Shown in pieces: positions 1 through 64,000 of a DNA stretch of 64,000 nt. Each line of letters starts with the position of its first letter. The first letter of the stretch is position 1. Both the position numbers and the translations under genes were made by a program. Under the pieces are notes generated by a model. That model made no database searches. It had not been told where the DNA came from and saw only the letters and a list, made by a program, of their open reading frames with translations. The stretch spans positions 108,619 to 172,618 of the forward strand of contig NZ_CAXBOU010000008.1 of NCBI RefSeq assembly GCF_963977385.1. Reading direction: 5' to 3'. The DNA is from an uncultured Maribacter sp. (GTDB lineage: Bacteria > Bacteroidota > Bacteroidia > Flavobacteriales > Flavobacteriaceae).

Positions 1-318
1 AAAAGGTTTGGTCAAGTAATCATCCGCACCAAGATCCATTCCTTTACGAACAGCTTTGTGCTCTGTAATCGCAGAAAGAAAAATAAAAGGTATGTGTTGT
101 GTACTTTCATTGCTTGATAGTGCTTCTAAAACACCATAGCCATCTACTTCGGGCATCATAATATCACAAACAATTAAATCGGGCAGCTTTTCTTTTGCGC
201 TTTCGATTCCAATTTTACCGTTGGCTGAGGTAAAAACTTGATAACCCGAAAGTTCTAAAAGTTCTGCTGTATTCTCCCTTAATATTCTATCGTCTTCTAT
301 TAATAAAATGGTTTTCAT
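1..318 (-). CDS. response regulator, CheY-like receiver domain (partial; 3' end runs off the window)
   Basis: Absent from the ORF track because it is truncated. Reverse-strand translation from the ATG at 318-316 reads MKTILLIEDDRILRENTAELLELSGYQVF...LPDLIVCDIMMPEVDGYGVLEAL...DDYLTKPF, showing the receiver acidic pocket, phospho-acceptor D and K-P. The ATG overlaps the TAA of the upstream kinase ORF (TAATG). Confidence 0.85.
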   Translation of the reverse strand, partial: MKTILLIEDDRILRENTAELLELSGYQVFTSANGKIGIESAKEKLPDLIVCDIMMPEVDGYGVLEALSSNESTQHIPFIFLSAITEHKAVRKGMDLGADDYLTKPF

Positions 319-1469
319 TAGGTGGTAATTTTGATATTTTTAGGGATATGAATTGTAAAAGTTGAACCGATATTCTCTTGGCTATTAAATGTGAGTGTCG
401 CTCCTAAATTCTTAAGATGCTGCTTAGATATATTAAGTCCAATACCAGTACCTTGATTCAATAAAGCATTTTCAGCCCTAAAATAGCGATCAAATATATA
501 TTTCTGTTGTTCTTCAGGTATACCTATACCCTGATCGATAACTTCTAAGACAAAAAAATCGTTTTCAATGGTAAATAGAATTTTAATTGTTGAATCTTCG
601 GGTGAATATTTAACGGCATTCTGTAGCAGGTTAGAAAGAGCCAAGATCAATGTTTTTTCATCAAATGTAAGAACCACCTCATCTACATTGTCGGGATAAC
701 GAATATTTTGCCCTGTTTTTAATAGCATATTTGCATCATACACAACTTCATTAATTAATCTGCTTAATGGAAATTCTGCAATACAATAATTGACCTTACC
801 CGATTCTAAACGTTCTATAGAAAGAAAATCGTTTAGTATTGCATCTAGCTGTTTTACCTTAGATTTTATGGTATCTACGTGCTTATCACGTTTTTCTTGC
901 TGTTCGGTTTCTTTATATTTTGAAAGTAAGGTTACTGAGGTAAGAATGCTACTTAGCGGGGTTTTAAATTCATGAGAAACTAAAGACAGAAATCGGGTTT
1001 TTAGTTCATTAAGTTCTTTTTCCTTTTCTAGAGCTTCGGTTAATTGTTTTGTTCGTTCTTGAACAGTTTGTTCGAGATTTCGAGTGTAGTTTTTACGATT
1101 TGTTATGTCAGTAACAAGTGCCATTACATAAGAGTTCCCATATAGATTAAAAGGGTTAAGTCCCGCTTCTACAGGAAATTCCTCACCATTCTTTCTAAGA
1201 CCACTAAGATCACGACCATGGCCCATTTTTCTTTTTTCACTCTTTTCCATAAAATGAGAAAAATGTTCTCCGTGATTATGGTGATATCTCTTCGGTATTA
1301 TAGACTCTAAGGGTTTCCCTATAAGTTCTTCTTTATCATAACCAAACATTTCCTCTGCAGATGAATTTGTTGCTACAATTTCTTGTTTTGTATTGACTAA
1401 AATAATTCCCTCAGAAATTCCTTCCGACAAGAGATTGAAAATATTACTATTTTTTTCAAACACGTTCAT
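318..1469 (-). CDS. PAS-domain sensor histidine kinase
   Basis: 383-aa ORF. N-terminal PAS-like segment (ILVNTKQEIVATNSSAEEMFGYDKEELIGKPLESIIP), H-box SHEFKTPL, and N/G boxes (LLQNAVKYS, DQGIGIP, GTGIGL). Translationally coupled to the receiver gene at 1..318. Confidence 0.9.
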   Translation of the reverse strand: MNVFEKNSNIFNLLSEGISEGIILVNTKQEIVATNSSAEEMFGYDKEELIGKPLESIIPKRYHHNHGEHFSHFMEKSEKRKMGHGRDLSGLRKNGEEFPVEAGLNPFNLYGNSYVMALVTDITNRKNYTRNLEQTVQERTKQLTEALEKEKELNELKTRFLSLVSHEFKTPLSSILTSVTLLSKYKETEQQEKRDKHVDTIKSKVKQLDAILNDFLSIERLESGKVNYCIAEFPLSRLINEVVYDANMLLKTGQNIRYPDNVDEVVLTFDEKTLILALSNLLQNAVKYSPEDSTIKILFTIENDFFVLEVIDQGIGIPEEQQKYIFDRYFRAENALLNQGTGIGLNISKQHLKNLGATLTFNSQENIGSTFTIHIPKNIKITT

Positions 1470-1557
1470 TTTTAAATATAATCTTTAACTGATTATTATC
1501 ATAGTAAAGTGCGTTTTATAATAGTATTTTTCTAACATTAATAATAAATATTAAGAT

Positions 1558-1959
1558 ATGTTGAACTCACAGAAATTTGGTATAGAACTTTATGAGAATT
1601 TAGGAAAATTATTTTATGCTATGGCAAGTGTAGATGGTTCGGTACACACGAAAGAAGTAGATCATCTGCGGTCTTACCTACGTAGCTATTGGTTAGATAT
1701 AGATGTTATCGAAGATGAGTATGGTACAGATGCAGCATTTAGAATAGAGACTACATTCGATAGGTGTTTAGAGTACGAAGAAAAAGCTAATGATTGTTTT
1801 AATTATTTTAAGGATTTCTATTTAGAACACGTGAAGTTGTTTACGCCCGATGTAAAGAGATTGACGATAGATACAGCAAACGCAATGGCAAATGCCTATG
1901 CAGGTAAAAACAAATCCGAATTGATACTTCTATCAAAAATTGAAATTCTATTTAGATAA
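1558..1959 (+). CDS. hypothetical protein, possibly TerB-like
   Basis: 133-aa ORF. The segment LGKLFYAMASVDGSVHTKEVDHLRSYL resembles the TerB/co-chaperone DjlA-N helical repeat. Similarity is weak. Confidence 0.45.
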   Translation: MLNSQKFGIELYENLGKLFYAMASVDGSVHTKEVDHLRSYLRSYWLDIDVIEDEYGTDAAFRIETTFDRCLEYEEKANDCFNYFKDFYLEHVKLFTPDVKRLTIDTANAMANAYAGKNKSELILLSKIEILFR

Positions 1960-2082
1960 GTTTTAGAACGTTTAATCATTCGATTAAGAAGACTGATAAT
2001 GGTTATAGTAAAAGTATAATGAACAGAATTCATTGGTAGAATAATCTTGATTGTTCTTTTAACAAATTAAAAATTAATACCC

Positions 2083-2844
2083 ATGGGAAGATTAAAAGAT
2101 AAAGTTGCGGTAATTACCGGAGGTACCGGAGGTATAGGCTTAGCTACGGCAAACCTATTTTTAGAACAAGGAGCTAAGGTTGTTCTAGTTGATAATAATA
2201 AAGAAGCTATTGAAGAATCGCGTGCTAAACTAAATCACAAAAATGTTTCATATTTTCAAGCTGATGTTTCTAAAAAAGAGGATACAATCAAGTTTTTGAA
2301 CCATTCGTTAAAAACCTTTGGTAAAATAGATATATTCTTCGCTAATGCAGGTATTGAAGGAGTTTCTAGTCCCATTGAGGCATACCCAGAAGACATTTTT
2401 GACAAGGTTGTATCTGTAAATCTTAAAGGGGTATGGTTAGGTTGTCAATACATAATCCCAAAGATGGAAGAGGGTGGTAGTGTCATCATTACATCTTCTG
2501 TTGCAGGATTAAAAGGATTTGTTGGTTTGGGCGCCTACGTTGCTACTAAACACGCAGTAGTTGGAGTTATGAAAGTTGCTGCGGCCGAAAATGCCTCACG
2601 TAAAATTCGTGTAAATACAATACACCCTGGCCCAGTAGATAATGATATGATGCGTAGAATAGAAAGCGATATGTCTCCTGACAGTCCAGATGCTGTTAAA
2701 GATGGTTTTACAGCAACGGTACCTTTTGGGCGTTATGCAACCTCAAAAGAGATTGGTGAAATCGCATTGTTTTTAGCTTCTGATGAAAGTAAATATATAA
2801 CTGGGTGTACACACCTTATTGATGGTGGTATGCTGAATGCTTAG
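2083..2844 (+). CDS. SDR family oxidoreductase (short-chain dehydrogenase/reductase)
   Basis: 253 aa. Has the TGGTGGIG cofactor motif, NAG, and the catalytic S...YVATK (YxxxK) motif. Confidence 0.9.
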   Translation: MGRLKDKVAVITGGTGGIGLATANLFLEQGAKVVLVDNNKEAIEESRAKLNHKNVSYFQADVSKKEDTIKFLNHSLKTFGKIDIFFANAGIEGVSSPIEAYPEDIFDKVVSVNLKGVWLGCQYIIPKMEEGGSVIITSSVAGLKGFVGLGAYVATKHAVVGVMKVAAAENASRKIRVNTIHPGPVDNDMMRRIESDMSPDSPDAVKDGFTATVPFGRYATSKEIGEIALFLASDESKYITGCTHLIDGGMLNA

Positions 2845-2956
2845 GCGGTAATCTACCAAAAAGCAATCAGTTTAAAACTTGAATATATGAATGGTAGCAT
2901 TGATATATTCAAGTTTTATGTATGAAAGCAGTACCTTACAAATAAAAATAGCATTC

Positions 2957-3610
2957 ATGATCATCCATAATTTAGGAGAAGAAAATTCAGTTCTCAATCA
3001 ATTTATTTCGGAAATACGTGATTCACATATTCAAAGAGACGCCATGCGTTTTCGACGTAATATAGAACGAATAGGGGAAGTACTTGGGTATGAGTTCAGT
3101 AAAGAATTGGTTTATAGTCCGAAAATTATAGATTCACCATTGGGTCTTAAGGAAATGAATTTAAATCATGATCAGTTAGTGCTATGTTCCATATTAAGGG
3201 CTGGTTTACCGCTTCATCAAGGACTATTAAATTATTTTGATACTGCAGAGAACGGTTTTATTTCTGCTTTTCGAAAGCATGAAGGCAATGAAGATACTTT
3301 TGAGGTAATTGTAAAATATTTCGCAGCACCATCTTTAGAAGGTAAAATCTTAGTACTGACAGATCCAATGTTGGCTACAGGTAGAACGTTAGAAAATGTT
3401 CTTTTGGCCTTGAAGGAACATGGTACTCCTTCAGCCATTCATATTATCTCAGTAATTGGGTCTCAACAGGGTATCGAGTATATAGAGAATATCTTTCCAG
3501 AGAACACCCATTTATGGATAGCTGCTATAGATCCAGAGTTAAATTCTCGGGGTTATATAGTACCAGGTATTGGTGACGCAGGTGATTTGGCTTATGGTGA
3601 AAAGCTTTAA
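2957..3610 (+). CDS. upp: uracil phosphoribosyltransferase
   Basis: ORF 2891..3610. I prefer the internal ATG at 2957 (MIIHNLG...), which gives about 217 aa, typical for Upp. PRPP-binding loop VLTDPMLATGRT and C-terminal YIVPGIGDAGD motif are present. Confidence 0.85.
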   Translation: MIIHNLGEENSVLNQFISEIRDSHIQRDAMRFRRNIERIGEVLGYEFSKELVYSPKIIDSPLGLKEMNLNHDQLVLCSILRAGLPLHQGLLNYFDTAENGFISAFRKHEGNEDTFEVIVKYFAAPSLEGKILVLTDPMLATGRTLENVLLALKEHGTPSAIHIISVIGSQQGIEYIENIFPENTHLWIAAIDPELNSRGYIVPGIGDAGDLAYGEKL

Positions 3611-6118
3611 TTAATCTTTGTTTTTACTACGTTTTCTCCACTTTACCAATTCAAACCACAGCACTGAAACAGCACCGACTAAAAACGAAGTTCCTAGCTG
3701 AGTAAACGATAAACTTTTAAATTCAAAAAACCTAGTTAAGGCAGGCGCATAAAGTAATAGTAGCGAAAGTGTTACGGTAATGCCTATAATTAAAGGAATC
3801 AAAGAGTTCTTGTATTTCAAAGTCGTGAAAATGGAATAATAAAAAGAACGATTGACCAAGGTTAAAAAGATATTAGCAAATATTAAAACCATAAATACCA
3901 TGGCTCTTGTAGTATTTTCTGCAAACCCCGTTGCAACTGTATACTGGTATACTGATAGTGCACCAAGAGTTATAATTAAACCCTGTATAACACTAGTTGT
4001 TAGCTCTTTGTAGTTGAAAAAGGTAGTTGAAAAAGGTCTAGGTTTTTTGAACATCATATTCTTTTCCATCGGTTCATTTTCGAAAATGATAGAACATGTT
4101 GGTCCCATAATCAATTCAAGTAAAATTACGTGTGAAGGCGAAAATATATTCGGATAAACCCAACGTAATGCTAGCGGTATAAATACCGTAAGAATTATAG
4201 GAATGTGAATAGAGATGATATACTGTATTGCTTTTTTTAAATTGGTATAGATTTTTCTACCCATAGCAATGGCATCGACCATTTTAGAAAGATCATCATC
4301 AACCAAAATTAATGAGGCAGCCTGTTTCGCTATTTCAGTGCCTTTTTTTCCCATAGCAATGCCAATATGAGAAGCTTTTAGGGCTGGCCCGTCATTGACA
4401 CCATCACCTGTCATGGCCACTACTTCGTTATTTTTCTTAAGCGCATTTACGATTCTCAATTTTGCATCAGGATACATTCTTGAAAACACATTGGTGTTTT
4501 TTACTTTCTCTTGTAATTCAGCATCTGTTAATTGCATCAATTCATCACCAGATATACATTTTTCATATCCTTTGAAGTTGATTTGCTTTGCGATAGCCAT
4601 AGCTGTATTGGCATTGTCTCCTGTAACCAGCTTTACTTGAATTCCGGCTGTTTCAAAATCTTGGAGTACTTGAGATATATTTTCTTTTGGCGGGTCGTAA
4701 AAGGCCACGATGCCTTTAAAATCAAATTTAAAGTCTTGCTGCTTCTCAGGATATTCGTTGCCAGTAAAGATAGCCTTGGCTACCGCTAATAATCGATAAC
4801 CTTCCTTTCCTAAATTTAAAATAGTTTCTTGCAGTATTTTTACTTCTGATGGTGTTAGATTAGATACTGCGATAATTGCTTCAGGGGCTCCTTTGGCAGC
4901 AACGATAAGGTTTCCTTTTTCATTTTGAAATAAATGAGTCATCATAGGTGGTTTACCACCTAATGGATATTCATGAACCATTTTGTATTTTGGTCGCTCA
5001 TCAAATGTGGAAAATTTCCCATATGCATTATGTAACGCAATCTCCATAGGGTCGAATGGTATCGGTTCGCTCGCCCACATAGCCATAGTAATTAGGTTCT
5101 TTTCTTCCGTCTCAAGATTTTCATCAGCATTAACTATTTGTCCATTTTTTAAAGTGAATAGTTTTGCTAAGGCCATTTTATTCTGTGTAATGGTACCGGT
5201 TTTATCTGTACAGATGACAGTAGCACTACCTAATGTTTCTACCGTCTTCATTTGCTTAACCACAATACCCATTTTCATAAGTCGCCAAGCTCCTAATGCC
5301 ATAAAAGTGGTAAATGCAACAGGTATTTCCTCAGGTAGAATACTCATGGCTAGTGTCAGGGCTTTCAACAAACTATCGAGAACTATTCCTGAACGCAAGT
5401 AATTAATAGCCCAAACCAATAAAAAAATGACACCGCCCCAAATCGACATCAACTTTACAAAGTTTGAAATTTTTAATTCTAAGGGAGTTTTTTCCTCGTT
5501 AATATCTTCAAGGCTTTTTCCTATTTTACCAAGTTTGGTTAGATTTCCAATAGCCGTAATTTGCGCAATGGCCAAACCACTGGCTACTGTACTACCAGTA
5601 AAAATTGAATTATCTGAACTTTGAGAATCTTTATAAATCGATAGCGATTCTCCTGTTAGGATAGATTCATCTACCGAGAAGTCATTACTATGTACAATAA
5701 TACCATCAGCAGAGATAGTGCTACCTTCTTCTACCATAAGATAATCGCCAATAACCAATTCCTCACTATCAATCTCAACCACCTTACTATTACGTATTAC
5801 TTTACTTTTCGGGTGTGTAAGATTTTTAAGGTTTTCAAGTGCTTTTCTGCTTCTAGAGTCTTGGTACAGCGATATAGATCCAACAAGGATAATTGCAGAA
5901 GCTAAAAATATACCATCTCCCCAGTTACCGGTTATGAAATATATAGAAGAGGCAACTAGTAATAATAATACCATGGGCTCTTTAGCGATACTCTTAAGGG
6001 CATCTAAAAAGCTGTTTTCTTTTTTATAGTTAAAGGTATTTGTGCCATGTTTTTCTCGTGAGGTTCTAACTTCTTTATCGGTGAGGCCAGAAATTCCGAA
6101 ATCTTTAGGACTATTCAT
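3611..6118 (-). CDS. cation-translocating P-type ATPase (P2-type, Ca2+/Mg2+-like)
   Basis: 835 aa. Has TGES, the phosphorylation motif DKTGTITQN, TGDN and the hinge GDGVNDGPALK, with about 10 predicted TM helices. Confidence 0.9.
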   Translation of the reverse strand: MNSPKDFGISGLTDKEVRTSREKHGTNTFNYKKENSFLDALKSIAKEPMVLLLLVASSIYFITGNWGDGIFLASAIILVGSISLYQDSRSRKALENLKNLTHPKSKVIRNSKVVEIDSEELVIGDYLMVEEGSTISADGIIVHSNDFSVDESILTGESLSIYKDSQSSDNSIFTGSTVASGLAIAQITAIGNLTKLGKIGKSLEDINEEKTPLELKISNFVKLMSIWGGVIFLLVWAINYLRSGIVLDSLLKALTLAMSILPEEIPVAFTTFMALGAWRLMKMGIVVKQMKTVETLGSATVICTDKTGTITQNKMALAKLFTLKNGQIVNADENLETEEKNLITMAMWASEPIPFDPMEIALHNAYGKFSTFDERPKYKMVHEYPLGGKPPMMTHLFQNEKGNLIVAAKGAPEAIIAVSNLTPSEVKILQETILNLGKEGYRLLAVAKAIFTGNEYPEKQQDFKFDFKGIVAFYDPPKENISQVLQDFETAGIQVKLVTGDNANTAMAIAKQINFKGYEKCISGDELMQLTDAELQEKVKNTNVFSRMYPDAKLRIVNALKKNNEVVAMTGDGVNDGPALKASHIGIAMGKKGTEIAKQAASLILVDDDLSKMVDAIAMGRKIYTNLKKAIQYIISIHIPIILTVFIPLALRWVYPNIFSPSHVILLELIMGPTCSIIFENEPMEKNMMFKKPRPFSTTFFNYKELTTSVIQGLIITLGALSVYQYTVATGFAENTTRAMVFMVLIFANIFLTLVNRSFYYSIFTTLKYKNSLIPLIIGITVTLSLLLLYAPALTRFFEFKSLSFTQLGTSFLVGAVSVLWFELVKWRKRSKNKD

Positions 6119-6274
6119 AAGCTATAATTATATATAATAGATATAGGTTAGAGGTAATTAGAAGTAATCGGCAAATTATTCCAAAACCTTATTGAATATA
6201 CTGATATTTATCATATCGTTTTTACAAATAAGGTTGCACTTTTAGCATAATAAAAATCTTTTAATTTTAATATT

Positions 6275-7033
6275 ATGGAATCAGAAGTAAATGATGTACG
6301 AATAATAATGAAAGAAACATATGCTAGGTTGGTCACATTTAAAAGTGAGAACAATCAAGAGTCGTTTAATAAAGAATTTTTAAAAATTCTTCCAAAAATA
6401 TATAGGTATGTAGCTAAACGATTAAATAGCGCAGTGTCCAATGGAAAATTGAATAAAGGCATGTTTAATCCGAATGATTTTACGGATCAATTATTTATTG
6501 AAGTCTATGATAATATAGCAGAAATAAAAGATGAAAATGAACTACATGCTTTTCTCTTTAAAAAAGTAGATCAGTTACTGGAAGACAGTTTGGTAGAAGA
6601 GGAGTTTGATCAGGTGTTCTTTGATAATATAGACACCTATTCTAAACCTGAGTGGGATGCTATGGAAGAGAAATATGGCAGAGATGGTGATGGGGATTTT
6701 GTAATGTTAGAAGAAATGGATGATAAATCCTTAAATAAGGATAACTATATACTTGACCATGTTTTTATTACGAATGAAGAAAAAGAACTTGCAGACAAAT
6801 TAGATGCTTCATTGAATAAAGAGCGAATTGAACGCCATATGCAGTTTGTACTTGATAAGATGGACTTGCCTATGAGAACTGTTTTTGAGCTCTTTGCTAA
6901 TGAAGGTTTTACGGCCAAAGAGATTTCGAATATCCGTGATACTACTCTTGCTGAGGTTGAAAAAGTTTTAGTTACTGCACGAAAAATCTTAAGAAACAGT
7001 TTTGAAAAAAGATTCTTAATAGGAACTAATTAA
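6275..7033 (+). CDS. atypical sigma-70-family-like protein (region 4 HTH) with acidic central insert
   Basis: 252 aa. The C-terminal MRTVFELFANEGFTAKEISNIRDTTLAEVEKVLVTARKILRNSF looks like a sigma region 4.2 HTH. The N-terminal part is only vaguely region-2-like. The centre is D/E-rich. Confidence 0.4.
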   Translation: MESEVNDVRIIMKETYARLVTFKSENNQESFNKEFLKILPKIYRYVAKRLNSAVSNGKLNKGMFNPNDFTDQLFIEVYDNIAEIKDENELHAFLFKKVDQLLEDSLVEEEFDQVFFDNIDTYSKPEWDAMEEKYGRDGDGDFVMLEEMDDKSLNKDNYILDHVFITNEEKELADKLDASLNKERIERHMQFVLDKMDLPMRTVFELFANEGFTAKEISNIRDTTLAEVEKVLVTARKILRNSFEKRFLIGTN

Positions 7034-7039
7034 GGTATA

Positions 7040-7080
7040 AAAGAAATGCTCTCATTGAAAAATGAGAGCATTTCTTTTTA
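7040..7080. terminator. bidirectional rho-independent terminator
   Basis: Perfect 17-bp stem (aaagaaatgctctcatt / aatgagagcatttcttt) with GAAA loop. T-tracts flank it on both strands. It lies between convergent genes 6275..7033 and 7121..7582. Confidence 0.9.
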
Positions 7081-7120
7081 ATAATTGAGTGTTTGTTTTA
7101 TTCATTTAAAAGTGTAAAAC

Positions 7121-7582
7121 CTAGTTATCGGTATTTCTAAGTTTTCCGGTTAATTCTGTTATGTTAATGCGAAATACTATGGGCGTATCTTCAGTGTCTA
7201 TTTTTGCGGAAAACTCACTAATACATTTCGGATGTTCTCCGTAATTATCTAAAATTACTTTTTTAACTCCGACAGAAAATTGATGAAGCATATGTTTAGC
7301 ATCGATTCTTGATAGTTCTTCATAGGTGCCTTGTGTCAATATAGATTTCCAATTTCCGATTGAGGTTATATCATCGACTGCCAAACAAATAGAAGGGTTT
7401 TTTCGCATTTCTCTTACTTTATGACCTTCAGATGAATAACTTATTATTGTCTTAGTTTCTGCATCATAGAAGTACGTTATAGGTACAATATGTGGAAACC
7501 CAGCTGAAACATAAGATAAGCGCCCTATATAGTTTTGTTTAAGTAAAGAGATACATTCTTTTTCATCTAAATTTCTTCTCAT
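7121..7582 (-). CDS. pyridoxamine 5'-phosphate oxidase family (FMN-binding split barrel) protein
   Basis: 153 aa. The N-terminus LLKQNYIGRLSYVSAGFPHIVPITYFYD is typical of the Pyridox_ox_2 / flavin-nucleotide-binding family. Confidence 0.7.
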   Translation of the reverse strand: MRRNLDEKECISLLKQNYIGRLSYVSAGFPHIVPITYFYDAETKTIISYSSEGHKVREMRKNPSICLAVDDITSIGNWKSILTQGTYEELSRIDAKHMLHQFSVGVKKVILDNYGEHPKCISEFSAKIDTEDTPIVFRINITELTGKLRNTDN

Positions 7583-7776
7583 AACAAGTCATAATTTAAT
7601 AATGTTTTAAAAGTAAACATCATTAAAAGGGCGGCAAATGATTTTGGTCAGTTGTATAGAAATCAGTAGTCTGATTCTTATATTTTTCAAATTAATGTTA
7701 TACTTTTTCAATGTAGTTGTATTTGTTTATTAGACATTTATTTCTCCTGTTTTATAAATGAAACCAAATGTCAACT

Positions 7777-7807
7777 ACGAATTCTAGTTGATACCCAACG
7801 AATACTA
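7777..7807 (+). promoter_or_regulatory. direct-repeat operator (ACGAATTCTA-N11-ACGAATACTA), candidate LytTR-type binding site
   Basis: Two 10-bp direct repeats with starts 21 bp apart (7777 and 7798). Exactly 31 nt later comes a -7 box TAGATTTG (7839..7846), then the ATG at 7877. The same module occurs at 10158..10188. Confidence 0.6.
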
Positions 7808-7876
7808 AAAGCCTCCATAATTCTTGATTGTTCACAGTTAGATTTGAATCAGAAATAATAATCTAAAACTACAATC

Positions 7877-10024
7877 ATGAAACTACTTTACACCTTTTTA
7901 CTGTGCTGCACCATTTTCACAGGTTTTTCTCAGGACGATAATAGCCCATACTTATTGGTATCCACAGAAGATGCCATAATCCCATTAAAATCTTCAAAGA
8001 CAGATGTTGAAATATCGGGTACTATTGCCCATGTTCGGGTTACACAAGTCTATCAGAATAAAGGAAATCAAGCTATCGAAGCTAAATATGTCTTTCCACT
8101 TTCTACACAAGCAGCAGTGCATAAAATGCAAATGACCATTGGAAACCGAATTGTGAATGCAAAAATATTTGAAAAACAAGAAGCTCAAAAAGTGTACGAG
8201 AAAGCAATAGATGAAGGTAAACGTGCTGCAAAATTAGAACAGAACAGACCTAATGTATTTCAAATGAATGTGGGTAATATTATGCCAGGCGATGAGATTT
8301 CAATTGCTATTTATTACACAGAATTATTAGTTCCTATAAATGGCGAATATCAATTTGTAGCACCAGCGGTAGTTGGACCACGATTTACGGGAGAAAGTGC
8401 TGAAAATGAGGAAAGCTTCAATATGCCATATACGGCTAAAGGAATTGCAGATAGTTTTGATTTTGATATGACGGTTACCCTAAATGCGGGTATGATTATT
8501 CAGAATATCAATAGTACTACTCATAAAGTAAAAGTCAATTACCCAAATGCAAAAACGGCTGAGGTCTTTTTATCCGAAGGAAATAAAAATCCATCGAACA
8601 GAGATTTTATTTTAAATTATAATCTACGTGGCAACCAAATACAATCAGGATTACTGCTATACGAAGGGGAAGATGAAAACTTCTTTACGTACCAAATGGA
8701 ACCAAACAAGAATGTTGTTTTAGAAGACATTCCGGCGCGTGAGTATTTATTTATTGTTGATGTATCGGGTTCTATGAACGGGTATCCATTAGAGGTGTCA
8801 AGAGAACTAATGCGTAATCTTTTGTGTGGTTTACGAATGACAGATACGTTCAATGTACAATTATTCGCTTCGAGCTCTACTATTTTTAGTCCGACTCCGG
8901 TAGAAATTAATGAACAGAATATTGAAGTAGCCATTCGGTTCTTATCCGAAGGTCAAGGCGGTGGTGGTACCGAATTACTAAGTGCATTAAATGAAGCATA
9001 CAAATTACCAAGGAAAGACATAAACGTTGCCCGTTCTATGGTAATTATAACTGACGGATATGTAAGCGTTGAAAAAGAAGCTTTCGAACTTATTAGTTCT
9101 AATCTAGATCAAGCAAATGTCTTCACTTTTGGTATTGGTTCTAGTGTAAATAGATATTTAATAGAGGGTATGGCTAAAGTATCAAATAGCGAATCTTTTA
9201 TTGCGACTACTTCTGAGGAAGCACAAGGAGTTGCAAAAGACTTTGCTAAATACATTGCCACACCATTACTTACACGAGTTAAAATTGAATCTAAAGGATT
9301 TGATATGTATGACCTAGCTCAAAAAAGTATACCAGATGTTTTTGCAGCAAGACCAGTAATAATTCACGGAAAATATAGAGGCAAGGCAGAAGGGAAGATT
9401 ATTGTCACTGGGTATCAAGGTAAGAAGCGATTTAGAGAAGTATACAATGTGTCTGATGGACAGTTAAGTAAATCGAACCAGGCATTACGCTACTTGTGGG
9501 CGAGAAAGAAAATAGGGGAGTTGGATGATTACAATAAACTGTTTAATGAAGATGTGAAAGCAGATGTTGTGGAATTAGGACTTAAGTACAACTTGGTTAC
9601 CAATTATACTTCGTTTGTTGCTGTAGATGAAGCAATAGTTAATGAAGATGGAACATTGACGAAAGTAAAACAACCGTTACCAATGCCAAATAATGTAAAT
9701 AATTCAGCAGTAGGGGCAGAAGCGGAAGTAAAAGAAAGAACAAAATTTAAAGCAACCTATACATTGATTTTTGATGCCGAATTGGATAAAAAAGATAAAA
9801 GACAAGTAACCATGGAGTTCAAAGTGATGTATTCAGAATTAGTAGCAAAGTACCTAGGTAAGTATGAAAGTCTACGCATAAAATTTAACGCCCAAGGTAA
9901 AGTAGTTGGTGTTGAAAAGCTGGAAAATGGAAAATGGGTTTCTGAGGAAAAGATAAGAGTAGACTTTGCTGAAATAGTTATGAAATCAATCCAGAAAGAA
10001 ATGACATTGACTTTGAAAAAATAG
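7877..10024 (+). CDS. secreted VIT domain + von Willebrand factor type A domain protein
   Basis: 715 aa with a signal peptide. The N-terminal VIT-like region contains VTQVYQN...IEAKYVFPL. The vWA MIDAS motif is DVSGSM and a later segment reads ITDGYV. Confidence 0.8.
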   Translation: MKLLYTFLLCCTIFTGFSQDDNSPYLLVSTEDAIIPLKSSKTDVEISGTIAHVRVTQVYQNKGNQAIEAKYVFPLSTQAAVHKMQMTIGNRIVNAKIFEKQEAQKVYEKAIDEGKRAAKLEQNRPNVFQMNVGNIMPGDEISIAIYYTELLVPINGEYQFVAPAVVGPRFTGESAENEESFNMPYTAKGIADSFDFDMTVTLNAGMIIQNINSTTHKVKVNYPNAKTAEVFLSEGNKNPSNRDFILNYNLRGNQIQSGLLLYEGEDENFFTYQMEPNKNVVLEDIPAREYLFIVDVSGSMNGYPLEVSRELMRNLLCGLRMTDTFNVQLFASSSTIFSPTPVEINEQNIEVAIRFLSEGQGGGGTELLSALNEAYKLPRKDINVARSMVIITDGYVSVEKEAFELISSNLDQANVFTFGIGSSVNRYLIEGMAKVSNSESFIATTSEEAQGVAKDFAKYIATPLLTRVKIESKGFDMYDLAQKSIPDVFAARPVIIHGKYRGKAEGKIIVTGYQGKKRFREVYNVSDGQLSKSNQALRYLWARKKIGELDDYNKLFNEDVKADVVELGLKYNLVTNYTSFVAVDEAIVNEDGTLTKVKQPLPMPNNVNNSAVGAEAEVKERTKFKATYTLIFDAELDKKDKRQVTMEFKVMYSELVAKYLGKYESLRIKFNAQGKVVGVEKLENGKWVSEEKIRVDFAEIVMKSIQKEMTLTLKK

Positions 10025-10068
10025 TGAGTTAGTTTTTTGGTTAGTTGGTTCTCTGTAGAGAGAAGAAG

Positions 10069-10105
10069 ACCTGTGGGAATGTAAATTCTTGCAGGTTTTT
10101 CTTTT
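10069..10105 (+). terminator. rho-independent terminator after the VIT/vWA gene
   Basis: Imperfect hairpin gacctgtgggaat-gtaa-attcttgcaggt followed by tttttctttt. Confidence 0.6.
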
Positions 10106-10157
10106 GCTAATTATTACTGAAGAGCACCCTTTTATAATAATAAATACGGAGCATTCA

Positions 10158-10188
10158 ACGAATTCTAGATGAAGGTCTACGAATACTA
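10158..10188 (+). promoter_or_regulatory. direct-repeat operator (ACGAATTCTA-N11-ACGAATACTA), second copy
   Basis: Repeats identical to 7777..7807, with starts at 10158 and 10179. Again 31 nt separate them from a -7-like box TAATTTAG (10220..10227). The ATG is at 10261. Confidence 0.6.
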
Positions 10189-10260
10189 GAACAGCACCTA
10201 AAACACGCTTTGTCTACCCTAATTTAGAGGTGTAGAAACAAAACAACTAAAATAAATACT

Positions 10261-10824
10261 ATGAAAAATTTAATCCTTTTTGCCTTTATACTAGGTGTTT
10301 GTGTAACCAATGCACAAGAGTTTCAATTAACGGATAAGTATAATGTGACTAATCAACGAATGAATAATCAAGAGCAGGAAGATGCATGGTTGGTTGATAT
10401 AATTGTATCAGAGAACCCTGGTAATCGTTTAGGGGCATTGACTATTTCAGATTTCGGTTTATTAGACGAAATACGCATTTCAGTTTTAAAGAATCCAGAA
10501 TTAGAAAATATTTCTGAAATACTTAAAGTAACCCTAGAATATTCCGCTTGCTGCTCAAGTACAGAAGAGTACTATTATTTGGTAACAAACGATAATGATT
10601 TTATCGCGCTACCAAGTATCAAAAACGAATTTGCGTATGATCCTATTTCAGACATACACTACATTTTTCCTAATCAGTCATTTGGCAAGGAAGGAACAAT
10701 TCTAAGAGCTGCATTACAATACACAGAAACATATACGATCAAAGACATTACAGTGCTTCGCAGCATTGCTTGGAACGATGATGACTTTGATACTGAAGAC
10801 GCTATCACAGCAATTAATTATTAA
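10261..10824 (+). CDS. secreted hypothetical protein
   Basis: 187-aa ORF with a signal peptide (MKNLILFAFILGVCVTNAQ). I recognise no family. Confidence 0.6.
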   Translation: MKNLILFAFILGVCVTNAQEFQLTDKYNVTNQRMNNQEQEDAWLVDIIVSENPGNRLGALTISDFGLLDEIRISVLKNPELENISEILKVTLEYSACCSSTEEYYYLVTNDNDFIALPSIKNEFAYDPISDIHYIFPNQSFGKEGTILRAALQYTETYTIKDITVLRSIAWNDDDFDTEDAITAINY

Positions 10825-10845
10825 TAACCCTTAAAATTTAGAATT

Positions 10846-11739
10846 ATGAGAAATTTAAAGAAAAGTGCCTTATTCCTATGCTTATTTGCATTTGTAAACA
10901 TGTTCGCTCAAAATGCACAAGAAGTAGAATTTGAGATAATGGACAAAGAAATTCCCGCAGAAGAATTAACCTATGAATATCTTTTGGCGCACAAAGTTTT
11001 TCTTCGCGAAAAGCCATCTGTTAGAAGTGGAAAGATAACGCTTCTTGATATTGGTACTAAAATGGTGCTTTGGGAAAAGAGTTTGTATACCAAGGAAATC
11101 GACGGTATAAAAAGCCACTGGTACAGAGTAACAACAGGAGATCAGACCGGATGGGTTTGGGGAGGAATGATTGCCCAAAAATCTTTTGGAAGCATTGCTG
11201 ACAACCAGGTAAAGTTTGTATACGGGTATGAAAGTATTGCCACGAATGAATCGGGCATGACAGAGGCAAAATACCAACTACGTGCTTTTAAGAATGGAGT
11301 ACAATTAGACAAGATGGTTTTAGATAGCCTTGGTGCAATTCCGGTACATATTGAAAACCATGGAAGTTTAGGTTTATTCAATGTAGAAGATGTAATTACG
11401 ATAGATTTAGCCGATTCAGATTCTGGCTACCAAGTAGGAAAGAGTTACATTTTTTGGAATAACGGACATTTTAAAAAAGTTGCTAGTTTAATCGACTACG
11501 CCGATGCATCGTATTTAAAGACCGAGTCATTCGTTTTCCCTTCAGATATGCAAGGTGTGAAGAGTACTATTTTATTGAAGACTACCATTACAAAGAACAT
11601 CGTAACACTAGATGATGCTTTAGCTCAGAACAATGTAGAATTCATTACAACGCCTTATACATGGAATGGCTCTAAGTTGACAAAAAAGGAAAAGATTCAA
11701 GCAATTACAAAAGATGCTATAGTAAGTACTGACTATTAA
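10846..11739 (+). CDS. secreted hypothetical protein with SH3b-like domain
   Basis: 297 aa with a signal peptide. KVFLREKPSVRSGKITLLDIGTKMVLW...WYRVTTGDQTGWVWGGMI resembles a bacterial SH3 domain. Confidence 0.6.
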   Translation: MRNLKKSALFLCLFAFVNMFAQNAQEVEFEIMDKEIPAEELTYEYLLAHKVFLREKPSVRSGKITLLDIGTKMVLWEKSLYTKEIDGIKSHWYRVTTGDQTGWVWGGMIAQKSFGSIADNQVKFVYGYESIATNESGMTEAKYQLRAFKNGVQLDKMVLDSLGAIPVHIENHGSLGLFNVEDVITIDLADSDSGYQVGKSYIFWNNGHFKKVASLIDYADASYLKTESFVFPSDMQGVKSTILLKTTITKNIVTLDDALAQNNVEFITTPYTWNGSKLTKKEKIQAITKDAIVSTDY

Positions 11740-11748
11740 AAGATAAAA

Positions 11749-12780
11749 ATGAATAAGTATACAATCTTAGTATTGGTTTGTGTTTTAGTGCTAGGCTGCA
11801 AGAAGCCGTTTTCGAAAAGCTCGGAGACGGCGCTTGCTTCGCCTTTTAGCATTGCAACAGTGCAAGAATCTATAGTGTTTATTGCAGGTTTTGACGAAGG
11901 TGATAATACATATTACACCAATGCAAAACGTTATTTCACTAAGAAAGAAATGCAAGTTGTAACGGGTTTGTATTCTATTGATGAGATTATAAACTTTATA
12001 AATAGGGCAGAGGATAATCGTATTCGTTTTAAAGAAATACATATTGTTAGCCATAGTAATGCTTGGTTGGGTGTGTCTTTAAAGACAACGAAATCGGGTA
12101 AACGAATTACGGTTAAGACATTACACAATGCTATTCAAGAACAGGAAATTCAGTTAATTAAAAATGAATCTACTTCGAATTCAGAAGTGATTTTTCATTC
12201 TTGCGGATTAGGTGAAAATCAAGATTTGTTACAAGAACTAAAAAATACGCTAGGTGCAAAACAAGTATCTGCATCAACATATTTTAATGTATTTGGAGGA
12301 AAATTTGCAGAACACTATTTAGCAAAACCATATTACGGGTACTACCCAACATCAGAATCTAAGGGACCTGCTCATCTTTCCAAAGAATTTAAACAAGAAT
12401 ATCCAGATGTAAACATCGATTGGTTTACTGCTTTAAAGACAAGACAAGAGTCTTCCTTTGGTGAAGCCTATAGTTTCAAATTTAATATTCCAGTAGATTG
12501 GGAGTTTACTTTTGACAACACAGATGATATGCCTAAATTGGAAAACAAAGAAACTATTATGGATTGGATTTCAGAATCTCCAGAAATGGCTGAGGTGCTT
12601 TTTAAATTGAATATTCCGATAGAAAAATTCCGTTGGAGAAGTACTGTTGAAGGCAACAAATTAATAATAAAAGGAAAAACAACGGTACTGTGTGTATTGG
12701 CACCTATTTTGCAGTCTAATGACAAGAATGAATACCAAAGCGTTACAGTAAATGACCGTTCGCTTTATCAAATATTATAA
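11749..12780 (+). CDS. lipoprotein, DUF4347-like N-terminal domain
   Basis: 343 aa with lipobox LVLGC. The pattern VFIAGFDEGD...IDEIINFI...EIHIVSHSNAWLG...VIFHSCGLGENQDLLQEL...GAKQVSAST resembles DUF4347. Assigned from memory. Confidence 0.55.
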   Translation: MNKYTILVLVCVLVLGCKKPFSKSSETALASPFSIATVQESIVFIAGFDEGDNTYYTNAKRYFTKKEMQVVTGLYSIDEIINFINRAEDNRIRFKEIHIVSHSNAWLGVSLKTTKSGKRITVKTLHNAIQEQEIQLIKNESTSNSEVIFHSCGLGENQDLLQELKNTLGAKQVSASTYFNVFGGKFAEHYLAKPYYGYYPTSESKGPAHLSKEFKQEYPDVNIDWFTALKTRQESSFGEAYSFKFNIPVDWEFTFDNTDDMPKLENKETIMDWISESPEMAEVLFKLNIPIEKFRWRSTVEGNKLIIKGKTTVLCVLAPILQSNDKNEYQSVTVNDRSLYQIL

Positions 12781-12831
12781 CAGTATCAGCGTTAAAAAGA
12801 TACTTGAAACCTTAAAATAGAAAACCTTTTT

Positions 12832-15800
12832 TTGAAACTGTATTTGAAATACTTGCTCATTGTGTTTTGTTTCTTCGGAACGATACAAATGTTTGCGCAA
12901 AACAGTCAACTAAGATCGTATACACTTGCAGATGGTTTGCCACAGTCTCAAGTATATGATATACTACAGGATGACATGGGTTATTTGTGGTTGGGAACGC
13001 AAGGTGGCGGATTAGCGAATTTTGATGGAGAAGCATTTGAAGTTTGGAATGAAAGTGATGGATTGCCTTCTAACTACATTGACGCTTTATACAACTCAAA
13101 CGATTCATTATTTATTGGGAGTAGAAAAGGTTTATCTATAAAAGTCAAGAACCGCTTTGTCAATTTTGAATCTCCTCAAATATTTCAAATTTATTCAGCA
13201 GAAAACATTTTATTCATTGGAACTAAAAAGGGAGTTTATAGGTATTCTAAAAACAAAGAACTTCAAAAAGTTTCTATCAATCCAGAGATAGATAAAAGTG
13301 AAATTAACACGATACTTTTTGATGGAAATTGGTATTGGTTAGCTACTAACAACGCCTTATGGAAGCTTAATGAACTAAGTGAATCTGCAACTGAACAATC
13401 TAAAGTTGAGGTCAATAATTTTAAGTCGGTTCTGCTACGTAATAACAAGATAATTGCCGCAACATTTGATGATGGTGTTTTTATAATGGACGTAGAAAAT
13501 ACTGACAATCAGTTTTTAATGCCAGAACCATCTCGTATAAACTCAATGTCAATTCAAAATGAAGATGAATTATGGATAACCACTGACAATGATGGAATTA
13601 CGATTGTAGAGACCGAAAAATTTTCAGAGATAAAACGATTAAATACGGCTGGCGGATTAGCTACTCCGCATATAAGAAAAGTCATTAATGATGATAACGG
13701 CAACCTTTGGATAGCAACTTCTGGTGGCGGATTTTACAAATACTTCCAGAATAATTTTAAGCATTATGACCAACGAACGGGTTTAAAAGGCAATCGTATT
13801 TATGCGGTTCACAATGCCCCGGACGGATTATGGTTTTCAAGTTCAGAAGCTGGATTATCAAAAATAGATTCTGCAGGTATTCATCCATTACCAAACGAAG
13901 GTTCATTTTTCGATGTAAAAATTAAAACGATTACCAGTGATGCCAAAGGCAATATTTGGGCTGGTTCAGATAATAGAGGTTTGTTGTTTAGGGAAACCAA
14001 AATGGTAGACAGTTTGGTATTCTCATCTAGCGAAACCTATTTAATACAAATTGATACCGTTTCGGTAGAAAGAACTACTAATCATATTATTGATGAAAGC
14101 AAAGGCTTTCCGTCAGATTGGGTTCGTACCGTTATTGCAGAAGATGACTACACATGGGCGGCAACGTATGCGCATGGAATCGTAAAATTCAATTATTATT
14201 CAGAAAACGATAGTGTAAAAGTTCGAAAGACATTTACAATGCGAGACGGTATTTCTGATATGCTGATTAGAGATTTTGTAAAAGATAATAATGGTAGGTT
14301 TTGGTTCTCAACACAAAAAGGACATCTAGGCTACATTGAGAATGATAAGGTTAGAGCTGTAGAAACCGGATTGGAACAGCAAACCGCAATTGGTACGGTA
14401 TTATTCCATGAAGATTATATTTTCTTAGGCACATCGGGCAAGGGTATTTGGTACGCGAACAGCACTGATCCTTCACATTTTCAACAATTGAAAGGTGCTA
14501 AGAACTTATCATCAAACAATATATATCAGCTAATTTTTGATGATCAAGGGTATCTGTGGGCAGGTTCTGAAAGAGGAGTAGATAAAATTGAAATGAATAC
14601 TGCCAATGAGATTATGGACATCTATCACTTTGGTAGAAATGATGGTTTTTTAGGAATTGAGACCTGTTTAAATGCCGTAGATAAAGATGAACAAGGTAAC
14701 CTTTGGTTCGGTGCTATTTATGGGTTAACGAAACATATTCCAAGTGAAAGCAAAAAAGCATCGCTACCACCAACGGTCTATTTTACGGGAGTAGAGGAGC
14801 GTTATAAAAATATAGATTCCTTAGTTTTAAAAGACTGGACGAATAGTAAAAAGGTACTGCAACTAACTCCAGAACAGACACAACTAGGGTTTTCATTTAG
14901 AACGGTAGATGTTGACCACCCTAAGGAAATAGAATACAGAACAAAATTAGATGACACCGAATGGAGCCCTTGGGTAAAGGAGAACAAGCAAAATTTTGCA
15001 GGTCTGGCATATGGTCCACATGATTTTTCGGTACAATCTAGAAACTTTAGATGGCAAGAAAGCGAGCCAATAAAATTCAGCTTTTTTATTGATAGTCCGT
15101 TGTATAAGAAAGACTGGTTTCAATGGTCCGTTTTGGCGTTTGCAATTTTAGTGTTGTTAGGTATTGGATTGTTTTACATCCGTAAGATAAAAGCAAAGAA
15201 CAAAGCGGAACAAGAGCGGTTAAAAACTCAGAATTACCTTTTGACCCTAGAACAGAAAGCACTGCAATTACAAATGAATCCGCATTTTATATTCAATGTC
15301 TTAAATGGGGTAAAAGCCATGGCAGGTACGAAACCAGAAAAGATGGATGCGACCATTAATAGCTTTGCCATATTATTAAGAGAGACGCTACAAAATTCAA
15401 GAAAGGAATACATTAGTTTAGATCAAGAGATTAAGGCGCTACGGCATTATATAGAAGTAGAAAAGCTGATGGCGCAAAAGCCTTTTGAGTATACAATTGA
15501 TGTTCAAACCAATCCTGATGCAGAAGAGATATTGATTCCGCCAATGTTAATTCAGCCATTTGTAGAGAATGCCATCAGACATGGAATTTTGAAAGGAGAT
15601 AAACCAGGAAAGCTGTCGATAGAGTTCACCACCTCTAAAACGCATTTGCATTGTAGTATTATTGATAATGGTTTGGGTATTTTTAAATCACAAAACGAAA
15701 AGCCAAAAACAGACCATCAATCCATGGCATTGACGGTGACTAAAGAACGATTAGAATCTATATCAGGAGCAAATACCCTGCATATAAGTGAAATTAAGAA

Positions 15801-15864
15801 TGAAGATGGTAGCATTGATGGCACCAAGATTACCTTTAAAATACCTTTACTAACAGATTATTAG
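12832..15864 (+). CDS. hybrid-architecture sensor: beta-propeller repeats (Reg_prop/Y_Y_Y) + TM + LytS-type histidine kinase
   Basis: 1010 aa with a TTG start and N-terminal signal/TM. Repeated GLPSN/GL..G....I motifs suit two-component-regulator propellers. A single TM (WSVLAFAILVLLGIGLFYI) is followed by the His_kinase motif NPHFIFN and an HATPase region (FVENAIRHG, DNGLGI). Confidence 0.85.
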   Translation: MKLYLKYLLIVFCFFGTIQMFAQNSQLRSYTLADGLPQSQVYDILQDDMGYLWLGTQGGGLANFDGEAFEVWNESDGLPSNYIDALYNSNDSLFIGSRKGLSIKVKNRFVNFESPQIFQIYSAENILFIGTKKGVYRYSKNKELQKVSINPEIDKSEINTILFDGNWYWLATNNALWKLNELSESATEQSKVEVNNFKSVLLRNNKIIAATFDDGVFIMDVENTDNQFLMPEPSRINSMSIQNEDELWITTDNDGITIVETEKFSEIKRLNTAGGLATPHIRKVINDDNGNLWIATSGGGFYKYFQNNFKHYDQRTGLKGNRIYAVHNAPDGLWFSSSEAGLSKIDSAGIHPLPNEGSFFDVKIKTITSDAKGNIWAGSDNRGLLFRETKMVDSLVFSSSETYLIQIDTVSVERTTNHIIDESKGFPSDWVRTVIAEDDYTWAATYAHGIVKFNYYSENDSVKVRKTFTMRDGISDMLIRDFVKDNNGRFWFSTQKGHLGYIENDKVRAVETGLEQQTAIGTVLFHEDYIFLGTSGKGIWYANSTDPSHFQQLKGAKNLSSNNIYQLIFDDQGYLWAGSERGVDKIEMNTANEIMDIYHFGRNDGFLGIETCLNAVDKDEQGNLWFGAIYGLTKHIPSESKKASLPPTVYFTGVEERYKNIDSLVLKDWTNSKKVLQLTPEQTQLGFSFRTVDVDHPKEIEYRTKLDDTEWSPWVKENKQNFAGLAYGPHDFSVQSRNFRWQESEPIKFSFFIDSPLYKKDWFQWSVLAFAILVLLGIGLFYIRKIKAKNKAEQERLKTQNYLLTLEQKALQLQMNPHFIFNVLNGVKAMAGTKPEKMDATINSFAILLRETLQNSRKEYISLDQEIKALRHYIEVEKLMAQKPFEYTIDVQTNPDAEEILIPPMLIQPFVENAIRHGILKGDKPGKLSIEFTTSKTHLHCSIIDNGLGIFKSQNEKPKTDHQSMALTVTKERLESISGANTLHISEIKNEDGSIDGTKITFKIPLLTDY

Positions 15865-15870
15865 AGACCT

Positions 15871-16620
15871 ATGCATACAGCGATTATAGTAGAAGATATG
15901 ATTGACGCCTTAACCCTTTTAAAGAAGGATATAGAGACGCAGCATACAGATATTGAAATTATTGCCACGGCACAGAGTGTAGTGGAAGCTGCCAAGGTAT
16001 TGCGTAAAAATCAACCAGATATCTTGTTTTTGGATATTATGCTGGGTGATGGTACAGGGTTTGACATTTTGGAGATATTTCCAGATTTAAAATCTAAAAT
16101 CATTTTTGTAACCGCTAGTGATGAGTTTGCTATACGTGCATTCAAATTTGCCGCAATTGACTATGTATTAAAACCCTATTCAAACGAAGATTTAAGTTTA
16201 GCGATATCTAGAGCAAAAGAGCAATTGCAGCCTAATAAAGAACGACTACAGATCTTAAAGGAGACTATTTCTGCCCCAGAGAAGAAACCCAATAAAATAT
16301 CGTTACACACGCTAGACCAAATTATCATTGTTAGTTTAGATGATATTATACGTTGCGAATCTGATAGCAATAACACCATTTTTCACCTTCAAGATAAACG
16401 TAAGATATTTGTTACCAAAACCTTAAAGTACTTTGCGGACCTTTTAAGCAGTCACGATTTTGTACGCGTACACCAAAGTCATTTAGTGAATCTTCAATGC
16501 ATAAGTGCCTACATAAAAACAGATGGCGGCTATTTAATGTTGAAGAACGGAGAGAATGTTCCGGTATCTGTCCGTAAGAAAACTGAAATTATAGAGATTT
16601 TGGATAAGATGCATCGGTAG
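15871..16620 (+). CDS. LytR/AlgR (LytTR) family response regulator
   Basis: 249 aa. Receiver domain (IVEDM...PDILFLDIMLGDGTGFD...KP) plus a C-terminal LytTR DNA-binding domain (IIRCESDSNNTIFHLQD...FVRVHQSHLVNL). Lies 6 nt after the kinase gene. Confidence 0.9.
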   Translation: MHTAIIVEDMIDALTLLKKDIETQHTDIEIIATAQSVVEAAKVLRKNQPDILFLDIMLGDGTGFDILEIFPDLKSKIIFVTASDEFAIRAFKFAAIDYVLKPYSNEDLSLAISRAKEQLQPNKERLQILKETISAPEKKPNKISLHTLDQIIIVSLDDIIRCESDSNNTIFHLQDKRKIFVTKTLKYFADLLSSHDFVRVHQSHLVNLQCISAYIKTDGGYLMLKNGENVPVSVRKKTEIIEILDKMHR

Positions 16621-16969
16621 ATAAAAAACAAATATTCAATTATTGATTTCCTTGCCAGGTTGTTGAAAAAACAAAAATTCTTGCGCTAATTTTTACATTA
16701 TTCTCAAAAACATCATTTAAAGTTATATTTTATGTTAAGGTTAACATAATTGTTACAAAACCCTGTCTATTTTTAGAGAGCTAGAATTAAGCTTGTTAAA
16801 TCTATCTATATGATTTAACAATGGAGTTAATAATAGCTGTTTTCTCTTAGGAGCTAGAAAAGTAAGAATACTAAGTTTTTATGAATAGTAGATTCATAAG
16901 CACTTTATATAATATGGTAAGATAAACACTAAGTATATCTAACCTCAAAGAACCATTTAAAACTAACAG

Positions 16970-18610
16970 ATGAAAAGAAGAGATTTTGTACAGTATGCCG
17001 GGATGGGCGCCGGAGCATTAATGATGCCATCATTATTGCTAGGTAATGATATCCCGACAGAGGCTTTACTAGAACCGGGTATGGATACCTTGGTAAAAAA
17101 GAGAATGGCTGATGTTGCCCTTAACACGGCTAAGTCACTTGGCGCAACGTATGCAGATGCTAGAATAGGTAGGTATCTTAACCAGTATGTTTTCACTAGA
17201 GAAGATAAAGTACAAAATGTTGTAAACACAGAGTCTTTCGGTATTGGTATTCGAGTTATAGCCAACGGAACTTGGGGTTTTGCATCAACAAATAGTGTAA
17301 CTGAAGATGGTATTAAAAAAGCTACGGAACAAGCAGTTGCTATTGCTAAGGCAAATTCAAAAATTCAAACAGATCCAGTTAAATTGGCACCTGTAAATGC
17401 ATATGGCGAGGTCTCATGGAAAACGCCTATAACAAAAGATTTTAAAGAAGTACCAGTATCAGAAAAAGTAGATTTATTATTGACTGCTAATGCAGCAGCG
17501 TTGGATAATGGGGCAGATTATGTGAACTCAGCTTTGTTTATGGTAAACGAGCAAAAATATTTTGCTTCTACCGACGGTTCTTATATTGATCAAGACATTC
17601 ACCGTTTATGGCCTACGTTCAGAGTAACTGCAATTGACAAGGCCAAAGGTAACTTTAAGACCCGAGAGAATATGAGTGCGCCAGTAGGAATGGGGTATGA
17701 ATATATGGACGGTCTAGAATCTGAAAAGCTTGATGGTCCTGCAGGTTTACGTTTATATCGTAACAGTTATGATATGGTAGAAGATGCTACTATCGCAGCA
17801 AAACAAGCAAAAGAAAAATTGACTGCAAAATCGGTTGATGCAGGTAAGTATGATTTAGTGCTAGAGCCAAATCATTTAGGTTTGACCATTCATGAATCTG
17901 TGGGGCATCCGCTTGAATTGGATCGTGTTTTAGGATATGAAGCCAATTACGCAGGTACAAGTTTTGCATCTTTAGATAAATTAAAATCAGGAAACTTCCA
18001 ATACGGTAGTGATGTTGTAAATCTTGTAGCCGATAAAACTCAAGTAGGTTCGTTAGGTGCTGTAGGGTATGATGATGAAGGTGTTAAAACCAAAAAGTGG
18101 GATTTGGTACGAAATGGTATCCTTACCAATTTCCAGGCTATTCGCGATCAAGTTCACATGATTGACCAAAATGAATCTCATGGTTGTTGTTATGCACAAA
18201 GTTGGGAAGATGTACAGTTTCAGCGTATGCCAAATGTTTCATTAGAACCAGGGAAAGATAAATACTCTATTTCTGAAATGATAAAAGATGTTGAAAAAGG
18301 AATTTATATTGCAGGTCGAGGCTCTTACTCAATTGATCAGCAACGATATAATTTCCAATTTGGAGGTACTGTGTTCTATGAAATTAAGGATGGTGAAATT
18401 GTAGGTATGTTAGAAGATGTGGCTTACCAATCAAATACTCAAGAGTTTTGGAATTCTTGTGTTAAGATTTGCGATGAAAGTGATTACCGTGTTTTCGGAA
18501 CTTTCTTTGATGGTAAAGGGCAGCCTTCTCAAGCTAGTGCTGTATCTCATGGTAGTTCTACAGCTAGGTTTAATGATGTAAATGTAATTAACACAGGTAG
18601 AACTATTTAA
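16970..18610 (+). CDS. TldD/PmbA family metallopeptidase with twin-arginine signal
   Basis: 546 aa. Tat motif MKRRDFVQYAGMGAGAL and TldD-type HExxxH site (HESVGHPLE). Confidence 0.85.
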   Translation: MKRRDFVQYAGMGAGALMMPSLLLGNDIPTEALLEPGMDTLVKKRMADVALNTAKSLGATYADARIGRYLNQYVFTREDKVQNVVNTESFGIGIRVIANGTWGFASTNSVTEDGIKKATEQAVAIAKANSKIQTDPVKLAPVNAYGEVSWKTPITKDFKEVPVSEKVDLLLTANAAALDNGADYVNSALFMVNEQKYFASTDGSYIDQDIHRLWPTFRVTAIDKAKGNFKTRENMSAPVGMGYEYMDGLESEKLDGPAGLRLYRNSYDMVEDATIAAKQAKEKLTAKSVDAGKYDLVLEPNHLGLTIHESVGHPLELDRVLGYEANYAGTSFASLDKLKSGNFQYGSDVVNLVADKTQVGSLGAVGYDDEGVKTKKWDLVRNGILTNFQAIRDQVHMIDQNESHGCCYAQSWEDVQFQRMPNVSLEPGKDKYSISEMIKDVEKGIYIAGRGSYSIDQQRYNFQFGGTVFYEIKDGEIVGMLEDVAYQSNTQEFWNSCVKICDESDYRVFGTFFDGKGQPSQASAVSHGSSTARFNDVNVINTGRTI

Positions 18611-18636
18611 TTAGGTTCTCCAAAAAAAGGACAACA

Positions 18637-19953
18637 ATGGCAATATATACAAAAGAAGAAGCAAGAAAAATTTTGGAACGAGCTTTAAGCTTTTCCAAGG
18701 CCGATACCTGTGAGATTAACCTAAGCGGTTCAAACAGCGGTAATATAAGGTATGCAAGAAATACGGTTTCTACCTCTGGGTACAGTTCCAATCAAAGTTT
18801 GGCGGTACAATCTAGTTTTGGTAAAAAATCGGGCACAGCTACAATCGATGAGTTTGATGATGCGTCGCTAGAAAAAGTGGTAAGAAGGGCAGAGGAACTG
18901 GCTAATTTATCCCCAGAGAACTCTGAGTTTATGGAGCCCTTAGGGCCGCAAATTTATGATGAAGCCATCAGTTATAGCGAATCAACAGCAACAATTTCAC
19001 CAGACTATAGAGCTACAGTTGCTAGTAGTAGTATTGACCCTGCTTCGACACAGGATGTTACTGCAGCTGGTTTCTTAAATGATTCAGCAGGTTTTAGTGC
19101 AATGATCAATTCAAAAGGACTTTTTGCCTATAATAAATCGACAAATGTTGATTTTACAGTTACCATGCGTACCAATGACGGTACCGGTTCGGGTTGGGTA
19201 TCTAGAGATTTCAATGATGTTACAAAGTTCGATGCAGACGAAGCATCGAAAATAGCAATTGAAAAGGCTGTTTTATCAAGAGAAGCAAAAGCAATTGAAC
19301 CCGGTAAATACACAGTTATTTTAGAGCCTGCAGCAGCATCAGATTTGTTGCGTAATATGTTCAGGTCACTAGATGCACGTTCTGCAGATGAGGGTAGAAG
19401 TTTTATGTCCGGAGCTGACGGAACAAACAAACTAGGTCAGAAAATTGTTGATGAACGTGTACATATTTATTCAGACCCATTAAATGCAGAAGTCCCAACT
19501 TCCACATGGAATCAAGAAGGACAGCCTATAAAGAAAATAACTTGGTTAGAAAACGGGATGGTTAAAAACTTAGCTTATGATCGTTTTTGGGCAAAAGAAA
19601 AAGGAGTTGATCCTGTACCTTTTCCATCAAATGTAATTATGGCTGGTGGTGATCAAAGTTTAGAAGAATTGATCAAAGGAACTAAAAAAGGAATTTTGGT
19701 GACACGATTATGGTACATACGTAGCGTTGATCCACAAACCTTATTATATACGGGACTGACAAGAGACGGAACGTTTTATATCGAAAACGGACAAATTAAA
19801 TACCCTGTGAAGAATTTTAGGTTTAATGAGAGTCCGATAATTATGCTTAACAATCTAGAAACACTTGGTAAGCAAGTACGTATCGATGGTAATCTAATAC
19901 CATACATGAAAATTCGTGATTTCACGTTTACCAGTCTATCCGATGCCGTATAA
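18637..19953 (+). CDS. TldD/PmbA family protein (PmbA/TldE-like partner, no HExxxH)
   Basis: 438 aa with a PmbA_TldD-like fold pattern (GGG..FRFNES, RLWYIR). Adjacent to the TldD-like gene. Confidence 0.8.
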   Translation: MAIYTKEEARKILERALSFSKADTCEINLSGSNSGNIRYARNTVSTSGYSSNQSLAVQSSFGKKSGTATIDEFDDASLEKVVRRAEELANLSPENSEFMEPLGPQIYDEAISYSESTATISPDYRATVASSSIDPASTQDVTAAGFLNDSAGFSAMINSKGLFAYNKSTNVDFTVTMRTNDGTGSGWVSRDFNDVTKFDADEASKIAIEKAVLSREAKAIEPGKYTVILEPAAASDLLRNMFRSLDARSADEGRSFMSGADGTNKLGQKIVDERVHIYSDPLNAEVPTSTWNQEGQPIKKITWLENGMVKNLAYDRFWAKEKGVDPVPFPSNVIMAGGDQSLEELIKGTKKGILVTRLWYIRSVDPQTLLYTGLTRDGTFYIENGQIKYPVKNFRFNESPIIMLNNLETLGKQVRIDGNLIPYMKIRDFTFTSLSDAV

Positions 19954-19971
19954 AGGATAAAATCAAAATTT

Positions 19972-20015
19972 AAACTGGTTGTTTGTGTTGCATCACAACA
20001 GCCAGTTTTTCTTTT
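19972..20015 (+). terminator. rho-independent terminator after the TldD/PmbA pair
   Basis: Hairpin aaactggttg(t)ttgtg-ttgcat-cacaacagccagttt followed by ttttctttt. Confidence 0.65.
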
Positions 20016-20047
20016 ACATCTAGAAAATAAATTAAGTTACCAAGCCC

Positions 20048-20668
20048 TTGAGCAACGAATTTTTCTTTACAAGATTACAGTACGAATCTGGCGATTGGGA
20101 TGTTGATCAGCGTATGCCTTCCAATTTGTTGAATTCGTTGGTTGAATACACTACCCTTAAAGTGGACACCCAAGAGAAGATTATCACTTTAGCAAGTGAT
20201 GATATTTTCAAAAGTCCGTTCTGTTATATCTCGGGTCATAAGTTGGTAGAATTCACTAAAAAGGAAAAAGAGAATTTTGAGAAATACGTTCGTAATGGTG
20301 GCTTTGTATTTGCCGATGATTGCAACCACGATATTGACGGGCTTTTCGCAAAATCTTTCGAACGGCAAATGGAAGAAATATTTGGTCCGTCCGAATTAAA
20401 AAAAATACCCAACAATCACGAATTGTATTCCATCTTTTTCGATTTCGAAAACGGTCCGCCAACCACATCACAAGAATTAAATGGTTGGGGAGATGATTTG
20501 GTTCATGAATACTTAAAAGCCATTGAGGTAAACGGTAGAATTGGGGTGTTGTATAGTAATAAGGATTACGGTTGTGAATGGGATTACGATTTCAGAAATA
20601 AGCGTTGGTACAAAATAGACAATACACGATTTGGGGTAAACATAGTGCTGTATGCCCTAACATCATAA
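20048..20668 (+). CDS. DUF4159 domain protein
   Basis: 206 aa with a TTG start. FTRLQYESGDWDVDQRMPSNLL and FVFADDCNHD are typical of DUF4159 proteins that precede MoxR/DUF58 clusters. Confidence 0.7.
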   Translation: MSNEFFFTRLQYESGDWDVDQRMPSNLLNSLVEYTTLKVDTQEKIITLASDDIFKSPFCYISGHKLVEFTKKEKENFEKYVRNGGFVFADDCNHDIDGLFAKSFERQMEEIFGPSELKKIPNNHELYSIFFDFENGPPTTSQELNGWGDDLVHEYLKAIEVNGRIGVLYSNKDYGCEWDYDFRNKRWYKIDNTRFGVNIVLYALTS

Positions 20669-20678
20669 ATAGTTTTGA

Positions 20679-21683
20679 ATGGATAAAGAATTACAACGCA
20701 TTGCAGATGAAGTAGATATGCTGTCTGGCAAGTTAAAAGCCTTAAAGCGAGAAATAGGTAAAGTAATTATAGGGCAAGAAGAAACCGTATCTCAATTACT
20801 GATTACATTCTTGGCTGGCGGACATGCATTATTAGAAGGAGTGCCAGGTTTGGCAAAAACACTAATGATCAGAACCTTGGCGAATGCTATTGATTTAAAA
20901 TTTAAGCGTATTCAGTTTACGCCCGATTTAATGCCTTCGGATATTATTGGTACCGAGATTTTAGAGGAAGACCATACGACGGGTAAAAAGTTCTTTAAGT
21001 TCAATAAAGGTCCGATTTTTTCAAATATCATTCTGGCCGATGAGATAAATAGAACACCACCAAAAACACAAGCTGCTTTGTTGGAAGCTATGCAAGAATT
21101 TGAGGTAACCTACGGTGATAAAACCTATCCGTTAGATAAGCCGTTCTTTATTTTGGCTACCCAAAACCCGATAGAGCAATCGGGGACTTTTGTTTTACCA
21201 GAAGCACAACAAGACCGATTTTTACTGTATATCAAAATAGGGTATCCAACAAAGCAAGAAGAGGAAGCCATATTAAAGGCAACTACGGGCTCTGTGAAAA
21301 AGGAATTAAATAAAGTAATTTCTGGAGAAGATATTATACGATTACAACAATTAGTTCGTGAAGTGTCCATTAGTGATGCACTTATCAGTTTTGTGAGCGA
21401 TGTTATACGCGCAACCCGACCAGAATCGACTACAGATTCTTACGTAAAAGATTGGGTAGATTGGGGTGCAGGTCCGCGTGCAGGTCAAGCAATGATCTTA
21501 ACGGCAAAGGCTAATGCCTTGTTAGAAGGTAGGTTAGCCGTTACTTTAGATGATATTAAAAGTGTGGCATTACCCGTACTTCGACATAGAATTCTCGTGA
21601 ATTTTAGAGCAGAAGCAGAAGGGATTACTTCAGATAAGGTAGCTGCTCATTTGTTGAATGCTATTGATATTAAAGGCAAGTAA
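20679..21683 (+). CDS. MoxR family AAA+ ATPase
   Basis: 334 aa. Walker A GVPGLAKT, Walker B ILADEINR, and the characteristic RIQFTPDLMPSDIIGT segment. Confidence 0.9.
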   Translation: MDKELQRIADEVDMLSGKLKALKREIGKVIIGQEETVSQLLITFLAGGHALLEGVPGLAKTLMIRTLANAIDLKFKRIQFTPDLMPSDIIGTEILEEDHTTGKKFFKFNKGPIFSNIILADEINRTPPKTQAALLEAMQEFEVTYGDKTYPLDKPFFILATQNPIEQSGTFVLPEAQQDRFLLYIKIGYPTKQEEEAILKATTGSVKKELNKVISGEDIIRLQQLVREVSISDALISFVSDVIRATRPESTTDSYVKDWVDWGAGPRAGQAMILTAKANALLEGRLAVTLDDIKSVALPVLRHRILVNFRAEAEGITSDKVAAHLLNAIDIKGK

Positions 21684-21779
21684 ACAACCTCGGGGGAAGC
21701 TCGCGAGGCATTGAAATGAAATTTTAATTTAAATTTCGACGCAAGCGTCGGAGCATTTAAATCTCGATTATCGAGTAAA
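21681..21779 (+). repeat. structured intergenic repeat, copy 1 (full length, about 99 nt)
   Basis: taaacaacctcgggggaagctcgcgaggcattgaaatg...tttcgacgcaagcgtcggagcatttaaatctcgattatcgagtaaa. Contains three small hairpins (cctcg/cgagg, cgacg/cgtcg, ctcga/tcgag). It fills the whole MoxR-DUF58 spacer, including the MoxR TAA, and touches the DUF58 ATG. The reverse complement matches 35690..35782 and 29073..29126. Confidence 0.8.
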
Positions 21780-22678
21780 TGGAAAAACAAGACTATCACG
21801 ATTTATTAAAACCAGAAGTCATCAATACCGTTTCGGGGTTATCATTGATATCACGGATTGTGGTTGAGGGCTTTACGTCTGGTTTAAATAGAAGTGTTAG
21901 TGTAGGTCCTGGTATGGAATTTAGTCAATATAGAGGCTATGAGCCTGGGGATGATTTACGACTACTCGATTGGAAAATGTTGGCGCGTTCCGGTAGATAC
22001 TACATCAAGCAATCTGAAATTGAAAGTCAGGTAACCATTAAATTCATTGTTGATGCTAGTGCTTCAATGCTTCACAAAGAAGCTGACCTATCTAAAATGG
22101 ATTTCGTGCGTGTGCTCGTTGCCACCTTGGCATATATGGCACATAAACAAGGGGATGGTGTTGGGCTATTTGCTTTGAATGAACGCGATTTGGTAAGTAT
22201 TTTTCCAAAGGCAGATAAGAAGCATTATAATAGATTGCTGTTAGAGTTGATTAAACTTTCCAATACGGGCAAATGGCCAGGCGCACAAGTTTCAACGAAA
22301 CGTATACCAAATAGAGGAACTAAAGAATTGATTTTCTTTCTGACCGATATGTATGAAAGTAATGCTGAGATTTCCAATTTTATAAAAGGATTGAAATCCT
22401 CTAAAAATGAAGTTGTTGTCTTACAGATAATGGGCTCGAAAGAAATGGATTTTAATTACGGTCCAAATATCACCTTTGAAGATTTAGAAACAGGGGCTAG
22501 GGTAAAGGTCGATACAGAAAAAGCAAAAGCCCAATATGTATTGGCAATGGAAAGTAAATTAAAAATGGTCAAAGACGAATTGTTATCAAAAGGAATAGAA
22601 CATCATGTCTTTCGAATGGATGCGCATTTGAGCGAAGCATTGCAATTATTTTTAAAACAACGTAAAAGACTCCATTAA
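21779..22678 (+). CDS. DUF58 domain protein
   Basis: 299 aa. GMEFSQYRGYEPGDDLRLLDWK is the signature DUF58 motif. Confidence 0.85.
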   Translation: MEKQDYHDLLKPEVINTVSGLSLISRIVVEGFTSGLNRSVSVGPGMEFSQYRGYEPGDDLRLLDWKMLARSGRYYIKQSEIESQVTIKFIVDASASMLHKEADLSKMDFVRVLVATLAYMAHKQGDGVGLFALNERDLVSIFPKADKKHYNRLLLELIKLSNTGKWPGAQVSTKRIPNRGTKELIFFLTDMYESNAEISNFIKGLKSSKNEVVVLQIMGSKEMDFNYGPNITFEDLETGARVKVDTEKAKAQYVLAMESKLKMVKDELLSKGIEHHVFRMDAHLSEALQLFLKQRKRLH

Positions 22679-22679
22679 T

Positions 22680-23975
22680 ATGTCATTTGCACATCCTTTA
22701 TATTTATGGACGCTTTTGGGGCTTTTGGTTCCCATAGCTATCCATTTATGGAGTAAAAAGGAAGCAAAAACCATAAAAATTGGGAGCATTCAATTATTGT
22801 CAGAATCAACTTCAAAACAGTCGAGTAGTATTCAACTAAATGAGTTTTGGTTACTGCTTCTACGAATGCTTATAGTCGGACTACTATCTATAATTTTAGC
22901 AAAACCGCAATGGAATTCTAAAGTAGAAAATTCCTCATTAACGTATATAGTAGAACCTGAATTGAGTCAAAATCAAGATTTCATGGCTCGTCTAGATAGT
23001 CTTGCGGAAGGGCAGGAAATACGCATTTTAGAGAAAGGTTTTCCGATTTGGGAGCACGATTTAAAGGATGGTAATACTACTGAAGTAATTGACTATTGGT
23101 CGCTAGCATCAGAAATGGATGCTTTAAAAACTGATAGTATCGTTGTTTTTACCAATGGATATGCTAAAGGGTTGATAGGTTCACGACCAGAAACAAATCA
23201 CCACATCAAATGGATTGTGGTAGAAGTAGCACAAAAGGTAGAAAAAACTTTGATTGCGTATAAAAGAGGGGAGAACCTACAATTGCATTCTTCAGTCAGT
23301 AATTCATTTCAAACTAAAATTTCTAGCAAGAATATTTCCTTGGGTCCAGAATATACTTTGAATTCAGAAGGGGATAGTTTGGTAATGGTTAATCGAGATA
23401 CCATTAGTAAAGTAACAGTAATTTTGCAAAAGCCTATTGAGGTTTCTCTTTATTACGCAGATAGTTTGGTTAAAGACAAAAGATTCTTAGAAGCCGCATT
23501 CGCTACACTAGCGCAATATTTGGATAGGGAAATAATAGTAGATAGTAGGTTAGACAGTTTAGTAACTAAAACTGAGCCGGCCGATTTGACTATTTGGTTA
23601 AGTGAAAAACCAATGCCTAGTTTCTTTCAGAAGATACTATTGTTTAAGAAAGATTCAATAGCAGAATCTCTCATCGAAACCGGATTGGAACCTGAAACCT
23701 ATTTTGTGACACAAAGAATCAATGCTGAAAATGCAGTTGAGCAGAGGTTAGTTGAAAGTTTATTAGACATTTTAGAAGTCAATAAGGAGTTAGAGGTTTT
23801 GTTGGCTAAGGTTGACTTACGCTCAGTGGCAGAATCTGAATTACAAACGAATTTTAAGGCGACTGATATAAGCAAGCCACAATTGGGGAGTTTTAAGGTA
23901 AGTCCTTATTTATGGGCAGCACTTTTTATATTGTTATTAGTTGAACGCTTGGTAGCTTATTATAGAAAACAGTAA
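22680..23975 (+). CDS. BatA-N (aerotolerance N-terminal) domain membrane protein
   Basis: 431 aa. The N-terminus FAHPLYLWTLLGLLVPIAIHLW matches the BatA_N motif. There is a C-terminal TM helix. Confidence 0.7.
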   Translation: MSFAHPLYLWTLLGLLVPIAIHLWSKKEAKTIKIGSIQLLSESTSKQSSSIQLNEFWLLLLRMLIVGLLSIILAKPQWNSKVENSSLTYIVEPELSQNQDFMARLDSLAEGQEIRILEKGFPIWEHDLKDGNTTEVIDYWSLASEMDALKTDSIVVFTNGYAKGLIGSRPETNHHIKWIVVEVAQKVEKTLIAYKRGENLQLHSSVSNSFQTKISSKNISLGPEYTLNSEGDSLVMVNRDTISKVTVILQKPIEVSLYYADSLVKDKRFLEAAFATLAQYLDREIIVDSRLDSLVTKTEPADLTIWLSEKPMPSFFQKILLFKKDSIAESLIETGLEPETYFVTQRINAENAVEQRLVESLLDILEVNKELEVLLAKVDLRSVAESELQTNFKATDISKPQLGSFKVSPYLWAALFILLLVERLVAYYRKQ

Positions 23976-26194
23976 TGGATTCAGGAAAACAATACTTGAT
24001 GAAATTCAATCGTCGCTGGCAAATGTTCGCGTACGTAGAAGCTATGCTTTACGCTATCGGTATTGGTTCGTTTGCGTATTTTTTAGCAAGTAGTTTATTC
24101 TTTGGTTCACTAGCTTTTGCAGTTGGTTTGTTGCTGCTACTAGTTATAAAACATCCTTGGTCTCAAAATTTAAGGGCTACCAGTTCATACATAGATGCAC
24201 ATGTAGCCGAAGCATCTTTTAGTACGGGACTTTTATTACAGCCAGAAGATGATTTATCTAGTCTAGCCCGATTACAGCGCTATAAAGTATCGAACGAACT
24301 TAAGAAGAGACTAGGGTCGATAACGCCACCGAATAAATTACGACAAGCTACTTTAATTATGGGGATACTTGTGATTTTAGGGTTCGCAGTAAATAAACTA
24401 GAACTCTTCAATCGAGTAAATGCTGGTTTAGATTCTAATTCAAATAATGAGCACATACAATTTGTTGCTACTGATTCAGTGATAAATGAAACAATTACAC
24501 CAAAAATAACAGAACAGGTAATTACTGTTTCCTATCCGTCGTACACGCGCGAAAGAACTAAAACGACCACTGAGCCTAATATTAAGGCAGTCATCAGTTC
24601 TAGGATAAGTTGGGCGCTAAAGTTCGATAATTCGGTCTCTAGCGTTAGCATGGAGCGTATGGGAGAAACAATTCCATTGCAGCACATTGATAATAATTAT
24701 AAGATAAACCAGCCCTTGATAGTATCGGGATTTTATAGTTTTAAGTTCAAGAACGAAGCGGGATTGGAATTTACCTCCGATTTATTTTCGTTGGAAGCTA
24801 TACCAGATAATCCGCCAGAGATAGAGATTACAGGTATGGAGCAATACACGTATTTTGATTTTTCAGACACAAAGAAAATCCAGTTGCAAAGTACAATTAC
24901 TGATGATTACGGAATCGATGAAGCATATATCATTGCAACCGTCAGTAAAGGTTCGGGAGAATCTGTAAAGTTTAGGGAAGAAAAATTGAATTTTAACGAG
25001 ACCATTCAAAAAGGACAACGTAGCTCGAAAGTAACCAAGAATATAGATTTAGATGGTTTGAAGATGGATGTAGGGGACGAACTCTATTTCTATATCGAAG
25101 CGTTTGATGAAAAGGAACCTAAACGAAATGTTACTCGAAGTGAGACTTATTTTGCGGTGATTAAAGATACGGTAACCAGTGATTTTGCAGTAGAGGGAAC
25201 CTTAGGGGTAGACCAAATGCCAGATTATTTTAGAAGTCAACGCCAATTAATTATTGATACTGAAAAATTAATAAAAGACAAACCCAACATAACGGTTAAG
25301 GAGTTTAAGTTTAGAAGTAATGAGCTTGGTTTTGACCAAAAAGCCCTCAGATTAAAATATGGTCAATTTATGGGTGATGAATCTGAAATGGAAGAAGCAC
25401 CCAAAGGGATCGAAACTGATGAAGCAAGTGAAGACCATGATCATACTGAAGATCAAGAAAATATATTAAAGGAATACTCGCATGACCATGACGGAGATAA
25501 TGAACATAACCTAGTAGCTACAGAAGAAGCAGATGAAGCTGAAGATCCGTTACACGATTATTTACATAATCACGATGACCCTGAAGAATCAACTTTATTT
25601 GAAGAATCCCTAAAAACGAAATTGAGAAAGGCATTGAGTATAATGTGGGATGCAGAATTGTATTTACGATTATATGAGCCAGAAAAATCATTACCATTTC
25701 AATATGATGCCTTGAAATTGATTCAAGAAATAAAGAATAGTGCACGAATCTATGTGCATAGAATTGGTTTTGACCCTCCACCAATAAAGGAGGAAAACAG
25801 GTTAACGGGTTCTATAAAGGATATCGACAATTTTAGGAAAACAGAAAATATTGAAATAGCGCATCCATTTAAATCAATAGAAACTGCGGTTTCTAGATTA
25901 GAAGTACTGATTCAACAACAAGATGCTTTTAAGGAGAATGACAAGGTGATTTTTGCTGCTGCAGGTAATGAATTAGCGCAATTAGCAATAGACAATCCCG
26001 GGAAATATTTGCGTATTCTTCAAGGGCTGAAGAATATTGAAAATAATACAGGAAGAACACTCGGTAATTATAAAATTGTTCAGAAAGGCTTATTGTCGGC
26101 TTTGCCTAAGGCTAAAGAAGTACCTGGCGCTCGAAAAGGATATACTGATGAAATTAATTCTTTATTTTTAAAACAATTGGAAACCTATGATTGA
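23975..26194 (+). CDS. large membrane-anchored hypothetical protein with acidic/His-rich segment (DUF4175-like position)
   Basis: 739 aa. Its ATG overlaps the upstream TAA (TAATG). N-terminal TM pair, and a D/E/H-rich tract at about nt 25380..25610. Confidence 0.6.
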   Translation: MDSGKQYLMKFNRRWQMFAYVEAMLYAIGIGSFAYFLASSLFFGSLAFAVGLLLLLVIKHPWSQNLRATSSYIDAHVAEASFSTGLLLQPEDDLSSLARLQRYKVSNELKKRLGSITPPNKLRQATLIMGILVILGFAVNKLELFNRVNAGLDSNSNNEHIQFVATDSVINETITPKITEQVITVSYPSYTRERTKTTTEPNIKAVISSRISWALKFDNSVSSVSMERMGETIPLQHIDNNYKINQPLIVSGFYSFKFKNEAGLEFTSDLFSLEAIPDNPPEIEITGMEQYTYFDFSDTKKIQLQSTITDDYGIDEAYIIATVSKGSGESVKFREEKLNFNETIQKGQRSSKVTKNIDLDGLKMDVGDELYFYIEAFDEKEPKRNVTRSETYFAVIKDTVTSDFAVEGTLGVDQMPDYFRSQRQLIIDTEKLIKDKPNITVKEFKFRSNELGFDQKALRLKYGQFMGDESEMEEAPKGIETDEASEDHDHTEDQENILKEYSHDHDGDNEHNLVATEEADEAEDPLHDYLHNHDDPEESTLFEESLKTKLRKALSIMWDAELYLRLYEPEKSLPFQYDALKLIQEIKNSARIYVHRIGFDPPPIKEENRLTGSIKDIDNFRKTENIEIAHPFKSIETAVSRLEVLIQQQDAFKENDKVIFAAAGNELAQLAIDNPGKYLRILQGLKNIENNTGRTLGNYKIVQKGLLSALPKAKEVPGARKGYTDEINSLFLKQLETYD

Positions 26195-27941
26195 AGGATT
26201 TTCATATGTACATAAAGATTTTCTGATACCGGTTCTTATTGGAGGACTTGTCTTATTCGGCAGCTATTTCTATAAGGAATGGGTTACAAGAAAACAGGGT
26301 AATTTTTTAATTAATATAATCGTCGCATTTCTAACCATTGCATCACTGATCATTCTGGTATTAAAACCAACTCAGGAGGTTGAAATTAATGACCAACAGG
26401 GTATTTTGCTTACAGAAGGTTTTAATGAAAAGCAAAGAGACAGCCTGTTGTCCCTCAAAAAAGGTGTAAAAGTGTTGACGTATAACCCGAAGAAATCTAT
26501 TCGGAGGGAACTGGATTCCCTTACTTCTGTTTATGTTTTAGGGGAAGGCATAAAACCATTCGATTTCTCACGTTTTAAAGACATTTCGGTTGAATATATT
26601 CCCGCTAAGAAACCATTAGGAATTACCCAGCTAAAGTATACCAAGCAAATTTCGTTAGGTGAAAAAATAGAAATTGTTGGCAGCTACAATCACCCAGTTA
26701 AAGGCTCATTTTTAGTTTTTGAAGATTCACGAGGCAATGGTTTAGATTCTGTTCAAGTCATTGATAATGACAATACTGATTTTTCATTAGCTGGTAGTCC
26801 GAAAACAAGTGGAGAATATGTGTATCAACTTGCGGTAAAAGATAGTACTGGAGTTTTAATAGATATCAATCCATTACCGGTAGAAATTAAGAAGAAGCAG
26901 CCGTTACGGGTATTGATATTAAACAATTTCCCAACCTTTGAAACAAAATACCTAAAGAATTTTTTAGCAGAGGAAGGTCACGAAGAAATTGTGAGAAGCC
27001 AATTGACAAAAGGCAAGTTTAAGTTCGAATATTTCAATACGAGTAGTACACCTGTTTATCAGTTTACTGATGAGATTTTAAAACGGTTCGATTTAGTCAT
27101 TACAGATGCAGATACCTATTTTAGTTTTGGGTCTGCAACTAAAAATCGCTTTGAAAAGAATATTAGAGAAAATGGGTTAGGGGTATTCATTCAGCCAAGT
27201 GATTTTCTTTTCAATTTGAGTACAAGGTCATCTTATTTTAGATTTAAACGAGATGGAATAAAAGATGTTCAATTATTGAATAGTACTATTGCCTTAGAAA
27301 AATACCCTTATGAATTTGATGAAGAATTTTTGGTGAAATCACTAATAGTAGGGGAAGGTAAAACTATAGCCGTGTATAAACAAATGGGATTAGGCAAGGT
27401 TGCAACTACAACGTTATTAAGTAGTTATCAAATGTTATTGAATGGCTCGGATCAAGTATATAAAAGTATTTGGACTAAAATTTTAGACGAAATTGCAAAA
27501 ACGCAAAGTGTGCAGGTTGAATGGAAGGCTTACACAGAAATTCCAAAAGTAGATGAGCCATTTCATTTTAGTTTGTATACAAATCTACAGGAGTTCACTG
27601 TAATAAATGAAGATAGTATACGTATCCCAATACTTCAAAAACCAATGGTGTCTACTCATTACAAAGGAACAATTTATCCGAAGAAAACGGGGTGGCAACA
27701 TTTAAGCATAGAAGGTGATAGTACTGCTCAATTTTCGTTTTTTGTCTATGATAGTATTGATTGGAAAGCGTTATCCACAACTCAAAATATAACCTCAAAT
27801 CAAAAGAGATTTAAGAATGGTATAAACAAAAACAGGACGGTTATTCATAACCGTCCTGTTTCTCCAATATTGTTTTACGTCCTATTTTTACTGGGCGTAG
27901 GCTGGTTGTGGCTATCACCTAAACTATCAACCGAAAGGTGA
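26187..27941 (+). CDS. membrane-anchored hypothetical protein (last gene of the MoxR cluster)
   Basis: 584 aa with an 8-nt overlap (ATGATTGA) with the upstream gene. N-terminal TM helices and a C-terminal TM helix. Confidence 0.6.
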   Translation: MIEGFSYVHKDFLIPVLIGGLVLFGSYFYKEWVTRKQGNFLINIIVAFLTIASLIILVLKPTQEVEINDQQGILLTEGFNEKQRDSLLSLKKGVKVLTYNPKKSIRRELDSLTSVYVLGEGIKPFDFSRFKDISVEYIPAKKPLGITQLKYTKQISLGEKIEIVGSYNHPVKGSFLVFEDSRGNGLDSVQVIDNDNTDFSLAGSPKTSGEYVYQLAVKDSTGVLIDINPLPVEIKKKQPLRVLILNNFPTFETKYLKNFLAEEGHEEIVRSQLTKGKFKFEYFNTSSTPVYQFTDEILKRFDLVITDADTYFSFGSATKNRFEKNIRENGLGVFIQPSDFLFNLSTRSSYFRFKRDGIKDVQLLNSTIALEKYPYEFDEEFLVKSLIVGEGKTIAVYKQMGLGKVATTTLLSSYQMLLNGSDQVYKSIWTKILDEIAKTQSVQVEWKAYTEIPKVDEPFHFSLYTNLQEFTVINEDSIRIPILQKPMVSTHYKGTIYPKKTGWQHLSIEGDSTAQFSFFVYDSIDWKALSTTQNITSNQKRFKNGINKNRTVIHNRPVSPILFYVLFLLGVGWLWLSPKLSTER

Positions 27942-27956
27942 TTAAACCACTGTATT

Positions 27957-28370
27957 TTAATGCGGTAATTTATCTTTTACAAGACCGTAAATAAAAGTTC
28001 CCAAAAGTGCTCCTCCTATTACAACAAGAATCGAATAATAGCCAGCTCCTGCAAGAACATACATAGGTCCTGGGCAAGCACCTGCTAACGCCCATCCTAA
28101 ACCAAAAATAATACCACCTAGTAAATAGTTAGTAACACCTTTCTTCTTTGGATGTAAATTCATTTCGGTACCGCCAATAGCTTTTATTTTGAACTTTTTA
28201 ATGAGTTGAATACCTATAACGCCTAATACCAATGCAGAGCCAATAATGCCATACATATGAAAAGAACCAAATTGAAACATTTCATAGATGCGAAACCACG
28301 AAGCAGCTTCAGATTTATACATGATGATTCCGAAAAATATACCGATGGTTAAATAACTTAAATATTTCAT
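27957..28370 (-). CDS. YeeE/YedE-family sulfur-compound transporter, small subunit/half
   Basis: 137 aa with four TM helices. Motif GACPGP. Immediately follows 28372..28938. Confidence 0.75.
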   Translation of the reverse strand: MKYLSYLTIGIFFGIIMYKSEAASWFRIYEMFQFGSFHMYGIIGSALVLGVIGIQLIKKFKIKAIGGTEMNLHPKKKGVTNYLLGGIIFGLGWALAGACPGPMYVLAGAGYYSILVVIGGALLGTFIYGLVKDKLPH

Positions 28371-28371
28371 A

Positions 28372-28938
28372 CTATCCGAAAATTAGAGGGAATAAAAGGT
28401 GAATCATTACAAGGCCTCCAATAAAGAAGCCAATTACTGCAATAAGTGAGGGTAGTTGTAAATTGCTAAGTCCTGAAATGGCATGACCACTGGTACAACC
28501 GCCAGCATATCGAGCACCAAAGCCAACTAGGAATCCTCCAATAATTAATATGATAAGCACGAAAGGGTTAGTAAGTTGTTCCGTTGCGAAAAGTTCAGTA
28601 GGTAAATAAGCTTCACCGGCACTTTCAATACCATAATCCGTTGCAAGTTGTTGGGCAACTTCCGGGTTGATTTTCACGGTATTATCCGACATAAATTGGG
28701 AAGCAATAAATCCGCCGATAACCGCTCCTAGAACAATTATTAGATTCCATCTTTGTGATTTCCAATCGAATTTAAAAAAATCAGCGTATTTGCCAGCACC
28801 ACCAATAGAACACATGGTTCTTAAATTTGAGGACATTCCGAATTTTTTGCCAGCAAATAGCAAAATAAACATGGTTAAGGCAATTAAAGGTCCGGCTACA
28901 TACCAAGGCCAAGGGTCATATATCAAATTCATTGTCAA
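28372..28938 (-). CDS. YeeE/YedE-family sulfur-compound (thiosulfate-type) transporter
   Basis: 188 aa. The conserved-Cys motifs MCSIGG and GGCTSGHA are typical of the sulphur-transport domain. Confidence 0.75.
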   Translation of the reverse strand: MTMNLIYDPWPWYVAGPLIALTMFILLFAGKKFGMSSNLRTMCSIGGAGKYADFFKFDWKSQRWNLIIVLGAVIGGFIASQFMSDNTVKINPEVAQQLATDYGIESAGEAYLPTELFATEQLTNPFVLIILIIGGFLVGFGARYAGGCTSGHAISGLSNLQLPSLIAVIGFFIGGLVMIHLLFPLIFG

Positions 28939-29072
28939 TTAATTCTTGTTATTTGTAACTTAAAGAAGCGCAAAGAAAATGAATCTTTTACTAACGCTGT
29001 TACATTGGCAAGATATTAACTACCAATATGTGTTTGCTTTTCAATATAATGATAACATAAAGTAAGTTTTAA

Positions 29073-29126
29073 TTTACTCGATAATCGAGATTTAAATGCT
29101 CTGAGGCTTGCCTTGAGGTTGTTTAC
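29073..29126 (-). repeat. structured intergenic repeat, copy 2 (short form, about 54 nt)
   Basis: tttactcgataatcgagatttaaatgctctgaggcttgccttgaggttgtttac. Shares both termini with the reverse complement of copy 1. The internal part is reduced to one hairpin with the same GCTTGC centre. Confidence 0.75.
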
Positions 29127-29222
29127 TTTTTATATATTGAAAAGCAGACCATAGTAGCCTCTGTTCTGTTTAGAATTAGGAGTGAATTATTTAGAAAGGG
29201 TTAGTATCTAAATATTAAAACC

Positions 29223-29411
29223 CTATTTTTTCTTGATTCCTAATTTCACAAGAATGGTTTCCAACAAACACCATTTCGTAAACGCCGATTGTATAAGGTT
29301 TACCCCTATAAATACGGTAAACCATAACCAGTTTATATGTACATATACTGCCAATACGACGCTCAGTAAAACCATTGTACCTACTATTACTCTAAAATAT
29401 GTATTTAACAT
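29223..29411 (-). CDS. DUF2892 (YgaP-like) small membrane protein
   Basis: 62 aa with two TM helices. The motif NLIQSAFTKWC is typical of DUF2892. Confidence 0.7.
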   Translation of the reverse strand: MLNTYFRVIVGTMVLLSVVLAVYVHINWLWFTVFIGVNLIQSAFTKWCLLETILVKLGIKKK

Positions 29412-29429
29412 GTTGATTTATTTTTAAGA

Positions 29430-29735
29430 TTATATTGATTTTTCAATAGGAACTACCACTGCTTTTATAGGGTTGTTTGTTTCCAGATTTTGATTGAAGT
29501 CTTTAATAAGCTCAAATAGCGTATCAATATTTTCATCTTCGGTAAAAGAGAAGAACAAACTCGATTCTAGACCACCCTTCTCAATTGGAAACCAACTAGT
29601 GGTACGAACCAATGAAGTATGATTTTTATAGCCATCTATATCTGAACCGCTAAAGCTCTCGATCCTCGCTTTTTTAAAGAGTCGCAGAATTTCCTTTTCG
29701 AATTCTTCTACGACCGTTACGATTAGTAATTTCAT
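29430..29735 (-). CDS. small cytoplasmic protein, possibly P-II-like fold
   Basis: 101 aa. The MKLLIVTVVEEFEKEILRLFKK beta-alpha start resembles P-II/DUF3240-type proteins found after RND pumps. Functional call is weak. Confidence 0.45.
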   Translation of the reverse strand: MKLLIVTVVEEFEKEILRLFKKARIESFSGSDIDGYKNHTSLVRTTSWFPIEKGGLESSLFFSFTEDENIDTLFELIKDFNQNLETNNPIKAVVVPIEKSI

Positions 29736-29746
29736 TTTTATCGTTT

Positions 29747-32700
29747 TTAGTCCTTATTATTTTCTGTTATTTCTTGAATTTCCGTATCAGGATAATTCTT
29801 TCGCTCGATCATATAATAAACCAATGGCACAACCAATAATGTAAGCACCGTAGAAACAATAGTTCCGCCCATTAATGAGATAGCTAAACCTTGAAATATT
29901 GGGTCGAATAAAATAACGAATGCGCCAATAACCACCGTACCAGCTGTTAGTAGAATAGGAGTGGTACGTACAGCACCAGCTTCAATTGCCGCCTGTTTAA
30001 TAGGTACGCCTTCGGCTAATCGCAGGTTAATGAAATCAATAAGTAAAACGGAGTTTCGAACCATTATACCTGCCAATGCAATCATTCCAATAAAAGAGGT
30101 CGCTGTAAAAAATGCGCCCATAATCCAGTGGCCTAAAATAATTCCGATTAATGATAAGGGTATCGCTACCATCATTACAATAGGAGCCTTAAAGTTTTGA
30201 AACCACCCTACAATCAATATATAGATTAAGATGATGGCTCCTAAAAAGGCAATTCCTAAATCACGGAATACCTCAAGTGTAATTTGCCATTCACCATCCC
30301 ATTTAACTGTGTAGTCATCTTCAAATTCAGGCTGACCTAAGTACATTTCGTTAATTTTATACCCTTTTGGTAAGGCTATTTCTTTAAGCTTTTCTTCCAT
30401 ACCCAAAATAGCATAAGCAGGACTCTCCAATTCACCGGCCATATCTGCCATCACGTAAACTACCCGTTTTTGATTTTTACGGTAAATACTCTTTGCGCTT
30501 GTTGTTTCTACAATGTCGACTAAATCGGATATAGCCACCATTGTACCAAGTTTAGAGGTTATTTTCAACTGTGAAATATCTGAAATGGTTGATTTTTCCT
30601 TTTCATCCAATGCCAATATTAAACCGACTTGGTCGCTAGCATTCTCATCATATAAATTAGTTATAGCCCTATTCGATAATGCCATATTCATGGTGTAGAC
30701 AATTTGCTGCGGTGCCACACCATAAAGCATTGCTTTCTCTTTATCGATTACGAATTGATATTCGGTTTGGTCTGCTTCAACAAGCCAATCGATATCAACG
30801 ACATCATCGGTATTCTTTAAAATATCTTGAACGCTATTGGCAATTCTCATTTGTTCTTCATAATCAGGGCCATAAACCTCTGCTACAATTGTGGATAATA
30901 CAGGAGGTCCTGGTGGAACTTCAACCAATTTTACATTCGCATTATATTTCGCAGCTATTTTTTGAATATCTGGTCGTAATAATTTTGCGATGTCATGACT
31001 CTGGGCAGAACGTTCACCTTTGTCAATAAGATTAACCTGAATATCTGCCATATTACTGCCACCACGTAAATCGTAATGACGTACCAAACCGTTAAATGTT
31101 ATTGGTGCAGAGGTGCCAATATAATTTTGGTAATTCACCACTTCTGGGCGGGTTGATAGATATTGTGAAATTTCCTGTGCAACTACACCCGTACGTTCTA
31201 ACGTAGTACCTTCTGGCATATCAATGACCACTTGAAACTCATTCTTATTGTCAAATGGTAACATTTTTACGGCTACCGATTTGGTGAAGAATAATACCAT
31301 AGATCCCATGAGTAATAAAAAAGTCAATCCTAAAAACAACCAACGTTTACTTTTATTTTCAATTAGAGGTCTTTCAAATTTGTTGTAAATCCTATAGATA
31401 AAAGTTTCCTCTAAAGGTTTTTGTTGTTTCGCTTCTTCACCTTTTTTATCTTTTTCTCTTAAGAAAATATATCCTAAATAGGGAGTGATGGTTAAAGCAA
31501 CGAATAAGGACAGAATCATTGCGATAGAAGCCCCAATAGGCATTGGAGCCATATAAGGACCCATTAAGCCAGATACGAATGCCATGGGTAGTACAGAGGC
31601 TATTACAGTAAATGTGGCCAATATTGTTGGGTTACCTACTTCATTTATAGCATACAGCGCAGCTTGTTTAAACGGTAGCCGTTTCATTTTAAAATGCCGG
31701 TGCATATTCTCGGCAATAATAATAGAGTCATCTACTACGATACCAGTAACAAATACCAGGGCAAACAAAGTAATTCTGTTCAGCGTGTAATCTAACATGT
31801 AGTAGCTCAACAGCGTTAAAGCAAACGTAATCGGAACCGATAAAAATACCACTAAGCCACCGCGCCAGCCCATCGCTAGCATAACCACAAGTGTTACTGC
31901 AAAGATGGAACCTATAAGGTGCAACAGTAATTCTGATACTTTATGAGATGCAGTTTCACCATAGTTTCTGGTAATTTCTACATGTACATCATCAGGTATA
32001 AGTGTAGTGCGTAAATGGTCAACTTTATCAATAACGATATCTGCAATTTTCATCGCATCGGCACCCTTTCTTTTTGCTACCGAAATGGTAACAGCTGGGT
32101 ATTCAGATTTGTAATCAGCAACTTTATCGCTAGCCTGTCCAAAACCTAAAGACACATAACTCTGTGGAACTTCTGGTCCATCGATAATGCTCGCGATTTG
32201 CTTTAAATAAATAGGTTGGTCCTGCTGTACGCCAACTACAAGATTTTCAACATCGGTTACCGAAGCCAGAAAATTACCGGTATTTACCAAAAATTCGGTA
32301 TCATTTTTATCAAAACTACCTGAACTCAATTGTGCATTGTTCGCCTTTATCATTTCAGAAACCGATAAGAAATCTAAGCCGCTAGCAGCCAATTTATCTT
32401 TGTCTAAAACCACGCGCAATTGACGGTCTTGATTACCGATTTTATGGGTAATCGCAACATCGGTTACCTTTTTAATCTCACTTTCTAACTCTTGTGCCAT
32501 TTGGCTCAACTGGTACCCATCATAGTTCTCACTCCATAATGTCAGGCCCAGCATGGGTACATCATCAATTGCCCGTGTCTTTACCAACGGAAACGTAACA
32601 CCCTCGGGCATTTGATCCATGTGCTTATTAATTTCATTGTACAATTTCACGAACGAACGTTCAATATCCTCGCCTACATAAAATTGAACGATGACCATTC

Positions 32701-32980
32701 CCTGTTCTTTCATAGAAGTTGAATACACATATTCAACACCTTTAATGTTCGAAATTAATTGTTCTAATGGCTTTATCACTCTCGACTCAACTTCCGTTGG
32801 ACTTGCGCCAGGATAACCCACAAAAATATCGGCCATTGGCACATCAATTTGAGGTTCTTCTTCTCTCGGAATCAAAAACGAACTGTACACCCCAACGACC
32901 ATAAATACAATCATCAGTAGTACCGTTAACTTGCTGCCTATAAATAATTTGGCAATTTTACCAGCTAAACCTTCCTTCAT
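29747..32980 (-). CDS. RND efflux transporter permease (AcrB/CzcA superfamily)
   Basis: 1077 aa with a 12-TM pattern and two large periplasmic loops. Family-typical segments include VDDSIIIAENM and MVRNSVLLIDF. Confidence 0.92.
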   Translation of the reverse strand: MKEGLAGKIAKLFIGSKLTVLLMIVFMVVGVYSSFLIPREEEPQIDVPMADIFVGYPGASPTEVESRVIKPLEQLISNIKGVEYVYSTSMKEQGMVIVQFYVGEDIERSFVKLYNEINKHMDQMPEGVTFPLVKTRAIDDVPMLGLTLWSENYDGYQLSQMAQELESEIKKVTDVAITHKIGNQDRQLRVVLDKDKLAASGLDFLSVSEMIKANNAQLSSGSFDKNDTEFLVNTGNFLASVTDVENLVVGVQQDQPIYLKQIASIIDGPEVPQSYVSLGFGQASDKVADYKSEYPAVTISVAKRKGADAMKIADIVIDKVDHLRTTLIPDDVHVEITRNYGETASHKVSELLLHLIGSIFAVTLVVMLAMGWRGGLVVFLSVPITFALTLLSYYMLDYTLNRITLFALVFVTGIVVDDSIIIAENMHRHFKMKRLPFKQAALYAINEVGNPTILATFTVIASVLPMAFVSGLMGPYMAPMPIGASIAMILSLFVALTITPYLGYIFLREKDKKGEEAKQQKPLEETFIYRIYNKFERPLIENKSKRWLFLGLTFLLLMGSMVLFFTKSVAVKMLPFDNKNEFQVVIDMPEGTTLERTGVVAQEISQYLSTRPEVVNYQNYIGTSAPITFNGLVRHYDLRGGSNMADIQVNLIDKGERSAQSHDIAKLLRPDIQKIAAKYNANVKLVEVPPGPPVLSTIVAEVYGPDYEEQMRIANSVQDILKNTDDVVDIDWLVEADQTEYQFVIDKEKAMLYGVAPQQIVYTMNMALSNRAITNLYDENASDQVGLILALDEKEKSTISDISQLKITSKLGTMVAISDLVDIVETTSAKSIYRKNQKRVVYVMADMAGELESPAYAILGMEEKLKEIALPKGYKINEMYLGQPEFEDDYTVKWDGEWQITLEVFRDLGIAFLGAIILIYILIVGWFQNFKAPIVMMVAIPLSLIGIILGHWIMGAFFTATSFIGMIALAGIMVRNSVLLIDFINLRLAEGVPIKQAAIEAGAVRTTPILLTAGTVVIGAFVILFDPIFQGLAISLMGGTIVSTVLTLLVVPLVYYMIERKNYPDTEIQEITENNKD

Positions 32981-33000
32981 TATTTCTATATTTTATTTGT

Positions 33001-33103
33001 GTGTTACCACCTGCCGGTTGGCAGGCGGTCGGGCTTTCCGCTCATACTCCTCGGCACAAAAATGCCTGTGGGGTAACCGCTTCAATCCCTAACCCAGACT
33101 CGT
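33001..33103. repeat. GC-rich structured intergenic element inside the RND operon
   Basis: About 100 nt between the MFP stop and the RND start. Clearly more GC-rich than its surroundings. Hairpin ccacctgcc-ggtt-ggcaggcgg at 33007..33028. The segment aatgcctgtggggtaacc resembles aatgcctcttgggtttacc of repeat copy 3. Confidence 0.5.
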
Positions 33104-34186
33104 TTATTGATTTGCGATTTTTGCTCCGTTAAATAATTTTCCTTCTGCAGAAACTATATATTGCTCATCGGCAGAAAGACCTGATAATACTTCTACTTCA
33201 TCTCCGAAAGTTCTCCCCAATCGCAACCAACGCAACAGCGCGGTGTTACTTTGACTTACCGTATAAATACCTGACAACTGTCCATTCTTTACAATAGCTT
33301 CAATAGGAATCATGACAGCGGAAGTAGTCGTTTTTCGTGCTACAGGAAACTGTACTGTGGCATACATACCTGATAATATCTGTGCATCGGTCTTGTCTAA
33401 AATAACTTTTACAAGATATTGACCTCCTGTGTTTTTAGAAGAGGTACTAACTTCGGTCACCTTACCTTTTACATTCTCATTTAATGCTTTTATCTGCACA
33501 GTTACTTCAATATCACTTTTAACATCAAGAATTTCAGATTCTGGTACCATGGCCAAAACTTGATATTTACCTGGAGATTCTACTTCCATCAATGCCATAC
33601 CTGGGTTTGCCATATCGCCTGCACTAATGAATTTATTAGTGACCACACCATTAAAAGGAGCACGGATATTCGCATAACCCATTTGTGCATTTACACCGTT
33701 TCTCATTTGTTTAGCAGACTCTAATCGTGCCTTAGCCATGTTATAATTGGCTGTGATATCATCAAGCTCTTTCTGTGAGGCACTGTTTTCTTGAAACAAC
33801 GTTGAGAACCGATTATAGTCCTTTTCAGCATTGGTGAATGCAGCTTCAGCTTCAGTGATTCCCGCATTTACTTGTGCTAATTGAGCCGACATATTAGCAT
33901 TATTGACGCTCATCAGTAATTGGCCATCACTTACTTTATCACCAACGCCAACATATATTTTATCTACATAACCCATCATTCGGGTACTGATGTTAGCACT
34001 CTTGGCTGCTTCGATTTTTCCGCTTACCGATAAAAATGGACTACTATTGTCTTCAGAAACAGTTTTCACTTGAACGGCTATAGCTGGTGAATTATCAACT
34101 ACTGCTTTTTTATCTTCGCTTCCACAACTAGAGATTAGGACTGTTGCTCCTAAAATTGCTGTGATTATATATTTTTTATTTTTCAT
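33104..34186 (-). CDS. RND efflux periplasmic adaptor (membrane fusion protein)
   Basis: 360 aa with lipobox ISSCG, a coiled-coil hairpin region and HlyD-like barrel motifs. Confidence 0.9.
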   Translation of the reverse strand: MKNKKYIITAILGATVLISSCGSEDKKAVVDNSPAIAVQVKTVSEDNSSPFLSVSGKIEAAKSANISTRMMGYVDKIYVGVGDKVSDGQLLMSVNNANMSAQLAQVNAGITEAEAAFTNAEKDYNRFSTLFQENSASQKELDDITANYNMAKARLESAKQMRNGVNAQMGYANIRAPFNGVVTNKFISAGDMANPGMALMEVESPGKYQVLAMVPESEILDVKSDIEVTVQIKALNENVKGKVTEVSTSSKNTGGQYLVKVILDKTDAQILSGMYATVQFPVARKTTTSAVMIPIEAIVKNGQLSGIYTVSQSNTALLRWLRLGRTFGDEVEVLSGLSADEQYIVSAEGKLFNGAKIANQ

Positions 34187-34218
34187 CTTTATGATTGGTA
34201 TTAAGTAATTGATTTATC

Positions 34219-35532
34219 CTATTCTTTCGTAAGAAACTGTACATATGCCAAGGCATAATTATGTTGAAATATTGTAGCGTAATATTCTAATTGCTTTTGA
34301 GAATATTGCGTTTCAGACATCAGCAAATCAGTAGTTTTTTCTAAACCCTGCTTGAACCTATTTGTGCGTATGCGTAATGATTCTTCAGATTGTTCAAGTG
34401 CCAATTTTGTAAGCTTTAATTTGTTTTTAGCATCTTCAAAACCTCTTTTTGCTTTATTAAGTTCTAATTGACTTTCAGACTTGTATTGTTCTAACTGTAA
34501 TTTAGATTTGTCATATTCAGCTTTACTTTTTTGAGATTTCCCAAAACGTTTACTGCCTTCAAAAAGATTCCATTTTAATTCTGCACCAAATAAATATCCT
34601 TGGGCTTGACCTTGAAAAATTTCATCATCATGTAACTCATAAGTGCCAAAGGCATTTAATCTAGGTAAGAAAGCCATTTGGTCTGCCTTATGCATTTGTC
34701 TATATGCTTCGGTAGCCGAATTCATCGCTAAAATATCTTTTCTATTTTCAGATAAGTTTACAGCCGTTGCAGTCGCAGAACTAGTTATGGATAGTGAATC
34801 AGAAGGTTTTAAAATTTCATTTTCATCAGCATTCATTAAAACAGATAGGTAGTTGCTGGCATTTAGAATATTACTTTTTGCGTATTGCAATTGATTATCT
34901 ATTTCTGTAACTCGTACTTCTACCGAAAGAACATCAGATTTTTGTAGGTAGCCTTGTTTGTAGCTATTGTCGGCTATACGCTTATTTTCTAAAGCTGTTT
35001 CTTGGGCTTTTTCTATAACCTTCACGGTTTTATAGGCAAGTTGTAATTGCATATAGGCTTTTTCAACCTCAAGGGCTAGATAATCTTCGGTGCGATCCGA
35101 CTGTAGTTCGGTAGCGTTCCATTTTGCCTTTGCAGCCTTACGTTGAAAAATTCCGTCGAAATTTATGAGCGGTTGTTGAACTTCTACACGAGTCGCATAA
35201 TCTTCAATTTGTCGAGGGTCATTCAATACACTAGGATTAAAATCTGCCGCTGTTAAAATTTCTTGATTAAGTTTTGAGCCAAAAGCCATTAAAGGGTTCG
35301 TGGTGGCAATCGCTGTATGTGAAACGCTGATATTGGGTAATAAAATAGCATTGGTCTGATTATAATCACCCTTTGCAGACAACACATCTTGTTGTGCCAT
35401 TTTTATCGTGTTATTACGCTCCTTAACTTTGGCTAACACTTCATCTTTAGTAATAGACTTAGTTTCTTGCGCTAGTCCCGAAAAAAAGACGAATAACACT
35501 ATCATTCCTAATTTATACTTCATCGTATTCAT
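34219..35532 (-). CDS. TolC-family outer membrane efflux protein
   Basis: 437 aa with a signal peptide. Two OEP repeats with long coiled-coil segments. Confidence 0.88.
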   Translation of the reverse strand: MNTMKYKLGMIVLFVFFSGLAQETKSITKDEVLAKVKERNNTIKMAQQDVLSAKGDYNQTNAILLPNISVSHTAIATTNPLMAFGSKLNQEILTAADFNPSVLNDPRQIEDYATRVEVQQPLINFDGIFQRKAAKAKWNATELQSDRTEDYLALEVEKAYMQLQLAYKTVKVIEKAQETALENKRIADNSYKQGYLQKSDVLSVEVRVTEIDNQLQYAKSNILNASNYLSVLMNADENEILKPSDSLSITSSATATAVNLSENRKDILAMNSATEAYRQMHKADQMAFLPRLNAFGTYELHDDEIFQGQAQGYLFGAELKWNLFEGSKRFGKSQKSKAEYDKSKLQLEQYKSESQLELNKAKRGFEDAKNKLKLTKLALEQSEESLRIRTNRFKQGLEKTTDLLMSETQYSQKQLEYYATIFQHNYALAYVQFLTKE

Positions 35533-35571
35533 TTATTTAATGCAAAATTAAGGCGGTAAAACAGGCTGCAC

Positions 35572-35587
35572 AGTAACTAATGTTACC
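35572..35587 (-). promoter_or_regulatory. CRP/FNR-type box upstream of the TolC-MFP-RND operon
   Basis: Gene-oriented GGTAACATTAGTTACT. After 21 nt comes a perfect -7 box TAATTTTG (35543..35550, minus strand). The box ends 40 nt upstream of the ATG. Confidence 0.7.
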
Positions 35588-35627
35588 TAAGGAAATTTCT
35601 TTCTTAAAAAACATCTGTTTAAAAAAG

Positions 35628-35658
35628 AAAAGGCACTCTTTTATAAAGAGTGCCTTTT
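35628..35658 (-). terminator. rho-independent terminator after the SQR/small-ORF unit
   Basis: Perfect palindrome aaaaggcactcttta/taaagagtgcctttt, followed on the minus strand by a T-run (tttctttttt). Confidence 0.85.
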
Positions 35659-35689
35659 ACAATCAACCGAAAAACAAAAGAAAAATTAG

Positions 35690-35782
35690 TTTACTCGAAA
35701 ATCGAGATTTAAATGCTCCGATGCTTGCGTCGAAATCAAAATGTTCTTTCTTATGAATGCCTCTTGGGTTTACCCCGAGGTT
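35690..35782 (-). repeat. structured intergenic repeat, copy 3 (full length)
   Basis: tttactcgaaaatcgagatttaaatgctccgatgcttgcgtcgaaatcaaaatg...gaatgcctcttgggtttaccccgaggtt. Its reverse complement aligns end to end with copy 1. Its right end supplies the last codons and the TAA of ORF 35770..35979. Confidence 0.8.
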
Positions 35783-35979
35783 ATTTTCTTTTTAGGAGAT
35801 TTTATAAATAAACTGAATAATAGTCCACCCATAAAACCGCCATATAATGTACTGGTCAAAGGTTTAGAAGTTATGGCACAAGTACCACTCAAACAACCAA
35901 TTTCTGTGTAGTATATATACCCTGCTATAGCGTCAATTACCACACCGATTGTGGTTAGTATAATTACTTTTTTTGTCAT
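35770..35979 (-). CDS. small membrane protein (two TM, CxxGxC motif)
   Basis: 69 aa. Contains the motif GCLSGTCA between hydrophobic helices. Start overlaps the stop of the 46-aa ORF upstream (TAATG). Confidence 0.55.
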   Translation of the reverse strand: MTKKVIILTTIGVVIDAIAGYIYYTEIGCLSGTCAITSKPLTSTLYGGFMGGLLFSLFIKSPKKKITSG

Positions 35980-36119
35980 TAGTTATTGGCTTTTCTTGTG
36001 CCCCCGTGACCGCCAGCCACAATGAGCATTATTTTAATACTCAGCCAAATGAACTTAAAAAATTGAATTATTGGGTTCATCATATAAAAGCGTTTCGATT
36101 TCGATATTCTCTGTGTCAT
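35979..36119 (-). CDS. unannotated 46-aa small membrane protein (below ORF-track cutoff)
   Basis: My translation is MTQRISKSKRFYMMNPIIQFFKFIWLSIKIMLIVAGGHGGTRKANN. One hydrophobic helix and a GGHGG tail. Coupled by TAATG to the next ORF and located 55 nt after the SQR-like gene. Confidence 0.35.
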   Translation of the reverse strand: MTQRISKSKRFYMMNPIIQFFKFIWLSIKIMLIVAGGHGGTRKANN

Positions 36120-36174
36120 TTCTTTTGGTTTTTAAGTTTTATTAATTCAAGTTTTAAAAGATTGTATCTCAAAA

Positions 36175-37629
36175 CTATTCAGGAATTAGCCACCAAAAAG
36201 GTTTCATTTTCGCCTTATAAATAAAGGCATAGTGTAGGGCTAATTTTAACCAATGACCAGCTAAACCGATTTCACCAAAAGTCTTGTCTAACTGTCTACC
36301 TTGTGTATCGGGATATTTATGATAATCAGGTACAATAGGATAGGTGGTAATACTAACGCCACTACCTTTTGTCATTCCATAACCCGCAGATGCAATACAT
36401 GCTGCCCCCATGTTACCCATAGAACCCTTATGGTGCAATTCTTTTTTCCCGTTAATGATATCAATAATATTGTCTGCCACTAACTTCGCTGTAATACCAG
36501 AAGGCATTCCTGTTCTTGGCGGAGCAGGGGATATGAGTGTACCATTTTTACTTACCCTAGGTTTAGAAATAGCATGCGGTGGAGCAAACGCAATACCTGG
36601 GGCGAATATATTTTTATACGACGGATTTTGGTAGATTTCAGGCCAATCTTGTACACTCCATTCTTCATATGGTTTAGGCGTATAATCGGCATCGACCAAC
36701 ATAAATCCTTTGAAGAGTTTTTCTGTGATATCTTCGTTATTTTTATTAAAAGCTTTAAAACCATGCCCTGAGAAAGCAGGTATTAGCATGGCAAAATCAT
36801 ATGTTTCAGAATTGTATTCACCATCTAGCGTTTCATAATGCGCTACACCATCTTCTATTTTGTTTACCCCTGCACCAATAATCCATTTTATACCACGGTC
36901 TTCAAAGACCATTTCGACCATTTCGCTAGATTTCATTATGTTGTTGCCGTAACTGAGCAGCATACCGTCCATACCAAAATCACCTAATTGATGCTCATTG
37001 GCAATCCATACAACTTCAGCTTTGTCACGTACATTATGTCGCCTTAGTTCTTGTTCAACATTTAAAATATATTCGAAAGCTGCACCTTGACACGTAGATT
37101 TTGCATGGCCAGTGCCAATTAGTATTTTCACTTTTTTGCCTTGTTTCATTTCCTGAATCAAGTCATTCAAAGCATGCCACGCATGTTCGGCATGTGTATA
37201 TGTACAAACAGAATATGCTTTGTTAGTACCTGGGTTTAGGCCTTCGGTCATATCAAAGGCTAGTTTAGGGCCTGTAGCATTTATTAAATAATCGTAGGTT
37301 ACTTTTTCGGTTTGTCCTTTTTTCTCATCGTTTACATATTCGATTTTAACAAAAGGCTGTGTAGTATCGGTATCACCTTCTGGGTGAAACGTAGTTACTT
37401 TTGCTTGTTTATAACCGATGCTTTTTTTCTTGTATAAAGGAGCCAAAGGAAATAGGATCTCTTTAGACTTCATTCTACCAATACCAACCCAAATGTTTGA
37501 GGGTATCCATTGGTAATTACTATTTGGCGAAACAACCAAAACTTCATGTTCTTTCGATAATTTTCGACGTAGATGAGCTGCTGCGACGTGACCGGAAATT
37601 CCTGCACCTAATATGACTATTTTTGACAT
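36175..37629 (-). CDS. FAD-dependent sulfide:quinone oxidoreductase-like protein (long form, C-terminal amphipathic tail)
   Basis: 484 aa. Rossmann motif ILGAGISGH, cysteine motifs KSTCQGAAFEY and GAACIASAG in the positions used by SQR-family enzymes, and a hydrophobic C-terminus. Confidence 0.7.
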   Translation of the reverse strand: MSKIVILGAGISGHVAAAHLRRKLSKEHEVLVVSPNSNYQWIPSNIWVGIGRMKSKEILFPLAPLYKKKSIGYKQAKVTTFHPEGDTDTTQPFVKIEYVNDEKKGQTEKVTYDYLINATGPKLAFDMTEGLNPGTNKAYSVCTYTHAEHAWHALNDLIQEMKQGKKVKILIGTGHAKSTCQGAAFEYILNVEQELRRHNVRDKAEVVWIANEHQLGDFGMDGMLLSYGNNIMKSSEMVEMVFEDRGIKWIIGAGVNKIEDGVAHYETLDGEYNSETYDFAMLIPAFSGHGFKAFNKNNEDITEKLFKGFMLVDADYTPKPYEEWSVQDWPEIYQNPSYKNIFAPGIAFAPPHAISKPRVSKNGTLISPAPPRTGMPSGITAKLVADNIIDIINGKKELHHKGSMGNMGAACIASAGYGMTKGSGVSITTYPIVPDYHKYPDTQGRQLDKTFGEIGLAGHWLKLALHYAFIYKAKMKPFWWLIPE

Positions 37630-37681
37630 TTCTACAAGCTTTTAAGTTTATACTAAGGTCACTTTAATCTTGAAGCTATAC

Positions 37682-37697
37682 AGTAACCTTTGTTACA
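37682..37697 (-). promoter_or_regulatory. CRP/FNR-type box upstream of the SQR-like gene
   Basis: Gene-oriented TGTAACAAAGGTTACT, ending 53 nt upstream of the ATG. This site has no recognisable TAnnTTTG at the 20-21 nt spacing. Confidence 0.55.
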
Positions 37698-37787
37698 CAA
37701 ACAGGTATAATTCATTTTGTTACAATAGTCTACTGCAAAACAGTGATGGATTGTTAGAATTGCTTTGACGACAGGCTTAATAGCTAT

Positions 37788-37803
37788 ATTGATTAATATC
37801 ATA
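37788..37803 (+). promoter_or_regulatory. FNR-consensus-like box (TTGAT-N4-ATCAT) upstream of a small ORF
   Basis: ATTGATTAATATCATA, then 21 nt to a perfect -7 box TAATTTTG (37825..37832). Same geometry as the TGTAAC boxes but with different half-sites. Confidence 0.4.
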
Positions 37804-37858
37804 TTTAGATATTAACGGGATACTTAATTTTGAGGATACTATTTAAAATAGCTTAGAG

Positions 37859-37978
37859 ATGAGAGGCAGTTCAAATACATTGATTTATGTCATTGCCGGT
37901 ATTATTATTCTCCATTTTGTTGTCGGCTTTATTTGGCTGATCTATAAATTAAATAAGAAAAAAGAGAAGATAGATTAA
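37859..37978 (+). CDS. possible 39-aa small membrane protein
   Basis: MRGSSNTLIYVIAGIIILHFVVGFIWLIYKLNKKKEKID. One TM helix and a basic tail, 26 nt downstream of a consensus -7 box. No homology evidence. Confidence 0.25.
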   Translation: MRGSSNTLIYVIAGIIILHFVVGFIWLIYKLNKKKEKID

Positions 37979-38045
37979 TTGATTCATTAACCTCTGCTTG
38001 ATAGTAACACTGGTATGTATCTTAGAAAGGAAAAGGGGATAATAG

Positions 38046-38345
38046 TTATGATTTATTAAATTTATGATATACTTTTTTAGCCAAAACAAGGGCTAAGGCA
38101 CCACCAATTGCTGAGACTAACAAATTAATAGTCAGTCGAAAACCATCAAAATCACCATTATTCATTATAGACCAAGGGTCAAAGCCTAATCTTCCAAAAG
38201 TTTTTATGAATAAGATGCTTCCAAAAACGCCTGCAATCGTATTGCCTATAACACCAAATGAGTACTTTTTTAATATAAAGCCTACACCATTTGCTGCAAT
38301 TATTCCTATAACAATACTAATTAATGAAATTAATGTGCCTGTCAT
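38046..38345 (-). CDS. GlsB/YeaQ/YmgE family (transglycosylase-associated) stress membrane protein
   Basis: 99 aa. Has the typical glycine-rich TM pattern (GIIAANGVGF...GNTIAGVFGSILF). Lies 15 nt after cydB. Confidence 0.75.
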   Translation of the reverse strand: MTGTLISLISIVIGIIAANGVGFILKKYSFGVIGNTIAGVFGSILFIKTFGRLGFDPWSIMNNGDFDGFRLTINLLVSAIGGALALVLAKKVYHKFNKS

Positions 38346-38360
38346 ATGAGTCTCTTTATT

Positions 38361-39434
38361 CTAATGGCCATAATCCATATGATCTACTTTTCCTTTCATT
38401 AATCTTTTTTGAATAATCATATAAATGAAGAGGAGTATGAAACCAATAATTCCCCAATAAAGTGCTACTGATAAACTATAATCAGAAGCAGCTGTATTGT
38501 ATATTGTTAATGGTTCATGTGTATCATTAACAGAAGGCAATATCACAGGAAATAAAGATGCTAATGATGATGTAATTCCCCCAACTATTAATAAGGTTGA
38601 CAAGACAAAAGCATTGCTGTCTTTTTTGATTTTTTTAATAAAAAATAACCCAATTAAGCCTGTTAAATAAATAACTGGAAAAACAATAAGATAAGGTTTA
38701 AGAATAAAATTATCTAAAGAATTTGGATTCACTATTTGCCATACAAATAAAGAAAAGACCGTTAGAATCGTTAACGCAATGTTTAACTTAAAGATTACAC
38801 TTTTAAGCTTGTTGTTTATTGACGAATTAGTTTTTAGAATTACCCAATTAGCACCATGAATAGCTAATGTTACAACAGATATTAACCCAATAATAATTGT
38901 AAACCAATCTATGACACCAGGATGTTCAGATAAAGGACTAAAACTACTATTCCATAAGGGTAGGAAAAAATAATGTCCTTCATGTACAGATATGCCATTA
39001 TCAACACCACCTAAATTTACACCTCTTACAATATTGCCTAATGCGATACCGAAAAATAAGGCTAGTAATAAACTAGAAACTCCGAAAGATTTGTCCCAGA
39101 TATCTTTCCACATTTGGAATTTAAATTGCCCCCTTAATTCTAACCCAATAGCGCGGAAAATTATTAACCATAAAACTAGTATCAATGGTAAATAGAAACC
39201 ACTAAAAACCGAAGCATAGAATGTTGGGAATGCCATAAAAAGCATCCCACCGGCAGCGACTAACCAAACTTCATTAGAATCCCAAAATAGACCAGCAGAT
39301 TTTGCAATGACTTCTTTATCTTTTTCCTTTTTAGCAAAGAACAAATGAATAATTCCTGTTCCAAAATCATAACCATCCAAAATAAAAAATACAGCTAAAA
39401 CAGTGGCTATTAAAATGTACCAAAATATTTCCAT
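38361..39434 (-). CDS. cydB: cytochrome bd ubiquinol oxidase subunit II
   Basis: 357 aa. N-terminus WYILIATVLAVFFILDGYDFGTGI is typical of CydB. Lies 2 nt after cydA. Confidence 0.9.
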   Translation of the reverse strand: MEIFWYILIATVLAVFFILDGYDFGTGIIHLFFAKKEKDKEVIAKSAGLFWDSNEVWLVAAGGMLFMAFPTFYASVFSGFYLPLILVLWLIIFRAIGLELRGQFKFQMWKDIWDKSFGVSSLLLALFFGIALGNIVRGVNLGGVDNGISVHEGHYFFLPLWNSSFSPLSEHPGVIDWFTIIIGLISVVTLAIHGANWVILKTNSSINNKLKSVIFKLNIALTILTVFSLFVWQIVNPNSLDNFILKPYLIVFPVIYLTGLIGLFFIKKIKKDSNAFVLSTLLIVGGITSSLASLFPVILPSVNDTHEPLTIYNTAASDYSLSVALYWGIIGFILLFIYMIIQKRLMKGKVDHMDYGH

Positions 39435-39436
39435 AA

Positions 39437-40768
39437 TTAATGTGTTTTAGGTTTTGGCCCTTCGTTAATGGTTTTGCCTACTAAGATTAAGAATAAAAGT
39501 CCCAATAGCATATATAAAGCGACAAAACCAAGTAAGGTAAATAAGGTGTTGCCAGATGAAACTGTTGGGGAAATACCATCGCTAGTTCTTAGTAAACCAT
39601 ATACTAAATACGGTTGTCTACCTAACTCCGCCGTGTACCATCCGGTAAGGTTTGCTATATAAGGGAACGGAACTAAAAACATAATGATCCAAAGTAATGC
39701 TTTTGCCGTGTACAGTTTTTTACGCCATAATAGAAATGCTGCTAATGCCATTATAGCCATAAAAATTGTGCCTAAACCAACCATTATATGATACGAATAA
39801 TACAGTGCAGGAATGTTATCGGGCAATTCTTCTTTTTCGAATTTATCCATACCAACGATTTGCTTATCCCATTCTTGATAGGTTAAAAAACTTAATATGT
39901 TCGGAACGGCAATTTTGTTATCTAGTTTTTTCTCAACCATATTAGGTTGCCCAATAAGTACAATTTCTGCACCAGCGTCTTCGGTCTCAAAAATACCTTC
40001 CATAGCGGCAAAAGCTGCTGGCTGGTATTTTGCGACATTTTTCGCATTCCAATCTCCAGTAGGGAAGGCCACCAAAATACTGGAAACCAAACCGAAAATA
40101 ACTCCGGTTTTTAAAAACAGTTTTCCGTGTTCAGTCTGTTTATTTCTAAGCAGGTAAAAGGCCCCTATACTAGCGACCACGAAAGAAGAGGTGACTACAG
40201 AAGCTAATTGATTATGTAAAAAAGCGGGTAGAAGCCAAGGATTACTAAACAGTGCAGAAAAATTTTGTAAAACGAATTTTCCATTTTCCAAAATTTCATA
40301 CCCTACTGGGTGTTGCATCCAAGCATTGGTTGCTAAAATAAACCAACCACTAGCCCAAGATCCTAGAAATACTAGAAAGCCAGTTAAGAGGTGTAATTTT
40401 TGTCCCATTAACTTTTCGCCAAAAATAAATAGTGCCAAGAAAGAGGATTCTAAGAAGAAAGAAAACATGCCTTCCATGGCTAAGGTCTGCCCAATAATAC
40501 CACCTGTTAGTTCAGAGAATTTTGCCCAATTAGTGCCAAATTGAAATTCCATAGGAATTCCTGTTACGACGCCCATGGTAAAATTGATGGCAAAAATTTT
40601 CATAAAAAATTTAGCAGCATCGTTATATTTTTCAATCTTATTTCTAAGGTATTTCCATTTAAAGTAGACTATCAATAATGACAATCCCATGGTTAATTGA
40701 GGAAATATATAGTGGAATGTGATAGTAAATGCAAATTGCAGTCTATCGTAAAAAATCATGTCTTCCAT
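39437..40768 (-). CDS. cydA: cytochrome bd ubiquinol oxidase subunit I
   Basis: 443 aa. Has RLQFAFTITFHYIFP, the Q-loop region and the GWYTAELGRQPY motif. Confidence 0.92.
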   Translation of the reverse strand: MEDMIFYDRLQFAFTITFHYIFPQLTMGLSLLIVYFKWKYLRNKIEKYNDAAKFFMKIFAINFTMGVVTGIPMEFQFGTNWAKFSELTGGIIGQTLAMEGMFSFFLESSFLALFIFGEKLMGQKLHLLTGFLVFLGSWASGWFILATNAWMQHPVGYEILENGKFVLQNFSALFSNPWLLPAFLHNQLASVVTSSFVVASIGAFYLLRNKQTEHGKLFLKTGVIFGLVSSILVAFPTGDWNAKNVAKYQPAAFAAMEGIFETEDAGAEIVLIGQPNMVEKKLDNKIAVPNILSFLTYQEWDKQIVGMDKFEKEELPDNIPALYYSYHIMVGLGTIFMAIMALAAFLLWRKKLYTAKALLWIIMFLVPFPYIANLTGWYTAELGRQPYLVYGLLRTSDGISPTVSSGNTLFTLLGFVALYMLLGLLFLILVGKTINEGPKPKTH

Positions 40769-40829
40769 AATCTATATTCTTTACAGCTTTTAGGATGGTT
40801 ACAAAAGTAGACAACAGATGATTTTTAAA

Positions 40830-40845
40830 GGTAACCATTGATACA
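40830..40845 (-). promoter_or_regulatory. CRP/FNR-type box upstream of cydAB
   Basis: Gene-oriented TGTATCAATGGTTACC (one half-site degenerate). After 20 nt comes a perfect -7 box TACTTTTG (40802..40809, minus strand). Confidence 0.55.
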
Positions 40846-40957
40846 TATTTCAAAAAAATCGTACTTAAAAGCCCAATTTTAACAAGATTAAATGTTGAAT
40901 GCTTTTTTATATGAGAATGATTGATTTATAATTTTAAACACAATGTTTTTAAACGTC

Positions 40958-40997
40958 AAATCCCCTGAAATTTGAATTAACAAACTTCAGGGGATTT
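40958..40997 (-). terminator. terminator after dps
   Basis: 12-bp stem aaatcccctgaa / ttcaggggattt with a 16-nt loop. Confidence 0.7.
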
Positions 40998-41015
40998 AAG
41001 ATACTATTTTAGTAA

Positions 41016-41495
41016 TTAGTCTTTGTATGCAGATAGCATCCATACTAATTTTTCTTGTTGCACAATATAATCGCTCATTAAAGAAACTGTTCCTTCGTCT
41101 TCAGCCTCGGCAGCAATTTTAAGTGTTGCTCTCTCTTTTTTTAGTAAAATAGTCAAGCTTGCTAAAATATTATCTACAGCTATATCTCCGTCAACAACAT
41201 TTTCGATAGGCTTAATTTCTGAGTTTTCAATATACGTTGCGAAGGTATGAATAGGGGTAAAGCTCAAGGTTAGTACACGTTCAGCAATTTCATCAACCTT
41301 AATTAAAGCGTCATTGTATAATTCCTCGAACTTAAGGTGAAGCTCAAAAAACTTTCTTCCTTTAATATTCCAATGAAAACCTCTAAGGTTCATATAGAAC
41401 ATTTGATAATTCGATAGTACATCATTTAAGTGATTAGCGATATCATTTGAACTTTTTTTATCTAATCCGATATTTGATAGTTCTGTATTCGTCAT
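41016..41495 (-). CDS. dps: Dps family DNA-protection/ferritin-like protein
   Basis: 159 aa. Contains LNDVLSNYQMFYMNLRGFHWNIKG..F..LH..FEE, which carries the ferroxidase-centre residues. Confidence 0.9.
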   Translation of the reverse strand: MTNTELSNIGLDKKSSNDIANHLNDVLSNYQMFYMNLRGFHWNIKGRKFFELHLKFEELYNDALIKVDEIAERVLTLSFTPIHTFATYIENSEIKPIENVVDGDIAVDNILASLTILLKKERATLKIAAEAEDEGTVSLMSDYIVQQEKLVWMLSAYKD

Positions 41496-41590
41496 GGTAT
41501 TTAGGTTTAAAGAATTTTTATAATTATTAATAGATAAAAATTATAGATAAATTAATTTTCGATAAAGATAATCTATAATAAAAAAGGGAA

Positions 41591-41606
41591 GGGTAACTTA
41601 GGTTAC
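41591..41606 (-). promoter_or_regulatory. CRP/FNR-type box upstream of dps
   Basis: Gene-oriented TGTAACCTAAGTTACC. After 20 nt comes the -7-like TATCTTTA (41563..41570, minus strand). Confidence 0.65.
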
Positions 41607-41710
41607 ATAAATCTTTTTTTAACTTTTTTTAACAATAAAAATGGAGGTGTTAAGACAATGATTAAGTTCATCGTTCTGCGATAATGAGTTTATCTTAATT
41701 ATTCTGTTTA

Positions 41711-41726
41711 TGTGACCAAAGTCACA
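41711..41726 (+). promoter_or_regulatory. CRP/FNR-type box upstream of 41760 / TonB-dependent receptor unit
   Basis: TGTGACCAAAGTCACA, a perfect CRP-like TGTGA-N6-TCACA. After 21 nt comes a perfect -7 box TAATTTTG (41748..41755), only 4 nt before the ATG at 41760. Confidence 0.7.
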
Positions 41727-41759
41727 TTTTGAACCAATTGTGGTCATTAATTTTGCCGC

Positions 41760-42137
41760 ATGAGATTGTCTGGTTTTATCATATCGACTTTTTTTGTGAT
41801 TATTGCTCTGGCGAGTAGTCTTAAGACAGCTAGTGTTATGAGCTATTATGCACTATTTACCGATGATTTTGTAGAACGATTTTGCGAAAATACAGCTCGA
41901 CCAGAAATGCATTGTGATGGTAAATGTGCTTTATCAAAAATGTTACTGCAAGAAGCAGGGGATGATCAGACGCCGATAAATCTAGATTGGTTGAAAAACG
42001 AAACCGTACTATTTGTCGGTCCGCTAATTACCTTTAATTTTTTACAGTTACCTCGAAAAGAATTAAATAAACTACAATATAGTGTTCTATATGATTTTCA
42101 TTTTTCGAAACGCATAATTCATCCTCCCCAATTTTAG
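41760..42137 (+). CDS. membrane-anchored hypothetical protein with Cys motif
   Basis: 125 aa with an N-terminal TM helix and the motif FCENTARPEMHCDGKCALSK. Precedes the TonB-dependent receptor. The start may be leaderless. Confidence 0.5.
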   Translation: MRLSGFIISTFFVIIALASSLKTASVMSYYALFTDDFVERFCENTARPEMHCDGKCALSKMLLQEAGDDQTPINLDWLKNETVLFVGPLITFNFLQLPRKELNKLQYSVLYDFHFSKRIIHPPQF

Positions 42138-42221
42138 GAATTTTATTCTCCATTTAATGAAGCCAACACTATTACTTATGGTGTTTTGGCATATTCCTAT
42201 ACATAATTTAAACATTTACAA

Positions 42222-44519
42222 ATGAACCTAAAATATTTTTGGGTGCTCTCAGTATTACTATTGGGGAACCTAACAAACGCACAAAATTTAAAAGGACAGA
42301 TTATATCAGAAATTAATAAAGAACCCTTAGTAGGGGCTCACATACTAGCCAAAAATGGAAAGGCAGCCTATTCTGATTCTGAAGGAAATTTCGAAATTAG
42401 AATTCCAGAAGAAGGTACTGTACTAACCATTTCCTTTATGGGGTATAAAACAATAGTACAAGAGGTAACCCTTAGTAACGAGCGCTTAGCTATTGCAATG
42501 CAAGAAGCTCCAATAATTATTAACGGTGTAATGGTTACCGGTAATGCGAAAACGGACCCTATACTTTTTCTAGAAACCAATGATTATGTCAAGAATATTG
42601 TACAGCCAAGAAATGTAGCCGATTTGTTTCAAGATATCAATGGTTTTTCATTAATTAAACGTGGTAACTATGCTATTGACCCAAGTTTTAGGGCAACACA
42701 ATACGAACAATTAAATGTTCAATTTGATGGTGGAACCAAGGCTATGCACGCCTGTCCCAATCGTATGGATCCTATTACTACACATGTGATTCCTGAAGAA
42801 ATCGAAAAAATCGAAATCATAAAGGGACCTTATACGGTGCGTTACGGAGCTACTTTTGGAGGCATTATTAATATGGTTACTAAAAAGCCTACAGATGAAG
42901 ATTATGGTATTCATGGTAGCGTAGATGGTGGTTTTGAAAGTAATGGCGGCTCTATCGTGTCAATGGCACGTTTACAACAGGCCACCGAGAAGTATGATAT
43001 TGTAGGCAACGTAGGGTTTCGTGATTTTGGTAACTATGAAGATGGTGACGGCGTTGAAATACCTTCTTCATTTAGAAGTTTAGATTACGGAATTAAAGCT
43101 GGGTATAATTTTACAAAACAACAACGTCTTCAAGCACATTGGAGACAATCGTATGGGCGTGATGTGTTACATGCCGGTTTACCCATGGATACAGAAAAAG
43201 ATAATAGTAGTATTCTATCTTTAGATTACAAACTAAATGGTTTAACTGGTTTAGTAAAGAGTGTTGACGCTAAAGTGTACTACAGTTTTGTTGATCATAT
43301 TATGAGCAATAAGAATAGACCTAGTTTTATGATGACAGATGCCTTGTCTGAAATAGATGCTACCACAGCAGGTGGTAAAGTCGAATTGAAATTAAAGCCA
43401 ACCGAAAAAATGACGGTGTACACGGGTCTCGATTTTCTTGGTATAGCTAGAGATGGTGAACGTACTAGATTAGTAAAGAGAAATGCTATGGGGGCTTTAG
43501 CAACCCCAGTTCTTTTTACCGATAAGGTTTGGCAAGATTCTTATATCAACGATTTAGGGGTATTTGTTGAAAGTAAATATCATTTAACTTCAAAAACCAT
43601 TGCAACTGTGGGTTTACGTTATGATAATGTGACCTCAGAAATTAAAGATTCGGCAGAAGATTTTCAAGCCTTATATCCAAATTTAGATAAACGTACAGAG
43701 CATAATATTAGTGGTACTGCATCTTTAAAGTATGCACTATCTACTCAGTTTATAATGGAGTTGGCATATGGTAGGGGAGTTCGTTCTGCAAACATGATAG
43801 AACGTGTTATAAATCATTTTACGGTTGGTCAAGATTCGTACGAATATATTGGTAATCCGAATTTAGATGCAGAAGTTAACAATCAATTCGAAATTGGTTT
43901 TAAGGGTAGTTTACCAATATCAGATTTAAATTCAGATAGGTTTAATTACAGTACTTCCTTTTACTATTCATTATATGAGAATTATATAGTTGCGGTAATT
44001 GATGAAACTCAAACTAGAAAGTACATGCCCATGCTTGAGCCGGTAAACCCTAAAGTGTTTCGCAATTTAGATGGAGCCTATAAAACAGGGTTTGAGATTA
44101 GTGGAGGAATTGATTTCTTAGAGGATTTTAATTTTACCACGGCATTAGCATATGTATATGCCAAGAATAAAGATTTAAATGAGTCTTTACCATTAGTGCC
44201 ACCATTAACAACTCGATTTAAATTACAATATGAAAAGGAGAAATTTTGGGTAAATGTAAATTATACGATTACGTCTAAGCAGGAAGATATAGCGCCTTCT
44301 TTTGGTGAGCAAATTACTGCTGGTTATGAAGTTATGGATGTTCGTTTTGGAGTTGTTCCTATCAAGAATGTGACTTTAGGATTTGCGGTATTGAATGTAT
44401 TTGATAAGACATATAATAACCACTTAAATTTTTCTTTCAATAATCAGGCAGCATTTGGTACGGTGCCTATTAATGACCCTGGTAGAAACTTAACAGCCTT
44501 TGCGCAGTACAAATTTTAA
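42222..44519 (+). CDS. TonB-dependent receptor with N-terminal carboxypeptidase-regulatory-like domain
   Basis: 765 aa with a signal peptide, a CarbopepD_reg-like start (GQIISEINKEPLVGAHI), a plug domain and a C-terminal beta-barrel ending ...AQYKF. Confidence 0.9.
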   Translation: MNLKYFWVLSVLLLGNLTNAQNLKGQIISEINKEPLVGAHILAKNGKAAYSDSEGNFEIRIPEEGTVLTISFMGYKTIVQEVTLSNERLAIAMQEAPIIINGVMVTGNAKTDPILFLETNDYVKNIVQPRNVADLFQDINGFSLIKRGNYAIDPSFRATQYEQLNVQFDGGTKAMHACPNRMDPITTHVIPEEIEKIEIIKGPYTVRYGATFGGIINMVTKKPTDEDYGIHGSVDGGFESNGGSIVSMARLQQATEKYDIVGNVGFRDFGNYEDGDGVEIPSSFRSLDYGIKAGYNFTKQQRLQAHWRQSYGRDVLHAGLPMDTEKDNSSILSLDYKLNGLTGLVKSVDAKVYYSFVDHIMSNKNRPSFMMTDALSEIDATTAGGKVELKLKPTEKMTVYTGLDFLGIARDGERTRLVKRNAMGALATPVLFTDKVWQDSYINDLGVFVESKYHLTSKTIATVGLRYDNVTSEIKDSAEDFQALYPNLDKRTEHNISGTASLKYALSTQFIMELAYGRGVRSANMIERVINHFTVGQDSYEYIGNPNLDAEVNNQFEIGFKGSLPISDLNSDRFNYSTSFYYSLYENYIVAVIDETQTRKYMPMLEPVNPKVFRNLDGAYKTGFEISGGIDFLEDFNFTTALAYVYAKNKDLNESLPLVPPLTTRFKLQYEKEKFWVNVNYTITSKQEDIAPSFGEQITAGYEVMDVRFGVVPIKNVTLGFAVLNVFDKTYNNHLNFSFNNQAAFGTVPINDPGRNLTAFAQYKF

Positions 44520-44524
44520 TACCT

Positions 44525-44554
44525 AAAAAGGGGACCACATTTGGTCCCCTTTTT
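44525..44554. terminator. bidirectional rho-independent terminator
   Basis: aaaaaggggacca-catt-tggtccccttttt. Lies between the convergent receptor and DsrE-like genes. Confidence 0.9.
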
Positions 44555-44580
44555 AAATATAATATCCTTCAATATTCTTC

Positions 44581-45108
44581 TTATGGCATTAAAATATAAC
44601 CATCAAGTTGGTAATTGGCAAGCACCATCATAGCCGATAAACCTAATTCTGTATTTGGGTTTAAATCTTCTGCACCAATACCTCTAGATGCTGTAGCTTG
44701 GGCACATACTATTAGTTTTACACCGTAATCTTTTAAAAGTTGAATAACTTCTGCATTTGGGTTTTCCTTTTCGTATTTGGCTTTATACTTAGCATCGTTT
44801 AAAGCGGTAAATGTAGCCCCACCATGTATAGCTGCTACAATATTTACTTTATCGGCAGAAATACCATTAATACCTAGCATGTTAATCATACGTGCAATTT
44901 TAAAATATCCAATATTAGACCCTTCCATTTCTCGATCGTCTTTTAGGTCAAAAACGATATTGTATTCCTTATCAGCATCTGGTAGTGTAGTCACATCTTT
45001 AAAATCTTTAATTTTTCCGTAACCATCTATTACAGGAGTAATCCATTCTTGTGCAGATGAGAGTTGTGTAGCCATAATTGCTATTAAAATTAAAAGTACT
45101 TTTTTCAT
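44581..45108 (-). CDS. secreted DsrE/DsrF-like sulfur-relay family protein
   Basis: 175 aa with a signal peptide. DsrE-like pattern (NIVFDL...VAAIHGGAT...VCAQA). Confidence 0.65.
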   Translation of the reverse strand: MKKVLLILIAIMATQLSSAQEWITPVIDGYGKIKDFKDVTTLPDADKEYNIVFDLKDDREMEGSNIGYFKIARMINMLGINGISADKVNIVAAIHGGATFTALNDAKYKAKYEKENPNAEVIQLLKDYGVKLIVCAQATASRGIGAEDLNPNTELGLSAMMVLANYQLDGYILMP

Positions 45109-45219
45109 GAGTTTGTAGAATTTTAAATTAGTGTAGTTTGGTTATAAATATATGATGATAGCTACTAATGTCCGTTATTTTTTAAAGTAATAAAAGTAAG
45201 TAGGGTTATTTAACGCTAC

Positions 45220-45235
45220 TGTAACTCATGTTACT
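45220..45235. promoter_or_regulatory. single CRP/FNR-type box shared by divergent promoters (dsrE-like / dihaem cytochrome)
   Basis: TGTAACTCATGTTACT. There are 21 nt to TAGATTGG (45257..45264, plus strand) and 21 nt to TACTTTTA (45191..45198, minus strand). Confidence 0.65.
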
Positions 45236-45311
45236 GTCATTATTAAATTGAATTTCTAGATTGGTTGACTAAATTAGTATCACAATAATTTTATAAGCTC
45301 GTTGCACAGGT

Positions 45312-46349
45312 ATGGAAGAATTTAGAACATTGACCAAAAAACTATATCATCTCTTTATAGTGGTTTTTATATTGGTCATGACCATATTTATAATGTTACT
45401 TATCTACGAGCCTAAATCTGAAAGTTATACCCCAATAATAACTGATGAAATTACTTCTATAACTATTTGGAAACCTAAAGATGCTATTACTGAAATTCCT
45501 AATATGTCCAAAGTGGTAAAAAAAGGATATTACTTGATTGCGGAGACGTCAAAGTATATGGGACCTAATGCCGAGAATGCCGAAGACCGATATAGTGGAA
45601 ATAATTTAGCATGTGCCAATTGCCACCTGCAAAAAGGAGCTCAAGCGGGCTCTGGTTCTTGGGTAGGTATTTTAGAACGATTTCCTCAATTTGGAGGTCG
45701 TGGTAATAGAGAAGGTACTATTCAAGATCGAATCAACGGTTGTATGGAACGCAGTATGAACGGTAAGATGCTTCCTGAAGATTCTGATAAAATGACCGCT
45801 ATTGTAGCCTATATGGATTGGTTGGGAGAAGGATTACCAGATAATAGAAAAGCAGAATTTAAAGGCTACCCAAAGATCGAGATTCCGAATGTTGCGGTAG
45901 ATTTAGATAAAGGCAGGGACGTATATAACAAAGAGTGTATAATTTGTCATGCAGAAAATGGAGCGGGAGTACTAAATCCAATGGATGGTAAAACCTATAC
46001 GTATCCGCCATTATGGGGGCCAGATAGTTTCAATGACGGAGCAGGAATGAATAGGGTAATTACTTCTGCAGAATTCATAAAAAGTAATATGCCTTATTTA
46101 CAGGCAACTTGGGATAATCCTAAATTGACAGATGAAGAGGCTTATCATGTGGCGGGATATATTAATAGTTTTGCAAGACCACATAAGGCAAATAAAGAAA
46201 ATGATTACCCCAATAAAAAATTAAAACCGGTATCTACTCCTTATGGTCCTTGGGTTGACGATTTTTCTCCAGAACAACACAAATACGGACCATTTCCACC
46301 TATAATGGAGTTTTACGAGAAAGAATACGGTATTACTAAAACGAAATAG
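45312..46349 (+). CDS. dihaem c-type cytochrome, TsdA-like (thiosulfate dehydrogenase family candidate)
   Basis: 345 aa with an N-terminal TM/signal anchor. Two CxxCH sites (CANCH, CIICH). The segment TIQDRINGCMERSMNG resembles the region carrying the Cys haem ligand in TsdA/SoxA-type cytochromes. Confidence 0.55.
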   Translation: MEEFRTLTKKLYHLFIVVFILVMTIFIMLLIYEPKSESYTPIITDEITSITIWKPKDAITEIPNMSKVVKKGYYLIAETSKYMGPNAENAEDRYSGNNLACANCHLQKGAQAGSGSWVGILERFPQFGGRGNREGTIQDRINGCMERSMNGKMLPEDSDKMTAIVAYMDWLGEGLPDNRKAEFKGYPKIEIPNVAVDLDKGRDVYNKECIICHAENGAGVLNPMDGKTYTYPPLWGPDSFNDGAGMNRVITSAEFIKSNMPYLQATWDNPKLTDEEAYHVAGYINSFARPHKANKENDYPNKKLKPVSTPYGPWVDDFSPEQHKYGPFPPIMEFYEKEYGITKTK

Positions 46350-46354
46350 GCTTT

Positions 46355-47692
46355 ATGCGAATACTATTAATACTCTTTATTTGCTTGCCTATTTTTTCTT
46401 TGGGACAAGATTCTGTTGCTACTAAGAAGAAAGGAAATCTTTCTGGACAATGGCGTACGTATTATATGATGACGGCTAACAAAGATGATTTAAAGGATTT
46501 TAATGCTTTGGCCACAGGTGGTAAATTAAAATATCAATATGACATTTTAGACAATTTAGAATTAGGAGCAGCCTTATATAATACCACCAATTTAGGGTTA
46601 CAAAATTTAACTGTTCCTGATAATACTACCGGTAGAATTAGCAGATATGAAGAAGGATTGTTTGATAGATTGAACCTTAGTAATGATGCTGTTTTTTTAT
46701 TAGGGGAATTATATGTGAAATATAAATTGAACCAGCATGCCTTTACACTAGGGCGAATGAAAATAAATACACCACTTATAAACCCTGAAGATGGTAGAAT
46801 GATACCCACTTTAGTGCAAGGGTTTTGGTATAATTATAAAGCGAGTAAAAGTACTTTTCAATTGGGGTTATTAAATGAAATAGCACCAAGATCTACAGGT
46901 CAATTTTACGGAATTGGTGAGAGTATAGGTACATATCCGGTTGGTAGAAACAAGGGTGGTAATGCTTCTCAATATTCAGATAATTCGGAGTCAGATTATA
47001 TTTTAATGTTTAATGCAGATTTTGAAATAGCTAAGAATTTAAAGCTAAATGTATGGAACCAATATGTAGATAATGTGTTCAATTCTATCTACATTAAACC
47101 TTCTTTGAAGATATCTGAATCTGTACAAATAGAAGGGGAGTGGTTACACCTGAATAAGATTGGAGATGGTGGTAATTCTTTAGATTCGCTCCGCTATTTT
47201 AATCAGAATACAGCAGATGTTTTAGGGTTAAAGATTGCTTATAAAAAAAAGGGAGGGTTGGTGAGCTTAGCTTATAATAGAATATTGCCACAAGGTCAAT
47301 TTTTATCTCCAAGGGAATGGGGTAGAGAAGATTTGTTCAGTTTTCAAAAGCGAGAGCGTAGCGAAGGCTCTGCCGATAATCACGCTTTGGTTCTGAACTA
47401 TAAAAATGAGTTCGAAATACTAAAAGAGGATCTAAACCTAACTTCAATATTAAGTATTGGTAAGCATTGGAAACCAGCAGTAACCAATGCTGTTCTTAAT
47501 AAATATGCCATGCCAGATTATACGCATATTAACTTAGATATATTCTTCTATATTAAAAAATTAAAGCACTTTAAACCAGAGCTTTTACTTACTTCAAAAA
47601 TTGGTAATGGTGATATTCCAGATAATCCTAACTTCTATTTTAATAAGGTAGATATGTTTCATGTAGACGTAATACTCAACTATAACTTTTAA
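46355..47692 (+). CDS. outer-membrane porin-like beta-barrel protein
   Basis: 445 aa with a signal peptide. Alternating beta-strand pattern and a C-terminal aromatic residue (…NYNF). Lies 5 nt after the cytochrome gene. Confidence 0.5.
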   Translation: MRILLILFICLPIFSLGQDSVATKKKGNLSGQWRTYYMMTANKDDLKDFNALATGGKLKYQYDILDNLELGAALYNTTNLGLQNLTVPDNTTGRISRYEEGLFDRLNLSNDAVFLLGELYVKYKLNQHAFTLGRMKINTPLINPEDGRMIPTLVQGFWYNYKASKSTFQLGLLNEIAPRSTGQFYGIGESIGTYPVGRNKGGNASQYSDNSESDYILMFNADFEIAKNLKLNVWNQYVDNVFNSIYIKPSLKISESVQIEGEWLHLNKIGDGGNSLDSLRYFNQNTADVLGLKIAYKKKGGLVSLAYNRILPQGQFLSPREWGREDLFSFQKRERSEGSADNHALVLNYKNEFEILKEDLNLTSILSIGKHWKPAVTNAVLNKYAMPDYTHINLDIFFYIKKLKHFKPELLLTSKIGNGDIPDNPNFYFNKVDMFHVDVILNYNF

Positions 47693-47708
47693 AAAGACTA
47701 AAAAAAAC

Positions 47709-47733
47709 CCCCATTTCAATGGGGATTGTTTTT
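47709..47733. terminator. weak terminator hairpin
   Basis: ccccat-ttca-atgggg followed by ttgttttt. Lies between convergent genes. Confidence 0.45.
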
Positions 47734-47742
47734 GGTAGTAAA

Positions 47743-49053
47743 TTAAACATCTTTGCCCTTCATCATCTTATTCCAATACAAATAAGGAAGGCCATATTTT
47801 TTAAGCATCCATAATCTCCAATGTTCTTTAGAAGAATCAAAGATTAGCATCTGCTTCAGTTTTGGGTCTGGTGTAAAGTTGTTGTCATAATCAAATTCGG
47901 CCAAAACCATTTTACCGTAATCGGTTACTAAAGGGCAAGAAGAATAACCGTTGTAAGATTTAGTTCCCATTTTATGGGTATTTATTAAAAGGTCAATATT
48001 ATCAACTACAATAGGTGCTTACTTACGAATTGCCGCACCTGTTTTGGCTGTTGGCAATGCAGCTACATCTCCTAAGCCAAAAATATTAGAGTATGTATTA
48101 TGTTGCATAGTTTGATGATTTACATCTAACCAGCCCGCAGGGTTTACCAAAGTTGATTCTTTTACAAATTTAGGAGCTATAGAAGGTGGTGCAGTATGTA
48201 ACATATCATAATGAATACCATATCGATTTCCGTCAATAATTACCTTAACATCTTTATAATTGTATTGAAACTTATCGTCTAGTTTTAAGTCATCAACTTT
48301 ATTACTTGAAATTACGACACAACCTCCGGCTGTAATTTCTTGTCCCATTTCATACCATGCAATTTGTTTCTCGCCATCTACAGCGACTAATTTATGGTGA
48401 AATCTTAGGTTAATATCTTTACGGTCTACAACCTCCATTAAGGTTTTGGCTACCTCTTTTACTCCAAAAATAACGGTACCTCCAGTCGCAAATATAACAT
48501 CGGTCTTTTTCCTAACACCACTTTTTCTAAAATGATTATCAGCTAAATACATGATTTTTTGTGGTGCTCCGCCACATTTAATCGGTGTTGTAGGTTGTGT
48601 GAATAATGCGGTGCCTCCCTTGAAGTTTTTAATGACATCCCAAGTATGTTTTGGATTTGTATAATTACTGCACACCACACCTTTATCCATTGCCTCTCCA
48701 AGTCCAGGTACTAAACTAAAATCATAGGCAAGACCTGGGGCAACTACTAAATAATCATAAGTAATATCTCCTTTTAATGAGGTATGAATAATGTTATTTT
48801 CTGGGTCAAAACCTGTTGCCTTGTCCTTTATCCAAGTAGCACCTTTAGGTATAACAGAAGACATTGGTCTGGCAGTTTTTTCAAAATCATATGTACCAGC
48901 ACCTACGAGAGTCCACGCAGGTTGATAATAATGGGTGTCAGCAGGTTCAATAATTGCAACGTCTTTAGCTTTCTTTTGTGTGAGAAGCTGGGCTGCTACC
49001 ATAATACCTGCAGTACCACCTCCAATAATCAATACCTGATGATGTGTGCTCAT
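47743..49053 (-). pseudogene. type II (SQRDL-like) sulfide:quinone oxidoreductase interrupted by a single in-frame TAA
   Basis: ORFs 48019..49053 and 47743..47970 are in the same frame. The only break is the TAA at 48019..48021. The 48 nt between them read through as APIVVDNIDLLINTHK. The downstream part carries the conserved GYSSCPLVT...AEFDY...LYWN C-terminal region. Confidence 0.75.
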
Positions 49054-49107
49054 TTTATAACTATTTTTTAGAATTTAATAAATATAATAGTTATCAATTT
49101 CTAATTA

Positions 49108-49123
49108 TGTAACAAGAGTTACA
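49108..49123 (-). promoter_or_regulatory. CRP/FNR-type box upstream of the interrupted type II SQR
   Basis: Perfect palindrome arms TGTAACAAGAGTTACA. After 21 nt comes the -7-like TATATTTA (49079..49086, minus strand). Confidence 0.7.
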
Positions 49124-49205
49124 TAAGTCAAGTTATATTGAAATAGGTAAATTAAATGATTCTAAAACAAATAGAATTTGTTTTAGAATCATTTAAGAAA
49201 TAGCC

Positions 49206-49412
49206 TTATTTTTTCACCCTGCAGGTATTAGCACCAAACAAAGTATATAATGGACAAAAACTAACAAATGTTGTTAAGATTAATATGGCTGCTACTGCCA
49301 CTACTATATAGCCTAAAGTTCCACCAACAGTATCCGTGTAAAATGTAGTTAAAAGAGCTACGGCTATAAAGAATCTAATAAATCGGTCTGTACTTCCCAT
49401 ATTTTTTTTCAT
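49206..49412 (-). CDS. DUF2892 (YgaP-like) small membrane protein
   Basis: 68 aa. STDRFIRFFIAVALL...FCPLYTLFG is typical of DUF2892. Confidence 0.7.
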   Translation of the reverse strand: MKKNMGSTDRFIRFFIAVALLTTFYTDTVGGTLGYIVVAVAAILILTTFVSFCPLYTLFGANTCRVKK

Positions 49413-49542
49413 GACACTAATTTTTATTTTATGTGTTAAACCGCAAACTGTAATGATGTGTAGGTTATATAGACAAACAGAGTAGCACTATAGTTTTATG
49501 TTAAAGATATACTGCAAAGTAATATTAACCTATCAGCTTAAG

Positions 49543-49558
49543 TATGACATTTGTCATA
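49543..49558 (-). promoter_or_regulatory. CRP/FNR-type box variant (TATGAC-N4-GTCATA)
   Basis: Perfect palindrome arms TATGACATTTGTCATA. After 21 nt comes a weak -7-like TACTTTGC on the minus strand. Lies 131 nt upstream of the DUF2892 ATG. Confidence 0.4.
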
Positions 49559-49588
49559 ATTGAAGCTTAAGATAATAGTAGGTTAATA

Positions 49589-49604
49589 TGTAACAAGAGT
49601 TACA
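49589..49604 (+). promoter_or_regulatory. CRP/FNR-type box upstream of the fatty-acid-hydroxylase-family gene
   Basis: TGTAACAAGAGTTACA, a 16-mer identical to 49108..49123. After 21 nt comes TATATTTA (49626..49633). Confidence 0.7.
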
Positions 49605-49650
49605 GAATTGCTGTTTATTAAAAAGTATATTTACCAAAATCGTAATACGA

Positions 49651-50526
49651 ATGGAAGCATATGTAGATGCATTTTTAAACGCAGTTTCGGGAACATTTAG
49701 TTGGACCTGGAAATCTATTATTTTTAATGTGCCATGGTACCTTAATTACTTTTGGGGCTTAATCTTTATCTCTTTGATAGTTTGGTTTTTAGAAATCGTT
49801 TTTCCTTGGAGAAAGCAACAAGGGGTTTTTAGAAAAGATTTCTGGCTAGATGGTTTTTATATGTTTTTCAACTTCTTTTTATTCGCGATAGCCATTAGTG
49901 GTATTTATAAAATAATAAATGTTTTTTTTGGGGATATAGGTATTACCGCAAATAGTCTGGCGGTTATAAACATATCTCAATGGCCAATGTGGGGTCAGTT
50001 GTTGCTATTTTTTATTGTATTGGATTTTGTACAGTGGTTTACTCATATACTATTACATAAGTATGCTTTTCTATGGAATTTTCATAAGGTACACCATAGT
50101 GTTAAAGAGATGGGATTTGCAGCACATTTACGTTACCATTGGATGGAGAATATATTCTACAAACCCCTGAAGACATTCGGGGTCATGATTCTTGGTGGTT
50201 TTGAACCCGAACAAGCATATATTGTTCATTTTGCAGCCATTGCTATTGGCCATTTTAACCATTCGAATATAAAAATTACATGGGGTCCGTTGAAGTATAT
50301 TTTCAATAACCCTGTAATGCACTTATATCATCATGCTTATGACCTGCCAAAAGGAACTTATGGTGTAAACTTTGGTATCAGTTTAAGTATATGGGATTAT
50401 ATTTTCAAGACCGATTATATACCTGAAGATAGTGGAGATGTAAAGTTAGGTTACCCTGGAGATGAGAATTTACCAAAAGACTTTCTTGGGCAAATGGTAC
50501 ATGGTTTTAAAGGCAAAAAGAAGTAA
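49651..50526 (+). CDS. fatty acid hydroxylase / sterol desaturase superfamily membrane protein
   Basis: 291 aa with four TM helices. Histidine boxes HILLH, HKVHH and HLYHH. Confidence 0.8.
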   Translation: MEAYVDAFLNAVSGTFSWTWKSIIFNVPWYLNYFWGLIFISLIVWFLEIVFPWRKQQGVFRKDFWLDGFYMFFNFFLFAIAISGIYKIINVFFGDIGITANSLAVINISQWPMWGQLLLFFIVLDFVQWFTHILLHKYAFLWNFHKVHHSVKEMGFAAHLRYHWMENIFYKPLKTFGVMILGGFEPEQAYIVHFAAIAIGHFNHSNIKITWGPLKYIFNNPVMHLYHHAYDLPKGTYGVNFGISLSIWDYIFKTDYIPEDSGDVKLGYPGDENLPKDFLGQMVHGFKGKKK

Positions 50527-50551
50527 TTAATTACTTCTTTTTGCCTTTAAA
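50506..50551. terminator. 46-nt perfect palindrome, bidirectional terminator
   Basis: tttaaaggcaaaaagaagtaatt / aattacttctttttgcctttaaa with 23 perfect pairs, centred at 50528/50529. It contains the last codons and the TAA of 49651..50526. Confidence 0.8.
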
Positions 50552-50563
50552 TAAGAGTTGGGT

Positions 50564-50833
50564 TTATTTAGATAATTTTCCAGAAGCACAGCTTACAAAA
50601 GATTTAGCTTTTGATAGTACCGAATTACCTTGATCAATACTTGGGTATCCAATTGACTTTAGCTTATCTTTTACTGTAGTAATAGCCTCTTGATTTGATA
50701 CATCGAACTTTACCGATGACGATTCTACGGATACAGTTACATTTGTTACCGCAGGTAATTCTTCTAATTTAGAGATAACCGTTTTGGCACAGCCGCCACA
50801 CTTTAGATTTTGAATAGGAATTACTGATGTCAT
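50564..50833 (-). CDS. heavy-metal-associated (HMA) domain protein
   Basis: 89 aa. The motif LKCGGCAKTV is the CxxC metal-binding motif at the start of a ferredoxin-like fold. Confidence 0.75.
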   Translation of the reverse strand: MTSVIPIQNLKCGGCAKTVISKLEELPAVTNVTVSVESSSVKFDVSNQEAITTVKDKLKSIGYPSIDQGNSVLSKAKSFVSCASGKLSK

Positions 50834-50839
50834 ATTTTA

Positions 50840-51478
50840 TTATTTTATTTCGTCGTTGAAAGTTATACTCCAAAGACCCCTTACTTCATTTTCTTTATAA
50901 TCAATAGCTTTGTCATAAGGATATTTATCGTTTATGATCTGCATAACCTTTGGGTCTATATTCGATACAGGTGTTCCATGGCAATTTAAGCACATGGTAT
51001 TCGTAATAATAGGAGAATAAAAATTTGTAATGCCATTTTCCGTAGTTAAAATGGGCTCATAAGACTCCTTATTGTTAATTTTTGATTTAAAATATTCAAT
51101 ATACTCAAGCTCTTTTTCATTAGCTTGATTTTCAAGGTTTCTAGGCTTATCGGTTACCCTTCTGATTTTGGCATTGTGTATAATTGCCATGCTATCGGTT
51201 AGTGGACAAGCTTTTTCATTACAAAACTCTACTGCAGCCACAACACCATTTTTCTGTATGTTCGATATGAGGTTTTTACCTAGAACCTTTTGAGTACTTT
51301 GGGCATACATTTTACCTTTTTCCATGAAATACATGTCATCGATATCAGTATTTGCATTCTTGTCATTTTGAATTTTAGATTCATATTGGGGATTATTTAA
51401 CCCCTCTTGTTTAACTTTAGGAGAATCTTTACAACCAAGCATAAAAGCAACTACTAAAAATAGCGCAATATTTTTCAT
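50840..51478 (-). CDS. DUF3365-like haem-c lipoprotein
   Basis: 212 aa with lipobox LGC and a single CxxCH (CLNCH). Contains NKRRVT-like IRRVTDKPRN and a WSITF ending, as in DUF3365/Tll0287-like proteins. Confidence 0.6.
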   Translation of the reverse strand: MKNIALFLVVAFMLGCKDSPKVKQEGLNNPQYESKIQNDKNANTDIDDMYFMEKGKMYAQSTQKVLGKNLISNIQKNGVVAAVEFCNEKACPLTDSMAIIHNAKIRRVTDKPRNLENQANEKELEYIEYFKSKINNKESYEPILTTENGITNFYSPIITNTMCLNCHGTPVSNIDPKVMQIINDKYPYDKAIDYKENEVRGLWSITFNDEIK

Positions 51479-51580
51479 CCGATTAGAATTTTATAGTTTG
51501 CATGATGTATTAAATACAGCTTTCGTATAAGGGTACATTCTATATTTTACCGCGCCCATAAATAGAAATAGTTTCTTGAT

Positions 51581-51925
51581 TTAATTCCAAGAACTATAAC
51601 CGCCTTTTAAATCATATACTTCAAGAAAGCCCATGTTTAATAACTTACGTGCTGCTTTTTGACTTCTGGCTCCTGATCTGCAATAAACATATACCGCCTT
51701 ATTTTTATCTAACTTTTCAAAGAAATTTTTAAAATTGTTAGGGTTAAAAAAATCAATATTAATAGCATTTTTAATATGGCCGCTATTAAATTCAGATGCC
51801 GTTCTAACATCAATAGGTTTTATCTTGTTTGTAATAATGGCCGTTGCATACTCATTCTTTTTCAAAATAGTAATCTGGCCTAAAGTTTCTTTTTTCTTGC
51901 CAAAAATGGCGTCTAAAAATGACAT
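51581..51925 (-). CDS. single-domain rhodanese (sulfurtransferase)
   Basis: 114 aa with active-site loop CRSGARS and the motif DVRTASEFNSGHI. Confidence 0.85.
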   Translation of the reverse strand: MSFLDAIFGKKKETLGQITILKKNEYATAIITNKIKPIDVRTASEFNSGHIKNAINIDFFNPNNFKNFFEKLDKNKAVYVYCRSGARSQKAARKLLNMGFLEVYDLKGGYSSWN

Positions 51926-51960
51926 AATTATTCTGTTTAAAATTAATATTCAATACTAAA

Positions 51961-51990
51961 AGGAAACAGCCTTTTTCAAGACCGTTTCCT
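51961..51990 (-). terminator. weak hairpin between peroxiredoxin and rhodanese genes (attenuator or terminator)
   Basis: aggaaac...gtttcct, a 7-bp stem with a 16-nt loop and a short T-run on the minus strand. Confidence 0.35.
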
Positions 51991-52013
51991 GAACCAACCA
52001 ACCAATAAAAAAT

Positions 52014-52676
52014 TTAATTAAGACTTTTCTTAGCTAGATACCAATCAACTTTTTCTAGGGTATCATCTGCAATTCGAGCATTTAGTTCATCTAAAGTTTT
52101 AGGTGGAGAAACAATTACCTTGTCTCCCTTTTTCCAATCTAATGGCATCGCTACTTTATATTTGTCAGAAGTTTGTAAGGCTTCTAAAGCTCTTAAAATC
52201 TCATTCATATTACGACCTACATTTAAAGGGTAATACATAATTAGACGTATTTTTTTCTTAGGATCAATAAAGAATACTGCCCGTACAGCTGCAGTTTCAC
52301 TTTCATTAGGCTGTAACATTCCGTATTTCTTGGAGACTTTCATATCTATATCTGCTATGATAGGAAAATCGAAATATACCCCTGTATTCTGGCGAACATT
52401 TTGAACCCATCCTAAATGAGCATGAACACTATCTATACTTAGACCAAGAAGTTCTGTGTTAAGTACATCAAATTCTGGTTTACGTACTGCAAAGCCACTC
52501 ATTTCAGTAGTACAAACAGGTGTGAAATCTGCAGGATGCGAGAACATAACTATCCATTTGTTTTTAGCAAAATCTGATAATTTAATTTTTCCTTTTGTAG
52601 TAACAGCCTCAAAATCTGGAGCGATATCTCCAATTCTTGGCATACTGTTCACTTCAATATTATTTATAGTTTCCAT
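52014..52676 (-). CDS. peroxiredoxin (1-Cys/Prx6-like)
   Basis: 220 aa. Contains FSHPADFTPVCTTE with the peroxidatic Cys. The C-terminal extension is typical of the Prx6 subfamily. Confidence 0.9.
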   Translation of the reverse strand: METINNIEVNSMPRIGDIAPDFEAVTTKGKIKLSDFAKNKWIVMFSHPADFTPVCTTEMSGFAVRKPEFDVLNTELLGLSIDSVHAHLGWVQNVRQNTGVYFDFPIIADIDMKVSKKYGMLQPNESETAAVRAVFFIDPKKKIRLIMYYPLNVGRNMNEILRALEALQTSDKYKVAMPLDWKKGDKVIVSPPKTLDELNARIADDTLEKVDWYLAKKSLN

Positions 52677-52722
52677 GTTGTATTAATTTTAATTAAAGGT
52701 ATAACTACACCATAATTACTAC

Positions 52723-52738
52723 AGTAACTCTTGTTACA
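52723..52738 (-). promoter_or_regulatory. CRP/FNR-type box upstream of the prx-rhodanese-DUF3365-HMA unit
   Basis: Gene-oriented TGTAACAAGAGTTACT. After 21 nt comes TACCTTTA (52694..52701, minus strand). Confidence 0.7.
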
Positions 52739-52761
52739 TAGACCATAAAAAATATAAAAAT

Positions 52762-52797
52762 TTAAAAGGTGTATTTCTTAAGAAATACACCTTTTAA
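52762..52797 (-). terminator. rho-independent terminator after the first PDO-rhodanese gene
   Basis: Perfect palindrome ttaaaaggtgtatttctt / aagaaatacaccttttaa. Confidence 0.85.
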
Positions 52798-52865
52798 CAT
52801 CAATCTAAAAAACTAAAACAGTTCTTTAATTTATAGGTAGTTATACTACCAATACTGGGTAATAT

Positions 52866-54275
52866 TTATAATGTAGTAGGACAAATAAACTCAGATACTT
52901 GAATACCAGTTTCTTGTATAGCCTTAAAGCCGTCTTTTACATCAATGAGGTTATGTATACCTCTGCTTTTTAAAATGGAGGAAGCAATCATACTTCTATA
53001 ACCACCGGCACAGTGTACATAAAATATCTTATTTTCAGGAAATTCTGCTAAGTGGTCATTTAGAAAATCTAATGGTGTATTTACAGCTTCTAAAATATGC
53101 TCAGATAGATATTCAGATTCTTTACGTACATCGAACACAGGGGCTTTTTCACTTTCAATAATTTTTTTAAGCTCACTTGCATCGACTTGACTAACGGTAT
53201 CATATTCCATTGCAGCTTTTTTCCATGCCTCAAAACCTCCATCTAAATACCCTAAGGTACCATCGAAACCAACTCTAGAAAGTCGGGTTACTGCTTCCTC
53301 TTCTAATCCTACTGGCGCAACTAATAAAATGGGTTGTTTTACATCAGCGATCAAGGCTCCTACCCAAGGTGCAAAACTACCGTCTAGACCAATAAATATA
53401 GAACGTGGTATATGACCTTTAGCAAAATCATCTTGATGGCGCACATCTAATACAATGGCTCCCGTCTCATTTGCCGCAGCTTCAAAAGCCTTTGGGGAAA
53501 GCGCTCTTGTACCACGCTCCAATACTGTTTTGATATCTTCATAACCCTCTTTGTTCATTTTTACATTTAATGGAAAATACTGGGGCGGTGGAAGTAGACC
53601 ATCAATTACCTCTTCTATGAATTCTTCTTTGGTCATGTCTTTACGTAATGCGTAATTCACTTTCTTTTGGTTACCCAAGGTATCGACAGTTTCTTTCATC
53701 ATATTCTTGCCACAAGCAGAACCAGCACCATGTGCCGGATATACAATTACATCATCTGCTAACGGTATTATTTTTTCACGTAAGCTATCGTATAAATATC
53801 CTGCGAGGTCGCGCTCGGTTAATTCTCCCATTTTTTGGGCTAAATCTGGTCTTCCCACATCTCCAAGAAATAAGGTGTCTCCACTAAAAATAGCGTAGTC
53901 TATACCGTTGGAGTCTTTTAAAAGATAAGTGGTACTCTCCATAGTATGACCTGGGGTATGTAATGCAATAATGGTTACATCGCCCAATTTAAATTCCTGA
54001 TTATCTTTTGCTATAATAGCTTCGAAAGAAGGATTTGCTTTTGGCCCGTAAATAATATCTGCTCCAGTTTCTTTTGCTAAGGTTACATGGCCACTGACAA
54101 AATCGGCATGAAAATGAGTTTCAAAAATATATTTGATTTTTGCATTATCAGATTTCGCTTTATTTATGTAAGGTAACACCTCTCGTAAGGGATCAATTAT
54201 TGCAACCTCTCCATTACTTTCAATGTAATAAGCACCTTGAGCAAGACAGCCAGTATATATTTGTTCAACCTTCAT
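52866..54275 (-). CDS. persulfide dioxygenase (MBL fold) fused to two rhodanese domains (CstB/ETHE1-Rhd-like)
   Basis: 469 aa. Metallo-beta-lactamase motif THFHADFVSGH, HTPGHT, a middle inactive rhodanese and a C-terminal active rhodanese loop HCAGGYRS. Confidence 0.85.
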   Translation of the reverse strand: MKVEQIYTGCLAQGAYYIESNGEVAIIDPLREVLPYINKAKSDNAKIKYIFETHFHADFVSGHVTLAKETGADIIYGPKANPSFEAIIAKDNQEFKLGDVTIIALHTPGHTMESTTYLLKDSNGIDYAIFSGDTLFLGDVGRPDLAQKMGELTERDLAGYLYDSLREKIIPLADDVIVYPAHGAGSACGKNMMKETVDTLGNQKKVNYALRKDMTKEEFIEEVIDGLLPPPQYFPLNVKMNKEGYEDIKTVLERGTRALSPKAFEAAANETGAIVLDVRHQDDFAKGHIPRSIFIGLDGSFAPWVGALIADVKQPILLVAPVGLEEEAVTRLSRVGFDGTLGYLDGGFEAWKKAAMEYDTVSQVDASELKKIIESEKAPVFDVRKESEYLSEHILEAVNTPLDFLNDHLAEFPENKIFYVHCAGGYRSMIASSILKSRGIHNLIDVKDGFKAIQETGIQVSEFICPTTL

Positions 54276-54326
54276 AAGTTCACTTTTAAAATTATGTACA
54301 AAATTAAACCTTGAGATAGTATTGTA

Positions 54327-54342
54327 CAGTAACTTAGGTTAC
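54327..54342 (-). promoter_or_regulatory. CRP/FNR-type box upstream of PDO-rhodanese gene 1
   Basis: Gene-oriented TGTAACCTAAGTTACT. After 20 nt comes TTAATTTG (54299..54306, minus strand; one mismatch to TAnnTTTG). Confidence 0.65.
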
Positions 54343-54356
54343 ACTCGTTACTAGTT

Positions 54357-54391
54357 GCAAAAAAGCCCCGTTTTAAACGGGGCTTTTTTTT
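54357..54391 (-). terminator. rho-independent terminator after PDO-rhodanese gene 2
   Basis: aaaaaagccccg-ttttaaa-cggggctttttttt. Confidence 0.9.
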
Positions 54392-54405
54392 ATCATTTAA
54401 AAAAT

Positions 54406-55821
54406 CTATAATAGGGTAGAGGGACATACATACTCGGACTTCGGAATTGTAGTTTTCGAAATAGCTTCGAAACCGCCTCTAACATCTGTAAAATCTTGCC
54501 ATCCTCTTTGTTTCAGAATAGAAGCGGCAATCATACTACGATAACCACCTGCACAATGAAGAACAAACGGCTTATCTTTTGGAAATTGAGCCAAATGTTG
54601 ATTGATTTCATTTAAGGGAACATTAATTGCCCCAATAACATGCTCTGAATCGTACTCGCTCTTTTTTCTTACATCAATTATTATAGGCTTCTTATTCTTA
54701 TTAAGAGTTTCTAATTCAGGACCATCAATTCTATTGATATCTTCAAAATCTTTTCCAGCGGTTTTCCAAGCATCAAAGCCTCCTTTTAAAAAGCCTACAG
54801 TATTGTCGTAACCCACTCTCGATAATCTTGTAATCGCTTCTTTTTCCTTGTCTTTATAAGTGACTAAAAGTATTTCTTGTTTTATATCAGGTATCATTTC
54901 ACCAACCCATTGGGCAAAACTACCTTCAAGTCCAATATTAATACTGTTAGGGATAAAACCTTTGGCAAAGTCTTCGGCATTTCTGGTATCTAATACTAAA
55001 GCACCGGTTTCGTTTGCAACAGCTTCAAAAGCCTCTGGTGAATATGGTGTGGTAGCCCTATCCATAATTTTATCTAAACTCTCATAGCCTTGAATATTCA
55101 TAAGAACATTTTTTGGAAAATACCCTGGAGGTGCAGTTAAACCTGTCAACAGTTCTTTAATAAACTCATCTTTGGTCATGTCTGGGCGTAAAGCATAATT
55201 TACCTTTTTTTGATGGCCTAAAGTATCTGTAGTTTCTTTACTCATCATTTTACCACAAGCAGAACCTGCACCATGGTTAGGGTAAACTATTAAATCATCA
55301 CTTAAGGGCATTATTCTATTTCGAAGGGAATCGAATAAATATCCGGCTAATTTTTTTTCGGTCAAATCAGCTACAACATGTTGTGCCAAATCTGGTCTGC
55401 CTACATCACCAATAAACAAAGTGTCACCGGTAATAATACCATGTTCGTTTCCATTTTCATCTATTAAAAGATAAGTCGTACTTTCCATAGTGTGACCAGG
55501 AGTATGTATGACTTTTACTTTATAATCACCCACTTCAAATATTTGATTATCAACAGCAATTGTCGCCTCATAGCCAGGTTTTGCGCTTGGACCAAATACA
55601 ATTTCGGCACCTACTTTTTTCTTTAAATCTAAATGACCACTAACAAAATCGGCATGAAAATGAGTTTCAAATACGTACTTGATTTTCGCGTTGTCTTTTT
55701 TAGCACGGTCTAAATAAGGCTGTACTTCGCGTAATGGATCAAACACAGCTGCGACTCCTTTACTTTCAATATAATAAGCGGCATGCGCTAAGCATCCTGT
55801 ATATATTTGTTCTACTTTCAT
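54406..55821 (-). CDS. persulfide dioxygenase-rhodanese fusion, tandem paralogue
   Basis: ORF 54406..55884. I prefer the ATG at 55821 (MKVEQIYTGCLAH...), which aligns with the paralogue's start. Same motifs as the paralogue (THFHADFVSGH, HCAGGYRS). Roughly 60% identical to 52866..54275 by eye. Confidence 0.85.
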   Translation of the reverse strand: MKVEQIYTGCLAHAAYYIESKGVAAVFDPLREVQPYLDRAKKDNAKIKYVFETHFHADFVSGHLDLKKKVGAEIVFGPSAKPGYEATIAVDNQIFEVGDYKVKVIHTPGHTMESTTYLLIDENGNEHGIITGDTLFIGDVGRPDLAQHVVADLTEKKLAGYLFDSLRNRIMPLSDDLIVYPNHGAGSACGKMMSKETTDTLGHQKKVNYALRPDMTKDEFIKELLTGLTAPPGYFPKNVLMNIQGYESLDKIMDRATTPYSPEAFEAVANETGALVLDTRNAEDFAKGFIPNSINIGLEGSFAQWVGEMIPDIKQEILLVTYKDKEKEAITRLSRVGYDNTVGFLKGGFDAWKTAGKDFEDINRIDGPELETLNKNKKPIIIDVRKKSEYDSEHVIGAINVPLNEINQHLAQFPKDKPFVLHCAGGYRSMIAASILKQRGWQDFTDVRGGFEAISKTTIPKSEYVCPSTLL

Positions 55822-55876
55822 GGCGTAATAATTTTTGATTAATACTATAAAATTACTTCTTGTAAGTGTCTTGTAC

Positions 55877-55892
55877 AGTGACATTAGTCACA
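55877..55892 (-). promoter_or_regulatory. CRP/FNR-type box upstream of PDO-rhodanese gene 2
   Basis: Gene-oriented TGTGACTAATGTCACT. After 21 nt comes TAATTTTA (55848..55855, minus strand). Confidence 0.7.
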
Positions 55893-55903
55893 TAAGAAAA
55901 GAA

Positions 55904-56704
55904 TTATTTAAAAAATTCCATATAGAAAATAAAGATGGCCATAACCAGTATAAAATAGCCGAATCCTTTTTTAAGTTTTTTGCCATCAATAAAATTGCTG
56001 AGGTAACTTCCAATAAAAATTCCGATAAAAGAAAGGCCTGTGAATAGAGCTAAAAAATTCCAATCAATTTCCATAGTCATGGCATCTCCTAGAAAAAACC
56101 CCATTAAAGATTTTATGGCGATTATAATTAATGATGTACCCACGGCAACTTTCATTTCAACATTTGCCAATATAACCAATGCGGGGATGATTAAGAATCC
56201 GCCACCAGCACCAATCATGCCTGTGATACCACCAACGATTAATCCTTCTAATAAAATCAACGGATAGTTATAAGCAACATCGCCACTTTTAACTGTAATC
56301 TTCTCTTTCTTGAGCATAGAATACGCTGCAGGAAACATCAATACAGCAAACAGGCCGAACATGGCCATTCTACGTGTAAATTGAAATGCTTCAACTTGAA
56401 ATAAAATATCGGGCATTGCAGGTACTACATAATGTCTGACTACTGTTACGCCTATAATAGCAGGAATGCCAAAAACTAATGCCGTTCGCCAATCTACAAA
56501 TCCTTTAAGGTGCTGTTTCCAACCGCCTACCAATGCACTTGCGCCAACGATAAATAGAGAATATGCAGTTGCGACTTTCTCGTTTATGGAAAAAAGATAA
56601 GCTAGAACGGGTACTGCCAAAATTGAACCTCCACCACCGATAAGACCCAATGAGATACCTATAATTAAGGCGCTTATATATCCAAAAACATGTAACATTT
56701 CCAT
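55904..56704 (-). CDS. TauE/SafE family sulfite/anion exporter
   Basis: 266 aa with about 8 TM helices. Duplicated GGGGS/GAGGGF motifs (GLIGGGGSILAVP, GMIGAGGGFLIIP). Confidence 0.85.
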   Translation of the reverse strand: MEMLHVFGYISALIIGISLGLIGGGGSILAVPVLAYLFSINEKVATAYSLFIVGASALVGGWKQHLKGFVDWRTALVFGIPAIIGVTVVRHYVVPAMPDILFQVEAFQFTRRMAMFGLFAVLMFPAAYSMLKKEKITVKSGDVAYNYPLILLEGLIVGGITGMIGAGGGFLIIPALVILANVEMKVAVGTSLIIIAIKSLMGFFLGDAMTMEIDWNFLALFTGLSFIGIFIGSYLSNFIDGKKLKKGFGYFILVMAIFIFYMEFFK

Positions 56705-56750
56705 AAAGGTATTTTATACCTCAAAAGTAAAGTGGTATGAAAATGTGTGC

Positions 56751-56766
56751 AGTAACAATAGTTACA
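56751..56766 (-). promoter_or_regulatory. CRP/FNR-type box upstream of tauE-like gene
   Basis: Gene-oriented TGTAACTATTGTTACT. After 21 nt comes a perfect TACTTTTG (56722..56729, minus strand). Lies 6 nt after the regulator's stop codon. Confidence 0.7.
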
Positions 56767-56772
56767 GAAGTA

Positions 56773-57405
56773 CTATAAATCTAAAATTTTAATGTAATTA
56801 CGATGAAGTTTTATTTTACCCATCTCCTCTAATTTTTTTAATAATCTGGAAATCACTACTCTAGAGCTATGAAGGTCATAAGCAATCTCTTGGTGGGTAC
56901 TATGAATAATATCATCGTTTGTTACCCTAGCTTTTTCTTTTAAGTAGCCAATTAAACGTTCGTCCATTTTTTGAAAAGCAATACTGTCTAACGTGCTCAA
57001 CAATTCATTTAGACGAACATGGTAACTACTGAAAACAAAATTCCGCCAAGATTTATATTTAATGGTCCATTCCTCCATCTTTTGAATAGGAACCATTATT
57101 AGCTTGGCATCAGTTTCTGCAACGGCTCTTATTTCACTTTTAGTATCGCCCATACAACACGCCATAGTCATTGAACACGTATCACCTTTCTCTAAATAAT
57201 ACAATAGAAGTTCGTCGCCATCTTCATCCTCTCTAAGAATTTTAATAACGCCAGATATTAATAATGGCATTCCTCTAAGGTAATCACCAATTTCTATTAA
57301 TTTATAACCTTCGGGAACCTCTTTAAAGGTACCTACTTGAACAATTTCATTAATTAGTTCCTCTTCAAAAATATTCCCGTATTGCTCTTTTAAGTCTTGG
57401 ATCAT
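56773..57405 (-). CDS. Crp/Fnr family transcriptional regulator
   Basis: 210 aa with a cNMP-binding-like beta-roll and a C-terminal HTH (HQEIAYDLHSSRVVISRLLKKL). No FNR-type N-terminal Cys cluster, but C-x5-CC (GDTCSMTMACCMGD) lies inside the beta-roll. Confidence 0.9.
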   Translation of the reverse strand: MIQDLKEQYGNIFEEELINEIVQVGTFKEVPEGYKLIEIGDYLRGMPLLISGVIKILREDEDGDELLLYYLEKGDTCSMTMACCMGDTKSEIRAVAETDAKLIMVPIQKMEEWTIKYKSWRNFVFSSYHVRLNELLSTLDSIAFQKMDERLIGYLKEKARVTNDDIIHSTHQEIAYDLHSSRVVISRLLKKLEEMGKIKLHRNYIKILDL

Positions 57406-57412
57406 TCTTTTT

Positions 57413-57802
57413 TTAATTAACTTCTTGTGCTATTTTCTTATCAAATTTAAAAAATATATTTGCCCAAATCGATTTGGAAACTGCCGCTATCCAAGGCATG
57501 GCAAGTATTAAGCTAATGACGATTATAGCAAACAATGACGAAACCTTAAATTACAAGCCGTAAATCAATATCAAAACATTAGTGGCCAACGCAACAGCAA
57601 TACCTACGCCATAAGAAACATACATTCATCCACTATAAAAACTAGGTTTTAAACTGGAGATTAAATCGCATTTAGGGCATCGTTCTTTAATCTTGTTGAA
57701 ATTACTTAATTTATAAGGATTTGCCTTTAGGAATTCTCCTTTAAGACACTTTGGGCATTTCAAAAATATGATACAGTACAATTTGGAAGCTTTTGCTAAC
57801 AT
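57413..57802 (-). pseudogene. DUF983-like small membrane zinc-ribbon protein gene with two in-frame stops
   Basis: A single frame reads MLAKASKLYCIIFLKCPKCLKGEFLKANPYKLSNFNKIKERCPKCDLISSLKPSFYSG*MYVSYGVGIAVALATNVLILIYGL*FKVSSLFAIIVISLILAMPWIAAVSKSIWANIFFKFDKKIAQEVN. The TGA is at 57626..57628 and the TAA at 57551..57553. The CPxC...CPxC plus two-TM layout is as I recall for DUF983. Confidence 0.65.
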
Positions 57803-57849
57803 GACTTAAAAATTTGGAAACAAATTTATTATATCAACTCTTTTTAAAA

Positions 57850-57865
57850 GGTAATCATAGTTGCA
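57850..57865 (-). promoter_or_regulatory. degenerate CRP/FNR-type box upstream of the DUF983-like/crp unit (possible autoregulation)
   Basis: Gene-oriented TGCAACTATGATTACC (2 mismatches). After 21 nt comes a perfect TAAATTTG (57821..57828, minus strand). Confidence 0.4.
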
Positions 57866-57926
57866 TAACACCACCCGATTGTATCCAATTTATAAAGGAA
57901 ATTTAAAACTAATCATAAAACCATGA

Positions 57927-57942
57927 ACTGACATTGGTCATA
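57927..57942 (+). promoter_or_regulatory. CRP/FNR-type box upstream of hemN
   Basis: ACTGACATTGGTCATA. After 21 nt comes a perfect TAAGTTTG (57964..57971). The ATG is at 57990. Confidence 0.65.
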
Positions 57943-57989
57943 TTATTTACTGTTTTTGGCGTGTAAGTTTGTTATTAAATCAAAAGTTT

Positions 57990-59351
57990 ATGTGTTCGCT
58001 TGTTCAAAAATATAATGTACCTGGTCCTCGATATACTAGTTATCCAACAGTACCTTTTTGGGATATCAATACTTTCTCAGGAAAGAAATGGGAAGAATCG
58101 GTAAAGAAAAGCTTTCATGTAAGTAATTCAACTACAGGAATAAGTCTATATATACATTTACCTTTTTGCGAGAGTATGTGTACGTTCTGTGGATGCCATA
58201 AACGAATTACAAAACGACATGATTTAGAATTACCTTATATAAAATCTGTTTTAAAAGAGTGGAGATTATATAGTGCCCTTTTTGATAAAAAACCAATAAT
58301 CAAAGAATTGCATTTAGGTGGAGGTACGCCAACGTTTTTTAATCCAGAAAATTTAAAATTTTTAATTGATGGTATATTAAGAATTGCCAGCAAAGCCAAT
58401 GATGCAGAATTTAGTTTTGAAGGACACCCGAACAATACGACAAAAGAGCATTTACAAGCTTTATATGATGTTGGTTTCAGAAGAGTAAGCTATGGCGTAC
58501 AAGATTATAATGAAACGGTACAGAAGGCAATTAATAGAATTCAACCATTTGAAAACGTCAAGAATGTTACCAAGTGGGCACGAGAAATAGGGTATGATTC
58601 AGTGAGTCACGATATTATCTTTGGTCTGCCACATCAGAAGTTAGAACATGTAAAAAATACTATAGCAAAAACCAAAGAATTGAAACCAGACCGTATAGCT
58701 TTTTACAGTTATGCACACGTGCCATGGCTTGCAGGTAACGGACAACGAGGTTATAATGATGCCGATTTACCTGAAGGCGATGAGAAGAGAACGCAATATG
58801 AAGTAGGTAAAGAATTATTAGAAAACTACGGTTATCAAGAAATAGGTATGGACCACTTTGCATTAGAGACAGATAGTCTTTACAAGGCTATGGAAAGTGG
58901 AGATTTACATAGAAATTTTATGGGCTATACAAGCTCCAACACTAATTTAATGATTGGTTTAGGTGCTTCTAGCATTAGTGATAGTTGGTATGGCTTTGCT
59001 CAGAATGTTAAGAATGTTGAAGAATATCAAAATTTGATTGAAAATGATATTATACCTCTTTATAGAGGACATATTTTAACAGAGGAAGATCAAATAATAA
59101 GAAGACATATCTTAAATTTAATGTGCAGATTTCAAACTTCATGGAGCGACTTCCAATTATACATTCCGGAGATGGATAGTATACTAAAGCGGCTAGGGGA
59201 GATGGAGCAAGATGGTATAGTTGAAATTAAAGAAGGTAGTTTGCTTATAACTGAAAAAGGAAGACCCTTTGTACGAAATGTATGTATGGCTTTTGATTTG
59301 CCTTTACAAAAGAAATCGCCGGAGACAAAACTTTTTTCAATGACCGTCTAA
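57990..59351 (+). CDS. hemN: oxygen-independent coproporphyrinogen III oxidase (radical SAM)
   Basis: ORF 57969..59351. The ATG at 57990 is preferred because the TTG at 57969 lies inside the predicted -7 box. Contains YNVPGPRYTSYPT and the radical-SAM motif CESMCTFCGC. Confidence 0.9.
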   Translation: MCSLVQKYNVPGPRYTSYPTVPFWDINTFSGKKWEESVKKSFHVSNSTTGISLYIHLPFCESMCTFCGCHKRITKRHDLELPYIKSVLKEWRLYSALFDKKPIIKELHLGGGTPTFFNPENLKFLIDGILRIASKANDAEFSFEGHPNNTTKEHLQALYDVGFRRVSYGVQDYNETVQKAINRIQPFENVKNVTKWAREIGYDSVSHDIIFGLPHQKLEHVKNTIAKTKELKPDRIAFYSYAHVPWLAGNGQRGYNDADLPEGDEKRTQYEVGKELLENYGYQEIGMDHFALETDSLYKAMESGDLHRNFMGYTSSNTNLMIGLGASSISDSWYGFAQNVKNVEEYQNLIENDIIPLYRGHILTEEDQIIRRHILNLMCRFQTSWSDFQLYIPEMDSILKRLGEMEQDGIVEIKEGSLLITEKGRPFVRNVCMAFDLPLQKKSPETKLFSMTV

Positions 59352-59403
59352 TTTTTAGAAATATTGAAGTTGGTTGTTTTATTAAATTCTAAATAAAATT
59401 ATT

Positions 59404-60225
59404 ATGAAAAAAATTATAGTACTTACAGATTTTTCAGAGCAATCAGGTTTTGCTCTAAAAGCTGCTGCAGATTTAGCTAAAAAGCATAAAGTAGAACTTT
59501 TGGTAGTTCACATGTTAGAACTTAATCAAGCGATGATCTCTTCGCCTGACGGCATTTACATAGAACAGACAGTCTTTCTAGTAAAATTAGCAGAGAAGAA
59601 TTTAAAAGAATTCTTGAACAAATCATTTTTGGAAGGATTAACTGTTACTCCCGTTATTAAGCATTATAAAGTTTTTAGTGAACTTGATACTATAGCAGAA
59701 GAACATGATGTAGATTTAATTGTGATGGGTTCTAATGGCGCCAGTGGTCTTGAAGAAATTTTAATTGGTTCTAATGCTGAGAAAGTAGTCCGAAATTCAA
59801 CTACACCCGTTTTGGTTATTAAAGGGGAGGTTGAGGAATTTAGTATAGATCGATTTGTTTTCGCATGTGATTTCAATGATGATAATCTACCTGCTTTTCA
59901 GAAAGCTAAGGAATTTTCAGAATTACTCAATGCTAAAATGCAAGTTGTTTTTATTAACACACCAAATGATGAATTTTTAAGCAATAGAGATGCTTATCAG
60001 AAAATAAATAAGTTTCTAACTAAGGCCAACGCTAGTGAGCAAGTAGAAATTTATAATGATTATAGTGTAGAGCAAGGCATACTTAATTACGGTAATACTA
60101 TATTGGCAGATGCTATTGCCATGCCAACACATGGGCGTAAAGGTCTTTCACATTTGTTCAATGGAAGTATAGGCGAAGATGTTGTTAATCACGCTAGAAT
60201 TCCGGTGATTACGTTTAAAATATAG
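59404..60225 (+). CDS. universal stress protein (tandem Usp domains)
   Basis: 273 aa with two UspA-like halves (…LIVMGSNGASGLEE..IGSNAEKVVR; …MPTHGRKGLSHLFNGSIGEDVVNH). Confidence 0.85.
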   Translation: MKKIIVLTDFSEQSGFALKAAADLAKKHKVELLVVHMLELNQAMISSPDGIYIEQTVFLVKLAEKNLKEFLNKSFLEGLTVTPVIKHYKVFSELDTIAEEHDVDLIVMGSNGASGLEEILIGSNAEKVVRNSTTPVLVIKGEVEEFSIDRFVFACDFNDDNLPAFQKAKEFSELLNAKMQVVFINTPNDEFLSNRDAYQKINKFLTKANASEQVEIYNDYSVEQGILNYGNTILADAIAMPTHGRKGLSHLFNGSIGEDVVNHARIPVITFKI

Positions 60226-60251
60226 TAACTATCCATTATAACTATAAGCAA

Positions 60252-60284
60252 AGAAAAACTCAAGGTAATACCTTGGGTTTTTCT
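60252..60284. terminator. bidirectional rho-independent terminator
   Basis: agaaaaactcaagg-taata-ccttgggtttttct. Lies between convergent genes. Confidence 0.8.
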
Positions 60285-60290
60285 GCTTAT

Positions 60291-60782
60291 TTATGAATTA
60301 AGAACTTTCATCATAAAACTATATTGTTCGTGCATTTGGGGCTTGCCTTTTTGTTTACCGCTACGTCCAAAAAAGTAAAGAACGAACCATATGACTACAA
60401 TTATACCCATTAACCCTAATTGTAAGCCGTAAGATTTATCTAAGCTCGCACTAGAATAGGCCCAAATGCCTAGAATAATGAACAAAGTTGCTATAACAAA
60501 GTGCACAAACATAAAAAAGGTCCATAGGGTAGGGTTTGGTCCAAACACACCATAAACACGGCATTTAGAAAAATCTACCTCATCAATTTGTAAATGTAAT
60601 TGAGGTGACCAAAAATGGTTGTTCTTAGCGTTGAATTTAATAAAGACATGCTCATCTAAACGATTTACAAGAAAGGGATCATACCCGGCAGTCTCAAAAT
60701 TTAAAAGTAAATTTTCTTTGGATTGTACTACATCTAATTGAAACCTTGGGCGAAGTATAATTTCGTTCGGTAACGGTTTCAT
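60291..60782 (-). CDS. hypothetical membrane protein
   Basis: 163 aa with a soluble N-terminal half and two C-terminal TM helices. Last gene of the cco accessory string. Confidence 0.5.
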   Translation of the reverse strand: MKPLPNEIILRPRFQLDVVQSKENLLLNFETAGYDPFLVNRLDEHVFIKFNAKNNHFWSPQLHLQIDEVDFSKCRVYGVFGPNPTLWTFFMFVHFVIATLFIILGIWAYSSASLDKSYGLQLGLMGIIVVIWFVLYFFGRSGKQKGKPQMHEQYSFMMKVLNS

Positions 60783-60809
60783 ATAAAAATAGTTAAATGG
60801 CCGTGGCCG

Positions 60810-61514
60810 TTAGTTGTGACATTCTATAGCACTTGAGGCTAATTGTGTAACAGGCGCTGGTGATACATACGGAATACCCAAACCAAGACCTCTAAGTATA
60901 AAAAGTAGGCCGATGACAACCACAAAAACTGGAATGGCCTTTTGTACTTTTTGACGTATACCACCTTTTAATAAGCCGCTAAAATATATTGCAATAGTCA
61001 TTAAAGGCACAGTTCCTAATCCGAATAACATCATATAAAGGCTGCCTTGTAAAGCATTACCCATGGCAATGGCTCCGAAAAGTGCCATATAGACCAAGCC
61101 ACATGGTAAAAAACCGTTTAGGAAACCGATAGTTAAAAAGGTGTCGGGTGATTTTTTCTTCAATTCTTTACCGAGTTGATTCTTAACTTTTGATATGACT
61201 TTATATATAGGTTTAGAAAAATTGTATTTATTGAAGGTTTTATACGGAATCAAAACTACAAGTATCATTAAAACACCGACAGCTATGGATAGTTTCTGCT
61301 GTGCTCCAAAAATGGACAGTCCTTTTCCTAAAAAGCCAAAAACAAGTCCGATAAGACCATAAGCCATCAGTCGGCCAAAATGATAAATAAATATTTGTCC
61401 GAATTTCTTGTAATTATTAGATTGGTCTACCGGCAGCATAAAGGCAATTGGGCCGCACATGCCTACGCAGTGCATGCTACCCATGAGACCTAATATGATG
61501 GCAGATAAAATCAT
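60810..61514 (-). CDS. TauE/SafE- or DsbD_2-like membrane protein of the cbb3 accessory cluster
   Basis: 234 aa with six TM helices. N-terminal HCVGMCGP motif. Follows the fixH-like gene. Confidence 0.65.
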   Translation of the reverse strand: MILSAIILGLMGSMHCVGMCGPIAFMLPVDQSNNYKKFGQIFIYHFGRLMAYGLIGLVFGFLGKGLSIFGAQQKLSIAVGVLMILVVLIPYKTFNKYNFSKPIYKVISKVKNQLGKELKKKSPDTFLTIGFLNGFLPCGLVYMALFGAIAMGNALQGSLYMMLFGLGTVPLMTIAIYFSGLLKGGIRQKVQKAIPVFVVVIGLLFILRGLGLGIPYVSPAPVTQLASSAIECHN

Positions 61515-61520
61515 GCTTCT

Positions 61521-61967
61521 TTAAAAAGTTATACTTTCTTTATATAGAAATTCTTTTCCATGGTGTTTCCAGGCAATTTTAATGTCCCAACGACCGTCCA
61601 ACAAGCGTTTGTCAGGTACGAGCAAATGTGAATTGGATAAAACTATGGGTAAGTCAAAATCCAAGTGCTTATTGGACGGTCTGTAAAGGGACACTATGCC
61701 TGTAATATTAGTATTATCATATCCTTCAGGAAAAACAACAAGTAATCCGTCGGGTGCTTTTTCTAATTGTATTTGTTCGCTAGAATTAATGGCATTTTGC
61801 TCAGCATCTATTTCTTTTTGATAACCGAGTTCAGCCTTGTAATACTCTTCAGTAACTAAATCATGATTAGCATTATGGCTCGTAGTCATTCGTATCACGA
61901 AAAAAAGAATGAAACTAATGAAAGCAATAAAAGCAATTATTATACTTGTACCCCAGTTTATTTTCAT
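61521..61967 (-). CDS. FixH/CcoH-like protein
   Basis: 148 aa with an N-terminal TM helix and a beta-rich periplasmic domain. Directly downstream of ccoG. Confidence 0.7.
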   Translation of the reverse strand: MKINWGTSIIIAFIAFISFILFFVIRMTTSHNANHDLVTEEYYKAELGYQKEIDAEQNAINSSEQIQLEKAPDGLLVVFPEGYDNTNITGIVSLYRPSNKHLDFDLPIVLSNSHLLVPDKRLLDGRWDIKIAWKHHGKEFLYKESITF

Positions 61968-61985
61968 GATTTATTTACTTAAATA

Positions 61986-63404
61986 CTATTTATAACTACG
62001 TGGTGCCAAAAAGCGGGCCGTGGTGGTCTCTATCAGTTTGTCATTACTATAAACACCAATTTTTAAGTTGTTCTTATCTCCACTTAAAGCTGAAGCATTT
62101 ATTTCTATAAATAAAGTTCCTTCTGCCAAAGCTTCTGGCTGTACATCAAAATTCTCGTTCCGTACTAGTTTAATTTCACCTTTAGGTGATATCAATTCGA
62201 AATGAACATTATCTACCGATTTGGTGGTTTTATTCAATAGTTTGTATGTAAATACATTACTAATGATATTGCCATCTTTGTGTTCGTAAAGTTGACCTGG
62301 TAACCTCAAAATATTCGCTTCAAGGTCATTTCTCAAGAACATCATACCAACAAGAACACCAGTTAAAATAACCAATACAGCAGTATATCCTTTTAAACGC
62401 GGCGTAAACTTAAATTTTTTCTTCTCTGTAATTTCATCCTCACTGGCATAGCGAATCAACCCTTTTGGTAGATCTACTTTTTCCATAATAGAATCACACT
62501 CATCTATACAGGCAGTACAGTTGACACATTCTAATTGAGTTCCGTTTCTAATATCGATACCTGTAGGGCAAACATTCACACATTGAAAACAGTCGATACA
62601 ATCTCCATTACCCAAAGCCTCTCTATCCTCGTTCTTACGCCATTTTTTTCTTCCGTTTTCAGCTTCACCTCTTTTGTGGTCATAAGCAACAACGATAGAT
62701 TTGTTATCTAGAAGCACCCCTTGCATTCGGCCATAAGGACAGGCAATAATACAGACTTGCTCTCTAAACCAAGCAAAAACAAAATAAAAGACGGCTGTGA
62801 ATATTAATAAAGACACCATCGTACTCATATGTTGAGACGGGCCATCTGTAACATATTGTATTAAGCGGTCACTACCAATTAAATAGGCGAGGAAGACATT
62901 TGCAATAATAAACGATATAATAAAAAAGATAATCCACTTTAGTACACGTTTACGAATCTTTTCAGAATTCCATTCCTGTCTGTCTAGTCGTATTTGGGCC
63001 CCACGATCACCATCTATCCAATATTCAATTCTACGGAATACCATTTCCATGAAAATGGTTTGTGGACACATCCATCCGCAGAAAATACGGCCAAATGCCA
63101 CAGTGAAAAGGGCAATAAAAACCACACCAATAATCATCGAAATAACAAAGAGATGAAAATCTTGTGGATAAAACGGGAATCCAAAAATGTTGAAACGTCT
63201 TTCTAAGACATTGAACATTAAAAACTGGTTGCCGTTAATCTTAATAAAAGGGGAGGCAATCAAGAAAGTTAAAAGAATATAGCTGACATATTTACGATAC
63301 TTGTAAAGTTTGCCACTGGGTTTTTTAGGGAAAACCCATGCACGTTGTCCATCTTCTTTAATGGTGCCAATAGTATCCCTAAAATTATCTTGATCTTGTG
63401 CCAT
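61986..63404 (-). CDS. ccoG: cytochrome c oxidase accessory protein CcoG (4Fe-4S ferredoxin-type membrane protein)
   Basis: 472 aa. Has CGWMCPQ, two ferredoxin clusters (CIDCFQCVNVCP, CVNCTACIDEC) and a C-terminal Ig-like domain. Confidence 0.9.
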   Translation of the reverse strand: MAQDQDNFRDTIGTIKEDGQRAWVFPKKPSGKLYKYRKYVSYILLTFLIASPFIKINGNQFLMFNVLERRFNIFGFPFYPQDFHLFVISMIIGVVFIALFTVAFGRIFCGWMCPQTIFMEMVFRRIEYWIDGDRGAQIRLDRQEWNSEKIRKRVLKWIIFFIISFIIANVFLAYLIGSDRLIQYVTDGPSQHMSTMVSLLIFTAVFYFVFAWFREQVCIIACPYGRMQGVLLDNKSIVVAYDHKRGEAENGRKKWRKNEDREALGNGDCIDCFQCVNVCPTGIDIRNGTQLECVNCTACIDECDSIMEKVDLPKGLIRYASEDEITEKKKFKFTPRLKGYTAVLVILTGVLVGMMFLRNDLEANILRLPGQLYEHKDGNIISNVFTYKLLNKTTKSVDNVHFELISPKGEIKLVRNENFDVQPEALAEGTLFIEINASALSGDKNNLKIGVYSNDKLIETTTARFLAPRSYK

Positions 63405-63450
63405 TTTATTTTTCTTTGTTGGCTTGCGAAGCGTTAAGAGTTCGCTTAAT

Positions 63451-64000
63451 TCAGTTCATTGTAACCGACGTAGAATCTATTACCTGTTCGGTACTAGTTT
63501 CTTGTACAGGAGTTGCAGGTATAGGTGCATTGGGGTCTACCCAAATATCACCTTCAGCAGCTTTAGGGTTCGCAGCAGTAGTACCTTCAAAAGTTAATAC
63601 ATAACTCGCAACCTGTGCAATTTCTAAAGGTTTTAAACTTTGTTTCCACGCAATCATACCTTTACCATCACGACCACCTTCAGAAATAGTATGGAAAACA
63701 TTCTTGATGCCACCACCTAAAATCCAATTTTGGTCGGTTAAATTAGGTCCGATACCACCACCGCCATCGGCCATATGGCAAGCAACACAATTAGATTCGA
63801 AAATTGTTTTACCAGCATTTAAATCAGAAGCGTCAGTTAAAAGCTCAACAGTGTTAGCATCAACAAGGCCTTTAGCGGTCTTTTTATATTCCTCAATTTC
63901 TAATTGTGCAGCAGCAACTTCTTGCTCATATTCTTGATCTTGAGTGTAATCGTTAAAGATGTGAAAACGCACTAAGTAGACTACTGCAAAAACTACAGAG
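63451..64000 (-). CDS. ccoP: cbb3-type cytochrome c oxidase subunit III-like c-type cytochrome (partial; 5' end outside window)
   Basis: The reading frame stays open to the window edge (…SVVFAVVYLVRFHIFNDY…), so the ORF-track Met is not the true start. Contains CVACH and GGxxMIAWK-type motifs. Confidence 0.7.
   Translation of the reverse strand, partial: SVVFAVVYLVRFHIFNDYTQDQEYEQEVAAAQLEIEEYKKTAKGLVDANTVELLTDASDLNAGKTIFESNCVACHMADGGGGIGPNLTDQNWILGGGIKNVFHTISEGGRDGKGMIAWKQSLKPLEIAQVASYVLTFEGTTAANPKAAEGDIWVDPNAPIPATPVQETSTEQVIDSTSVTMN

What the first reader, a model, noticed from the sequence alone, without database searches (positions are those of the whole stretch)
7741..10227. Conserved promoter module with 21-bp-phased direct repeats upstream of two units next to a LytTR two-component system
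- **Shared module.** The upstream regions of 7877 (VIT/vWA protein) and 10261 (three secreted unknowns) share TTTTATAA…ACGAATTCTA-N11-ACGAATACTA-N31-(-7 box). The -7 boxes are TAGATTTG and TAATTTAG. The repeat sequences and both spacings are identical in the two copies.
- **Similarity to LytTR sites.** LytTR-family regulators such as AgrA, AlgR and PlnC are known to bind paired 9-10-bp direct repeats separated by about 12 bp, which gives a 21-bp periodicity, upstream of activator-dependent promoters.
- **Nearby regulator.** A LytTR regulator and its large propeller-type sensor kinase lie immediately downstream (12832..16620).
- **Prediction.** This gives a self-contained sensor-regulator-target module whose targets are uncharacterised secreted proteins.
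Basis: partly seen in the sequence, partly recalled or inferred. Interest (0 to 1): 0.72.

Follow-up and report, generated by a model that had tools for sequence, protein, structure and literature searches.

The report
LytTR operator of a Bacteroidota regulon
Two identical pairs of 10-bp repeats in this Maribacter-like genome are almost certainly the docking site of the neighbouring LytTR response regulator. The same site, at the same distance from the promoter, precedes the same secreted-protein genes and the regulator's own operon in many marine Bacteroidota.

Summary
ACGAATTCTA-N11-ACGAATACTA occurs exactly twice in the 64-kb window, at 7777-7807 and 10158-10188. Each copy lies 31 nt upstream of a Bacteroidota -7-type box.

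Comparative data strongly support the LytTR-operator reading.
- **Unbiased loci:** in loci chosen only by protein homology, the repeats are about 94% conserved. Spacer and flanks are about 41-55% conserved.
- **Genome scan:** at least 120 exact matches were found, nearly all in Bacteroidota. Among the 80 loci returned, 45 had a VIT/vWA, p187, p297 (SH3) or p343 (DUF4347-like) homologue just downstream, and 33 had the propeller kinase downstream on the same strand.
- **Promoter geometry:** a -7 box sits exactly 31 nt after the site in 43 of 49 cases.
- **Co-variation:** a sister regulator clade (36-38% identity) has ACACTTAT-type repeats upstream of the same VIT gene.

The second unit is probably an autoregulated operon, p187-p297-p343-kinase-regulator.

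Lineage-specific targets (alpha-2-macroglobulin, an OmpA-family protein) and an adjacent class A PBP in the sister clade resemble the Shewanella PghKR/sortase peptidoglycan-damage system. That suggests an envelope-stress role.

This is a new member of a known kind. Binding itself is untested.

The parts
7777..7786 (+). Operator 1, distal repeat ACGAATTCTA (inferred position about -74 to -65)
   Evidence: Conserved in orthologous loci.
7798..7807 (+). Operator 1, proximal repeat ACGAATACTA (inferred position about -53 to -44)
   Evidence: Conserved in orthologous loci.
7839..7846 (+). Predicted sigma-A -7 box TAGATTTG. Inferred transcription start near 7851.
   Evidence: A -7-like box starts exactly 31 nt after the proximal repeat in 43 of 49 related sites. 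The consensus and its -12..-5 position come from PMC9723704.
7877..10024 (+). Target 1: secreted VIT + vWA protein (715 aa), monocistronic
   Evidence: Pfam. NCBIfam TIGR03788 at 382 bits, below the cut-off. Orthologues across Flavobacteriaceae.
10065..10110 (+). Intrinsic-terminator-like hairpin plus T run that ends the VIT unit
10158..10167 (+). Operator 2, distal repeat ACGAATTCTA
   Evidence: Conserved.
10179..10188 (+). Operator 2, proximal repeat ACGAATACTA
   Evidence: Conserved.
10220..10227 (+). Predicted -7 box TAATTTAG (one mismatch to TAnnTTTG). Inferred transcription start near 10232.
   Evidence: The same offset and the same variant box occur in L005, L125 and L151.
10261..10824 (+). 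p187: secreted 187-aa protein with no known domain. First gene of the second unit.
   Evidence: Homologues are the first gene after the operator in 13 genomes.
10846..11739 (+). p297: secreted protein with a bacterial SH3_3 domain
   Evidence: Homologues are the first gene after the operator in 7-8 genomes.
11749..12780 (+). p343: lipoprotein with a DUF4347-like N-terminal alpha/beta domain. H102, H150 and C152 are invariant.
   Evidence: Always linked with VIT and/or the kinase in relatives.
12832..15864 (+). Sensor kinase: extracytoplasmic double-propeller sensor like that of Bacteroides hybrid two-component systems, a transmembrane segment, and a LytS-type His_kinase + HATPase_c core
   Evidence: Pfam. 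PDB matches 4a2l, 3v9f and 3ott for the sensor and 6swj for the kinase core. Sequence.
15871..16620 (+). Response regulator REC (predicted phospho-acceptor D55) + LytTR DNA-binding domain; the proposed binder of both operators
   Evidence: Pfam. The best NCBIfam matches are BtsR and LytR. Alignment.

Best explanation
The two repeat pairs are operators of the LytTR response regulator encoded at 15871-16620.

Proposed mechanism:
1. An unknown extracytoplasmic signal, probably a glycan or another envelope-derived ligand, is sensed by the double-propeller domain of the kinase (12832-15864).
2. The LytS-type kinase core phosphorylates the regulator at D55.
3. Two regulator molecules bind the two 10-bp direct repeats. 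Their centres are 21 bp apart, which is two helical turns, so they lie on the same face of the DNA. The inferred centres are near -69.5 and -48.5.
4. Binding recruits sigma-A RNA polymerase to promoters that have a -7 box 31 nt downstream but no canonical -33 element.
5. One promoter drives the monocistronic VIT/vWA gene. The other drives p187-p297-p343-kinase-regulator, giving positive autoregulation.

Shown here: the sequence features, their conservation, the fixed geometry, the genomic linkage, and the co-variation between regulator clade and operator.

Inferred: binding, activation rather than repression, transcription start sites, operon extent and the signal.
For: 1. **Exactness and rarity.** There are 2 exact copies in 64 kb against 0.03 expected.
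2. **Known geometry.** The 10 + 11 + 10 layout equals that of known LytTR sites. These are two 9-11-nt repeats separated by 11-13 nt, and YpdB's site is GGCATTTCAT-N11-GGCATTTCAT (PMC4847170). In LytTR regulatory systems the repeats lie 4-11 bp upstream of the -35 element and are autoregulatory (PMC6193735).
3. **Unbiased footprint.** Sixteen sites from loci chosen only by protein homology were compared (L004-L006, L008, L011, L020, L204-L206 and the window). Repeat positions are 94% conserved. The spacer is 55%, upstream flanks 41% and the -7 box 78%. In L204-L206, 6 of 6 expected sites are present with 0-2 mismatches.
4. **Genome scan**.
About 17 would be expected under uniform composition (my own calculation).
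   - Nearly all hits are in Bacteroidota.
   - Of the 80 loci returned, 45 have a VIT, p187, p297 or p343 homologue starting less than 700 nt downstream on the same strand.
   - 33 have the kinase homologue further downstream, and 16 have the regulator at 55% identity or more, within 8-kb loci.
5. **Promoter geometry.** A -7-like box starts exactly 31 nt after the site in 43 of 49 cases, although the search pattern did not require it. The distance from site to ATG is mostly 69-79 nt.
6. **Co-variation.** In five loci the adjacent LytTR regulator is only 36-38% identical to the window's (L007, L009, L079, and the independently fetched L209 and L210). These loci have 2-3 direct repeats ACACTTAT(N)(N) at 20-21-bp spacing upstream of the same VIT gene, and no window-type motif.
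7. **Transcription units.** There is a terminator after VIT and none on the + strand between 10261 and 16620. Intergenic gaps are 6-51 nt.
Against: - There is no binding, transcription-start or expression data.
- Some contigs carry the operator upstream of VIT without the two-component system within 10 kb (L008). In L011 only an unrelated LytTR system lies nearby.
- In L099 the same motif sits next to a different LytTR regulator of 41% identity. More than one regulator may therefore read this motif.
- The -7 consensus on its own is not enriched in the window: 84 matches against 97 expected. The promoter assignment rests on the conserved offset alone.
- The second -7 box (TAATTTAG) deviates from the consensus.
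- A weak internal promoter before the kinase (around 12799) cannot be excluded, so the extent of autoregulation is uncertain.
Confidence: 0.82

Rival explanations
1. The repeats are the operator of another regulator that is not linked to this cluster, such as a different LytTR protein or another protein that binds direct repeats. On this view the cluster, including its two-component system, is only a target.
For: L099 shows the same motif beside a different LytTR regulator of 41% identity. L008 and L011 have the operator without the cognate system within 10 kb.
Against: The operator lies upstream of an operon that contains the kinase in 33 loci across many genera. The operator sequence switches to ACACTTAT-type exactly where the linked regulator belongs to the sister clade. 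The 21-bp phasing is the LytTR signature (PMC4847170).
Confidence: 0.08
2. The linked LytTR regulator does bind the site, but as a repressor or a dual regulator rather than an activator.
For: Some LytTR regulators also repress. AgrA bound downstream of the bsaA promoter is one example (PMC4227749). No expression data exist here.
Against: The site lies wholly upstream of the predicted core promoter, with the proximal repeat ending about 31 nt before the -7 box. The canonical -33 element is missing. This is the architecture of activator-dependent LytTR promoters (PMC6193735, PMC4227749).
Confidence: 0.07
3. The pair is a dispersed or tandem repeat element, or a remnant of a mobile element, that happens to lie in two intergenic regions. 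On this view it has no regulatory role.
For: The same 21-bp unit forms tandem arrays in three unrelated MAGs (L093, L106, L118).
Against: - There are only two copies in 64 kb, and among the loci listed from the capped scan at most three per genome.
- The orientation relative to the downstream gene is always the same.
- The offset to the -7 box is fixed at 31 nt.
- The spacers diverge freely while the repeats stay fixed.
- No transposase or terminal inverted repeats are present.
Confidence: 0.02

Closest known systems
YpdA/YpdB and BtsS/BtsR of Escherichia coli (LytS-type kinase + LytTR regulator)
   Same: The kinase core family (PF06580) and the REC-LytTR regulator are the same, and BtsR is the best NCBIfam match. 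The YpdB operator is two 10-bp direct repeats with an 11-bp spacer, which is the identical geometry (PMC4847170).
   Different: The E. coli kinases sense pyruvate through polytopic membrane/GAF domains and control a single transporter gene. Here the sensor is a roughly 740-aa extracytoplasmic double propeller. The targets are secreted proteins plus the system's own operon. The repeat sequences are unrelated, and the promoter is of the Bacteroidota -7 type.
AgrC/AgrA of Staphylococcus aureus and related peptide quorum-sensing systems; LytTR regulatory systems (HdrRM/BrsRM)
   Same: A LytTR regulator binds paired direct repeats just upstream of suboptimal promoters. It activates its own operon plus a second unit (PMC4227749, PMC6193735).
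   Different: Those are systems of Gram-positive bacteria with 9-bp repeats and 12-bp spacers, peptide signals or membrane anti-regulators, and -35/-10 promoters. No peptide-pheromone gene or export gene is evident here.
Bacteroides hybrid two-component systems (for example BT4663; PDB 4a2l, 3v9f, 3ott)
   Same: The extracytoplasmic sensor is homologous, with Reg_prop propellers. Y_Y_Y is detected in sister-clade kinases.
   Different: Hybrid systems fuse HisKA-HATPase-REC-AraC in a single polypeptide. Here the sensor is joined to a LytS-type kinase core and signals to a separate LytTR regulator.
Proteobacterial dedicated sortase system / PghKR of Shewanella oneidensis (bioRxiv 10.1101/2023.05.05.539549)
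   Same: [quoted passage not shown]
- The window protein matches that target family, TIGR03788, at 382 bits over nearly its full length.
- An OmpA-family protein is part of the Shewanella operon. An OmpA-family gene carries the operator in one Bacteroidota MAG (L094).
   Different: - The kinase does not match TIGR03785, and the regulator is LytTR-type.
- There is no sortase and no LPXTG tail.
- A DUF4347-like His/Cys lipoprotein (p343) is the conserved partner instead.
- Induction by peptidoglycan damage is shown only for Shewanella.

Membership tests
LytTR-family response-regulator operator (AgrA/YpdB/PlnC type) | The cognate regulator carries REC + LytTR domains | tested here: met
   Pfam: LytTR 2e-18 and Response_reg 6e-16 for 15871-16620.
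LytTR-family response-regulator operator (AgrA/YpdB/PlnC type) | Two direct repeats of 9-11 nt separated by 11-13 nt (criterion from PMC4847170) | tested here: met
   The layout is 10 + 11 + 10 nt at 7777-7807 and 10158-10188.
LytTR-family response-regulator operator (AgrA/YpdB/PlnC type) | Repeats lie immediately upstream of the core promoter of the regulated gene | tested here: met
   A -7 box lies exactly 31 nt downstream in 43 of 49 related sites and in both window copies. The promoter is predicted; the transcription start has not been mapped.
LytTR-family response-regulator operator (AgrA/YpdB/PlnC type) | The operator is conserved with, and co-varies with, the regulator across species | tested here: met
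   Window-type motif occurs where the regulator is 62-82% identical. ACACTTAT-type repeats occur with the sister clade at 36-38% identity.
LytTR-family response-regulator operator (AgrA/YpdB/PlnC type) | Physical, sequence-specific binding by the regulator | not testable with these tools
   This requires EMSA or footprinting.
LytTR-family response-regulator operator (AgrA/YpdB/PlnC type) | Positive autoregulation of the regulator's own operon | tested here: inconclusive
   The operator precedes an operon-like gene string ending in kinase-regulator in the window and in 33 loci. Co-transcription has not been measured.
Bacteroides hybrid two-component system | Periplasmic Reg_prop / Y_Y_Y sensor | tested here: met
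   Pfam Reg_prop at 5.6e-28. PDB 4a2l at 1.8e-27 and 3v9f at 3.9e-22.
Bacteroides hybrid two-component system | Kinase, receiver and AraC-type DNA-binding domain fused in one polypeptide | tested here: not met
   The protein ends with His_kinase + HATPase_c. The regulator is a separate REC-LytTR protein.
Proteobacterial dedicated sortase (Pds/PghKR) system | VIT/vWA target protein of family TIGR03788 with a C-terminal sortase signal | tested here: not met
   The score is 382 bits against a cut-off of 551.65. The match stops at profile position 593 of 629, so the sorting-signal end is not covered.
Proteobacterial dedicated sortase (Pds/PghKR) system | Adjacent sortase gene and a TIGR03785-type kinase | tested here: not met
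   No sortase domain was found in p187, p297 or p343. The kinase has no TIGR03785 match.
Proteobacterial dedicated sortase (Pds/PghKR) system | Induction by peptidoglycan damage | not testable with these tools
   Known only for Shewanella (bioRxiv 10.1101/2023.05.05.539549).
Dispersed repeat / miniature mobile element | Many copies at unrelated genomic positions, in either orientation | tested here: not met
   There are 2 copies in 64 kb, and 1-3 per genome among the loci listed from a capped scan. Orientation and promoter offset are fixed.

The most novel reading that the evidence does not exclude
The cluster may be the Bacteroidota counterpart of the proteobacterial PghKR/dedicated-sortase system. 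On this reading it is an envelope or peptidoglycan-damage sensing circuit.
- A glycan-binding double-propeller kinase signals through a LytTR regulator and its ACGAATWCTA-N11-ACGAATWCTA operator.
- The circuit induces a VIT/vWA protein, an SH3b-type (possibly wall-binding) protein and a His/Cys DUF4347-like lipoprotein. That lipoprotein could play the processing role of the sortase.
- Depending on lineage, it also induces alpha-2-macroglobulin and OmpA-family proteins, and in the sister clade it sits next to a class A PBP.

If so, two unrelated signalling modules have convergently been wired to the same ancient effector.
Probability: 0.3. Interest if true: 0.8.

Novelty: new member of a known kind. 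Interest (0 to 1): 0.6.

Why it matters
- **A rare defined operator in Bacteroidota.** Few transcription-factor operators are defined in Bacteroidota, and I found no paper describing a LytTR regulon there. This result gives an exact motif, its promoter geometry, a predicted autoregulatory loop and a cross-phylum-scale regulon. All of these can be tested directly with EMSA, reporters and RNA-seq.
- **A handle on specificity.** The paired clades (ACGAATWCTA versus ACACTTAT) offer a natural experiment on how LytTR domains read DNA.
- **A possible envelope-stress pathway.** The regulon content (VIT/vWA, alpha-2-macroglobulin, OmpA-like, with a neighbouring PBP) links to the Shewanella peptidoglycan-damage system. 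It gives a concrete lead on envelope-stress sensing in Bacteroidota and on the unknown role of bacterial VIT/vWA proteins.

Tried and rejected
- **TTTTATAA as part of the module.** Its offset differs between the two copies, and it shows no conservation across 49 sites or the 16 unbiased sites.
- **A third in-phase repeat in the window.** None is present, unlike the sister clade, which has three.
- **Sigma-70 -35/-10 scan.** It was uninformative: 41 sites found against 41.8 expected.
- **The -7 consensus alone.** It is not enriched: 84 matches against 97 expected.
- **Rfam scan of 7000-17500.** It found no RNA family; the best hit had E = 0.6.
- **Four-mismatch hits in L019, L022 and L027.** They lie inside the coding region of p343 homologues and were rejected as chance.
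- **Hits outside the regulon.** Hits in Lachnospiraceae (coding sequence) and upstream of guaA and ddl were treated as chance.
- **Metagenome search with the VIT alignment.** Most of the 80 loci returned were about 50% identical relatives, and most lacked the motif. Only about 10 were useful.
- **Function of p343.** The AlphaFold model had pLDDT 81 but no PDB fold match at E ≤ 1e-3. The top hits were flavodoxin-like folds and a T6SS effector at TM about 0.5. A profile search against PDB sequences also found nothing. Only borderline DUF4347 matches remain.
- **Literature searches for a described Bacteroidota LytTR/VIT system.** They found nothing relevant.
Full report
**1. Observation**

The window carries ACGAATTCTA-N11-ACGAATACTA at 7777-7807 and again at 10158-10188, both on the + strand. 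Each copy is followed after exactly 31 nt by a Bacteroidota -7-type box: TAGATTTG at 7839-7846 and TAATTTAG at 10220-10227. The start codons follow at 7877 and 10261. With up to three mismatches allowed, the composite pattern still has only these two matches in 64 kb, against 0.03 expected from shuffles. The two upstream regions share little else. The 11-nt spacers differ, and outside the repeats the alignment is no better than AT-rich background.

**2. Genes**

- 7877-10024 encodes a VIT + vWA protein.
- 10846-11739 encodes a protein with an SH3_3 domain.
- 11749-12780 gives a borderline DUF4347 match.
- 12832-15864 encodes Reg_prop propellers + His_kinase (PF06580) + HATPase_c.
- 15871-16620 encodes REC + LytTR.

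The three small proteins begin with signal or lipoprotein peptides.

The extracytoplasmic part of the kinase matches the solved sensor domains of Bacteroides hybrid two-component systems (4a2l, 3v9f, 3ott). Its cytoplasmic part matches a stand-alone histidine-kinase core, 6swj.

A terminator-like hairpin follows the VIT gene at 10065-10100. No + strand terminator was detected between 10261 and 16620, and the gaps between those five genes are 6-51 nt. The second unit is therefore most simply read as one operon that ends with the kinase and the regulator.

The organism is a Maribacter-like flavobacterium.

**3. Conservation without selection on the motif**

Loci were collected by homology to the VIT protein or to p343.
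- Every locus whose VIT protein is at least 53% identical (L004, L005, L006, L204, L205, L206) has the repeat pair about 100 nt upstream of VIT.
- Where the sequence extends far enough, a second pair precedes the next operon.
- In L204-L206, all six expected sites are present with 0-2 mismatches. The only other match at up to 4 mismatches in those roughly 63 kb is a shifted overlap of one of these sites.

Across the 16 unbiased sites, the commonest base has a mean frequency of 0.94 in each repeat. It is 0.55 in the spacer, 0.41 in the 30 nt upstream, 0.52 in the 31 nt downstream and 0.78 in the -7 box. This is a textbook phylogenetic footprint.

**4. Distribution across genomes**

My own estimate for uniform base composition is about 17 chance hits. 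The 80 loci returned are almost all Bacteroidota: Aquimarina, Polaribacter, Tenacibaculum, Psychroserpens, Maribacter, Kordia, Algibacter, Saprospiraceae and Cyclobacteriaceae.

What lies downstream of the sites:
- In 45 loci a homologue of VIT, p187, p297 or p343 starts less than 700 nt downstream on the same strand.
- In 33 loci the kinase homologue follows.
- In 16 loci the regulator (at least 55% identity) is also within the 8-kb locus.

Gene order varies by lineage.
- Maribacter has operator-VIT, then operator-p187-p297-p343-kinase-regulator.
- Aquimarina has operator-p187-kinase-regulator.
- Psychroserpens has operator-p297-kinase-regulator.
- Polaribacter and Tenacibaculum have operator-(small ORF)-p343-...-kinase-regulator.

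In every case the operator points toward the genes.

Clear chance hits are few. They comprise two Lachnospiraceae coding sequences, guaA, ddl and a few non-Bacteroidota MAGs.

**5. Promoter geometry**

I anchored 49 sites that precede members of the four core families. A TA..TT[TA][GA] box starts exactly 31 nt after the proximal repeat in 43 of them, and at 32 nt in 2 more. The search pattern imposed nothing downstream of the repeats. The distance from the site to the ATG is mostly 69-79 nt.

The -7 box TAnnTTTG occupies -12 to -5 in flavobacterial sigma-A promoters (PMC9723704; see also PMC7641319). By inference, the proximal repeat then spans about -53 to -44 and the distal repeat about -74 to -65. 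No canonical TTTG -33 element is conserved. There is only a weak AAATTT block 10-15 nt after the site. An operator abutting a promoter that lacks its upstream element is the usual activator-dependent layout. It matches what is described for AgrA (PMC4227749) and for LytTR regulatory systems, where the repeats lie 4-11 bp upstream of the -35 element and drive autoregulation (PMC6193735).

**6. Co-variation with the regulator**

Three VIT loci (L007, L009, L079) carry an adjacent LytTR regulator that is only 36-38% identical to the window's. A de novo search for phased repeats found a different unit there: two or three copies of ACACTTAT(C/T/G)(A/G) spaced 20-21 bp apart, clustered only upstream of VIT.

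As a test, I searched for homologues of the L009 regulator and fetched four long contigs. All four carry the same propeller/Y_Y_Y/His_kinase sensor next to the regulator. The two that also contain a VIT gene (L209 and L210) have ACACTTAT repeats at 20-21-bp spacing upstream of it and no window-type motif.

So the target gene stays the same while operator and regulator change together. This is the strongest computational argument that the linked regulator reads the repeats.

An alignment of regulators shows clade-specific differences in the LytTR domain, for example HQSHL/SVRK versus HHSHL/SFRK. These are candidate specificity determinants and are not proven.

**7. Comparison with known systems**

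The geometry meets the published definition of LytTR sites: two 9-11-nt repeats separated by 11-13 nt. It is identical to that of YpdB's site, GGCATTTCAT-N11-GGCATTTCAT (PMC4847170). The kinase core (PF06580) belongs to the family that partners LytTR regulators, and BtsR and LytR are the regulator's best NCBIfam matches.

The sensor is homologous to that of Bacteroides hybrid two-component systems, but the protein lacks their fused receiver and AraC output. It is therefore not a member of that family.

I found no paper describing this system.

**8. What the regulon may do (inference)**

The VIT/vWA protein matches TIGR03788, 'marine proteobacterial sortase target', over almost its full length. 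The score is below the cut-off, and the match does not include the sorting-signal end.

In Shewanella oneidensis the corresponding gene (SO2195) sits in an operon with an OmpA-family protein and a sortase, next to the two-component system PghKR. That operon is induced more than 17-fold by ampicillin or by loss of PBP1a. PghK senses through a large carbohydrate-binding periplasmic domain (bioRxiv 10.1101/2023.05.05.539549).

The parallels here are as follows.
- The conserved partners are an SH3_3 protein and p343. p343 is a lipoprotein whose family has invariant H102, H150 and C152.
- The exact operator also precedes other genes, depending on lineage. These are alpha-2-macroglobulin genes in five genera, an OmpA-family gene, DUF4082 lipoproteins, a reprolysin-like T9SS protease and a small membrane peptide.
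- In the sister clade, VIT and the p343-like gene are followed by a class A penicillin-binding protein in L009 and L209.

Together these suggest an envelope-protection or wall-damage response that is analogous, not homologous, in its signalling part to PghKR. I rate this reading at about 0.3.

The fold of p343 gave no significant PDB match, so its enzymatic role is open.

**9. Verdict**

The LytTR-operator interpretation is supported by footprinting, linkage, geometry and co-variation (confidence about 0.8). The dispersed-repeat alternative is excluded.

It is a new, well-defined member of a known class of regulatory site, with a conserved and previously undescribed regulon in Bacteroidota. 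Binding, activation, transcription starts, operon structure and the signal all remain to be shown experimentally.

Noticed in passing
L118 3467-3913; L093 1421-1563; L106 1-143: Tandem arrays of a 21-bp unit carry the same ACGAA(T/C)(A/T)CT(C/A) core. There are 21.3 copies in a Flavipsychrobacter MAG, 6.8 copies in a Raineyaceae MAG (followed by a 151-aa lipoprotein gene), and at least 6.8 copies in an Acidobacteria MAG, where the array is cut by the locus end. They could be multi-site operators or unrelated satellites.
   Followed up: partly
L091, L095, L103, L104, L131 (Tenacibaculum); L087, L143 (Kordia): The first gene after the operator is a 71-aa ORF (190 aa in Kordia). It is homologous to residues about 650-695 of the window VIT/vWA protein. 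The C-terminal domain of that protein therefore also exists as a stand-alone regulated protein.
   Followed up: partly
L100, L116, L120, L140, L147: The exact operator lies upstream of bacterial alpha-2-macroglobulin genes in five genera. Only L140 and L147 show a -7 box at the canonical offset.
   Followed up: partly
L009 13497-15746; L209 12637-14922: In the sister clade, the VIT and p343-like gene pair is followed directly by a class A penicillin-binding protein (transglycosylase + transpeptidase).
   Followed up: partly
L099 (Cyclobacteriaceae MAG), site at 1928 in the oriented locus: A window-type operator, ACGAATTCTC-N11-ACGAATTCTC, sits 40 nt after a different LytTR regulator (41% identity, with a different kinase). 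It lies upstream of an adhesin-like protein of more than 1984 aa. The motif may therefore be read by more than one LytTR lineage.
   Followed up: partly
window 11749-12780: The p343 family (371 homologues, mostly annotated as hypothetical or DUF4347) has invariant His102, His150 and Cys152 in an alpha/beta N-terminal domain. The AlphaFold model is confident (pLDDT 81) but has no significant PDB neighbour.
   Followed up: partly
window 12781-12831: The 51-nt gap before the kinase gene contains TACTTGAA at 12799-12806. This is a possible weak internal promoter that could supply basal kinase and regulator expression.
   Followed up: no
window 16970-19953: A TldD/PmbA-family metallopeptidase pair lies directly downstream of the regulator. 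It is not conserved next to the cluster in L204-L206.
   Followed up: no
L142 7340-7486; L146 (Aquimarina): The operator, with a -7 box at the canonical offset, precedes a conserved ORF of about 48 aa for a membrane-anchored peptide.
   Followed up: no

What the first reader, a model, noticed from the sequence alone, without database searches (positions are those of the whole stretch)
35543..57971. 16-bp CRP/FNR-type palindrome at fixed class-II distance from -7 boxes defines a regulon of about 15 promoters
- **Motif.** Almost every intergenic region between 35.5 and 58 kb contains the same inverted repeat. The gene-oriented consensus is TGTAAC-N4-GTTAC(T/A), equivalent to TGTAA-N6-TTACA. Variants are TGTGAC..GTCACA, TATGAC..GTCATA and ACTGAC..GTCATA.
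- **Sites.** 35572, 37682, 40830, 41591, 41711, 45220, 49108, 49543, 49589, 52723, 54327, 55877, 56751, 57850 (degenerate) and 57927.
- **Spacing to the -7 box.** In 14 of the 15 sites a Bacteroidetes-type -7 element (TAnnTTTG) starts 21 nt after the palindrome; in 3 of those it is 20 nt. The -7 element is perfect at TolC, cydA, 41760, tauE, hemN and the crp unit, and differs from consensus by one or two bases (or a one-base shorter spacer) elsewhere. Only the 37682 site lacks a recognisable -7 box.
- **Geometry.** This places the dyad about 41-42 bp upstream of the expected transcription start, which is the class II CRP/FNR activation geometry.
- **Identical sites.** Three sites (49108, 49589, 52723) share the same 15-16-mer including the spacer. 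So do 41591 and 54327.
- **Half-sites.** They match the CRP consensus TGTGA-N6-TCACA with A tolerated at position 4.
- **Candidate regulator.** A Crp/Fnr gene (56773..57405) sits inside the cluster.
Basis: partly seen in the sequence, partly recalled or inferred. Interest (0 to 1): 0.88.

Follow-up and report, generated by a model that had tools for sequence, protein, structure and literature searches.

The report
Sulfide-oxidation regulon with fixed-geometry CRP-type promoters
A marine flavobacterium (Maribacter) drives about 14 promoters for sulfide-detoxifying genes with one palindromic DNA box set exactly 21 bases ahead of the promoter, probably through the neighbouring CRP/FNR-family activator; the layout is conserved across the family and points to an undescribed type of sulfide-responsive regulator.

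Summary
GTAAC-N4-GTTAC occurs 9 times exactly against 0.06 expected, and all 9 copies are intergenic. A TAnnTTTG -7 box follows at 20-21 nt in 15 of 16 oriented sites, against a 3% null.

The architecture is conserved. In 80 Flavobacteriaceae loci around orthologues of the Crp/Fnr gene I found 274 sites against about 10 in shuffles. Perfect -7 boxes sit at offset 21 in 134 cases and almost nowhere else.

The conserved targets are a sulfide-oxidation module: SQR, CstB-like dioxygenase-rhodanese fusions, rhodaneses, TauE, YeeE and sulfite oxidase. Cytochrome bd, a TolC/RND pump, Prx and the regulator's own operon are also targets.

- The box equals the published HcpR2 consensus (Rodionov 2005), so the motif is not new.
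- Sites 49543 and 57927 (hemN) belong to a second, FNR-like box class, (A/C)TGAY-N4-RTCA(T/G). It uses the same spacing but never forms hybrid sites with the first class. Its regulon looks like a hypoxia response (hemN, Usp, FixS, HPF). Two more such sites were missed (7637, 37788).

The signal is inferred, not shown. It is most likely sulfide or persulfide, sensed through conserved cysteines in the degenerate cNMP pocket. This is a new variant of a known kind.

The parts
56773..57405 (-). Candidate regulator: a 210-aa Crp/Fnr-family protein. Cysteines C77, C83 and C84 sit in the degenerate cNMP pocket. The recognition helix reads S-R182-V183-V-I-S-R187.
   Evidence: Pfam cNMP_binding plus HTH_Crp_2. 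AF2 model pLDDT 93.4. CRP fold with TM about 0.8. CRP alignment. Orthologues in at least 597 species genomes.
35543..35587 (-). Class-1 promoter: box GGTAACATTAGTTACT, then 21 nt, then TAATTTTG. It drives TolC (34219-35532), the membrane-fusion protein (33104-34186) and the RND pump (29747-32980).
   Evidence: TolC is a recurrent target: 5-6 flavobacterial loci and 14 metagenome promoters.
37653..37697 (-). Class-1 box TGTAACAAAGGTTACT upstream of SQR-484 (36175-37629) and DUF6132 (35770-35979). The -7 box is poor (GACCTTAG, 4 of 6).
   Evidence: SQR identity.
40802..40845 (-). Class-1 promoter: TGTATCAATGGTTACC, then 20 nt, then TACTTTTG. It drives cydA (39437-40768), cydB (38361-39434) and orf99.
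   Evidence: cydA orthologues carry sites in 7 of 12 loci.
41563..41607 (-). Class-1 promoter: TGTAACCTAAGTTACC, then 21 nt, then TATCTTTA. It drives dps (41016-41495).
41711..41755 (+). Class-1 promoter (GTGAC variant): TGTGACCAAAGTCACA, then 21 nt, then TAATTTTG. It drives orf125 (41760-42137) and a TonB-dependent receptor (42222-44519). The box ends only 4 nt before the ATG, so the mRNA may be leaderless or the start codon lies further downstream.
45191..45264 (.). Bidirectional class-1 site 45220-45235, with a -7 box 21 nt away on each side. TACTTTTA serves the DsrE-like gene (44581-45108, minus strand). TAGATTGG serves the TsdA/SoxA-like cytochrome c (45312-46349) and the OprD-like porin (46355-47692).
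   Evidence: The same divergent pair shares one site in L004 and L005.
49079..49123 (-). Class-1 promoter: TGTAACTCTTGTTACA, then 21 nt, then TATATTTA. It drives the second SQR (47743-49053), which is interrupted by an in-frame TAA at 48019-48021.
   Evidence: SQR orthologues carry sites in 17 of 19 loci.
49589..49633 (+). Class-1 promoter: TGTAACAAGAGTTACA, then 21 nt, then TATATTTA. It drives a fatty-acid hydroxylase family protein (49651-50526).
   Evidence: The gene is a target in 9 loci.
52694..52738 (-). Class-1 promoter: TGTAACAAGAGTTACT, then 21 nt, then TACCTTTA. It drives peroxiredoxin (52014-52676), rhodanese (51581-51925), a Tll0287-like protein (50840-51478) and an HMA protein (50564-50833).
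   Evidence: Each of these genes has its own site in other genomes.
54299..54343 (-). Class-1 promoter: TGTAACCTAAGTTACT, then 21 nt, then TAATTTTG. It drives a CstB-like MBL-rhodanese persulfide dioxygenase (52866-54275).
   Evidence: This is the commonest target family in relatives.
55848..55892 (-). Class-1 promoter (GTGAC variant): TGTGACTAATGTCACT, then 21 nt, then TAATTTTA. It drives the second MBL-rhodanese gene. The true start is the ATG at 55821 (MKVEQIY...), not the longest-ORF start at 55884.
   Evidence: The GTGAC variant is conserved at this promoter in L001, L002 and L008.
56722..56766 (-). Class-1 promoter: TGTAACTATTGTTACT, then 21 nt, then TACTTTTG. It drives the TauE/SafE sulfite exporter (55904-56704).
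   Evidence: TauE is a target in 29 loci.
57821..57865 (-). Degenerate class-1 box TGCAACTATGATTACC, then 21 nt, then a perfect TAAATTTG. It drives a DUF983 pseudogene (57413-57802, with in-frame TGA and TAA) and then crp. This is the autoregulatory promoter.
   Evidence: Relatives have a strong box before an intact DUF983-crp operon (13 loci) or directly before crp (15 loci).
57927..57971 (+). Class-2 (FNR-like) promoter: ACTGACATTGGTCATA, then 21 nt, then TAAGTTTG. It drives hemN (true start ATG 57990, ends 59351) and Usp (59404-60225).
49515..49558 (-). Class-2-type box TATGACAAATGTCATA, then 20 nt, then TTACTTTG. It lies upstream of the YgaP-like TM protein (49206-49412).
37788..37832 (+). 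It drives a 39-aa membrane-protein ORF (37859-37978).
7608..7652 (-). It drives a PNPOx-like protein (7121-7582).

Best explanation
**What it is.** The (T)GTAAC/GTGAC-N4-GTTAC/GTCAC boxes are binding sites for a dimer of the Crp/Fnr-family protein encoded at 56773-57405.

**How it works.** Each box sits exactly two helical turns (21 nt) upstream of a Bacteroidetes TAnnTTTG -7 element. It occupies the place of the -33 element. The bound dimer is therefore positioned like a class II CRP/FNR activator (dyad about -41.5 to -45) and recruits RNA polymerase.

**What it controls.** The regulon is a sulfide-oxidation and sulfide-tolerance programme.
- Sulfide oxidation: two SQRs, two CstB-like persulfide dioxygenase-rhodanese fusions, a rhodanese, a DsrE-like protein, and a TsdA/SoxA-like cytochrome c with a porin.
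- Export: the TauE sulfite exporter and a TolC-RND pump.
- Sulfide-insensitive respiration: cytochrome bd.
- Stress proteins: Dps and peroxiredoxin.
- Others: a fatty-acid hydroxylase and a TonB-dependent receptor.
- The regulator's own operon, giving positive autoregulation.

**Signal (inferred).** The most likely signal is sulfide or sulfane sulfur. It would be sensed through the conserved cysteines (C77 plus C83/C84) that replace the phosphate-binding cassette of the cNMP pocket. The chemistry could be persulfidation or polysulfide bridging, or a cysteine-bound cofactor.

**Second regulon.** A different CRP/FNR-type regulator, not encoded in the window, uses FNR-like (A/C)TGAY-N4-RTCA(T/G) boxes with the same spacing. 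It controls hemN-usp and other hypoxia or stress genes.

**Shown versus inferred.** Shown: motif excess, spacing, cross-genus conservation, target identity, the protein's fold and residues. Inferred: binding by this protein, activation, and the nature of the signal.
For: **Excess and position**
- Exact core: 9 against 0.06 expected, all intergenic.
- A -7 box at 20 or 21 nt in 15 of 16 oriented sites, against a 3% null.

**Conservation**
- 80 loci from many Flavobacteriaceae genera carry 274 sites, against about 10 in shuffles. 78 of 80 loci have at least one.
- 250 of 274 sites have the box. Perfect boxes sit at offset 21 in 134 cases, against 3 at all other offsets from 10 to 31.
- The logo of 254 promoters has near-zero information in the 20-nt linker. 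These are therefore independent promoters under constraint, not copies of one another.

**Targets**
- First genes downstream in the 80 loci: MBL-rhodanese 67, TauE 29, rhodanese 18, SQR 17, crp or DUF983-crp 28, YeeE/YedE 12, Prx 11, SulP 7, cydA 6, sulfite-oxidase-like 5, TolC 5.
- An unbiased metagenome scan of the composite pattern recovers the same families.

**Enzyme identities**
- The MBL-rhodanese proteins match 3tp9, 3r2u (which I recall to be S. aureus CstB) and ETHE1. SQR-484 matches solved SQR structures.

**Regulator**
- CRP fold.
- C77 is at least 90% conserved over 42 diverse family members. C83 and C84 are invariant among closer ones.
- The cysteines map to CRP I70, F76 and E77 in the phosphate-binding cassette helix.
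- Val183 replaces CRP Glu181.
- Even 32-38%-identical family members sit next to rhodanese and YgaP-like genes.

**Analogy and induction**
- The S. aureus cst operon (tauE, cstA, cstB, sqr) is sulfide-induced under CstR (PMC5480029).
- Bacteroidota sqr and pdo transcripts rise after NaHS addition in sediment (PMC12345210).
Against: - There are no transcription-start, binding or expression data.
- Activation is inferred from geometry only.
- cydAB, Dps and Prx would equally suit an oxygen or redox signal.
- The same DNA box and geometry drive hcp in other Bacteroidota. The box therefore does not by itself indicate sulfide.
- C83 and C84 are not conserved in distant family members.
- Paralogues with the same SRVVISR helix exist, for example P0146 in L206. 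Assigning boxes to proteins is therefore not proven.
- In this window the autoregulatory box is degenerate, and two regulon genes carry in-frame stops. The system may be decaying in this strain.
Confidence: 0.6

Rival explanations
1. The DNA sites and regulator are the same, but the signal is oxygen limitation or general redox state. The regulator would be an FNR-like switch, for example a Cys-ligated Fe-S cluster or a thiol-disulfide switch as in Flp or CprK. Sulfide genes would be induced because sulfide accompanies anoxia.
For: The regulon includes cydAB, Dps, Prx and, in other genomes, thioredoxin. Three clustered cysteines could bind a cluster. Some database names call orthologues 'anaerobic regulatory protein'.
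Against: A separate FNR-like box class already covers the classic hypoxia genes in the same genomes: hemN, Usp, FixS/CcoS and HPF. The conserved core of the GTAAC regulon is sulfur-specific: SQR, PDO-rhodanese, TauE, YeeE and sulfite oxidase. The protein has no FNR-type N-terminal Cys motif.
Confidence: 0.25
2. The protein is a repressor. The box overlaps the -33 region and blocks sigma binding until an inducer releases it, as with CstR, SqrR or BigR.
For: All well-studied dedicated sulfide or persulfide sensors except FisR are repressors (PMC13467558). The box covers the expected -33 position.
Against: Simple occlusion does not require single-base phasing, yet offset 21 occurs in 134 perfect cases against about 0 elsewhere. 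One site serves two divergent promoters symmetrically. CRP/FNR proteins at this position are classically activators (family knowledge).
Confidence: 0.1
3. It is an orthologue of the NO- or nitrite-responsive HcpR2, and the regulon is a nitrosative-stress response.
For: The DNA consensus is identical to HcpR2, GTAACnnnnGTTAC (PMC1274295). hcp promoters in other Bacteroidota contigs have the identical composite architecture. Cytochrome bd is also NO-tolerant (general knowledge).
Against: No hcp gene is in the window or among the first genes after the sites with a -7 box in the 80 loci. HcpR2 has Pro at the CRP-181 position, whereas this protein has Val. No homologue of this regulator was found in the flanks of the hcp contigs.
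Confidence: 0.04
4. The palindromes are not transcription-factor sites. They would be repeated elements, RNA hairpins or chance.
For: None beyond their being short inverted repeats.
Against: The statistics. They are exclusively intergenic and lie upstream of the -7 box, so they are not transcribed. They are conserved at orthologous promoters across genera with variable spacers and linkers.
Confidence: 0.01

Closest known systems
HcpR2 regulon (CRP/FNR family; Rodionov et al. 2005, PMC1274295)
   Same: The DNA consensus GTAACnnnnGTTAC is identical. Both are CRP/FNR-family regulators, and both occur in Bacteroidetes among other groups. hcp promoters in metagenomic Bacteroidota contigs show the same box-N22-TAnnTTTG layout.
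   Different: HcpR2 regulons contain essentially hcp, and the proteins carry Pro at the CRP-181 position. Here the regulon has about 14 promoters of sulfur-oxidation and tolerance genes, contains no hcp, and has Val at that position.
E. coli CRP and FNR class II activation
   Same: A homodimeric CRP fold. A 5-N-5 palindrome overlapping the upstream promoter element. Rigid helical phasing, with the dyad about 41.5 nt from the presumed start.
   Different: The partner promoter is the Bacteroidetes sigma-A type (-7 TAnnTTTG), not -10/-35. The cAMP-binding residues are replaced: E72 by Met, with cysteines in the cassette. There is no FNR N-terminal Cys cluster. Transcription starts are not mapped.
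CstR/cst operon of Staphylococcus aureus, and SqrR/BigR or FisR systems
   Same: The regulated module is the same: SQR, CstB-type persulfide dioxygenase-rhodanese, sulfurtransferases and TauE. The regulator has conserved cysteines, as the dithiol sensors do.
   Different: The regulator fold is unrelated (CRP/FNR against CsoR, ArsR or Fis). It is probably an activator, not a repressor. The regulon is much larger and includes cytochrome bd, an RND pump, Dps and Prx. Sensing chemistry has not been tested.
Thiol-switch members of the CRP/FNR family (Flp of Lactobacillus casei, CprK); from my own knowledge
   Same: They set a precedent for cysteine-based redox control within this fold.
   Different: Their cysteines lie at other positions (N-terminus or the DNA-binding domain), and their regulons are unrelated.
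CRP-like motif upstream of psrABC and cydAB in Chlorobaculum tepidum (bioRxiv 10.1101/172254)
   Same: It is in the FCB group, with a Bacteroidetes-like RpoD promoter. A CRP-like motif is linked to sulfide-dependent expression and to cydAB.
   Different: The motif differs, having no spacer. Its positions differ (about -57 and further upstream). The work is in a preprint, and a CRP/FNR gene was found only in C. tepidum.

Membership tests
CRP/FNR superfamily transcription factor | N-terminal cNMP-binding-type beta-roll, a long dimerisation helix and a C-terminal Crp-type helix-turn-helix | tested here: met
   Pfam PF00027, PF13545 and PF00325. AF2 pLDDT 93.4 with helix 118-144 and HTH 171-194. 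Foldseek TM 0.78-0.81 to CRP, GlxR and 3dv8.
CRP/FNR superfamily transcription factor | Palindromic 5-bp half-sites separated by 4 bp (14-bp core, 16-bp site) | tested here: met
Class II CRP/FNR-dependent promoter | Site centred near -41.5 relative to the transcription start, overlapping the upstream promoter element | tested here: inconclusive
   The dyad lies a fixed 29.5 nt upstream of the first base of TAnnTTTG. An A-rich stretch at 50-54 suggests a start that would put the dyad at -41.5 to -45. No transcription starts are available.
Class II CRP/FNR-dependent promoter | Dependence on the activator; weak or absent upstream (-33/-35) element | tested here: inconclusive
   Only 'tG' is conserved next to the proximal half-site. 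A comparison with ordinary promoters showed no -33 signal at all, so the test was uninformative.
HcpR2 (Rodionov 2005) | Recognition motif GTAACnnnnGTTAC | tested here: met
HcpR2 (Rodionov 2005) | Co-occurrence with and regulation of hcp (hybrid cluster protein) | tested here: not met
   No hcp is in the window or among the first genes after the sites with a -7 box in 80 flavobacterial loci. hcp appears only in unrelated metagenome contigs.
HcpR2 (Rodionov 2005) | Pro at the position of CRP Glu181 | tested here: not met
   Val183 aligns with Glu181. The Pro statement comes from PMC1274295.
FNR (O2-sensing [4Fe-4S]) | N-terminal Cys cluster (E. coli C20, C23, C29) plus C122 | tested here: not met
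   The only cysteines are C77, C83 and C84. The FNR residue numbers are from my knowledge.
FNR (O2-sensing [4Fe-4S]) | TTGAT-N4-ATCAA box | tested here: not met
   Class-1 boxes are GTAAC or GTGAC. Only the separate class-2 boxes resemble TGAT-N4-ATCA.
cAMP-CRP | cAMP-contacting residues of the phosphate-binding cassette (G71, E72, R82, S83) | tested here: not met
   E72 is replaced by Met79, R82 by Lys89 and G71 by Ser78. S83 is kept as Ser90. NCBIfam CRP equivalog scored 48 bits against a cut-off of 266.
Dedicated sulfide/persulfide (RSS) sensors (CstR, SqrR/BigR, FisR) | Controls SQR, persulfide dioxygenase, sulfurtransferase and TauE genes | tested here: met
   This rests on site prediction, not expression.
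Dedicated sulfide/persulfide (RSS) sensors (CstR, SqrR/BigR, FisR) | Belongs to the CsoR, ArsR or Fis fold | tested here: not met
   CRP fold. The list of known classes is from PMC13467558.
Dedicated sulfide/persulfide (RSS) sensors (CstR, SqrR/BigR, FisR) | Conserved cysteine pair that forms di- or polysulfide links on exposure to sulfane sulfur | not testable with these tools
   Conserved cysteines are present. Their reactivity needs biochemistry.

The most novel reading that the evidence does not exclude
The flavobacterial Crp/Fnr protein is a direct sulfide or persulfide sensor. It would use the cysteine cluster that replaces the cNMP phosphate-binding cassette. That would make it a structurally new class of RSS-sensing transcription factor: a class II-type activator, beside the CsoR, ArsR and Fis classes. 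It would govern heterotrophic sulfide oxidation across hundreds of marine Flavobacteriaceae species. It would work in parallel with a second, FNR-like regulator that shares exactly the same promoter geometry.
Probability: 0.35. Interest if true: 0.8.

Novelty: new variant of a known kind. Interest (0 to 1): 0.62.

Why it matters
- Flavobacteriaceae are major marine and sediment heterotrophs. Heterotrophic SQR/PDO sulfide oxidation is now seen as an important sulfide sink (PMC12345210, PMC5702731).
- How Bacteroidota regulate this pathway is not described in the literature I could search. The known dedicated sensors belong to other folds and are mostly repressors (PMC13467558).
- This finding gives a ready-made, testable regulon. 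It comprises a precise operator, a single-base-rigid promoter architecture usable as a sulfide- or hypoxia-inducible expression tool in Bacteroidota, a candidate sensor with candidate sensing cysteines, and a list of unexplained members.
- The unexplained members include the RND pump, a fatty-acid hydroxylase, Tll0287-like, DUF983 and YgaP-like proteins, whose roles in sulfide tolerance could be tested.
- It also shows that two CRP/FNR regulons can share one promoter geometry and stay insulated by half-site identity alone.

Tried and rejected
- **Selenocysteine in SQR-344.** NCBIfam matched a 'selenoprotein subtype' SQR and the ORF continues in frame. The stop is TAA, not TGA, so this is a nonsense mutation or an error.
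- **Structured RNAs or tRNAs in the window.** None found.
- **A third enriched 'motif'.** TC[ATG]AT-N4-TA[AGT]GC lies 21 nt before TAnnTTTG. It is the reverse strand of the conserved N-terminal coding sequence of the MBL-rhodanese genes (..QIYTGC..), so it is an artefact of coding conservation.
- **Residual -33 TTG element.** I asked whether the conserved 'tG' after the proximal half-site is such an element. The control set of ordinary TAnnTTTG boxes showed no -33 peak, so the test is uninformative.
- **Covariation of the HTH residue with the box.** The Arg-Glu helix goes with GTGAC in L201 and L207. But Arg-Glu paralogues also sit near GTAAC sites in L085 and L094. The result is inconclusive.
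- **Regulators next to hcp promoters.** I looked for one to compare with HcpR2. None lay within the retrieved flanks.
- **Identical 16-mers as evidence of duplication.** The count is what the spacer bias predicts, and the flanks are unrelated.
- **Broad alignment for locus retrieval.** Alignment A1 was too diverse, so I used A2.
- **Prior descriptions.** Literature searches for a flavobacterial Crp/Fnr sulfide regulon found none. This covers only the held library.

Full report

Yes.
- The core GTAAC-N4-GTTAC occurs 9 times exactly in the 64-kb window, against 0.06 expected from dinucleotide shuffles.
- All nine copies lie between 35.5 and 57 kb. All are in the roughly 11% of the window that is non-coding.
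- Sites 49543, 57850 and 57927 score only 10-12, like two coding hits.
- No intergenic region left of 35.5 kb has a site scoring above 6.6.

**2. Spacing to the -7 box**

- I oriented each site toward its gene. In 15 of 16 site-gene pairs, at least 5 of 6 positions match TAnnTTTG at 20 or 21 nt after the 16-mer. Seven matches are perfect. The null for upstream-oriented intergenic positions is about 3%.
- Only SQR-484 (37682) lacks a box.
- The site at 45220 has a box at +21 on both sides. It therefore serves the divergent DsrE-like and TsdA-like genes.
- The palindrome at 55877 lies inside the longest ORF of the second MBL-rhodanese gene. The real start is the ATG at 55821 (MKVEQIY, as in its paralogue).
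- The hemN TTG 'start' at 57969 overlaps its own -7 box. The real start is the ATG at 57990.

**3. Genes**

Annotations come from Pfam, NCBIfam and PDB searches. The region encodes:
- a TolC-MFP-RND pump;
- two SQRs;
- cydAB;
- Dps;
- a small protein plus a TonB-dependent receptor;
- a DsrE-like protein;
- a TsdA/SoxA-like dihaem cytochrome c plus an OprD-like porin;
- a YgaP-like membrane protein;
- a fatty-acid hydroxylase;
- peroxiredoxin, rhodanese, a Tll0287-like protein and an HMA protein;
- two MBL-rhodanese fusions, homologous to 3tp9, 3r2u (which I recall to be S. aureus CstB) and ETHE1;
- TauE;
- the Crp/Fnr gene;
- hemN and Usp.

This is a sulfide-oxidation and tolerance island.

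**4. Conservation**

- The regulator is 98% identical to Maribacter arcticus proteins.
- Back-translated patterns found relatives in at least 597 species genomes. I kept 80 loci from many Flavobacteriaceae genera, at 65-92% identity.
- In those 1.45 Mb the window-derived PWM finds 274 sites at score 14 or above, against 9-11 in shuffles. 78 of 80 loci have at least one site, and 250 of 274 sites have a -7 box at 20 or 21 nt.
- Perfect TAnnTTTG boxes within offsets 10-31 occur 134 times at offset 21 and 3 times elsewhere.
- The oriented logo of 254 promoters reads T-n-TGTAAC-N4-GTTAC-t-G-N20-TAnnTTTG. The linker carries essentially no information, so these are independent promoters under constraint, not duplicated cassettes.
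- The logo is asymmetric. The distal flank is 'T.T' and the proximal flank is 'tG'. An A-rich patch at positions 50-54 fits a transcription start there.
- First genes downstream: MBL-rhodanese 67, TauE 29, rhodanese 18, SQR 17, crp 15 plus DUF983(-crp) 13, YeeE/YedE 12, Prx 11, FA hydroxylase 9, YgaP-like 8, SulP 7, cydA 6, sulfite-oxidase-like 5, TolC 5, Tll0287 5.

**5. Unbiased check in metagenomes**

- I scanned for GTAAC-N4-GTTAC-N22-TAnnTTTG.
- It recovered the same families: TolC 14, MBL-rhodanese 15, TauE 7, rhodanese 4, Prx, Tll0287, HMA, YeeE, cydA, dps, DUF983, SulP and sulfite oxidase.
- It also recovered 7 hcp genes and 8 ferredoxin-like genes of about 240-300 aa, on contigs with other G+C content.
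- The composite architecture is therefore used more widely in Bacteroidota, including for HcpR2-type hcp control.

**6. What is already known**

- GTAACnnnnGTTAC is exactly the HcpR2 consensus of Rodionov et al. 2005. That paper also states that HcpR2 proteins have Pro at the CRP Glu181 position and that their regulons contain essentially hcp (PMC1274295).
- The present protein has Val at that position.
- It has no hcp among the first genes after its sites with a -7 box.
- No relative of it lies next to the hcp promoters I retrieved.
- It shares the HcpR2 DNA box but fails two of the three HcpR2 criteria.
- From my own knowledge (Ebright et al. 1984), CAP Glu181 changed to Val, Leu or Lys switches preference from G:C to A:T at half-site position 7. 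That is the TGTGA-to-TGTAA difference seen here.

**7. Two box classes, not one**

- I aligned the hemN upstream region with Maribacter relatives. The conserved element is CTGAYA-N3-RTCAT, again 21 nt before a conserved TA(A/G)nTTTG. It is not a GTAAC box.
- I searched the 80 loci plus the window for [not G][not G]TGAY-N4-RTCA[not C][not C] followed by a -7 box (TAnnTTT then G or A). This gave 46 hits at spacing 21 and none at spacing 17 or 25.
- Targets of this class are hemN, Usp, FixS/CcoS, ribosome-hibernation-factor-like, Hsp20-like and PfkB-like proteins. Only FixS was confirmed by a Pfam scan; the last three names are my reading of N-terminal sequences.
- For an unbiased tally I took the 16-mers lying 21 nt upstream of all perfect -7 boxes. 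Enriched half-sites were GTAAC (256 against 4.3 at control offsets), GTGAC (32 against 2.3), ATGAT (35 against 10), ATGAC (24 against 7) and CTGAT (10 against 2).
- GTAAC and GTGAC pair only with each other (132 sites). ATGAY pairs only with ATGAY (17 sites). There are no hybrids. That is the signature of two different dimeric regulators.
- The window has no second Crp/Fnr gene.
- A candidate class-2 regulator is the paralogue type P0146. In L206 it lies in an HPF-Usp-crp operon preceded by a class-2 box. This is only a lead.

**8. The regulator**

- AF2 gives a confident CRP fold (pLDDT 93.4; TM about 0.8 to CRP-cAMP, GlxR and 3dv8).
- The closest solved relative by sequence is the uncharacterised Eubacterium rectale protein 3dv8.
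- The alignment with CRP is ungapped through the pocket. GDTCSMTMACCMGDTKS aligns with GDFIGELGLFEEGQERS.
- C77, C83 and C84 therefore replace I70, F76 and E77 of the phosphate-binding cassette, and Met79 replaces the cAMP ligand E72.
- Residues 78-86 are helical in the model.
- C77 is at least 90% conserved over 42 diverse family members (down to 32% identity). C83 and C84 are invariant among the closer ones, and one of the two is usually kept further out.
- Distant members (32-38% identity) still sit beside rhodanese and YgaP-like genes.

**9. Mechanism and its status**

- Shown: the sites, their phasing, their conservation, their targets, and the protein's fold and residues.
- Inferred:
  - that this protein binds the class-1 boxes (from co-localisation in 78 of 80 loci, autoregulatory sites in 28 loci, and a compatible recognition helix);
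  - that it activates (from single-base phasing over two helical turns, the box occupying the -33 position, and symmetric use of one site by divergent promoters);
  - that the signal is sulfide or sulfane sulfur.
- The signal inference rests on three points. The regulon core equals the CstR-controlled, sulfide-induced cst module of S. aureus (PMC5480029). Bacteroidota sqr and pdo transcripts rise after NaHS addition (PMC12345210). The cysteines sit in the effector pocket.
- An oxygen or redox signal is the main rival. A separate FNR-like regulon for classic hypoxia genes in the same genomes argues against it, but does not exclude it.

**10. Novelty**

- A 2026 review lists dedicated RSS sensors only in the CsoR, ArsR and Fis families, plus secondary MarR-type and similar sensors (PMC13467558).
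- My searches found no description of a flavobacterial Crp/Fnr sulfide regulon. This is limited to the held library.
- The DNA motif and the family are known. The regulon content, the likely signal, the rigid pairing with the Bacteroidetes -7 promoter and the coexistence of two insulated box classes are new.
- I rate it a new variant of a known kind, with interest about 0.6.

**11. State of this particular genome**

- SQR-344 carries an in-frame TAA where relatives have Gln.
- The DUF983 gene upstream of crp has in-frame TGA and TAA codons, and its operator is degenerate (TGCAAC...GATTAC), while relatives have perfect boxes.
- Either the assembly has errors or this strain is losing parts of the system.

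Noticed in passing
window 47743-49053 (-), stop at 48019-48021: The second SQR gene is split by an in-frame TAA, where my recollection of SQR sequences places Gln (..AAIRK*APIVV..). The C-terminal part, with the conserved Cys, continues in frame. This is a nonsense mutation or a sequencing error, not selenocysteine, despite an NCBIfam hit to a selenoprotein-subtype SQR model.
   Followed up: partly
window 57413-57802 (-): The DUF983-family gene immediately upstream of crp has two in-frame stops (TGA and TAA), where intact homologues in relatives have Ser and Gln. Its class-1 operator (57850) is degenerate. Relatives have an intact 129-aa gene and a perfect box.
   Followed up: yes
window 7608-7652 (-), 37788-37832 (+), 49515-49558 (-), 57927-57971 (+); L001-L080: A second, FNR-like box class, (A/C)TGAY-N4-RTCA(T/G), has the same 21-nt spacing to TAnnTTTG. 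It controls hemN, Usp, FixS/CcoS, HPF-like, Hsp20-like, PfkB-like and PNPOx-like genes (only FixS and PNPOx-like were confirmed by Pfam scans). Its regulator is not in the window.
   Followed up: partly
L206 4708-6621 (GCA_003688895.1): An HPF-Usp-Crp/Fnr paralogue (P0146, no CC motif) operon is preceded by a class-2 box. In the same locus the MBL-rhodanese gene carries a class-2 box rather than a class-1 box. This suggests a candidate class-2 regulator and some cross-wiring between the two regulons.
   Followed up: no
window 27957-28932 (-): Split YeeE/YedE-type sulfur transporter genes have no class-1 site here. Their homologues carry one in 12 of the 80 loci and on 2 metagenome contigs.
   Followed up: partly
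L082, L083, L106, L123, L145, L159, L186 and L091, L095, L107, L112, L125, L148, L155, L183: On other Bacteroidota metagenome contigs, hcp genes and ferredoxin-like genes of about 240-300 aa (4Fe-4S type) carry exactly the same GTAAC-N4-GTTAC-N22-TAnnTTTG promoter. A recurrent 78-aa membrane protein with a C-terminal CCG..GC motif is also a target.
   Followed up: no
window 41748-41762 and 35532-35550: For orf125 the -7 box ends 4 nt before the annotated ATG, and for TolC 10 nt before it. Either the mRNAs are leaderless or the true starts lie downstream (TolC has a second Met at codon 4).
   Followed up: no
L001-L080, reverse strand of the MBL-rhodanese 5' ends: An apparent third motif (TC[ATG]AT-N4-TA[AGT]GC, 21 nt before TAnnTTTG) is the antisense of the conserved coding sequence ..QIYTGC... 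This is a caution for promoter scans that ignore coding context.
   Followed up: yes
window 318-1469 (-): A PAS-domain histidine kinase lies at the left end of the window. A class-2 target homologue (w1558_1959, unknown function) lies next to it. A possible link to oxygen or redox sensing was not examined.
   Followed up: no

What the first reader, a model, noticed from the sequence alone, without database searches (positions are those of the whole stretch)
44581..56704. Sulfide/persulfide oxidation toolkit dispersed as many small transcription units, each with its own copy of the box
- **Gene content.** Within 12 kb lie a DsrE-like protein, a TsdA-like dihaem cytochrome with a porin, a type II SQR, DUF2892, peroxiredoxin, rhodanese, a DUF3365 haem protein, an HMA protein, two PDO-rhodanese fusions and TauE.
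- **Further upstream.** There are also a second SQR-like gene, YeeE/YedE halves and another DUF2892.
- **Implied pathway.** SQR, PDO, rhodanese and a sulfite exporter form the established heterotrophic sulfide detoxification route: sulfide to persulfide to sulfite and thiosulfate. A TsdA-like enzyme and YeeE would add thiosulfate handling.
- **Unusual organisation.** Rather than a single cst/sqr-type operon with a dedicated repressor, there are many mono- or bicistronic units under one activator-type site.
Basis: partly seen in the sequence, partly recalled or inferred. Interest (0 to 1): 0.7.

Follow-up and report, generated by a model that had tools for sequence, protein, structure and literature searches.

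The report
Flavobacterial sulfide-oxidation regulon, Crp/Fnr-controlled
A marine Maribacter carries about a dozen sulfide-detoxifying genes in small separate units, most preceded by the same 14-base site for a neighbouring Crp/Fnr-type regulator; this layout is conserved across Flavobacteriaceae and suggests a type of sulfur-responsive switch that I could not find described.

Summary
The gene content is real.

- The type II SQR carries an in-frame TAA (Gln345 to stop). The stop is specific to this strain.
- A fatty-acid hydroxylase gene was missed.
- Rhodanese and Tll0287-HMA have no box of their own.
- DUF2892 and the second PDO carry a one-base variant of the box.

"The box" is GTAAC-N4-GTTAC. 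There are 9 perfect copies against 0.06 expected, all intergenic, all between 35.5 and 56.8 kb. Across 160 related loci, the box sits exactly 22 nt upstream of the Bacteroidetes -7 element (TAnnTTTG, -12 to -5). That centres it at -41.5, the class II Crp/Fnr activator position, and no -33 element is conserved.

The likely binder is the Crp/Fnr gene at 56773-57405:
- It lies next to TauE/SulP/PDO-rhodanese in 58 of 80 PDO-anchored species loci. In regulator-anchored metagenome loci, 44 of 51 have a sulfur gene within 5 kb downstream.
- Its recognition helix is R-V-V-x-S-R. Val sits at the CRP Glu181 position, which matches A at site position 7.
- An invariant C-x5-CC triad sits where cNMP domains bind phosphate.

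Best reading: a reactive-sulfur-responsive class II activator regulon. The signal itself is inferred, and O2/redox sensing remains a rival.

The parts
56773..57405 (-). Crp/Fnr-family regulator, the candidate box binder. It has 210 aa, with Cys77, Cys83 and Cys84 in the effector pocket. The recognition helix is S-R-V-V-I-S-R.
   Evidence: - Pfam cNMP_binding + HTH_Crp_2.
- Closest PDB entry is 3DV8, then NtcA and CRP. FNR itself is remote, E = 0.004.
- C77 is conserved in 59/59 orthologues and C83/C84 in 57/59.
- 77/78 metagenome orthologues have C-x5-CC.
56752..56765 (.). Type A box GTAACAATAGTTAC heading TauE. The -7 element TACTTTTG lies at 56729-56722.
55904..56704 (-). TauE/SafE-type anion (sulfite) exporter.
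   Evidence: Pfam TauE, 131.6 bits. It is the most frequent first gene downstream of the regulator, in 23 of 51 metagenome loci.
54406..55884 (-). PDO-rhodanese fusion 2 (MBL fold plus two rhodanese domains). The real start is probably the ATG at 55821.
   Evidence: - Pfam.
- 234.7 bits to 3TP9 and 192.7 bits to 3R2U over the full length.
- Motifs THFHADF and HCAGGYRS.
55878..55891 (.). Type B box GTGACATTAGTCAC between TauE and PDO2. The -7 element TAATTTTA lies 22 nt further on the minus strand.
54359..54389 (.). Bidirectional terminator-like hairpin after PDO2.
54329..54342 (.). Type A box GTAACTTAGGTTAC heading PDO1. The -7 element TAATTTTG lies at 54306-54299.
   Evidence: In the footprint across 12 species, only the box and the -7 element are conserved.
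52866..54275 (-). PDO-rhodanese fusion 1.
   Evidence: - Pfam.
- 235.1 bits to 3TP9 and 199.5 bits to 3R2U.
- It was the anchor for the 80 species loci.
52762..52797 (-). Terminator-like hairpin after PDO1.
52724..52737 (.). Type A box heading the peroxiredoxin gene. The -7 element is TACCTTTA.
52014..52676 (-). 1-Cys peroxiredoxin (FTPVCTTE).
   Evidence: Pfam AhpC-TSA + 1-cysPrx_C. Single Cys.
51581..51925 (-). Single-domain rhodanese with active-site CRSGARS. It has no box of its own.
   Evidence: - Pfam and motif.
- A hairpin at 51961-51990 lies between Prx and this gene.
- RNA-library contigs bridge the spacer (weak).
50840..51478 (-). Tll0287-like (DUF3365) lipoprotein with one CxxCH haem-c motif.
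   Evidence: Pfam, 72 bits. Motif.
50564..50833 (-). HMA-domain protein with CGGC.
   Evidence: Pfam. Motif.
49651..50526 (+). Fatty-acid hydroxylase superfamily membrane protein (OlsE-like).
   Evidence: - Pfam, 88.8 bits.
- NCBIfam OlsE, 90 bits, below its cut-off.
- It is box-headed in 8 other loci.
49590..49603 (.). Type A box heading the FA hydroxylase gene. The -7 element TATATTTA lies at 49626-49633.
49544..49557 (.). Type B box ATGACATTTGTCAT heading DUF2892.
49206..49412 (-). DUF2892 / YgaP-like transmembrane protein with two Cys.
   Evidence: Pfam, 74.9 bits.
49109..49122 (.). Type A box heading the type II SQR gene. The -7 element is TATATTTA.
   Evidence: In close strains the half-sites are kept while the spacer varies (loose ends).
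47743..49053 (-). Type II sulfide:quinone oxidoreductase, interrupted by TAA at 48019-48021 (Gln345 to stop). The C-terminal redox Cys lies beyond the stop.
45312..47692 (+). TsdA-like dihaem cytochrome c (membrane-anchored) plus an OprD-like porin, 5 nt apart.
45221..45234 (.). Type A box shared by the divergent DsrE and TsdA promoters. The -7 element is TACTTTTA toward DsrE and the weaker TAGATTGG toward TsdA.
44581..45108 (-). DsrE/DsrF-like protein with a signal peptide and a single Cys.
   Evidence: Pfam, 47 bits. Sequence.
41593..41606 (.). Type A box upstream of the Dps/ferritin-like gene (41016-41495, -).
38361..40768 (-). Cytochrome bd oxidase cydAB, with a 1-mismatch box at 40831-40844 and the -7 element TACTTTTG.
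   Evidence: Perfect boxes precede cydA in L114 and L119.
36175..37629 (-). Intact second SQR (type I-like, three conserved Cys), with a type A box at 37683-37696.
29747..35532 (-). RND efflux operon (OEP, HlyD, AcrB), headed by the type A box at 35573-35586.
   Evidence: OEP is box-headed in 10 other loci.
57851..57864 (.). Degenerate (2-mismatch) box with a perfect -7 element, heading the fragmented DUF983 ORFs and the regulator. It is probably an autoregulatory promoter.
   Evidence: The box is perfect, with an intact DUF983 gene, in relatives.

Best explanation
The interval is the core of a regulon for oxidising sulfide and persulfide and disposing of the products.

**Pathway (inferred from family functions).**
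- SQR makes sulfane sulfur. The intact type I-like SQR does this here. The type II SQR is dead in this strain.
- Electrons pass to quinone and to sulfide-tolerant cytochrome bd.
- Two CstB-like persulfide dioxygenase-rhodanese fusions convert persulfide to sulfite and thiosulfate.
- TauE exports the anion.
- On the periplasmic side, a membrane-anchored TsdA, a DsrE-like protein and a porin handle thiosulfate.
- Accessory members are Prx, Dps, rhodanese, DUF2892, Tll0287-HMA and an RND pump.

**Control.**
- There is no single operon with a repressor. Most units have their own promoter.
- In these promoters the -33 element is replaced by a 14-bp palindrome, (T)GTAAC-N4-GTTAC, centred at -41.5.
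- The adjacent Crp/Fnr-family protein (56773-57405) is proposed to bind this site as a dimer and recruit RNA polymerase as a class II activator. It probably also activates its own gene.
- It is proposed to switch on when reactive sulfur species act on the invariant Cys77/Cys83/Cys84 cluster in its effector pocket. The sensing chemistry is unresolved; candidates are persulfidation, a polysulfide bridge, or a Cys-bound cofactor.

**Shown.** Family assignments, box enrichment, the fixed box-to-promoter geometry, the reciprocal conservation of regulator, box and sulfur genes, and the Cys and helix conservation.

**Inferred.** Binding, activation and the nature of the signal.
For: - **Enzyme families:**
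- **Box enrichment:** 9 perfect copies against 0.06 expected, all intergenic and all between 35.5 and 56.8 kb.
- **Geometry:**
  - Of 180 perfect boxes in 80 species, 132 have a -7 element 22 nt away and 13 have one 21 nt away.
  - The consensus of 231 oriented promoters shows no information between the box and the -7 element, so there is no -33 element.
  - TAnnTTTG lies at -12..-5 (PMC9723704), which puts the centre at -41.5.
- **Footprint upstream of PDO1:** conserves only the box and the -7 element.
- **Regulon content across genera (137 oriented boxes):** PDO1 33, TauE 13, DUF2892 13, SulP 11, RND-OEP 10, type II SQR 9, sulfite-oxidase-like Mo enzyme 9, FA hydroxylase 8, rhodanese 6, Prx 5. 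Families confirmed.
- **Regulator-sulfur linkage in both directions:**
  - The regulator is present in 58 of the 80 PDO-anchored loci.
  - 44 of 51 regulator-anchored metagenome loci have a sulfur gene within 5 kb downstream.
  - The first downstream gene there is TauE 23, SulP 10, PDO 7.
- **Regulator-box match:**
  - The helix is R-V-V-[IV]-S-R in all 59 PDO-anchored orthologues. The metagenome loci could not test this, because that motif was the search pattern.
  - Val sits at the CRP Glu181 position. Val181 CRP was selected on operators with A/T at position 7 (PMC2677863), and TGTAAC differs from the CRP site TGTGAC exactly there.
- **Cys triad:**
- **hemN** carries the G-variant box, not the A-type box.
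- **Literature:** cytochrome bd and TauE/YeeE are typical members of sulfide responses, and known dedicated RSS sensors are CsoR, ArsR, Fis-type and MarR proteins (PMC13467558).
Against: - No expression, binding or phenotype data exist for any organism with this system. The literature searches found none.
- The regulon also holds genes typical of low-oxygen or oxidative-stress responses (cydAB, Dps, Prx). In Maribacter the regulator sits beside hemN, usp and the cbb3 assembly genes.
- Three Cys plus a conserved acidic residue could bind an Fe-S cluster.
- A site overlapping -35 could also serve a repressor.
- Relatives that keep only the first Cys also sit next to TauE or DUF2892. The CC pair is therefore not required for the sulfur link.
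- Two distant triad-bearing relatives have no sulfur neighbours.
- All comparative loci cover only +/-8-10 kb, so the genome-wide regulon is unknown.
- The structure model of the regulator failed (pLDDT 52).
Confidence: 0.6

Rival explanations
1. The regulator is an oxygen/redox sensor in the manner of FNR. The three Cys plus an acidic residue hold an Fe-S cluster. The box marks a low-oxygen regulon, and the sulfide genes belong to it only because sulfide and hypoxia co-occur.
For: - In the window and in close Maribacter species the regulator lies next to hemN, a tandem Usp and the cbb3 maturation genes.
- cydAB, Dps and Prx carry boxes.
- C-x5-CC with invariant E72 and D/E75 nearby.
- Bacillus Fnr uses 3 Cys plus Asp (from memory).
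Against: - The hemN/cco neighbourhood is confined to a few Maribacter loci. TauE/SulP/PDO neighbourhood holds across many genera and in 44 of 51 regulator-anchored loci.
- hemN itself carries the TGAC-N4-GTCA variant, not the A-type box.
- Persulfide dioxygenase needs O2 as substrate.
- The protein lacks the N-terminal FNR Cys cluster, and FNR structures are among its most distant PDB matches (E = 0.004).
Confidence: 0.2
2. The signal is not sulfide or persulfide but a downstream or unrelated sulfur anion, such as sulfite or thiosulfate released from organosulfur catabolism. The regulon would then be mainly a sulfite-disposal system.
For: - The most conserved first targets are anion transporters (TauE 23, SulP 10).
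- A sulfite-oxidase-type Mo enzyme is box-headed in 9 loci.
- TsdA and YeeE handle thiosulfate.
Against: - SQR genes (type II in 9 loci, type I-like in several) and cytochrome bd are box-headed. These act on sulfide, not on sulfite.
- A Cys-rich pocket suits sulfane-sulfur chemistry.
Confidence: 0.12
3. The protein is a repressor that occludes the -35 region and is released by its signal, like the known persulfide sensors. It would not be an activator.
For: The box covers -48..-35. Most known RSS sensors are repressors (PMC13467558).
Against: - The 22-nt spacing is rigid: 132 of the 145 boxes that have a -7 element 21-22 nt away have it at exactly 22 nt.
- No -33 element is conserved.
- Both features are what activator-dependent class II promoters show. 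Repressor sites tolerate variable positions.
- Crp/Fnr proteins at -41.5 are classically activators.
Confidence: 0.1

Closest known systems
Staphylococcus aureus cst operon (CstR-controlled cstA-cstB-sqr plus tauE)
   Same: - The enzyme logic is the same: SQR, a multidomain persulfide dioxygenase-rhodanese, and a TauE exporter.
- Both PDO fusions here align over their full length with 3R2U (200 and 193 bits). I recall 3R2U to be S. aureus CstB, but the PDB title does not say so.
   Different: - There it is a divergent operon pair under a CsoR-family repressor.
- Here there are about ten separate promoters, each with a Crp/Fnr-type site at -41.5, and no CsoR-like gene in the window.
SqrR/BigR (ArsR family) and FisR (sigma-54 activator) sulfide regulons of Proteobacteria
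   Same: - They are dedicated regulators of sqr/pdo/rhodanese/transporter genes and are encoded next to their targets.
- FisR is also an activator (PMC13467558).
   Different: - The protein family and the promoter mechanism differ.
- SqrR/BigR sense through a Cys pair in an ArsR fold.
- FisR acts at sigma-54 promoters from a distance.
HcpR2 regulon (Rodionov et al. 2005, PMC1274295)
   Same: The DNA consensus is identical, GTAACnnnnGTTAC, and the binder is a Crp/Fnr-family protein.
   Different: - HcpR2 is defined by linkage to hcp and by Pro at the Glu181 position.
- Here the residue is Val, no hcp gene was recognised in the window, and the targets are sulfur genes. The related loci were screened only against the window's own proteins plus three added families, so hcp was not searched for there.
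Class II CRP/FNR-dependent promoters of E. coli
   Same: A palindromic 5-N4-5 site is centred 29.5 bp upstream of the first base of the -10/-7 element, which equals -41.5, and it replaces the -35 element.
   Different: - The host RNA polymerase uses the Bacteroidetes sigma-A with a -7 TAnnTTTG element.
- The effector is neither cAMP nor the N-terminal FNR cluster.

Membership tests
Type II sulfide:quinone oxidoreductase (SQOR-like), 47743-49053 | Full-length similarity to characterised type II SQR, including the N-terminal FAD fold | tested here: met
   350 bits to human SQOR over residues 3-433, E = 1e-103. Pyr_redox_2.
Type II sulfide:quinone oxidoreductase (SQOR-like), 47743-49053 | Both redox-active Cys (human Cys201 and Cys379 positions) in one intact polypeptide | tested here: not met
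   - Both Cys are encoded (PIKCGGAPQK and YSSCPLVT).
- A TAA at codon 345 separates them.
- Orthologues have Gln at that codon.
- The stop is strain-specific.
SQR, type I-like, 36175-37629 | Three conserved Cys and similarity to A. ferrooxidans / Aquifex SQR | tested here: inconclusive
   - 116 bits to 3SZ0/3HYV.
- Cys142 and Cys180 align with the two N-terminal Cys.
- Cys411 is present, but its alignment was not shown.
- The subtype was not resolved.
CstB-like persulfide dioxygenase-rhodanese fusion (both PDO genes) | MBL-fold dioxygenase domain, then a middle rhodanese-like domain, then a C-terminal rhodanese with an active-site Cys | tested here: met
   - Pfam Lactamase_B plus two rhodanese stretches.
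- End-to-end alignment with 3TP9 and 3R2U.
- Motifs THFHADF, HTPGHT and HCAGGYRS.
CstB-like persulfide dioxygenase-rhodanese fusion (both PDO genes) | Persulfide dioxygenase and thiosulfate-forming activity | not testable with these tools
   Needs an enzyme assay.
TsdA thiosulfate dehydrogenase | Two CxxCH haem motifs, a Cys axial ligand of haem 1, and similarity to A. vinosum TsdA | tested here: met
   - 152 bits to 4WQ7/4WQC over residues 91-291.
- CxxCH at residues 101 and 209.
- Cys144 aligns with the GDCFERS Cys.
- GAGMNR is conserved.
DsrE/DsrF-like sulfur carrier | DsrE fold with a conserved Cys | tested here: inconclusive
   - Pfam DsrE, 47 bits, covering only residues 79-173.
- One Cys, at position 135.
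- It has a signal-peptide-like N-terminus, unlike cytoplasmic DsrE/TusD.
- No NCBIfam hit.
FNR proper (O2-sensing [4Fe-4S] Crp/Fnr regulators) | N-terminal Cys cluster plus a central Cys; TTGAT-N4-ATCAA sites | tested here: not met
   - Only three Cys, all at positions 77-84.
- The FNR box is not enriched: 8 against 6.8 expected.
- FNR structures match at E = 0.004 only.
HcpR2 | GTAAC-N4-GTTAC motif | tested here: met
HcpR2 | Pro at the CRP Glu181 position and linkage to hcp | tested here: not met
   - The residue is Val in all 59 orthologues.
- The neighbours are TauE, SulP and PDO.
- No hcp gene was recognised in the window. In the related loci hcp was not searched for specifically.
Class II Crp/Fnr-activated promoter | Site centred near -41.5 relative to the transcription start | tested here: met
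   - The spacing to the -7 element is fixed at 22 nt.
- The -7 element lies at -12..-5 according to the F. psychrophilum TSS map.
- The transcription start itself was not mapped here.
Known dedicated RSS sensors (CstR/CsoR, SqrR/BigR/ArsR, FisR) | A regulator of one of these folds encoded with the sulfide genes | tested here: not met
   No such domain was found among the window ORFs scanned.

The most novel reading that the evidence does not exclude
The Cys-triad Crp/Fnr protein is a new structural class of dedicated reactive-sulfur sensor.
- It would be the first in the Crp/Fnr superfamily, and it would act as a class II activator rather than a repressor.
- The cNMP phosphate-binding cassette would be rebuilt into a Cys pocket that reads persulfide or polysulfide directly or through a Cys-bound cofactor.
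- It would govern sulfide oxidation in the abundant marine Flavobacteriaceae.
- A sister lineage (R-E-V helix, TGTGAC boxes) would be wired in parallel at the same promoter position.
Probability: 0.4. Interest if true: 0.8.

Novelty: new variant of a known kind. Interest (0 to 1): 0.64.

Why it matters
Heterotrophic sulfide oxidation through SQR and PDO is now thought to be a major sulfide sink in coastal sediments, and Flavobacteriaceae are prominent there. The genes are known, but how this phylum controls them is not.

- **A different control logic.** One short palindrome at -41.5 wires about ten independent promoters to one Crp/Fnr-type protein. The textbook cst, sqr and fis systems are each a single operon or a divergent operon pair, mostly under a repressor.
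- **A possible new sensor fold.** If the regulator senses reactive sulfur, it adds a new fold to the short list of RSS sensors (CsoR, ArsR, Fis-type, MarR).
- **A testable specificity pair.** The pairing of Val against Glu at CRP position 181 with A against G at site position 7 can be tested directly.
- **A practical marker.** The box is a simple genomic marker for predicting sulfur-responsive genes in marine Bacteroidota. These include uncharacterised members: DUF2892, Tll0287-like haem protein, DUF983, DUF6132 and an OlsE-like hydroxylase.

Tried and rejected
- **Classical FNR box.** TTGAT-N4-ATCAA is not enriched, 8 against 6.8 expected. I dropped it in favour of the de novo palindrome seen in the spacers.
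- **SQR stop as a sequencing slip or recoding.**
  - The stop is TAA, so it is not selenocysteine.
  - It is present in an independent 100%-identical metagenome assembly and absent from strains 98-99.4% identical.
  - I therefore treat it as a real, recent nonsense mutation. If that run was the source of the window, this support is not independent.
- **Structure prediction of the regulator.** An alignment of 28 close homologues gave pLDDT 52 and an unfolded sensor domain. No fold search was run on it. More diverse sequences could not be submitted to that tool.
- **Public RNA data.** Only oligo-dT sediment metatranscriptomes held related sequence, as short contigs 92-95% identical. There is no usable 5' end information. 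The one hint is contigs bridging the Prx-rhodanese spacer.
- **Literature.** I searched for a Crp/Fnr sulfide regulator, for Maribacter sulfur oxidation and for flavobacterial transcriptomes with these genes. Nothing relevant was found. The identity of 3R2U as CstB could not be confirmed in the held library.
- **Cys triad as the determinant of the sulfur link.** This is only partly upheld. Single-Cys relatives also neighbour TauE or DUF2892, and two distant triad members have unrelated neighbours.
- **A second Crp/Fnr gene in the window that could bind the variant box.** None was found.

Full report
**Source organism**

The window comes from a Maribacter-like member of the Flavobacteriaceae.
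- The regulator is 98% identical to proteins labelled Maribacter arcticus.
- PDO1 is 90% identical to that of M. ulvicola.

**Checking the observation: gene content**

| Coordinates (strand) | Assignment | Support |
|---|---|---|
| 44581-45108 (-) | DsrE-like | signal-peptide-like N-terminus, one Cys |
| 45312-46349 (+) | TsdA-like | 152 bits to A. vinosum TsdA; two CxxCH; Cys144 aligned with the haem-1 Cys ligand; N-terminal membrane anchor |
| 46355-47692 (+) | OprD-like porin | 5 nt downstream of TsdA |
| 47743-49053 (-) | type II SQR | 350 bits to human SQOR |
| 49206-49412 (-) | DUF2892 / YgaP-like TM | Pfam |
| 50564-50833 (-) | HMA | CGGC motif |
| 50840-51478 (-) | Tll0287-like lipoprotein | one CxxCH |
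| 51581-51925 (-) | rhodanese | Pfam, active-site Cys |
| 52014-52676 (-) | 1-Cys peroxiredoxin | Pfam |
| 52866-54275 and 54406-55884 (-) | two PDO-rhodanese fusions | about 235 bits to 3TP9; 200 and 193 bits to 3R2U, full length |
| 55904-56704 (-) | TauE | Pfam |

Upstream lie:
- an intact second SQR (36175-37629; 116 bits to type I SQR structures);
- cydAB;
- a Dps-like gene;
- an RND efflux operon;
- a second DUF2892 (29223-29411);
- split YeeE/YedE genes (27957-28938).

**Corrections to the observation**

1. The type II SQR is broken.
   - The reading frame contains TAA at 48019-48021.
   - It sits where human SQOR and all 16 flavobacterial orthologues have Gln.
   - The C-terminal redox Cys lies beyond the stop.
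   - Metagenome assemblies of strains 98-99.4% identical read CAA. A 100%-identical assembly keeps TAA.
   - This is therefore a recent, strain-level nonsense mutation and not a family feature.
2. It has its own box and recurs in the regulon of other genera.

**The box**

The classical FNR box is not enriched. Reading the spacers shows the palindrome GTAAC-N4-GTTAC.
- There are nine perfect copies against 0.06 expected. With up to one mismatch there are 14 against 1.65.
- All nine are intergenic and lie between 35.5 and 56.8 kb.
- Six are inside the finding's interval. They head DsrE and TsdA-porin (one shared site), SQR, FA hydroxylase, Prx, PDO1 and TauE.
- Outside the interval they head the RND pump, the second SQR and Dps. 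A one-mismatch copy heads cydAB.
- Rhodanese and Tll0287-HMA have no site.
- DUF2892, PDO2, hemN and a TonB-receptor operon carry a symmetric one-base variant, TGAC-N4-GTCA. There are 4 copies against 0.49 expected.
- Terminator-like hairpins follow PDO2, PDO1 and Prx, and one lies between the convergent SQR and porin genes. The small-unit layout is therefore real at the sequence level.

**Promoter geometry**

- In 80 species loci fetched around PDO1, 145 of 180 perfect boxes have a TAnnTTT[GA] element starting 22 nt (132 boxes) or 21 nt (13 boxes) beyond the box on one side.
- Adding the window and 80 metagenome loci gives 231 oriented promoters. Their consensus is T-GTAAC-N4-GTTAC-tgt, then 22 nt carrying no information, then TAnTTTTG.
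- The sigma-A -7 element of flavobacteria spans -12 to -5 in a genome-wide TSS map (PMC9723704).
- The box therefore spans -48 to -35, centred at -41.5, and takes the place of a -33 element. This is the class II Crp/Fnr activator arrangement.
- A footprint of the PDO1 upstream region across 12 species conserves only the box and the -7 element.

**The regulator**

The gene at 56773-57405 encodes a 210-aa Crp/Fnr-family protein. Three lines of evidence link it to the box.

1. *Position.*
   - An orthologue lies just upstream of TauE/SulP/PDO in 58 of the 80 PDO-anchored species loci, which span some twenty genera.
   - In the reverse test, 80 metagenome loci were anchored on the regulator itself. 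Of the 51 with at least 1.5 kb downstream, 44 had a sulfur gene within 5 kb.
   - The first downstream gene in those loci is TauE (23), SulP (10), PDO (7), Tll0287 (6), Prx (2) or rhodanese (1).
   - The hemN/usp/cbb3 neighbourhood seen in the window is confined to a few Maribacter loci.
2. *Specificity.*
   - The recognition helix is R-V-V-[IV]-S-R in all 59 PDO-anchored orthologues, with Val at the CRP Glu181 position. The metagenome loci were retrieved with this motif as the search pattern, so they cannot test it.
   - Val181 CRP was isolated on operators with A or T at position 7 (PMC2677863). TGTAAC differs from the CRP half-site TGTGAC exactly at position 7.
   - Paralogues with R-E-V occur beside DUF2892 in other genomes. 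This fits the G-variant box.
   - Val181 CRP is reported not to discriminate at position 7. The regulator here might therefore also use the variant sites.
3. *Autoregulation.* Relatives have a perfect box heading DUF983 and the regulator.

**The sensor**

- Cys77, Cys83 and Cys84 are the only cysteines. They are invariant or nearly so.
- By alignment with CRP and NtcA, they sit in the stretch that forms the phosphate-binding cassette of cNMP domains.
- In a scan of 1.84 billion representative proteins, 226 clusters match at E <= 1e-30. Of the best 150, 57 carry C-x5-CC, with either the R-V-V or the R-E-V helix.
- The first Cys is kept in all 11 relatives aligned, triad-bearing or not.
- Distant triad members:
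  - some neighbour rhodanese, Tll0287, HMA or SulP;
  - some do not.
- Single-Cys relatives neighbour TauE or DUF2892.
- The clade as a whole is therefore linked to sulfur genes, but the triad is not proven to be the determinant.
- By sequence the protein is nearest to 3DV8, NtcA and CRP, and far from FNR.
- The AlphaFold model was unusable.

**Regulon content elsewhere**

- Oriented boxes in other genera head PDO, TauE, DUF2892, SulP-STAS transporters, RND pumps, type II SQR, a sulfite-oxidase-type molybdoenzyme, FA hydroxylase, rhodanese and Prx.
- Unoriented perfect boxes also precede YeeE and cydAB in several loci.
- This set matches what reviews list for reactive-sulfur responses: SQR, PDO, sulfurtransferases, TauE, YeeE and a switch to cytochrome bd.
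- The same review assigns the known dedicated sensors to the CsoR, ArsR, Fis-type and MarR families only (PMC13467558).

**Comparison with known systems**

- The DNA consensus equals that of HcpR2 (PMC1274295). HcpR2, however, is defined by hcp linkage and Pro at position 181, and neither feature was found here.
- The enzyme set works like the S. aureus cst system, but the control logic differs: many class II promoters rather than one repressed operon.
- I file it as a new variant of a known kind.

**Confidence in the sub-claims**

| Sub-claim | Confidence |
|---|---|
| The box is the site of the adjacent regulator | about 0.85 |
| It acts as a class II activator | about 0.7 |
| The signal is reactive sulfur rather than O2/redox | about 0.55 |

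No experiment bears on any of these.

Noticed in passing
window 48019-48021: An in-frame TAA (Gln345 to stop) splits the type II SQR. Close strains in metagenomes read CAA, and an identical strain keeps TAA.
   Followed up: yes
window 57413-57802 (-) and 57851-57864: The DUF983-like gene between the regulator and hemN is broken into three ORFs, and its box has two mismatches. In M. ulvicola (L001) and many metagenome loci the gene is intact behind a perfect box, which suggests a DUF983-regulator autoregulated operon. Close metagenome strains (X1, X3) show no change at the first stop.
   Followed up: partly
window 41712-41725, 49544-49557, 55878-55891, 57928-57941: A second palindrome, TGAC-N4-GTCA, resembles the CRP consensus. 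It has the same 22-nt spacing to a -7 element and heads hyp125-TonB receptor, DUF2892, PDO2 and hemN. It is probably served by a paralogue with an R-E-V helix that is not encoded in the window.
   Followed up: partly
window 55821 and 57990: The promoter positions imply later start codons than the longest ORFs. PDO2 probably starts at the ATG at 55821 (Met22, where the alignment with PDO1 and 3TP9 begins). HemN probably starts at the ATG at 57990 rather than the TTG at 57969.
   Followed up: partly
window 28991-29003: Upstream of YeeE/YedE there is only a degenerate box with a 3-nt spacer (GTAAC-AGC-GTTAG) and no -7 element at the right distance. Many relatives have a perfect box there.
   Followed up: no
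window 35770-35979 (-): A small DUF6132 gene follows the second SQR. A DUF6132 gene also directly follows a distant Cys-triad regulator (L164).
   Followed up: no
window 49651-50526 (+): An OlsE-like fatty-acid hydroxylase is a conserved, box-headed member of the regulon in several genera. Its role in a sulfur response is unexplained.
   Followed up: partly
window 51905-52039: Contigs from oligo-dT sediment metatranscriptomes, about 95% identical, span the Prx-rhodanese spacer including the hairpin. This hints at read-through into the box-less rhodanese gene. DNA carry-over cannot be excluded.
   Followed up: no
window 20048-27941 (+): A gene row of DUF4159, MoxR-type AAA ATPase, DUF58 and BatA-like proteins resembles the Bacteroides aerotolerance operon. 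It has no boxes.
   Followed up: no
window 12832-16620 (+) and 318-1469 (-): A Reg_prop/His_kinase sensor with a LytTR response regulator, and a PAS histidine kinase. Neither is linked to the boxes.
   Followed up: no
L005 12930-13568, L127 12307-12885, L133 12024-12602: Paralogous Crp/Fnr genes are 36-39% identical to the regulator. They keep only the first Cys and have an R-E-V-I-S-R helix. In L005 and L127 they sit directly upstream of DUF2892; in L133 an FA-hydroxylase gene lies between.
   Followed up: partly
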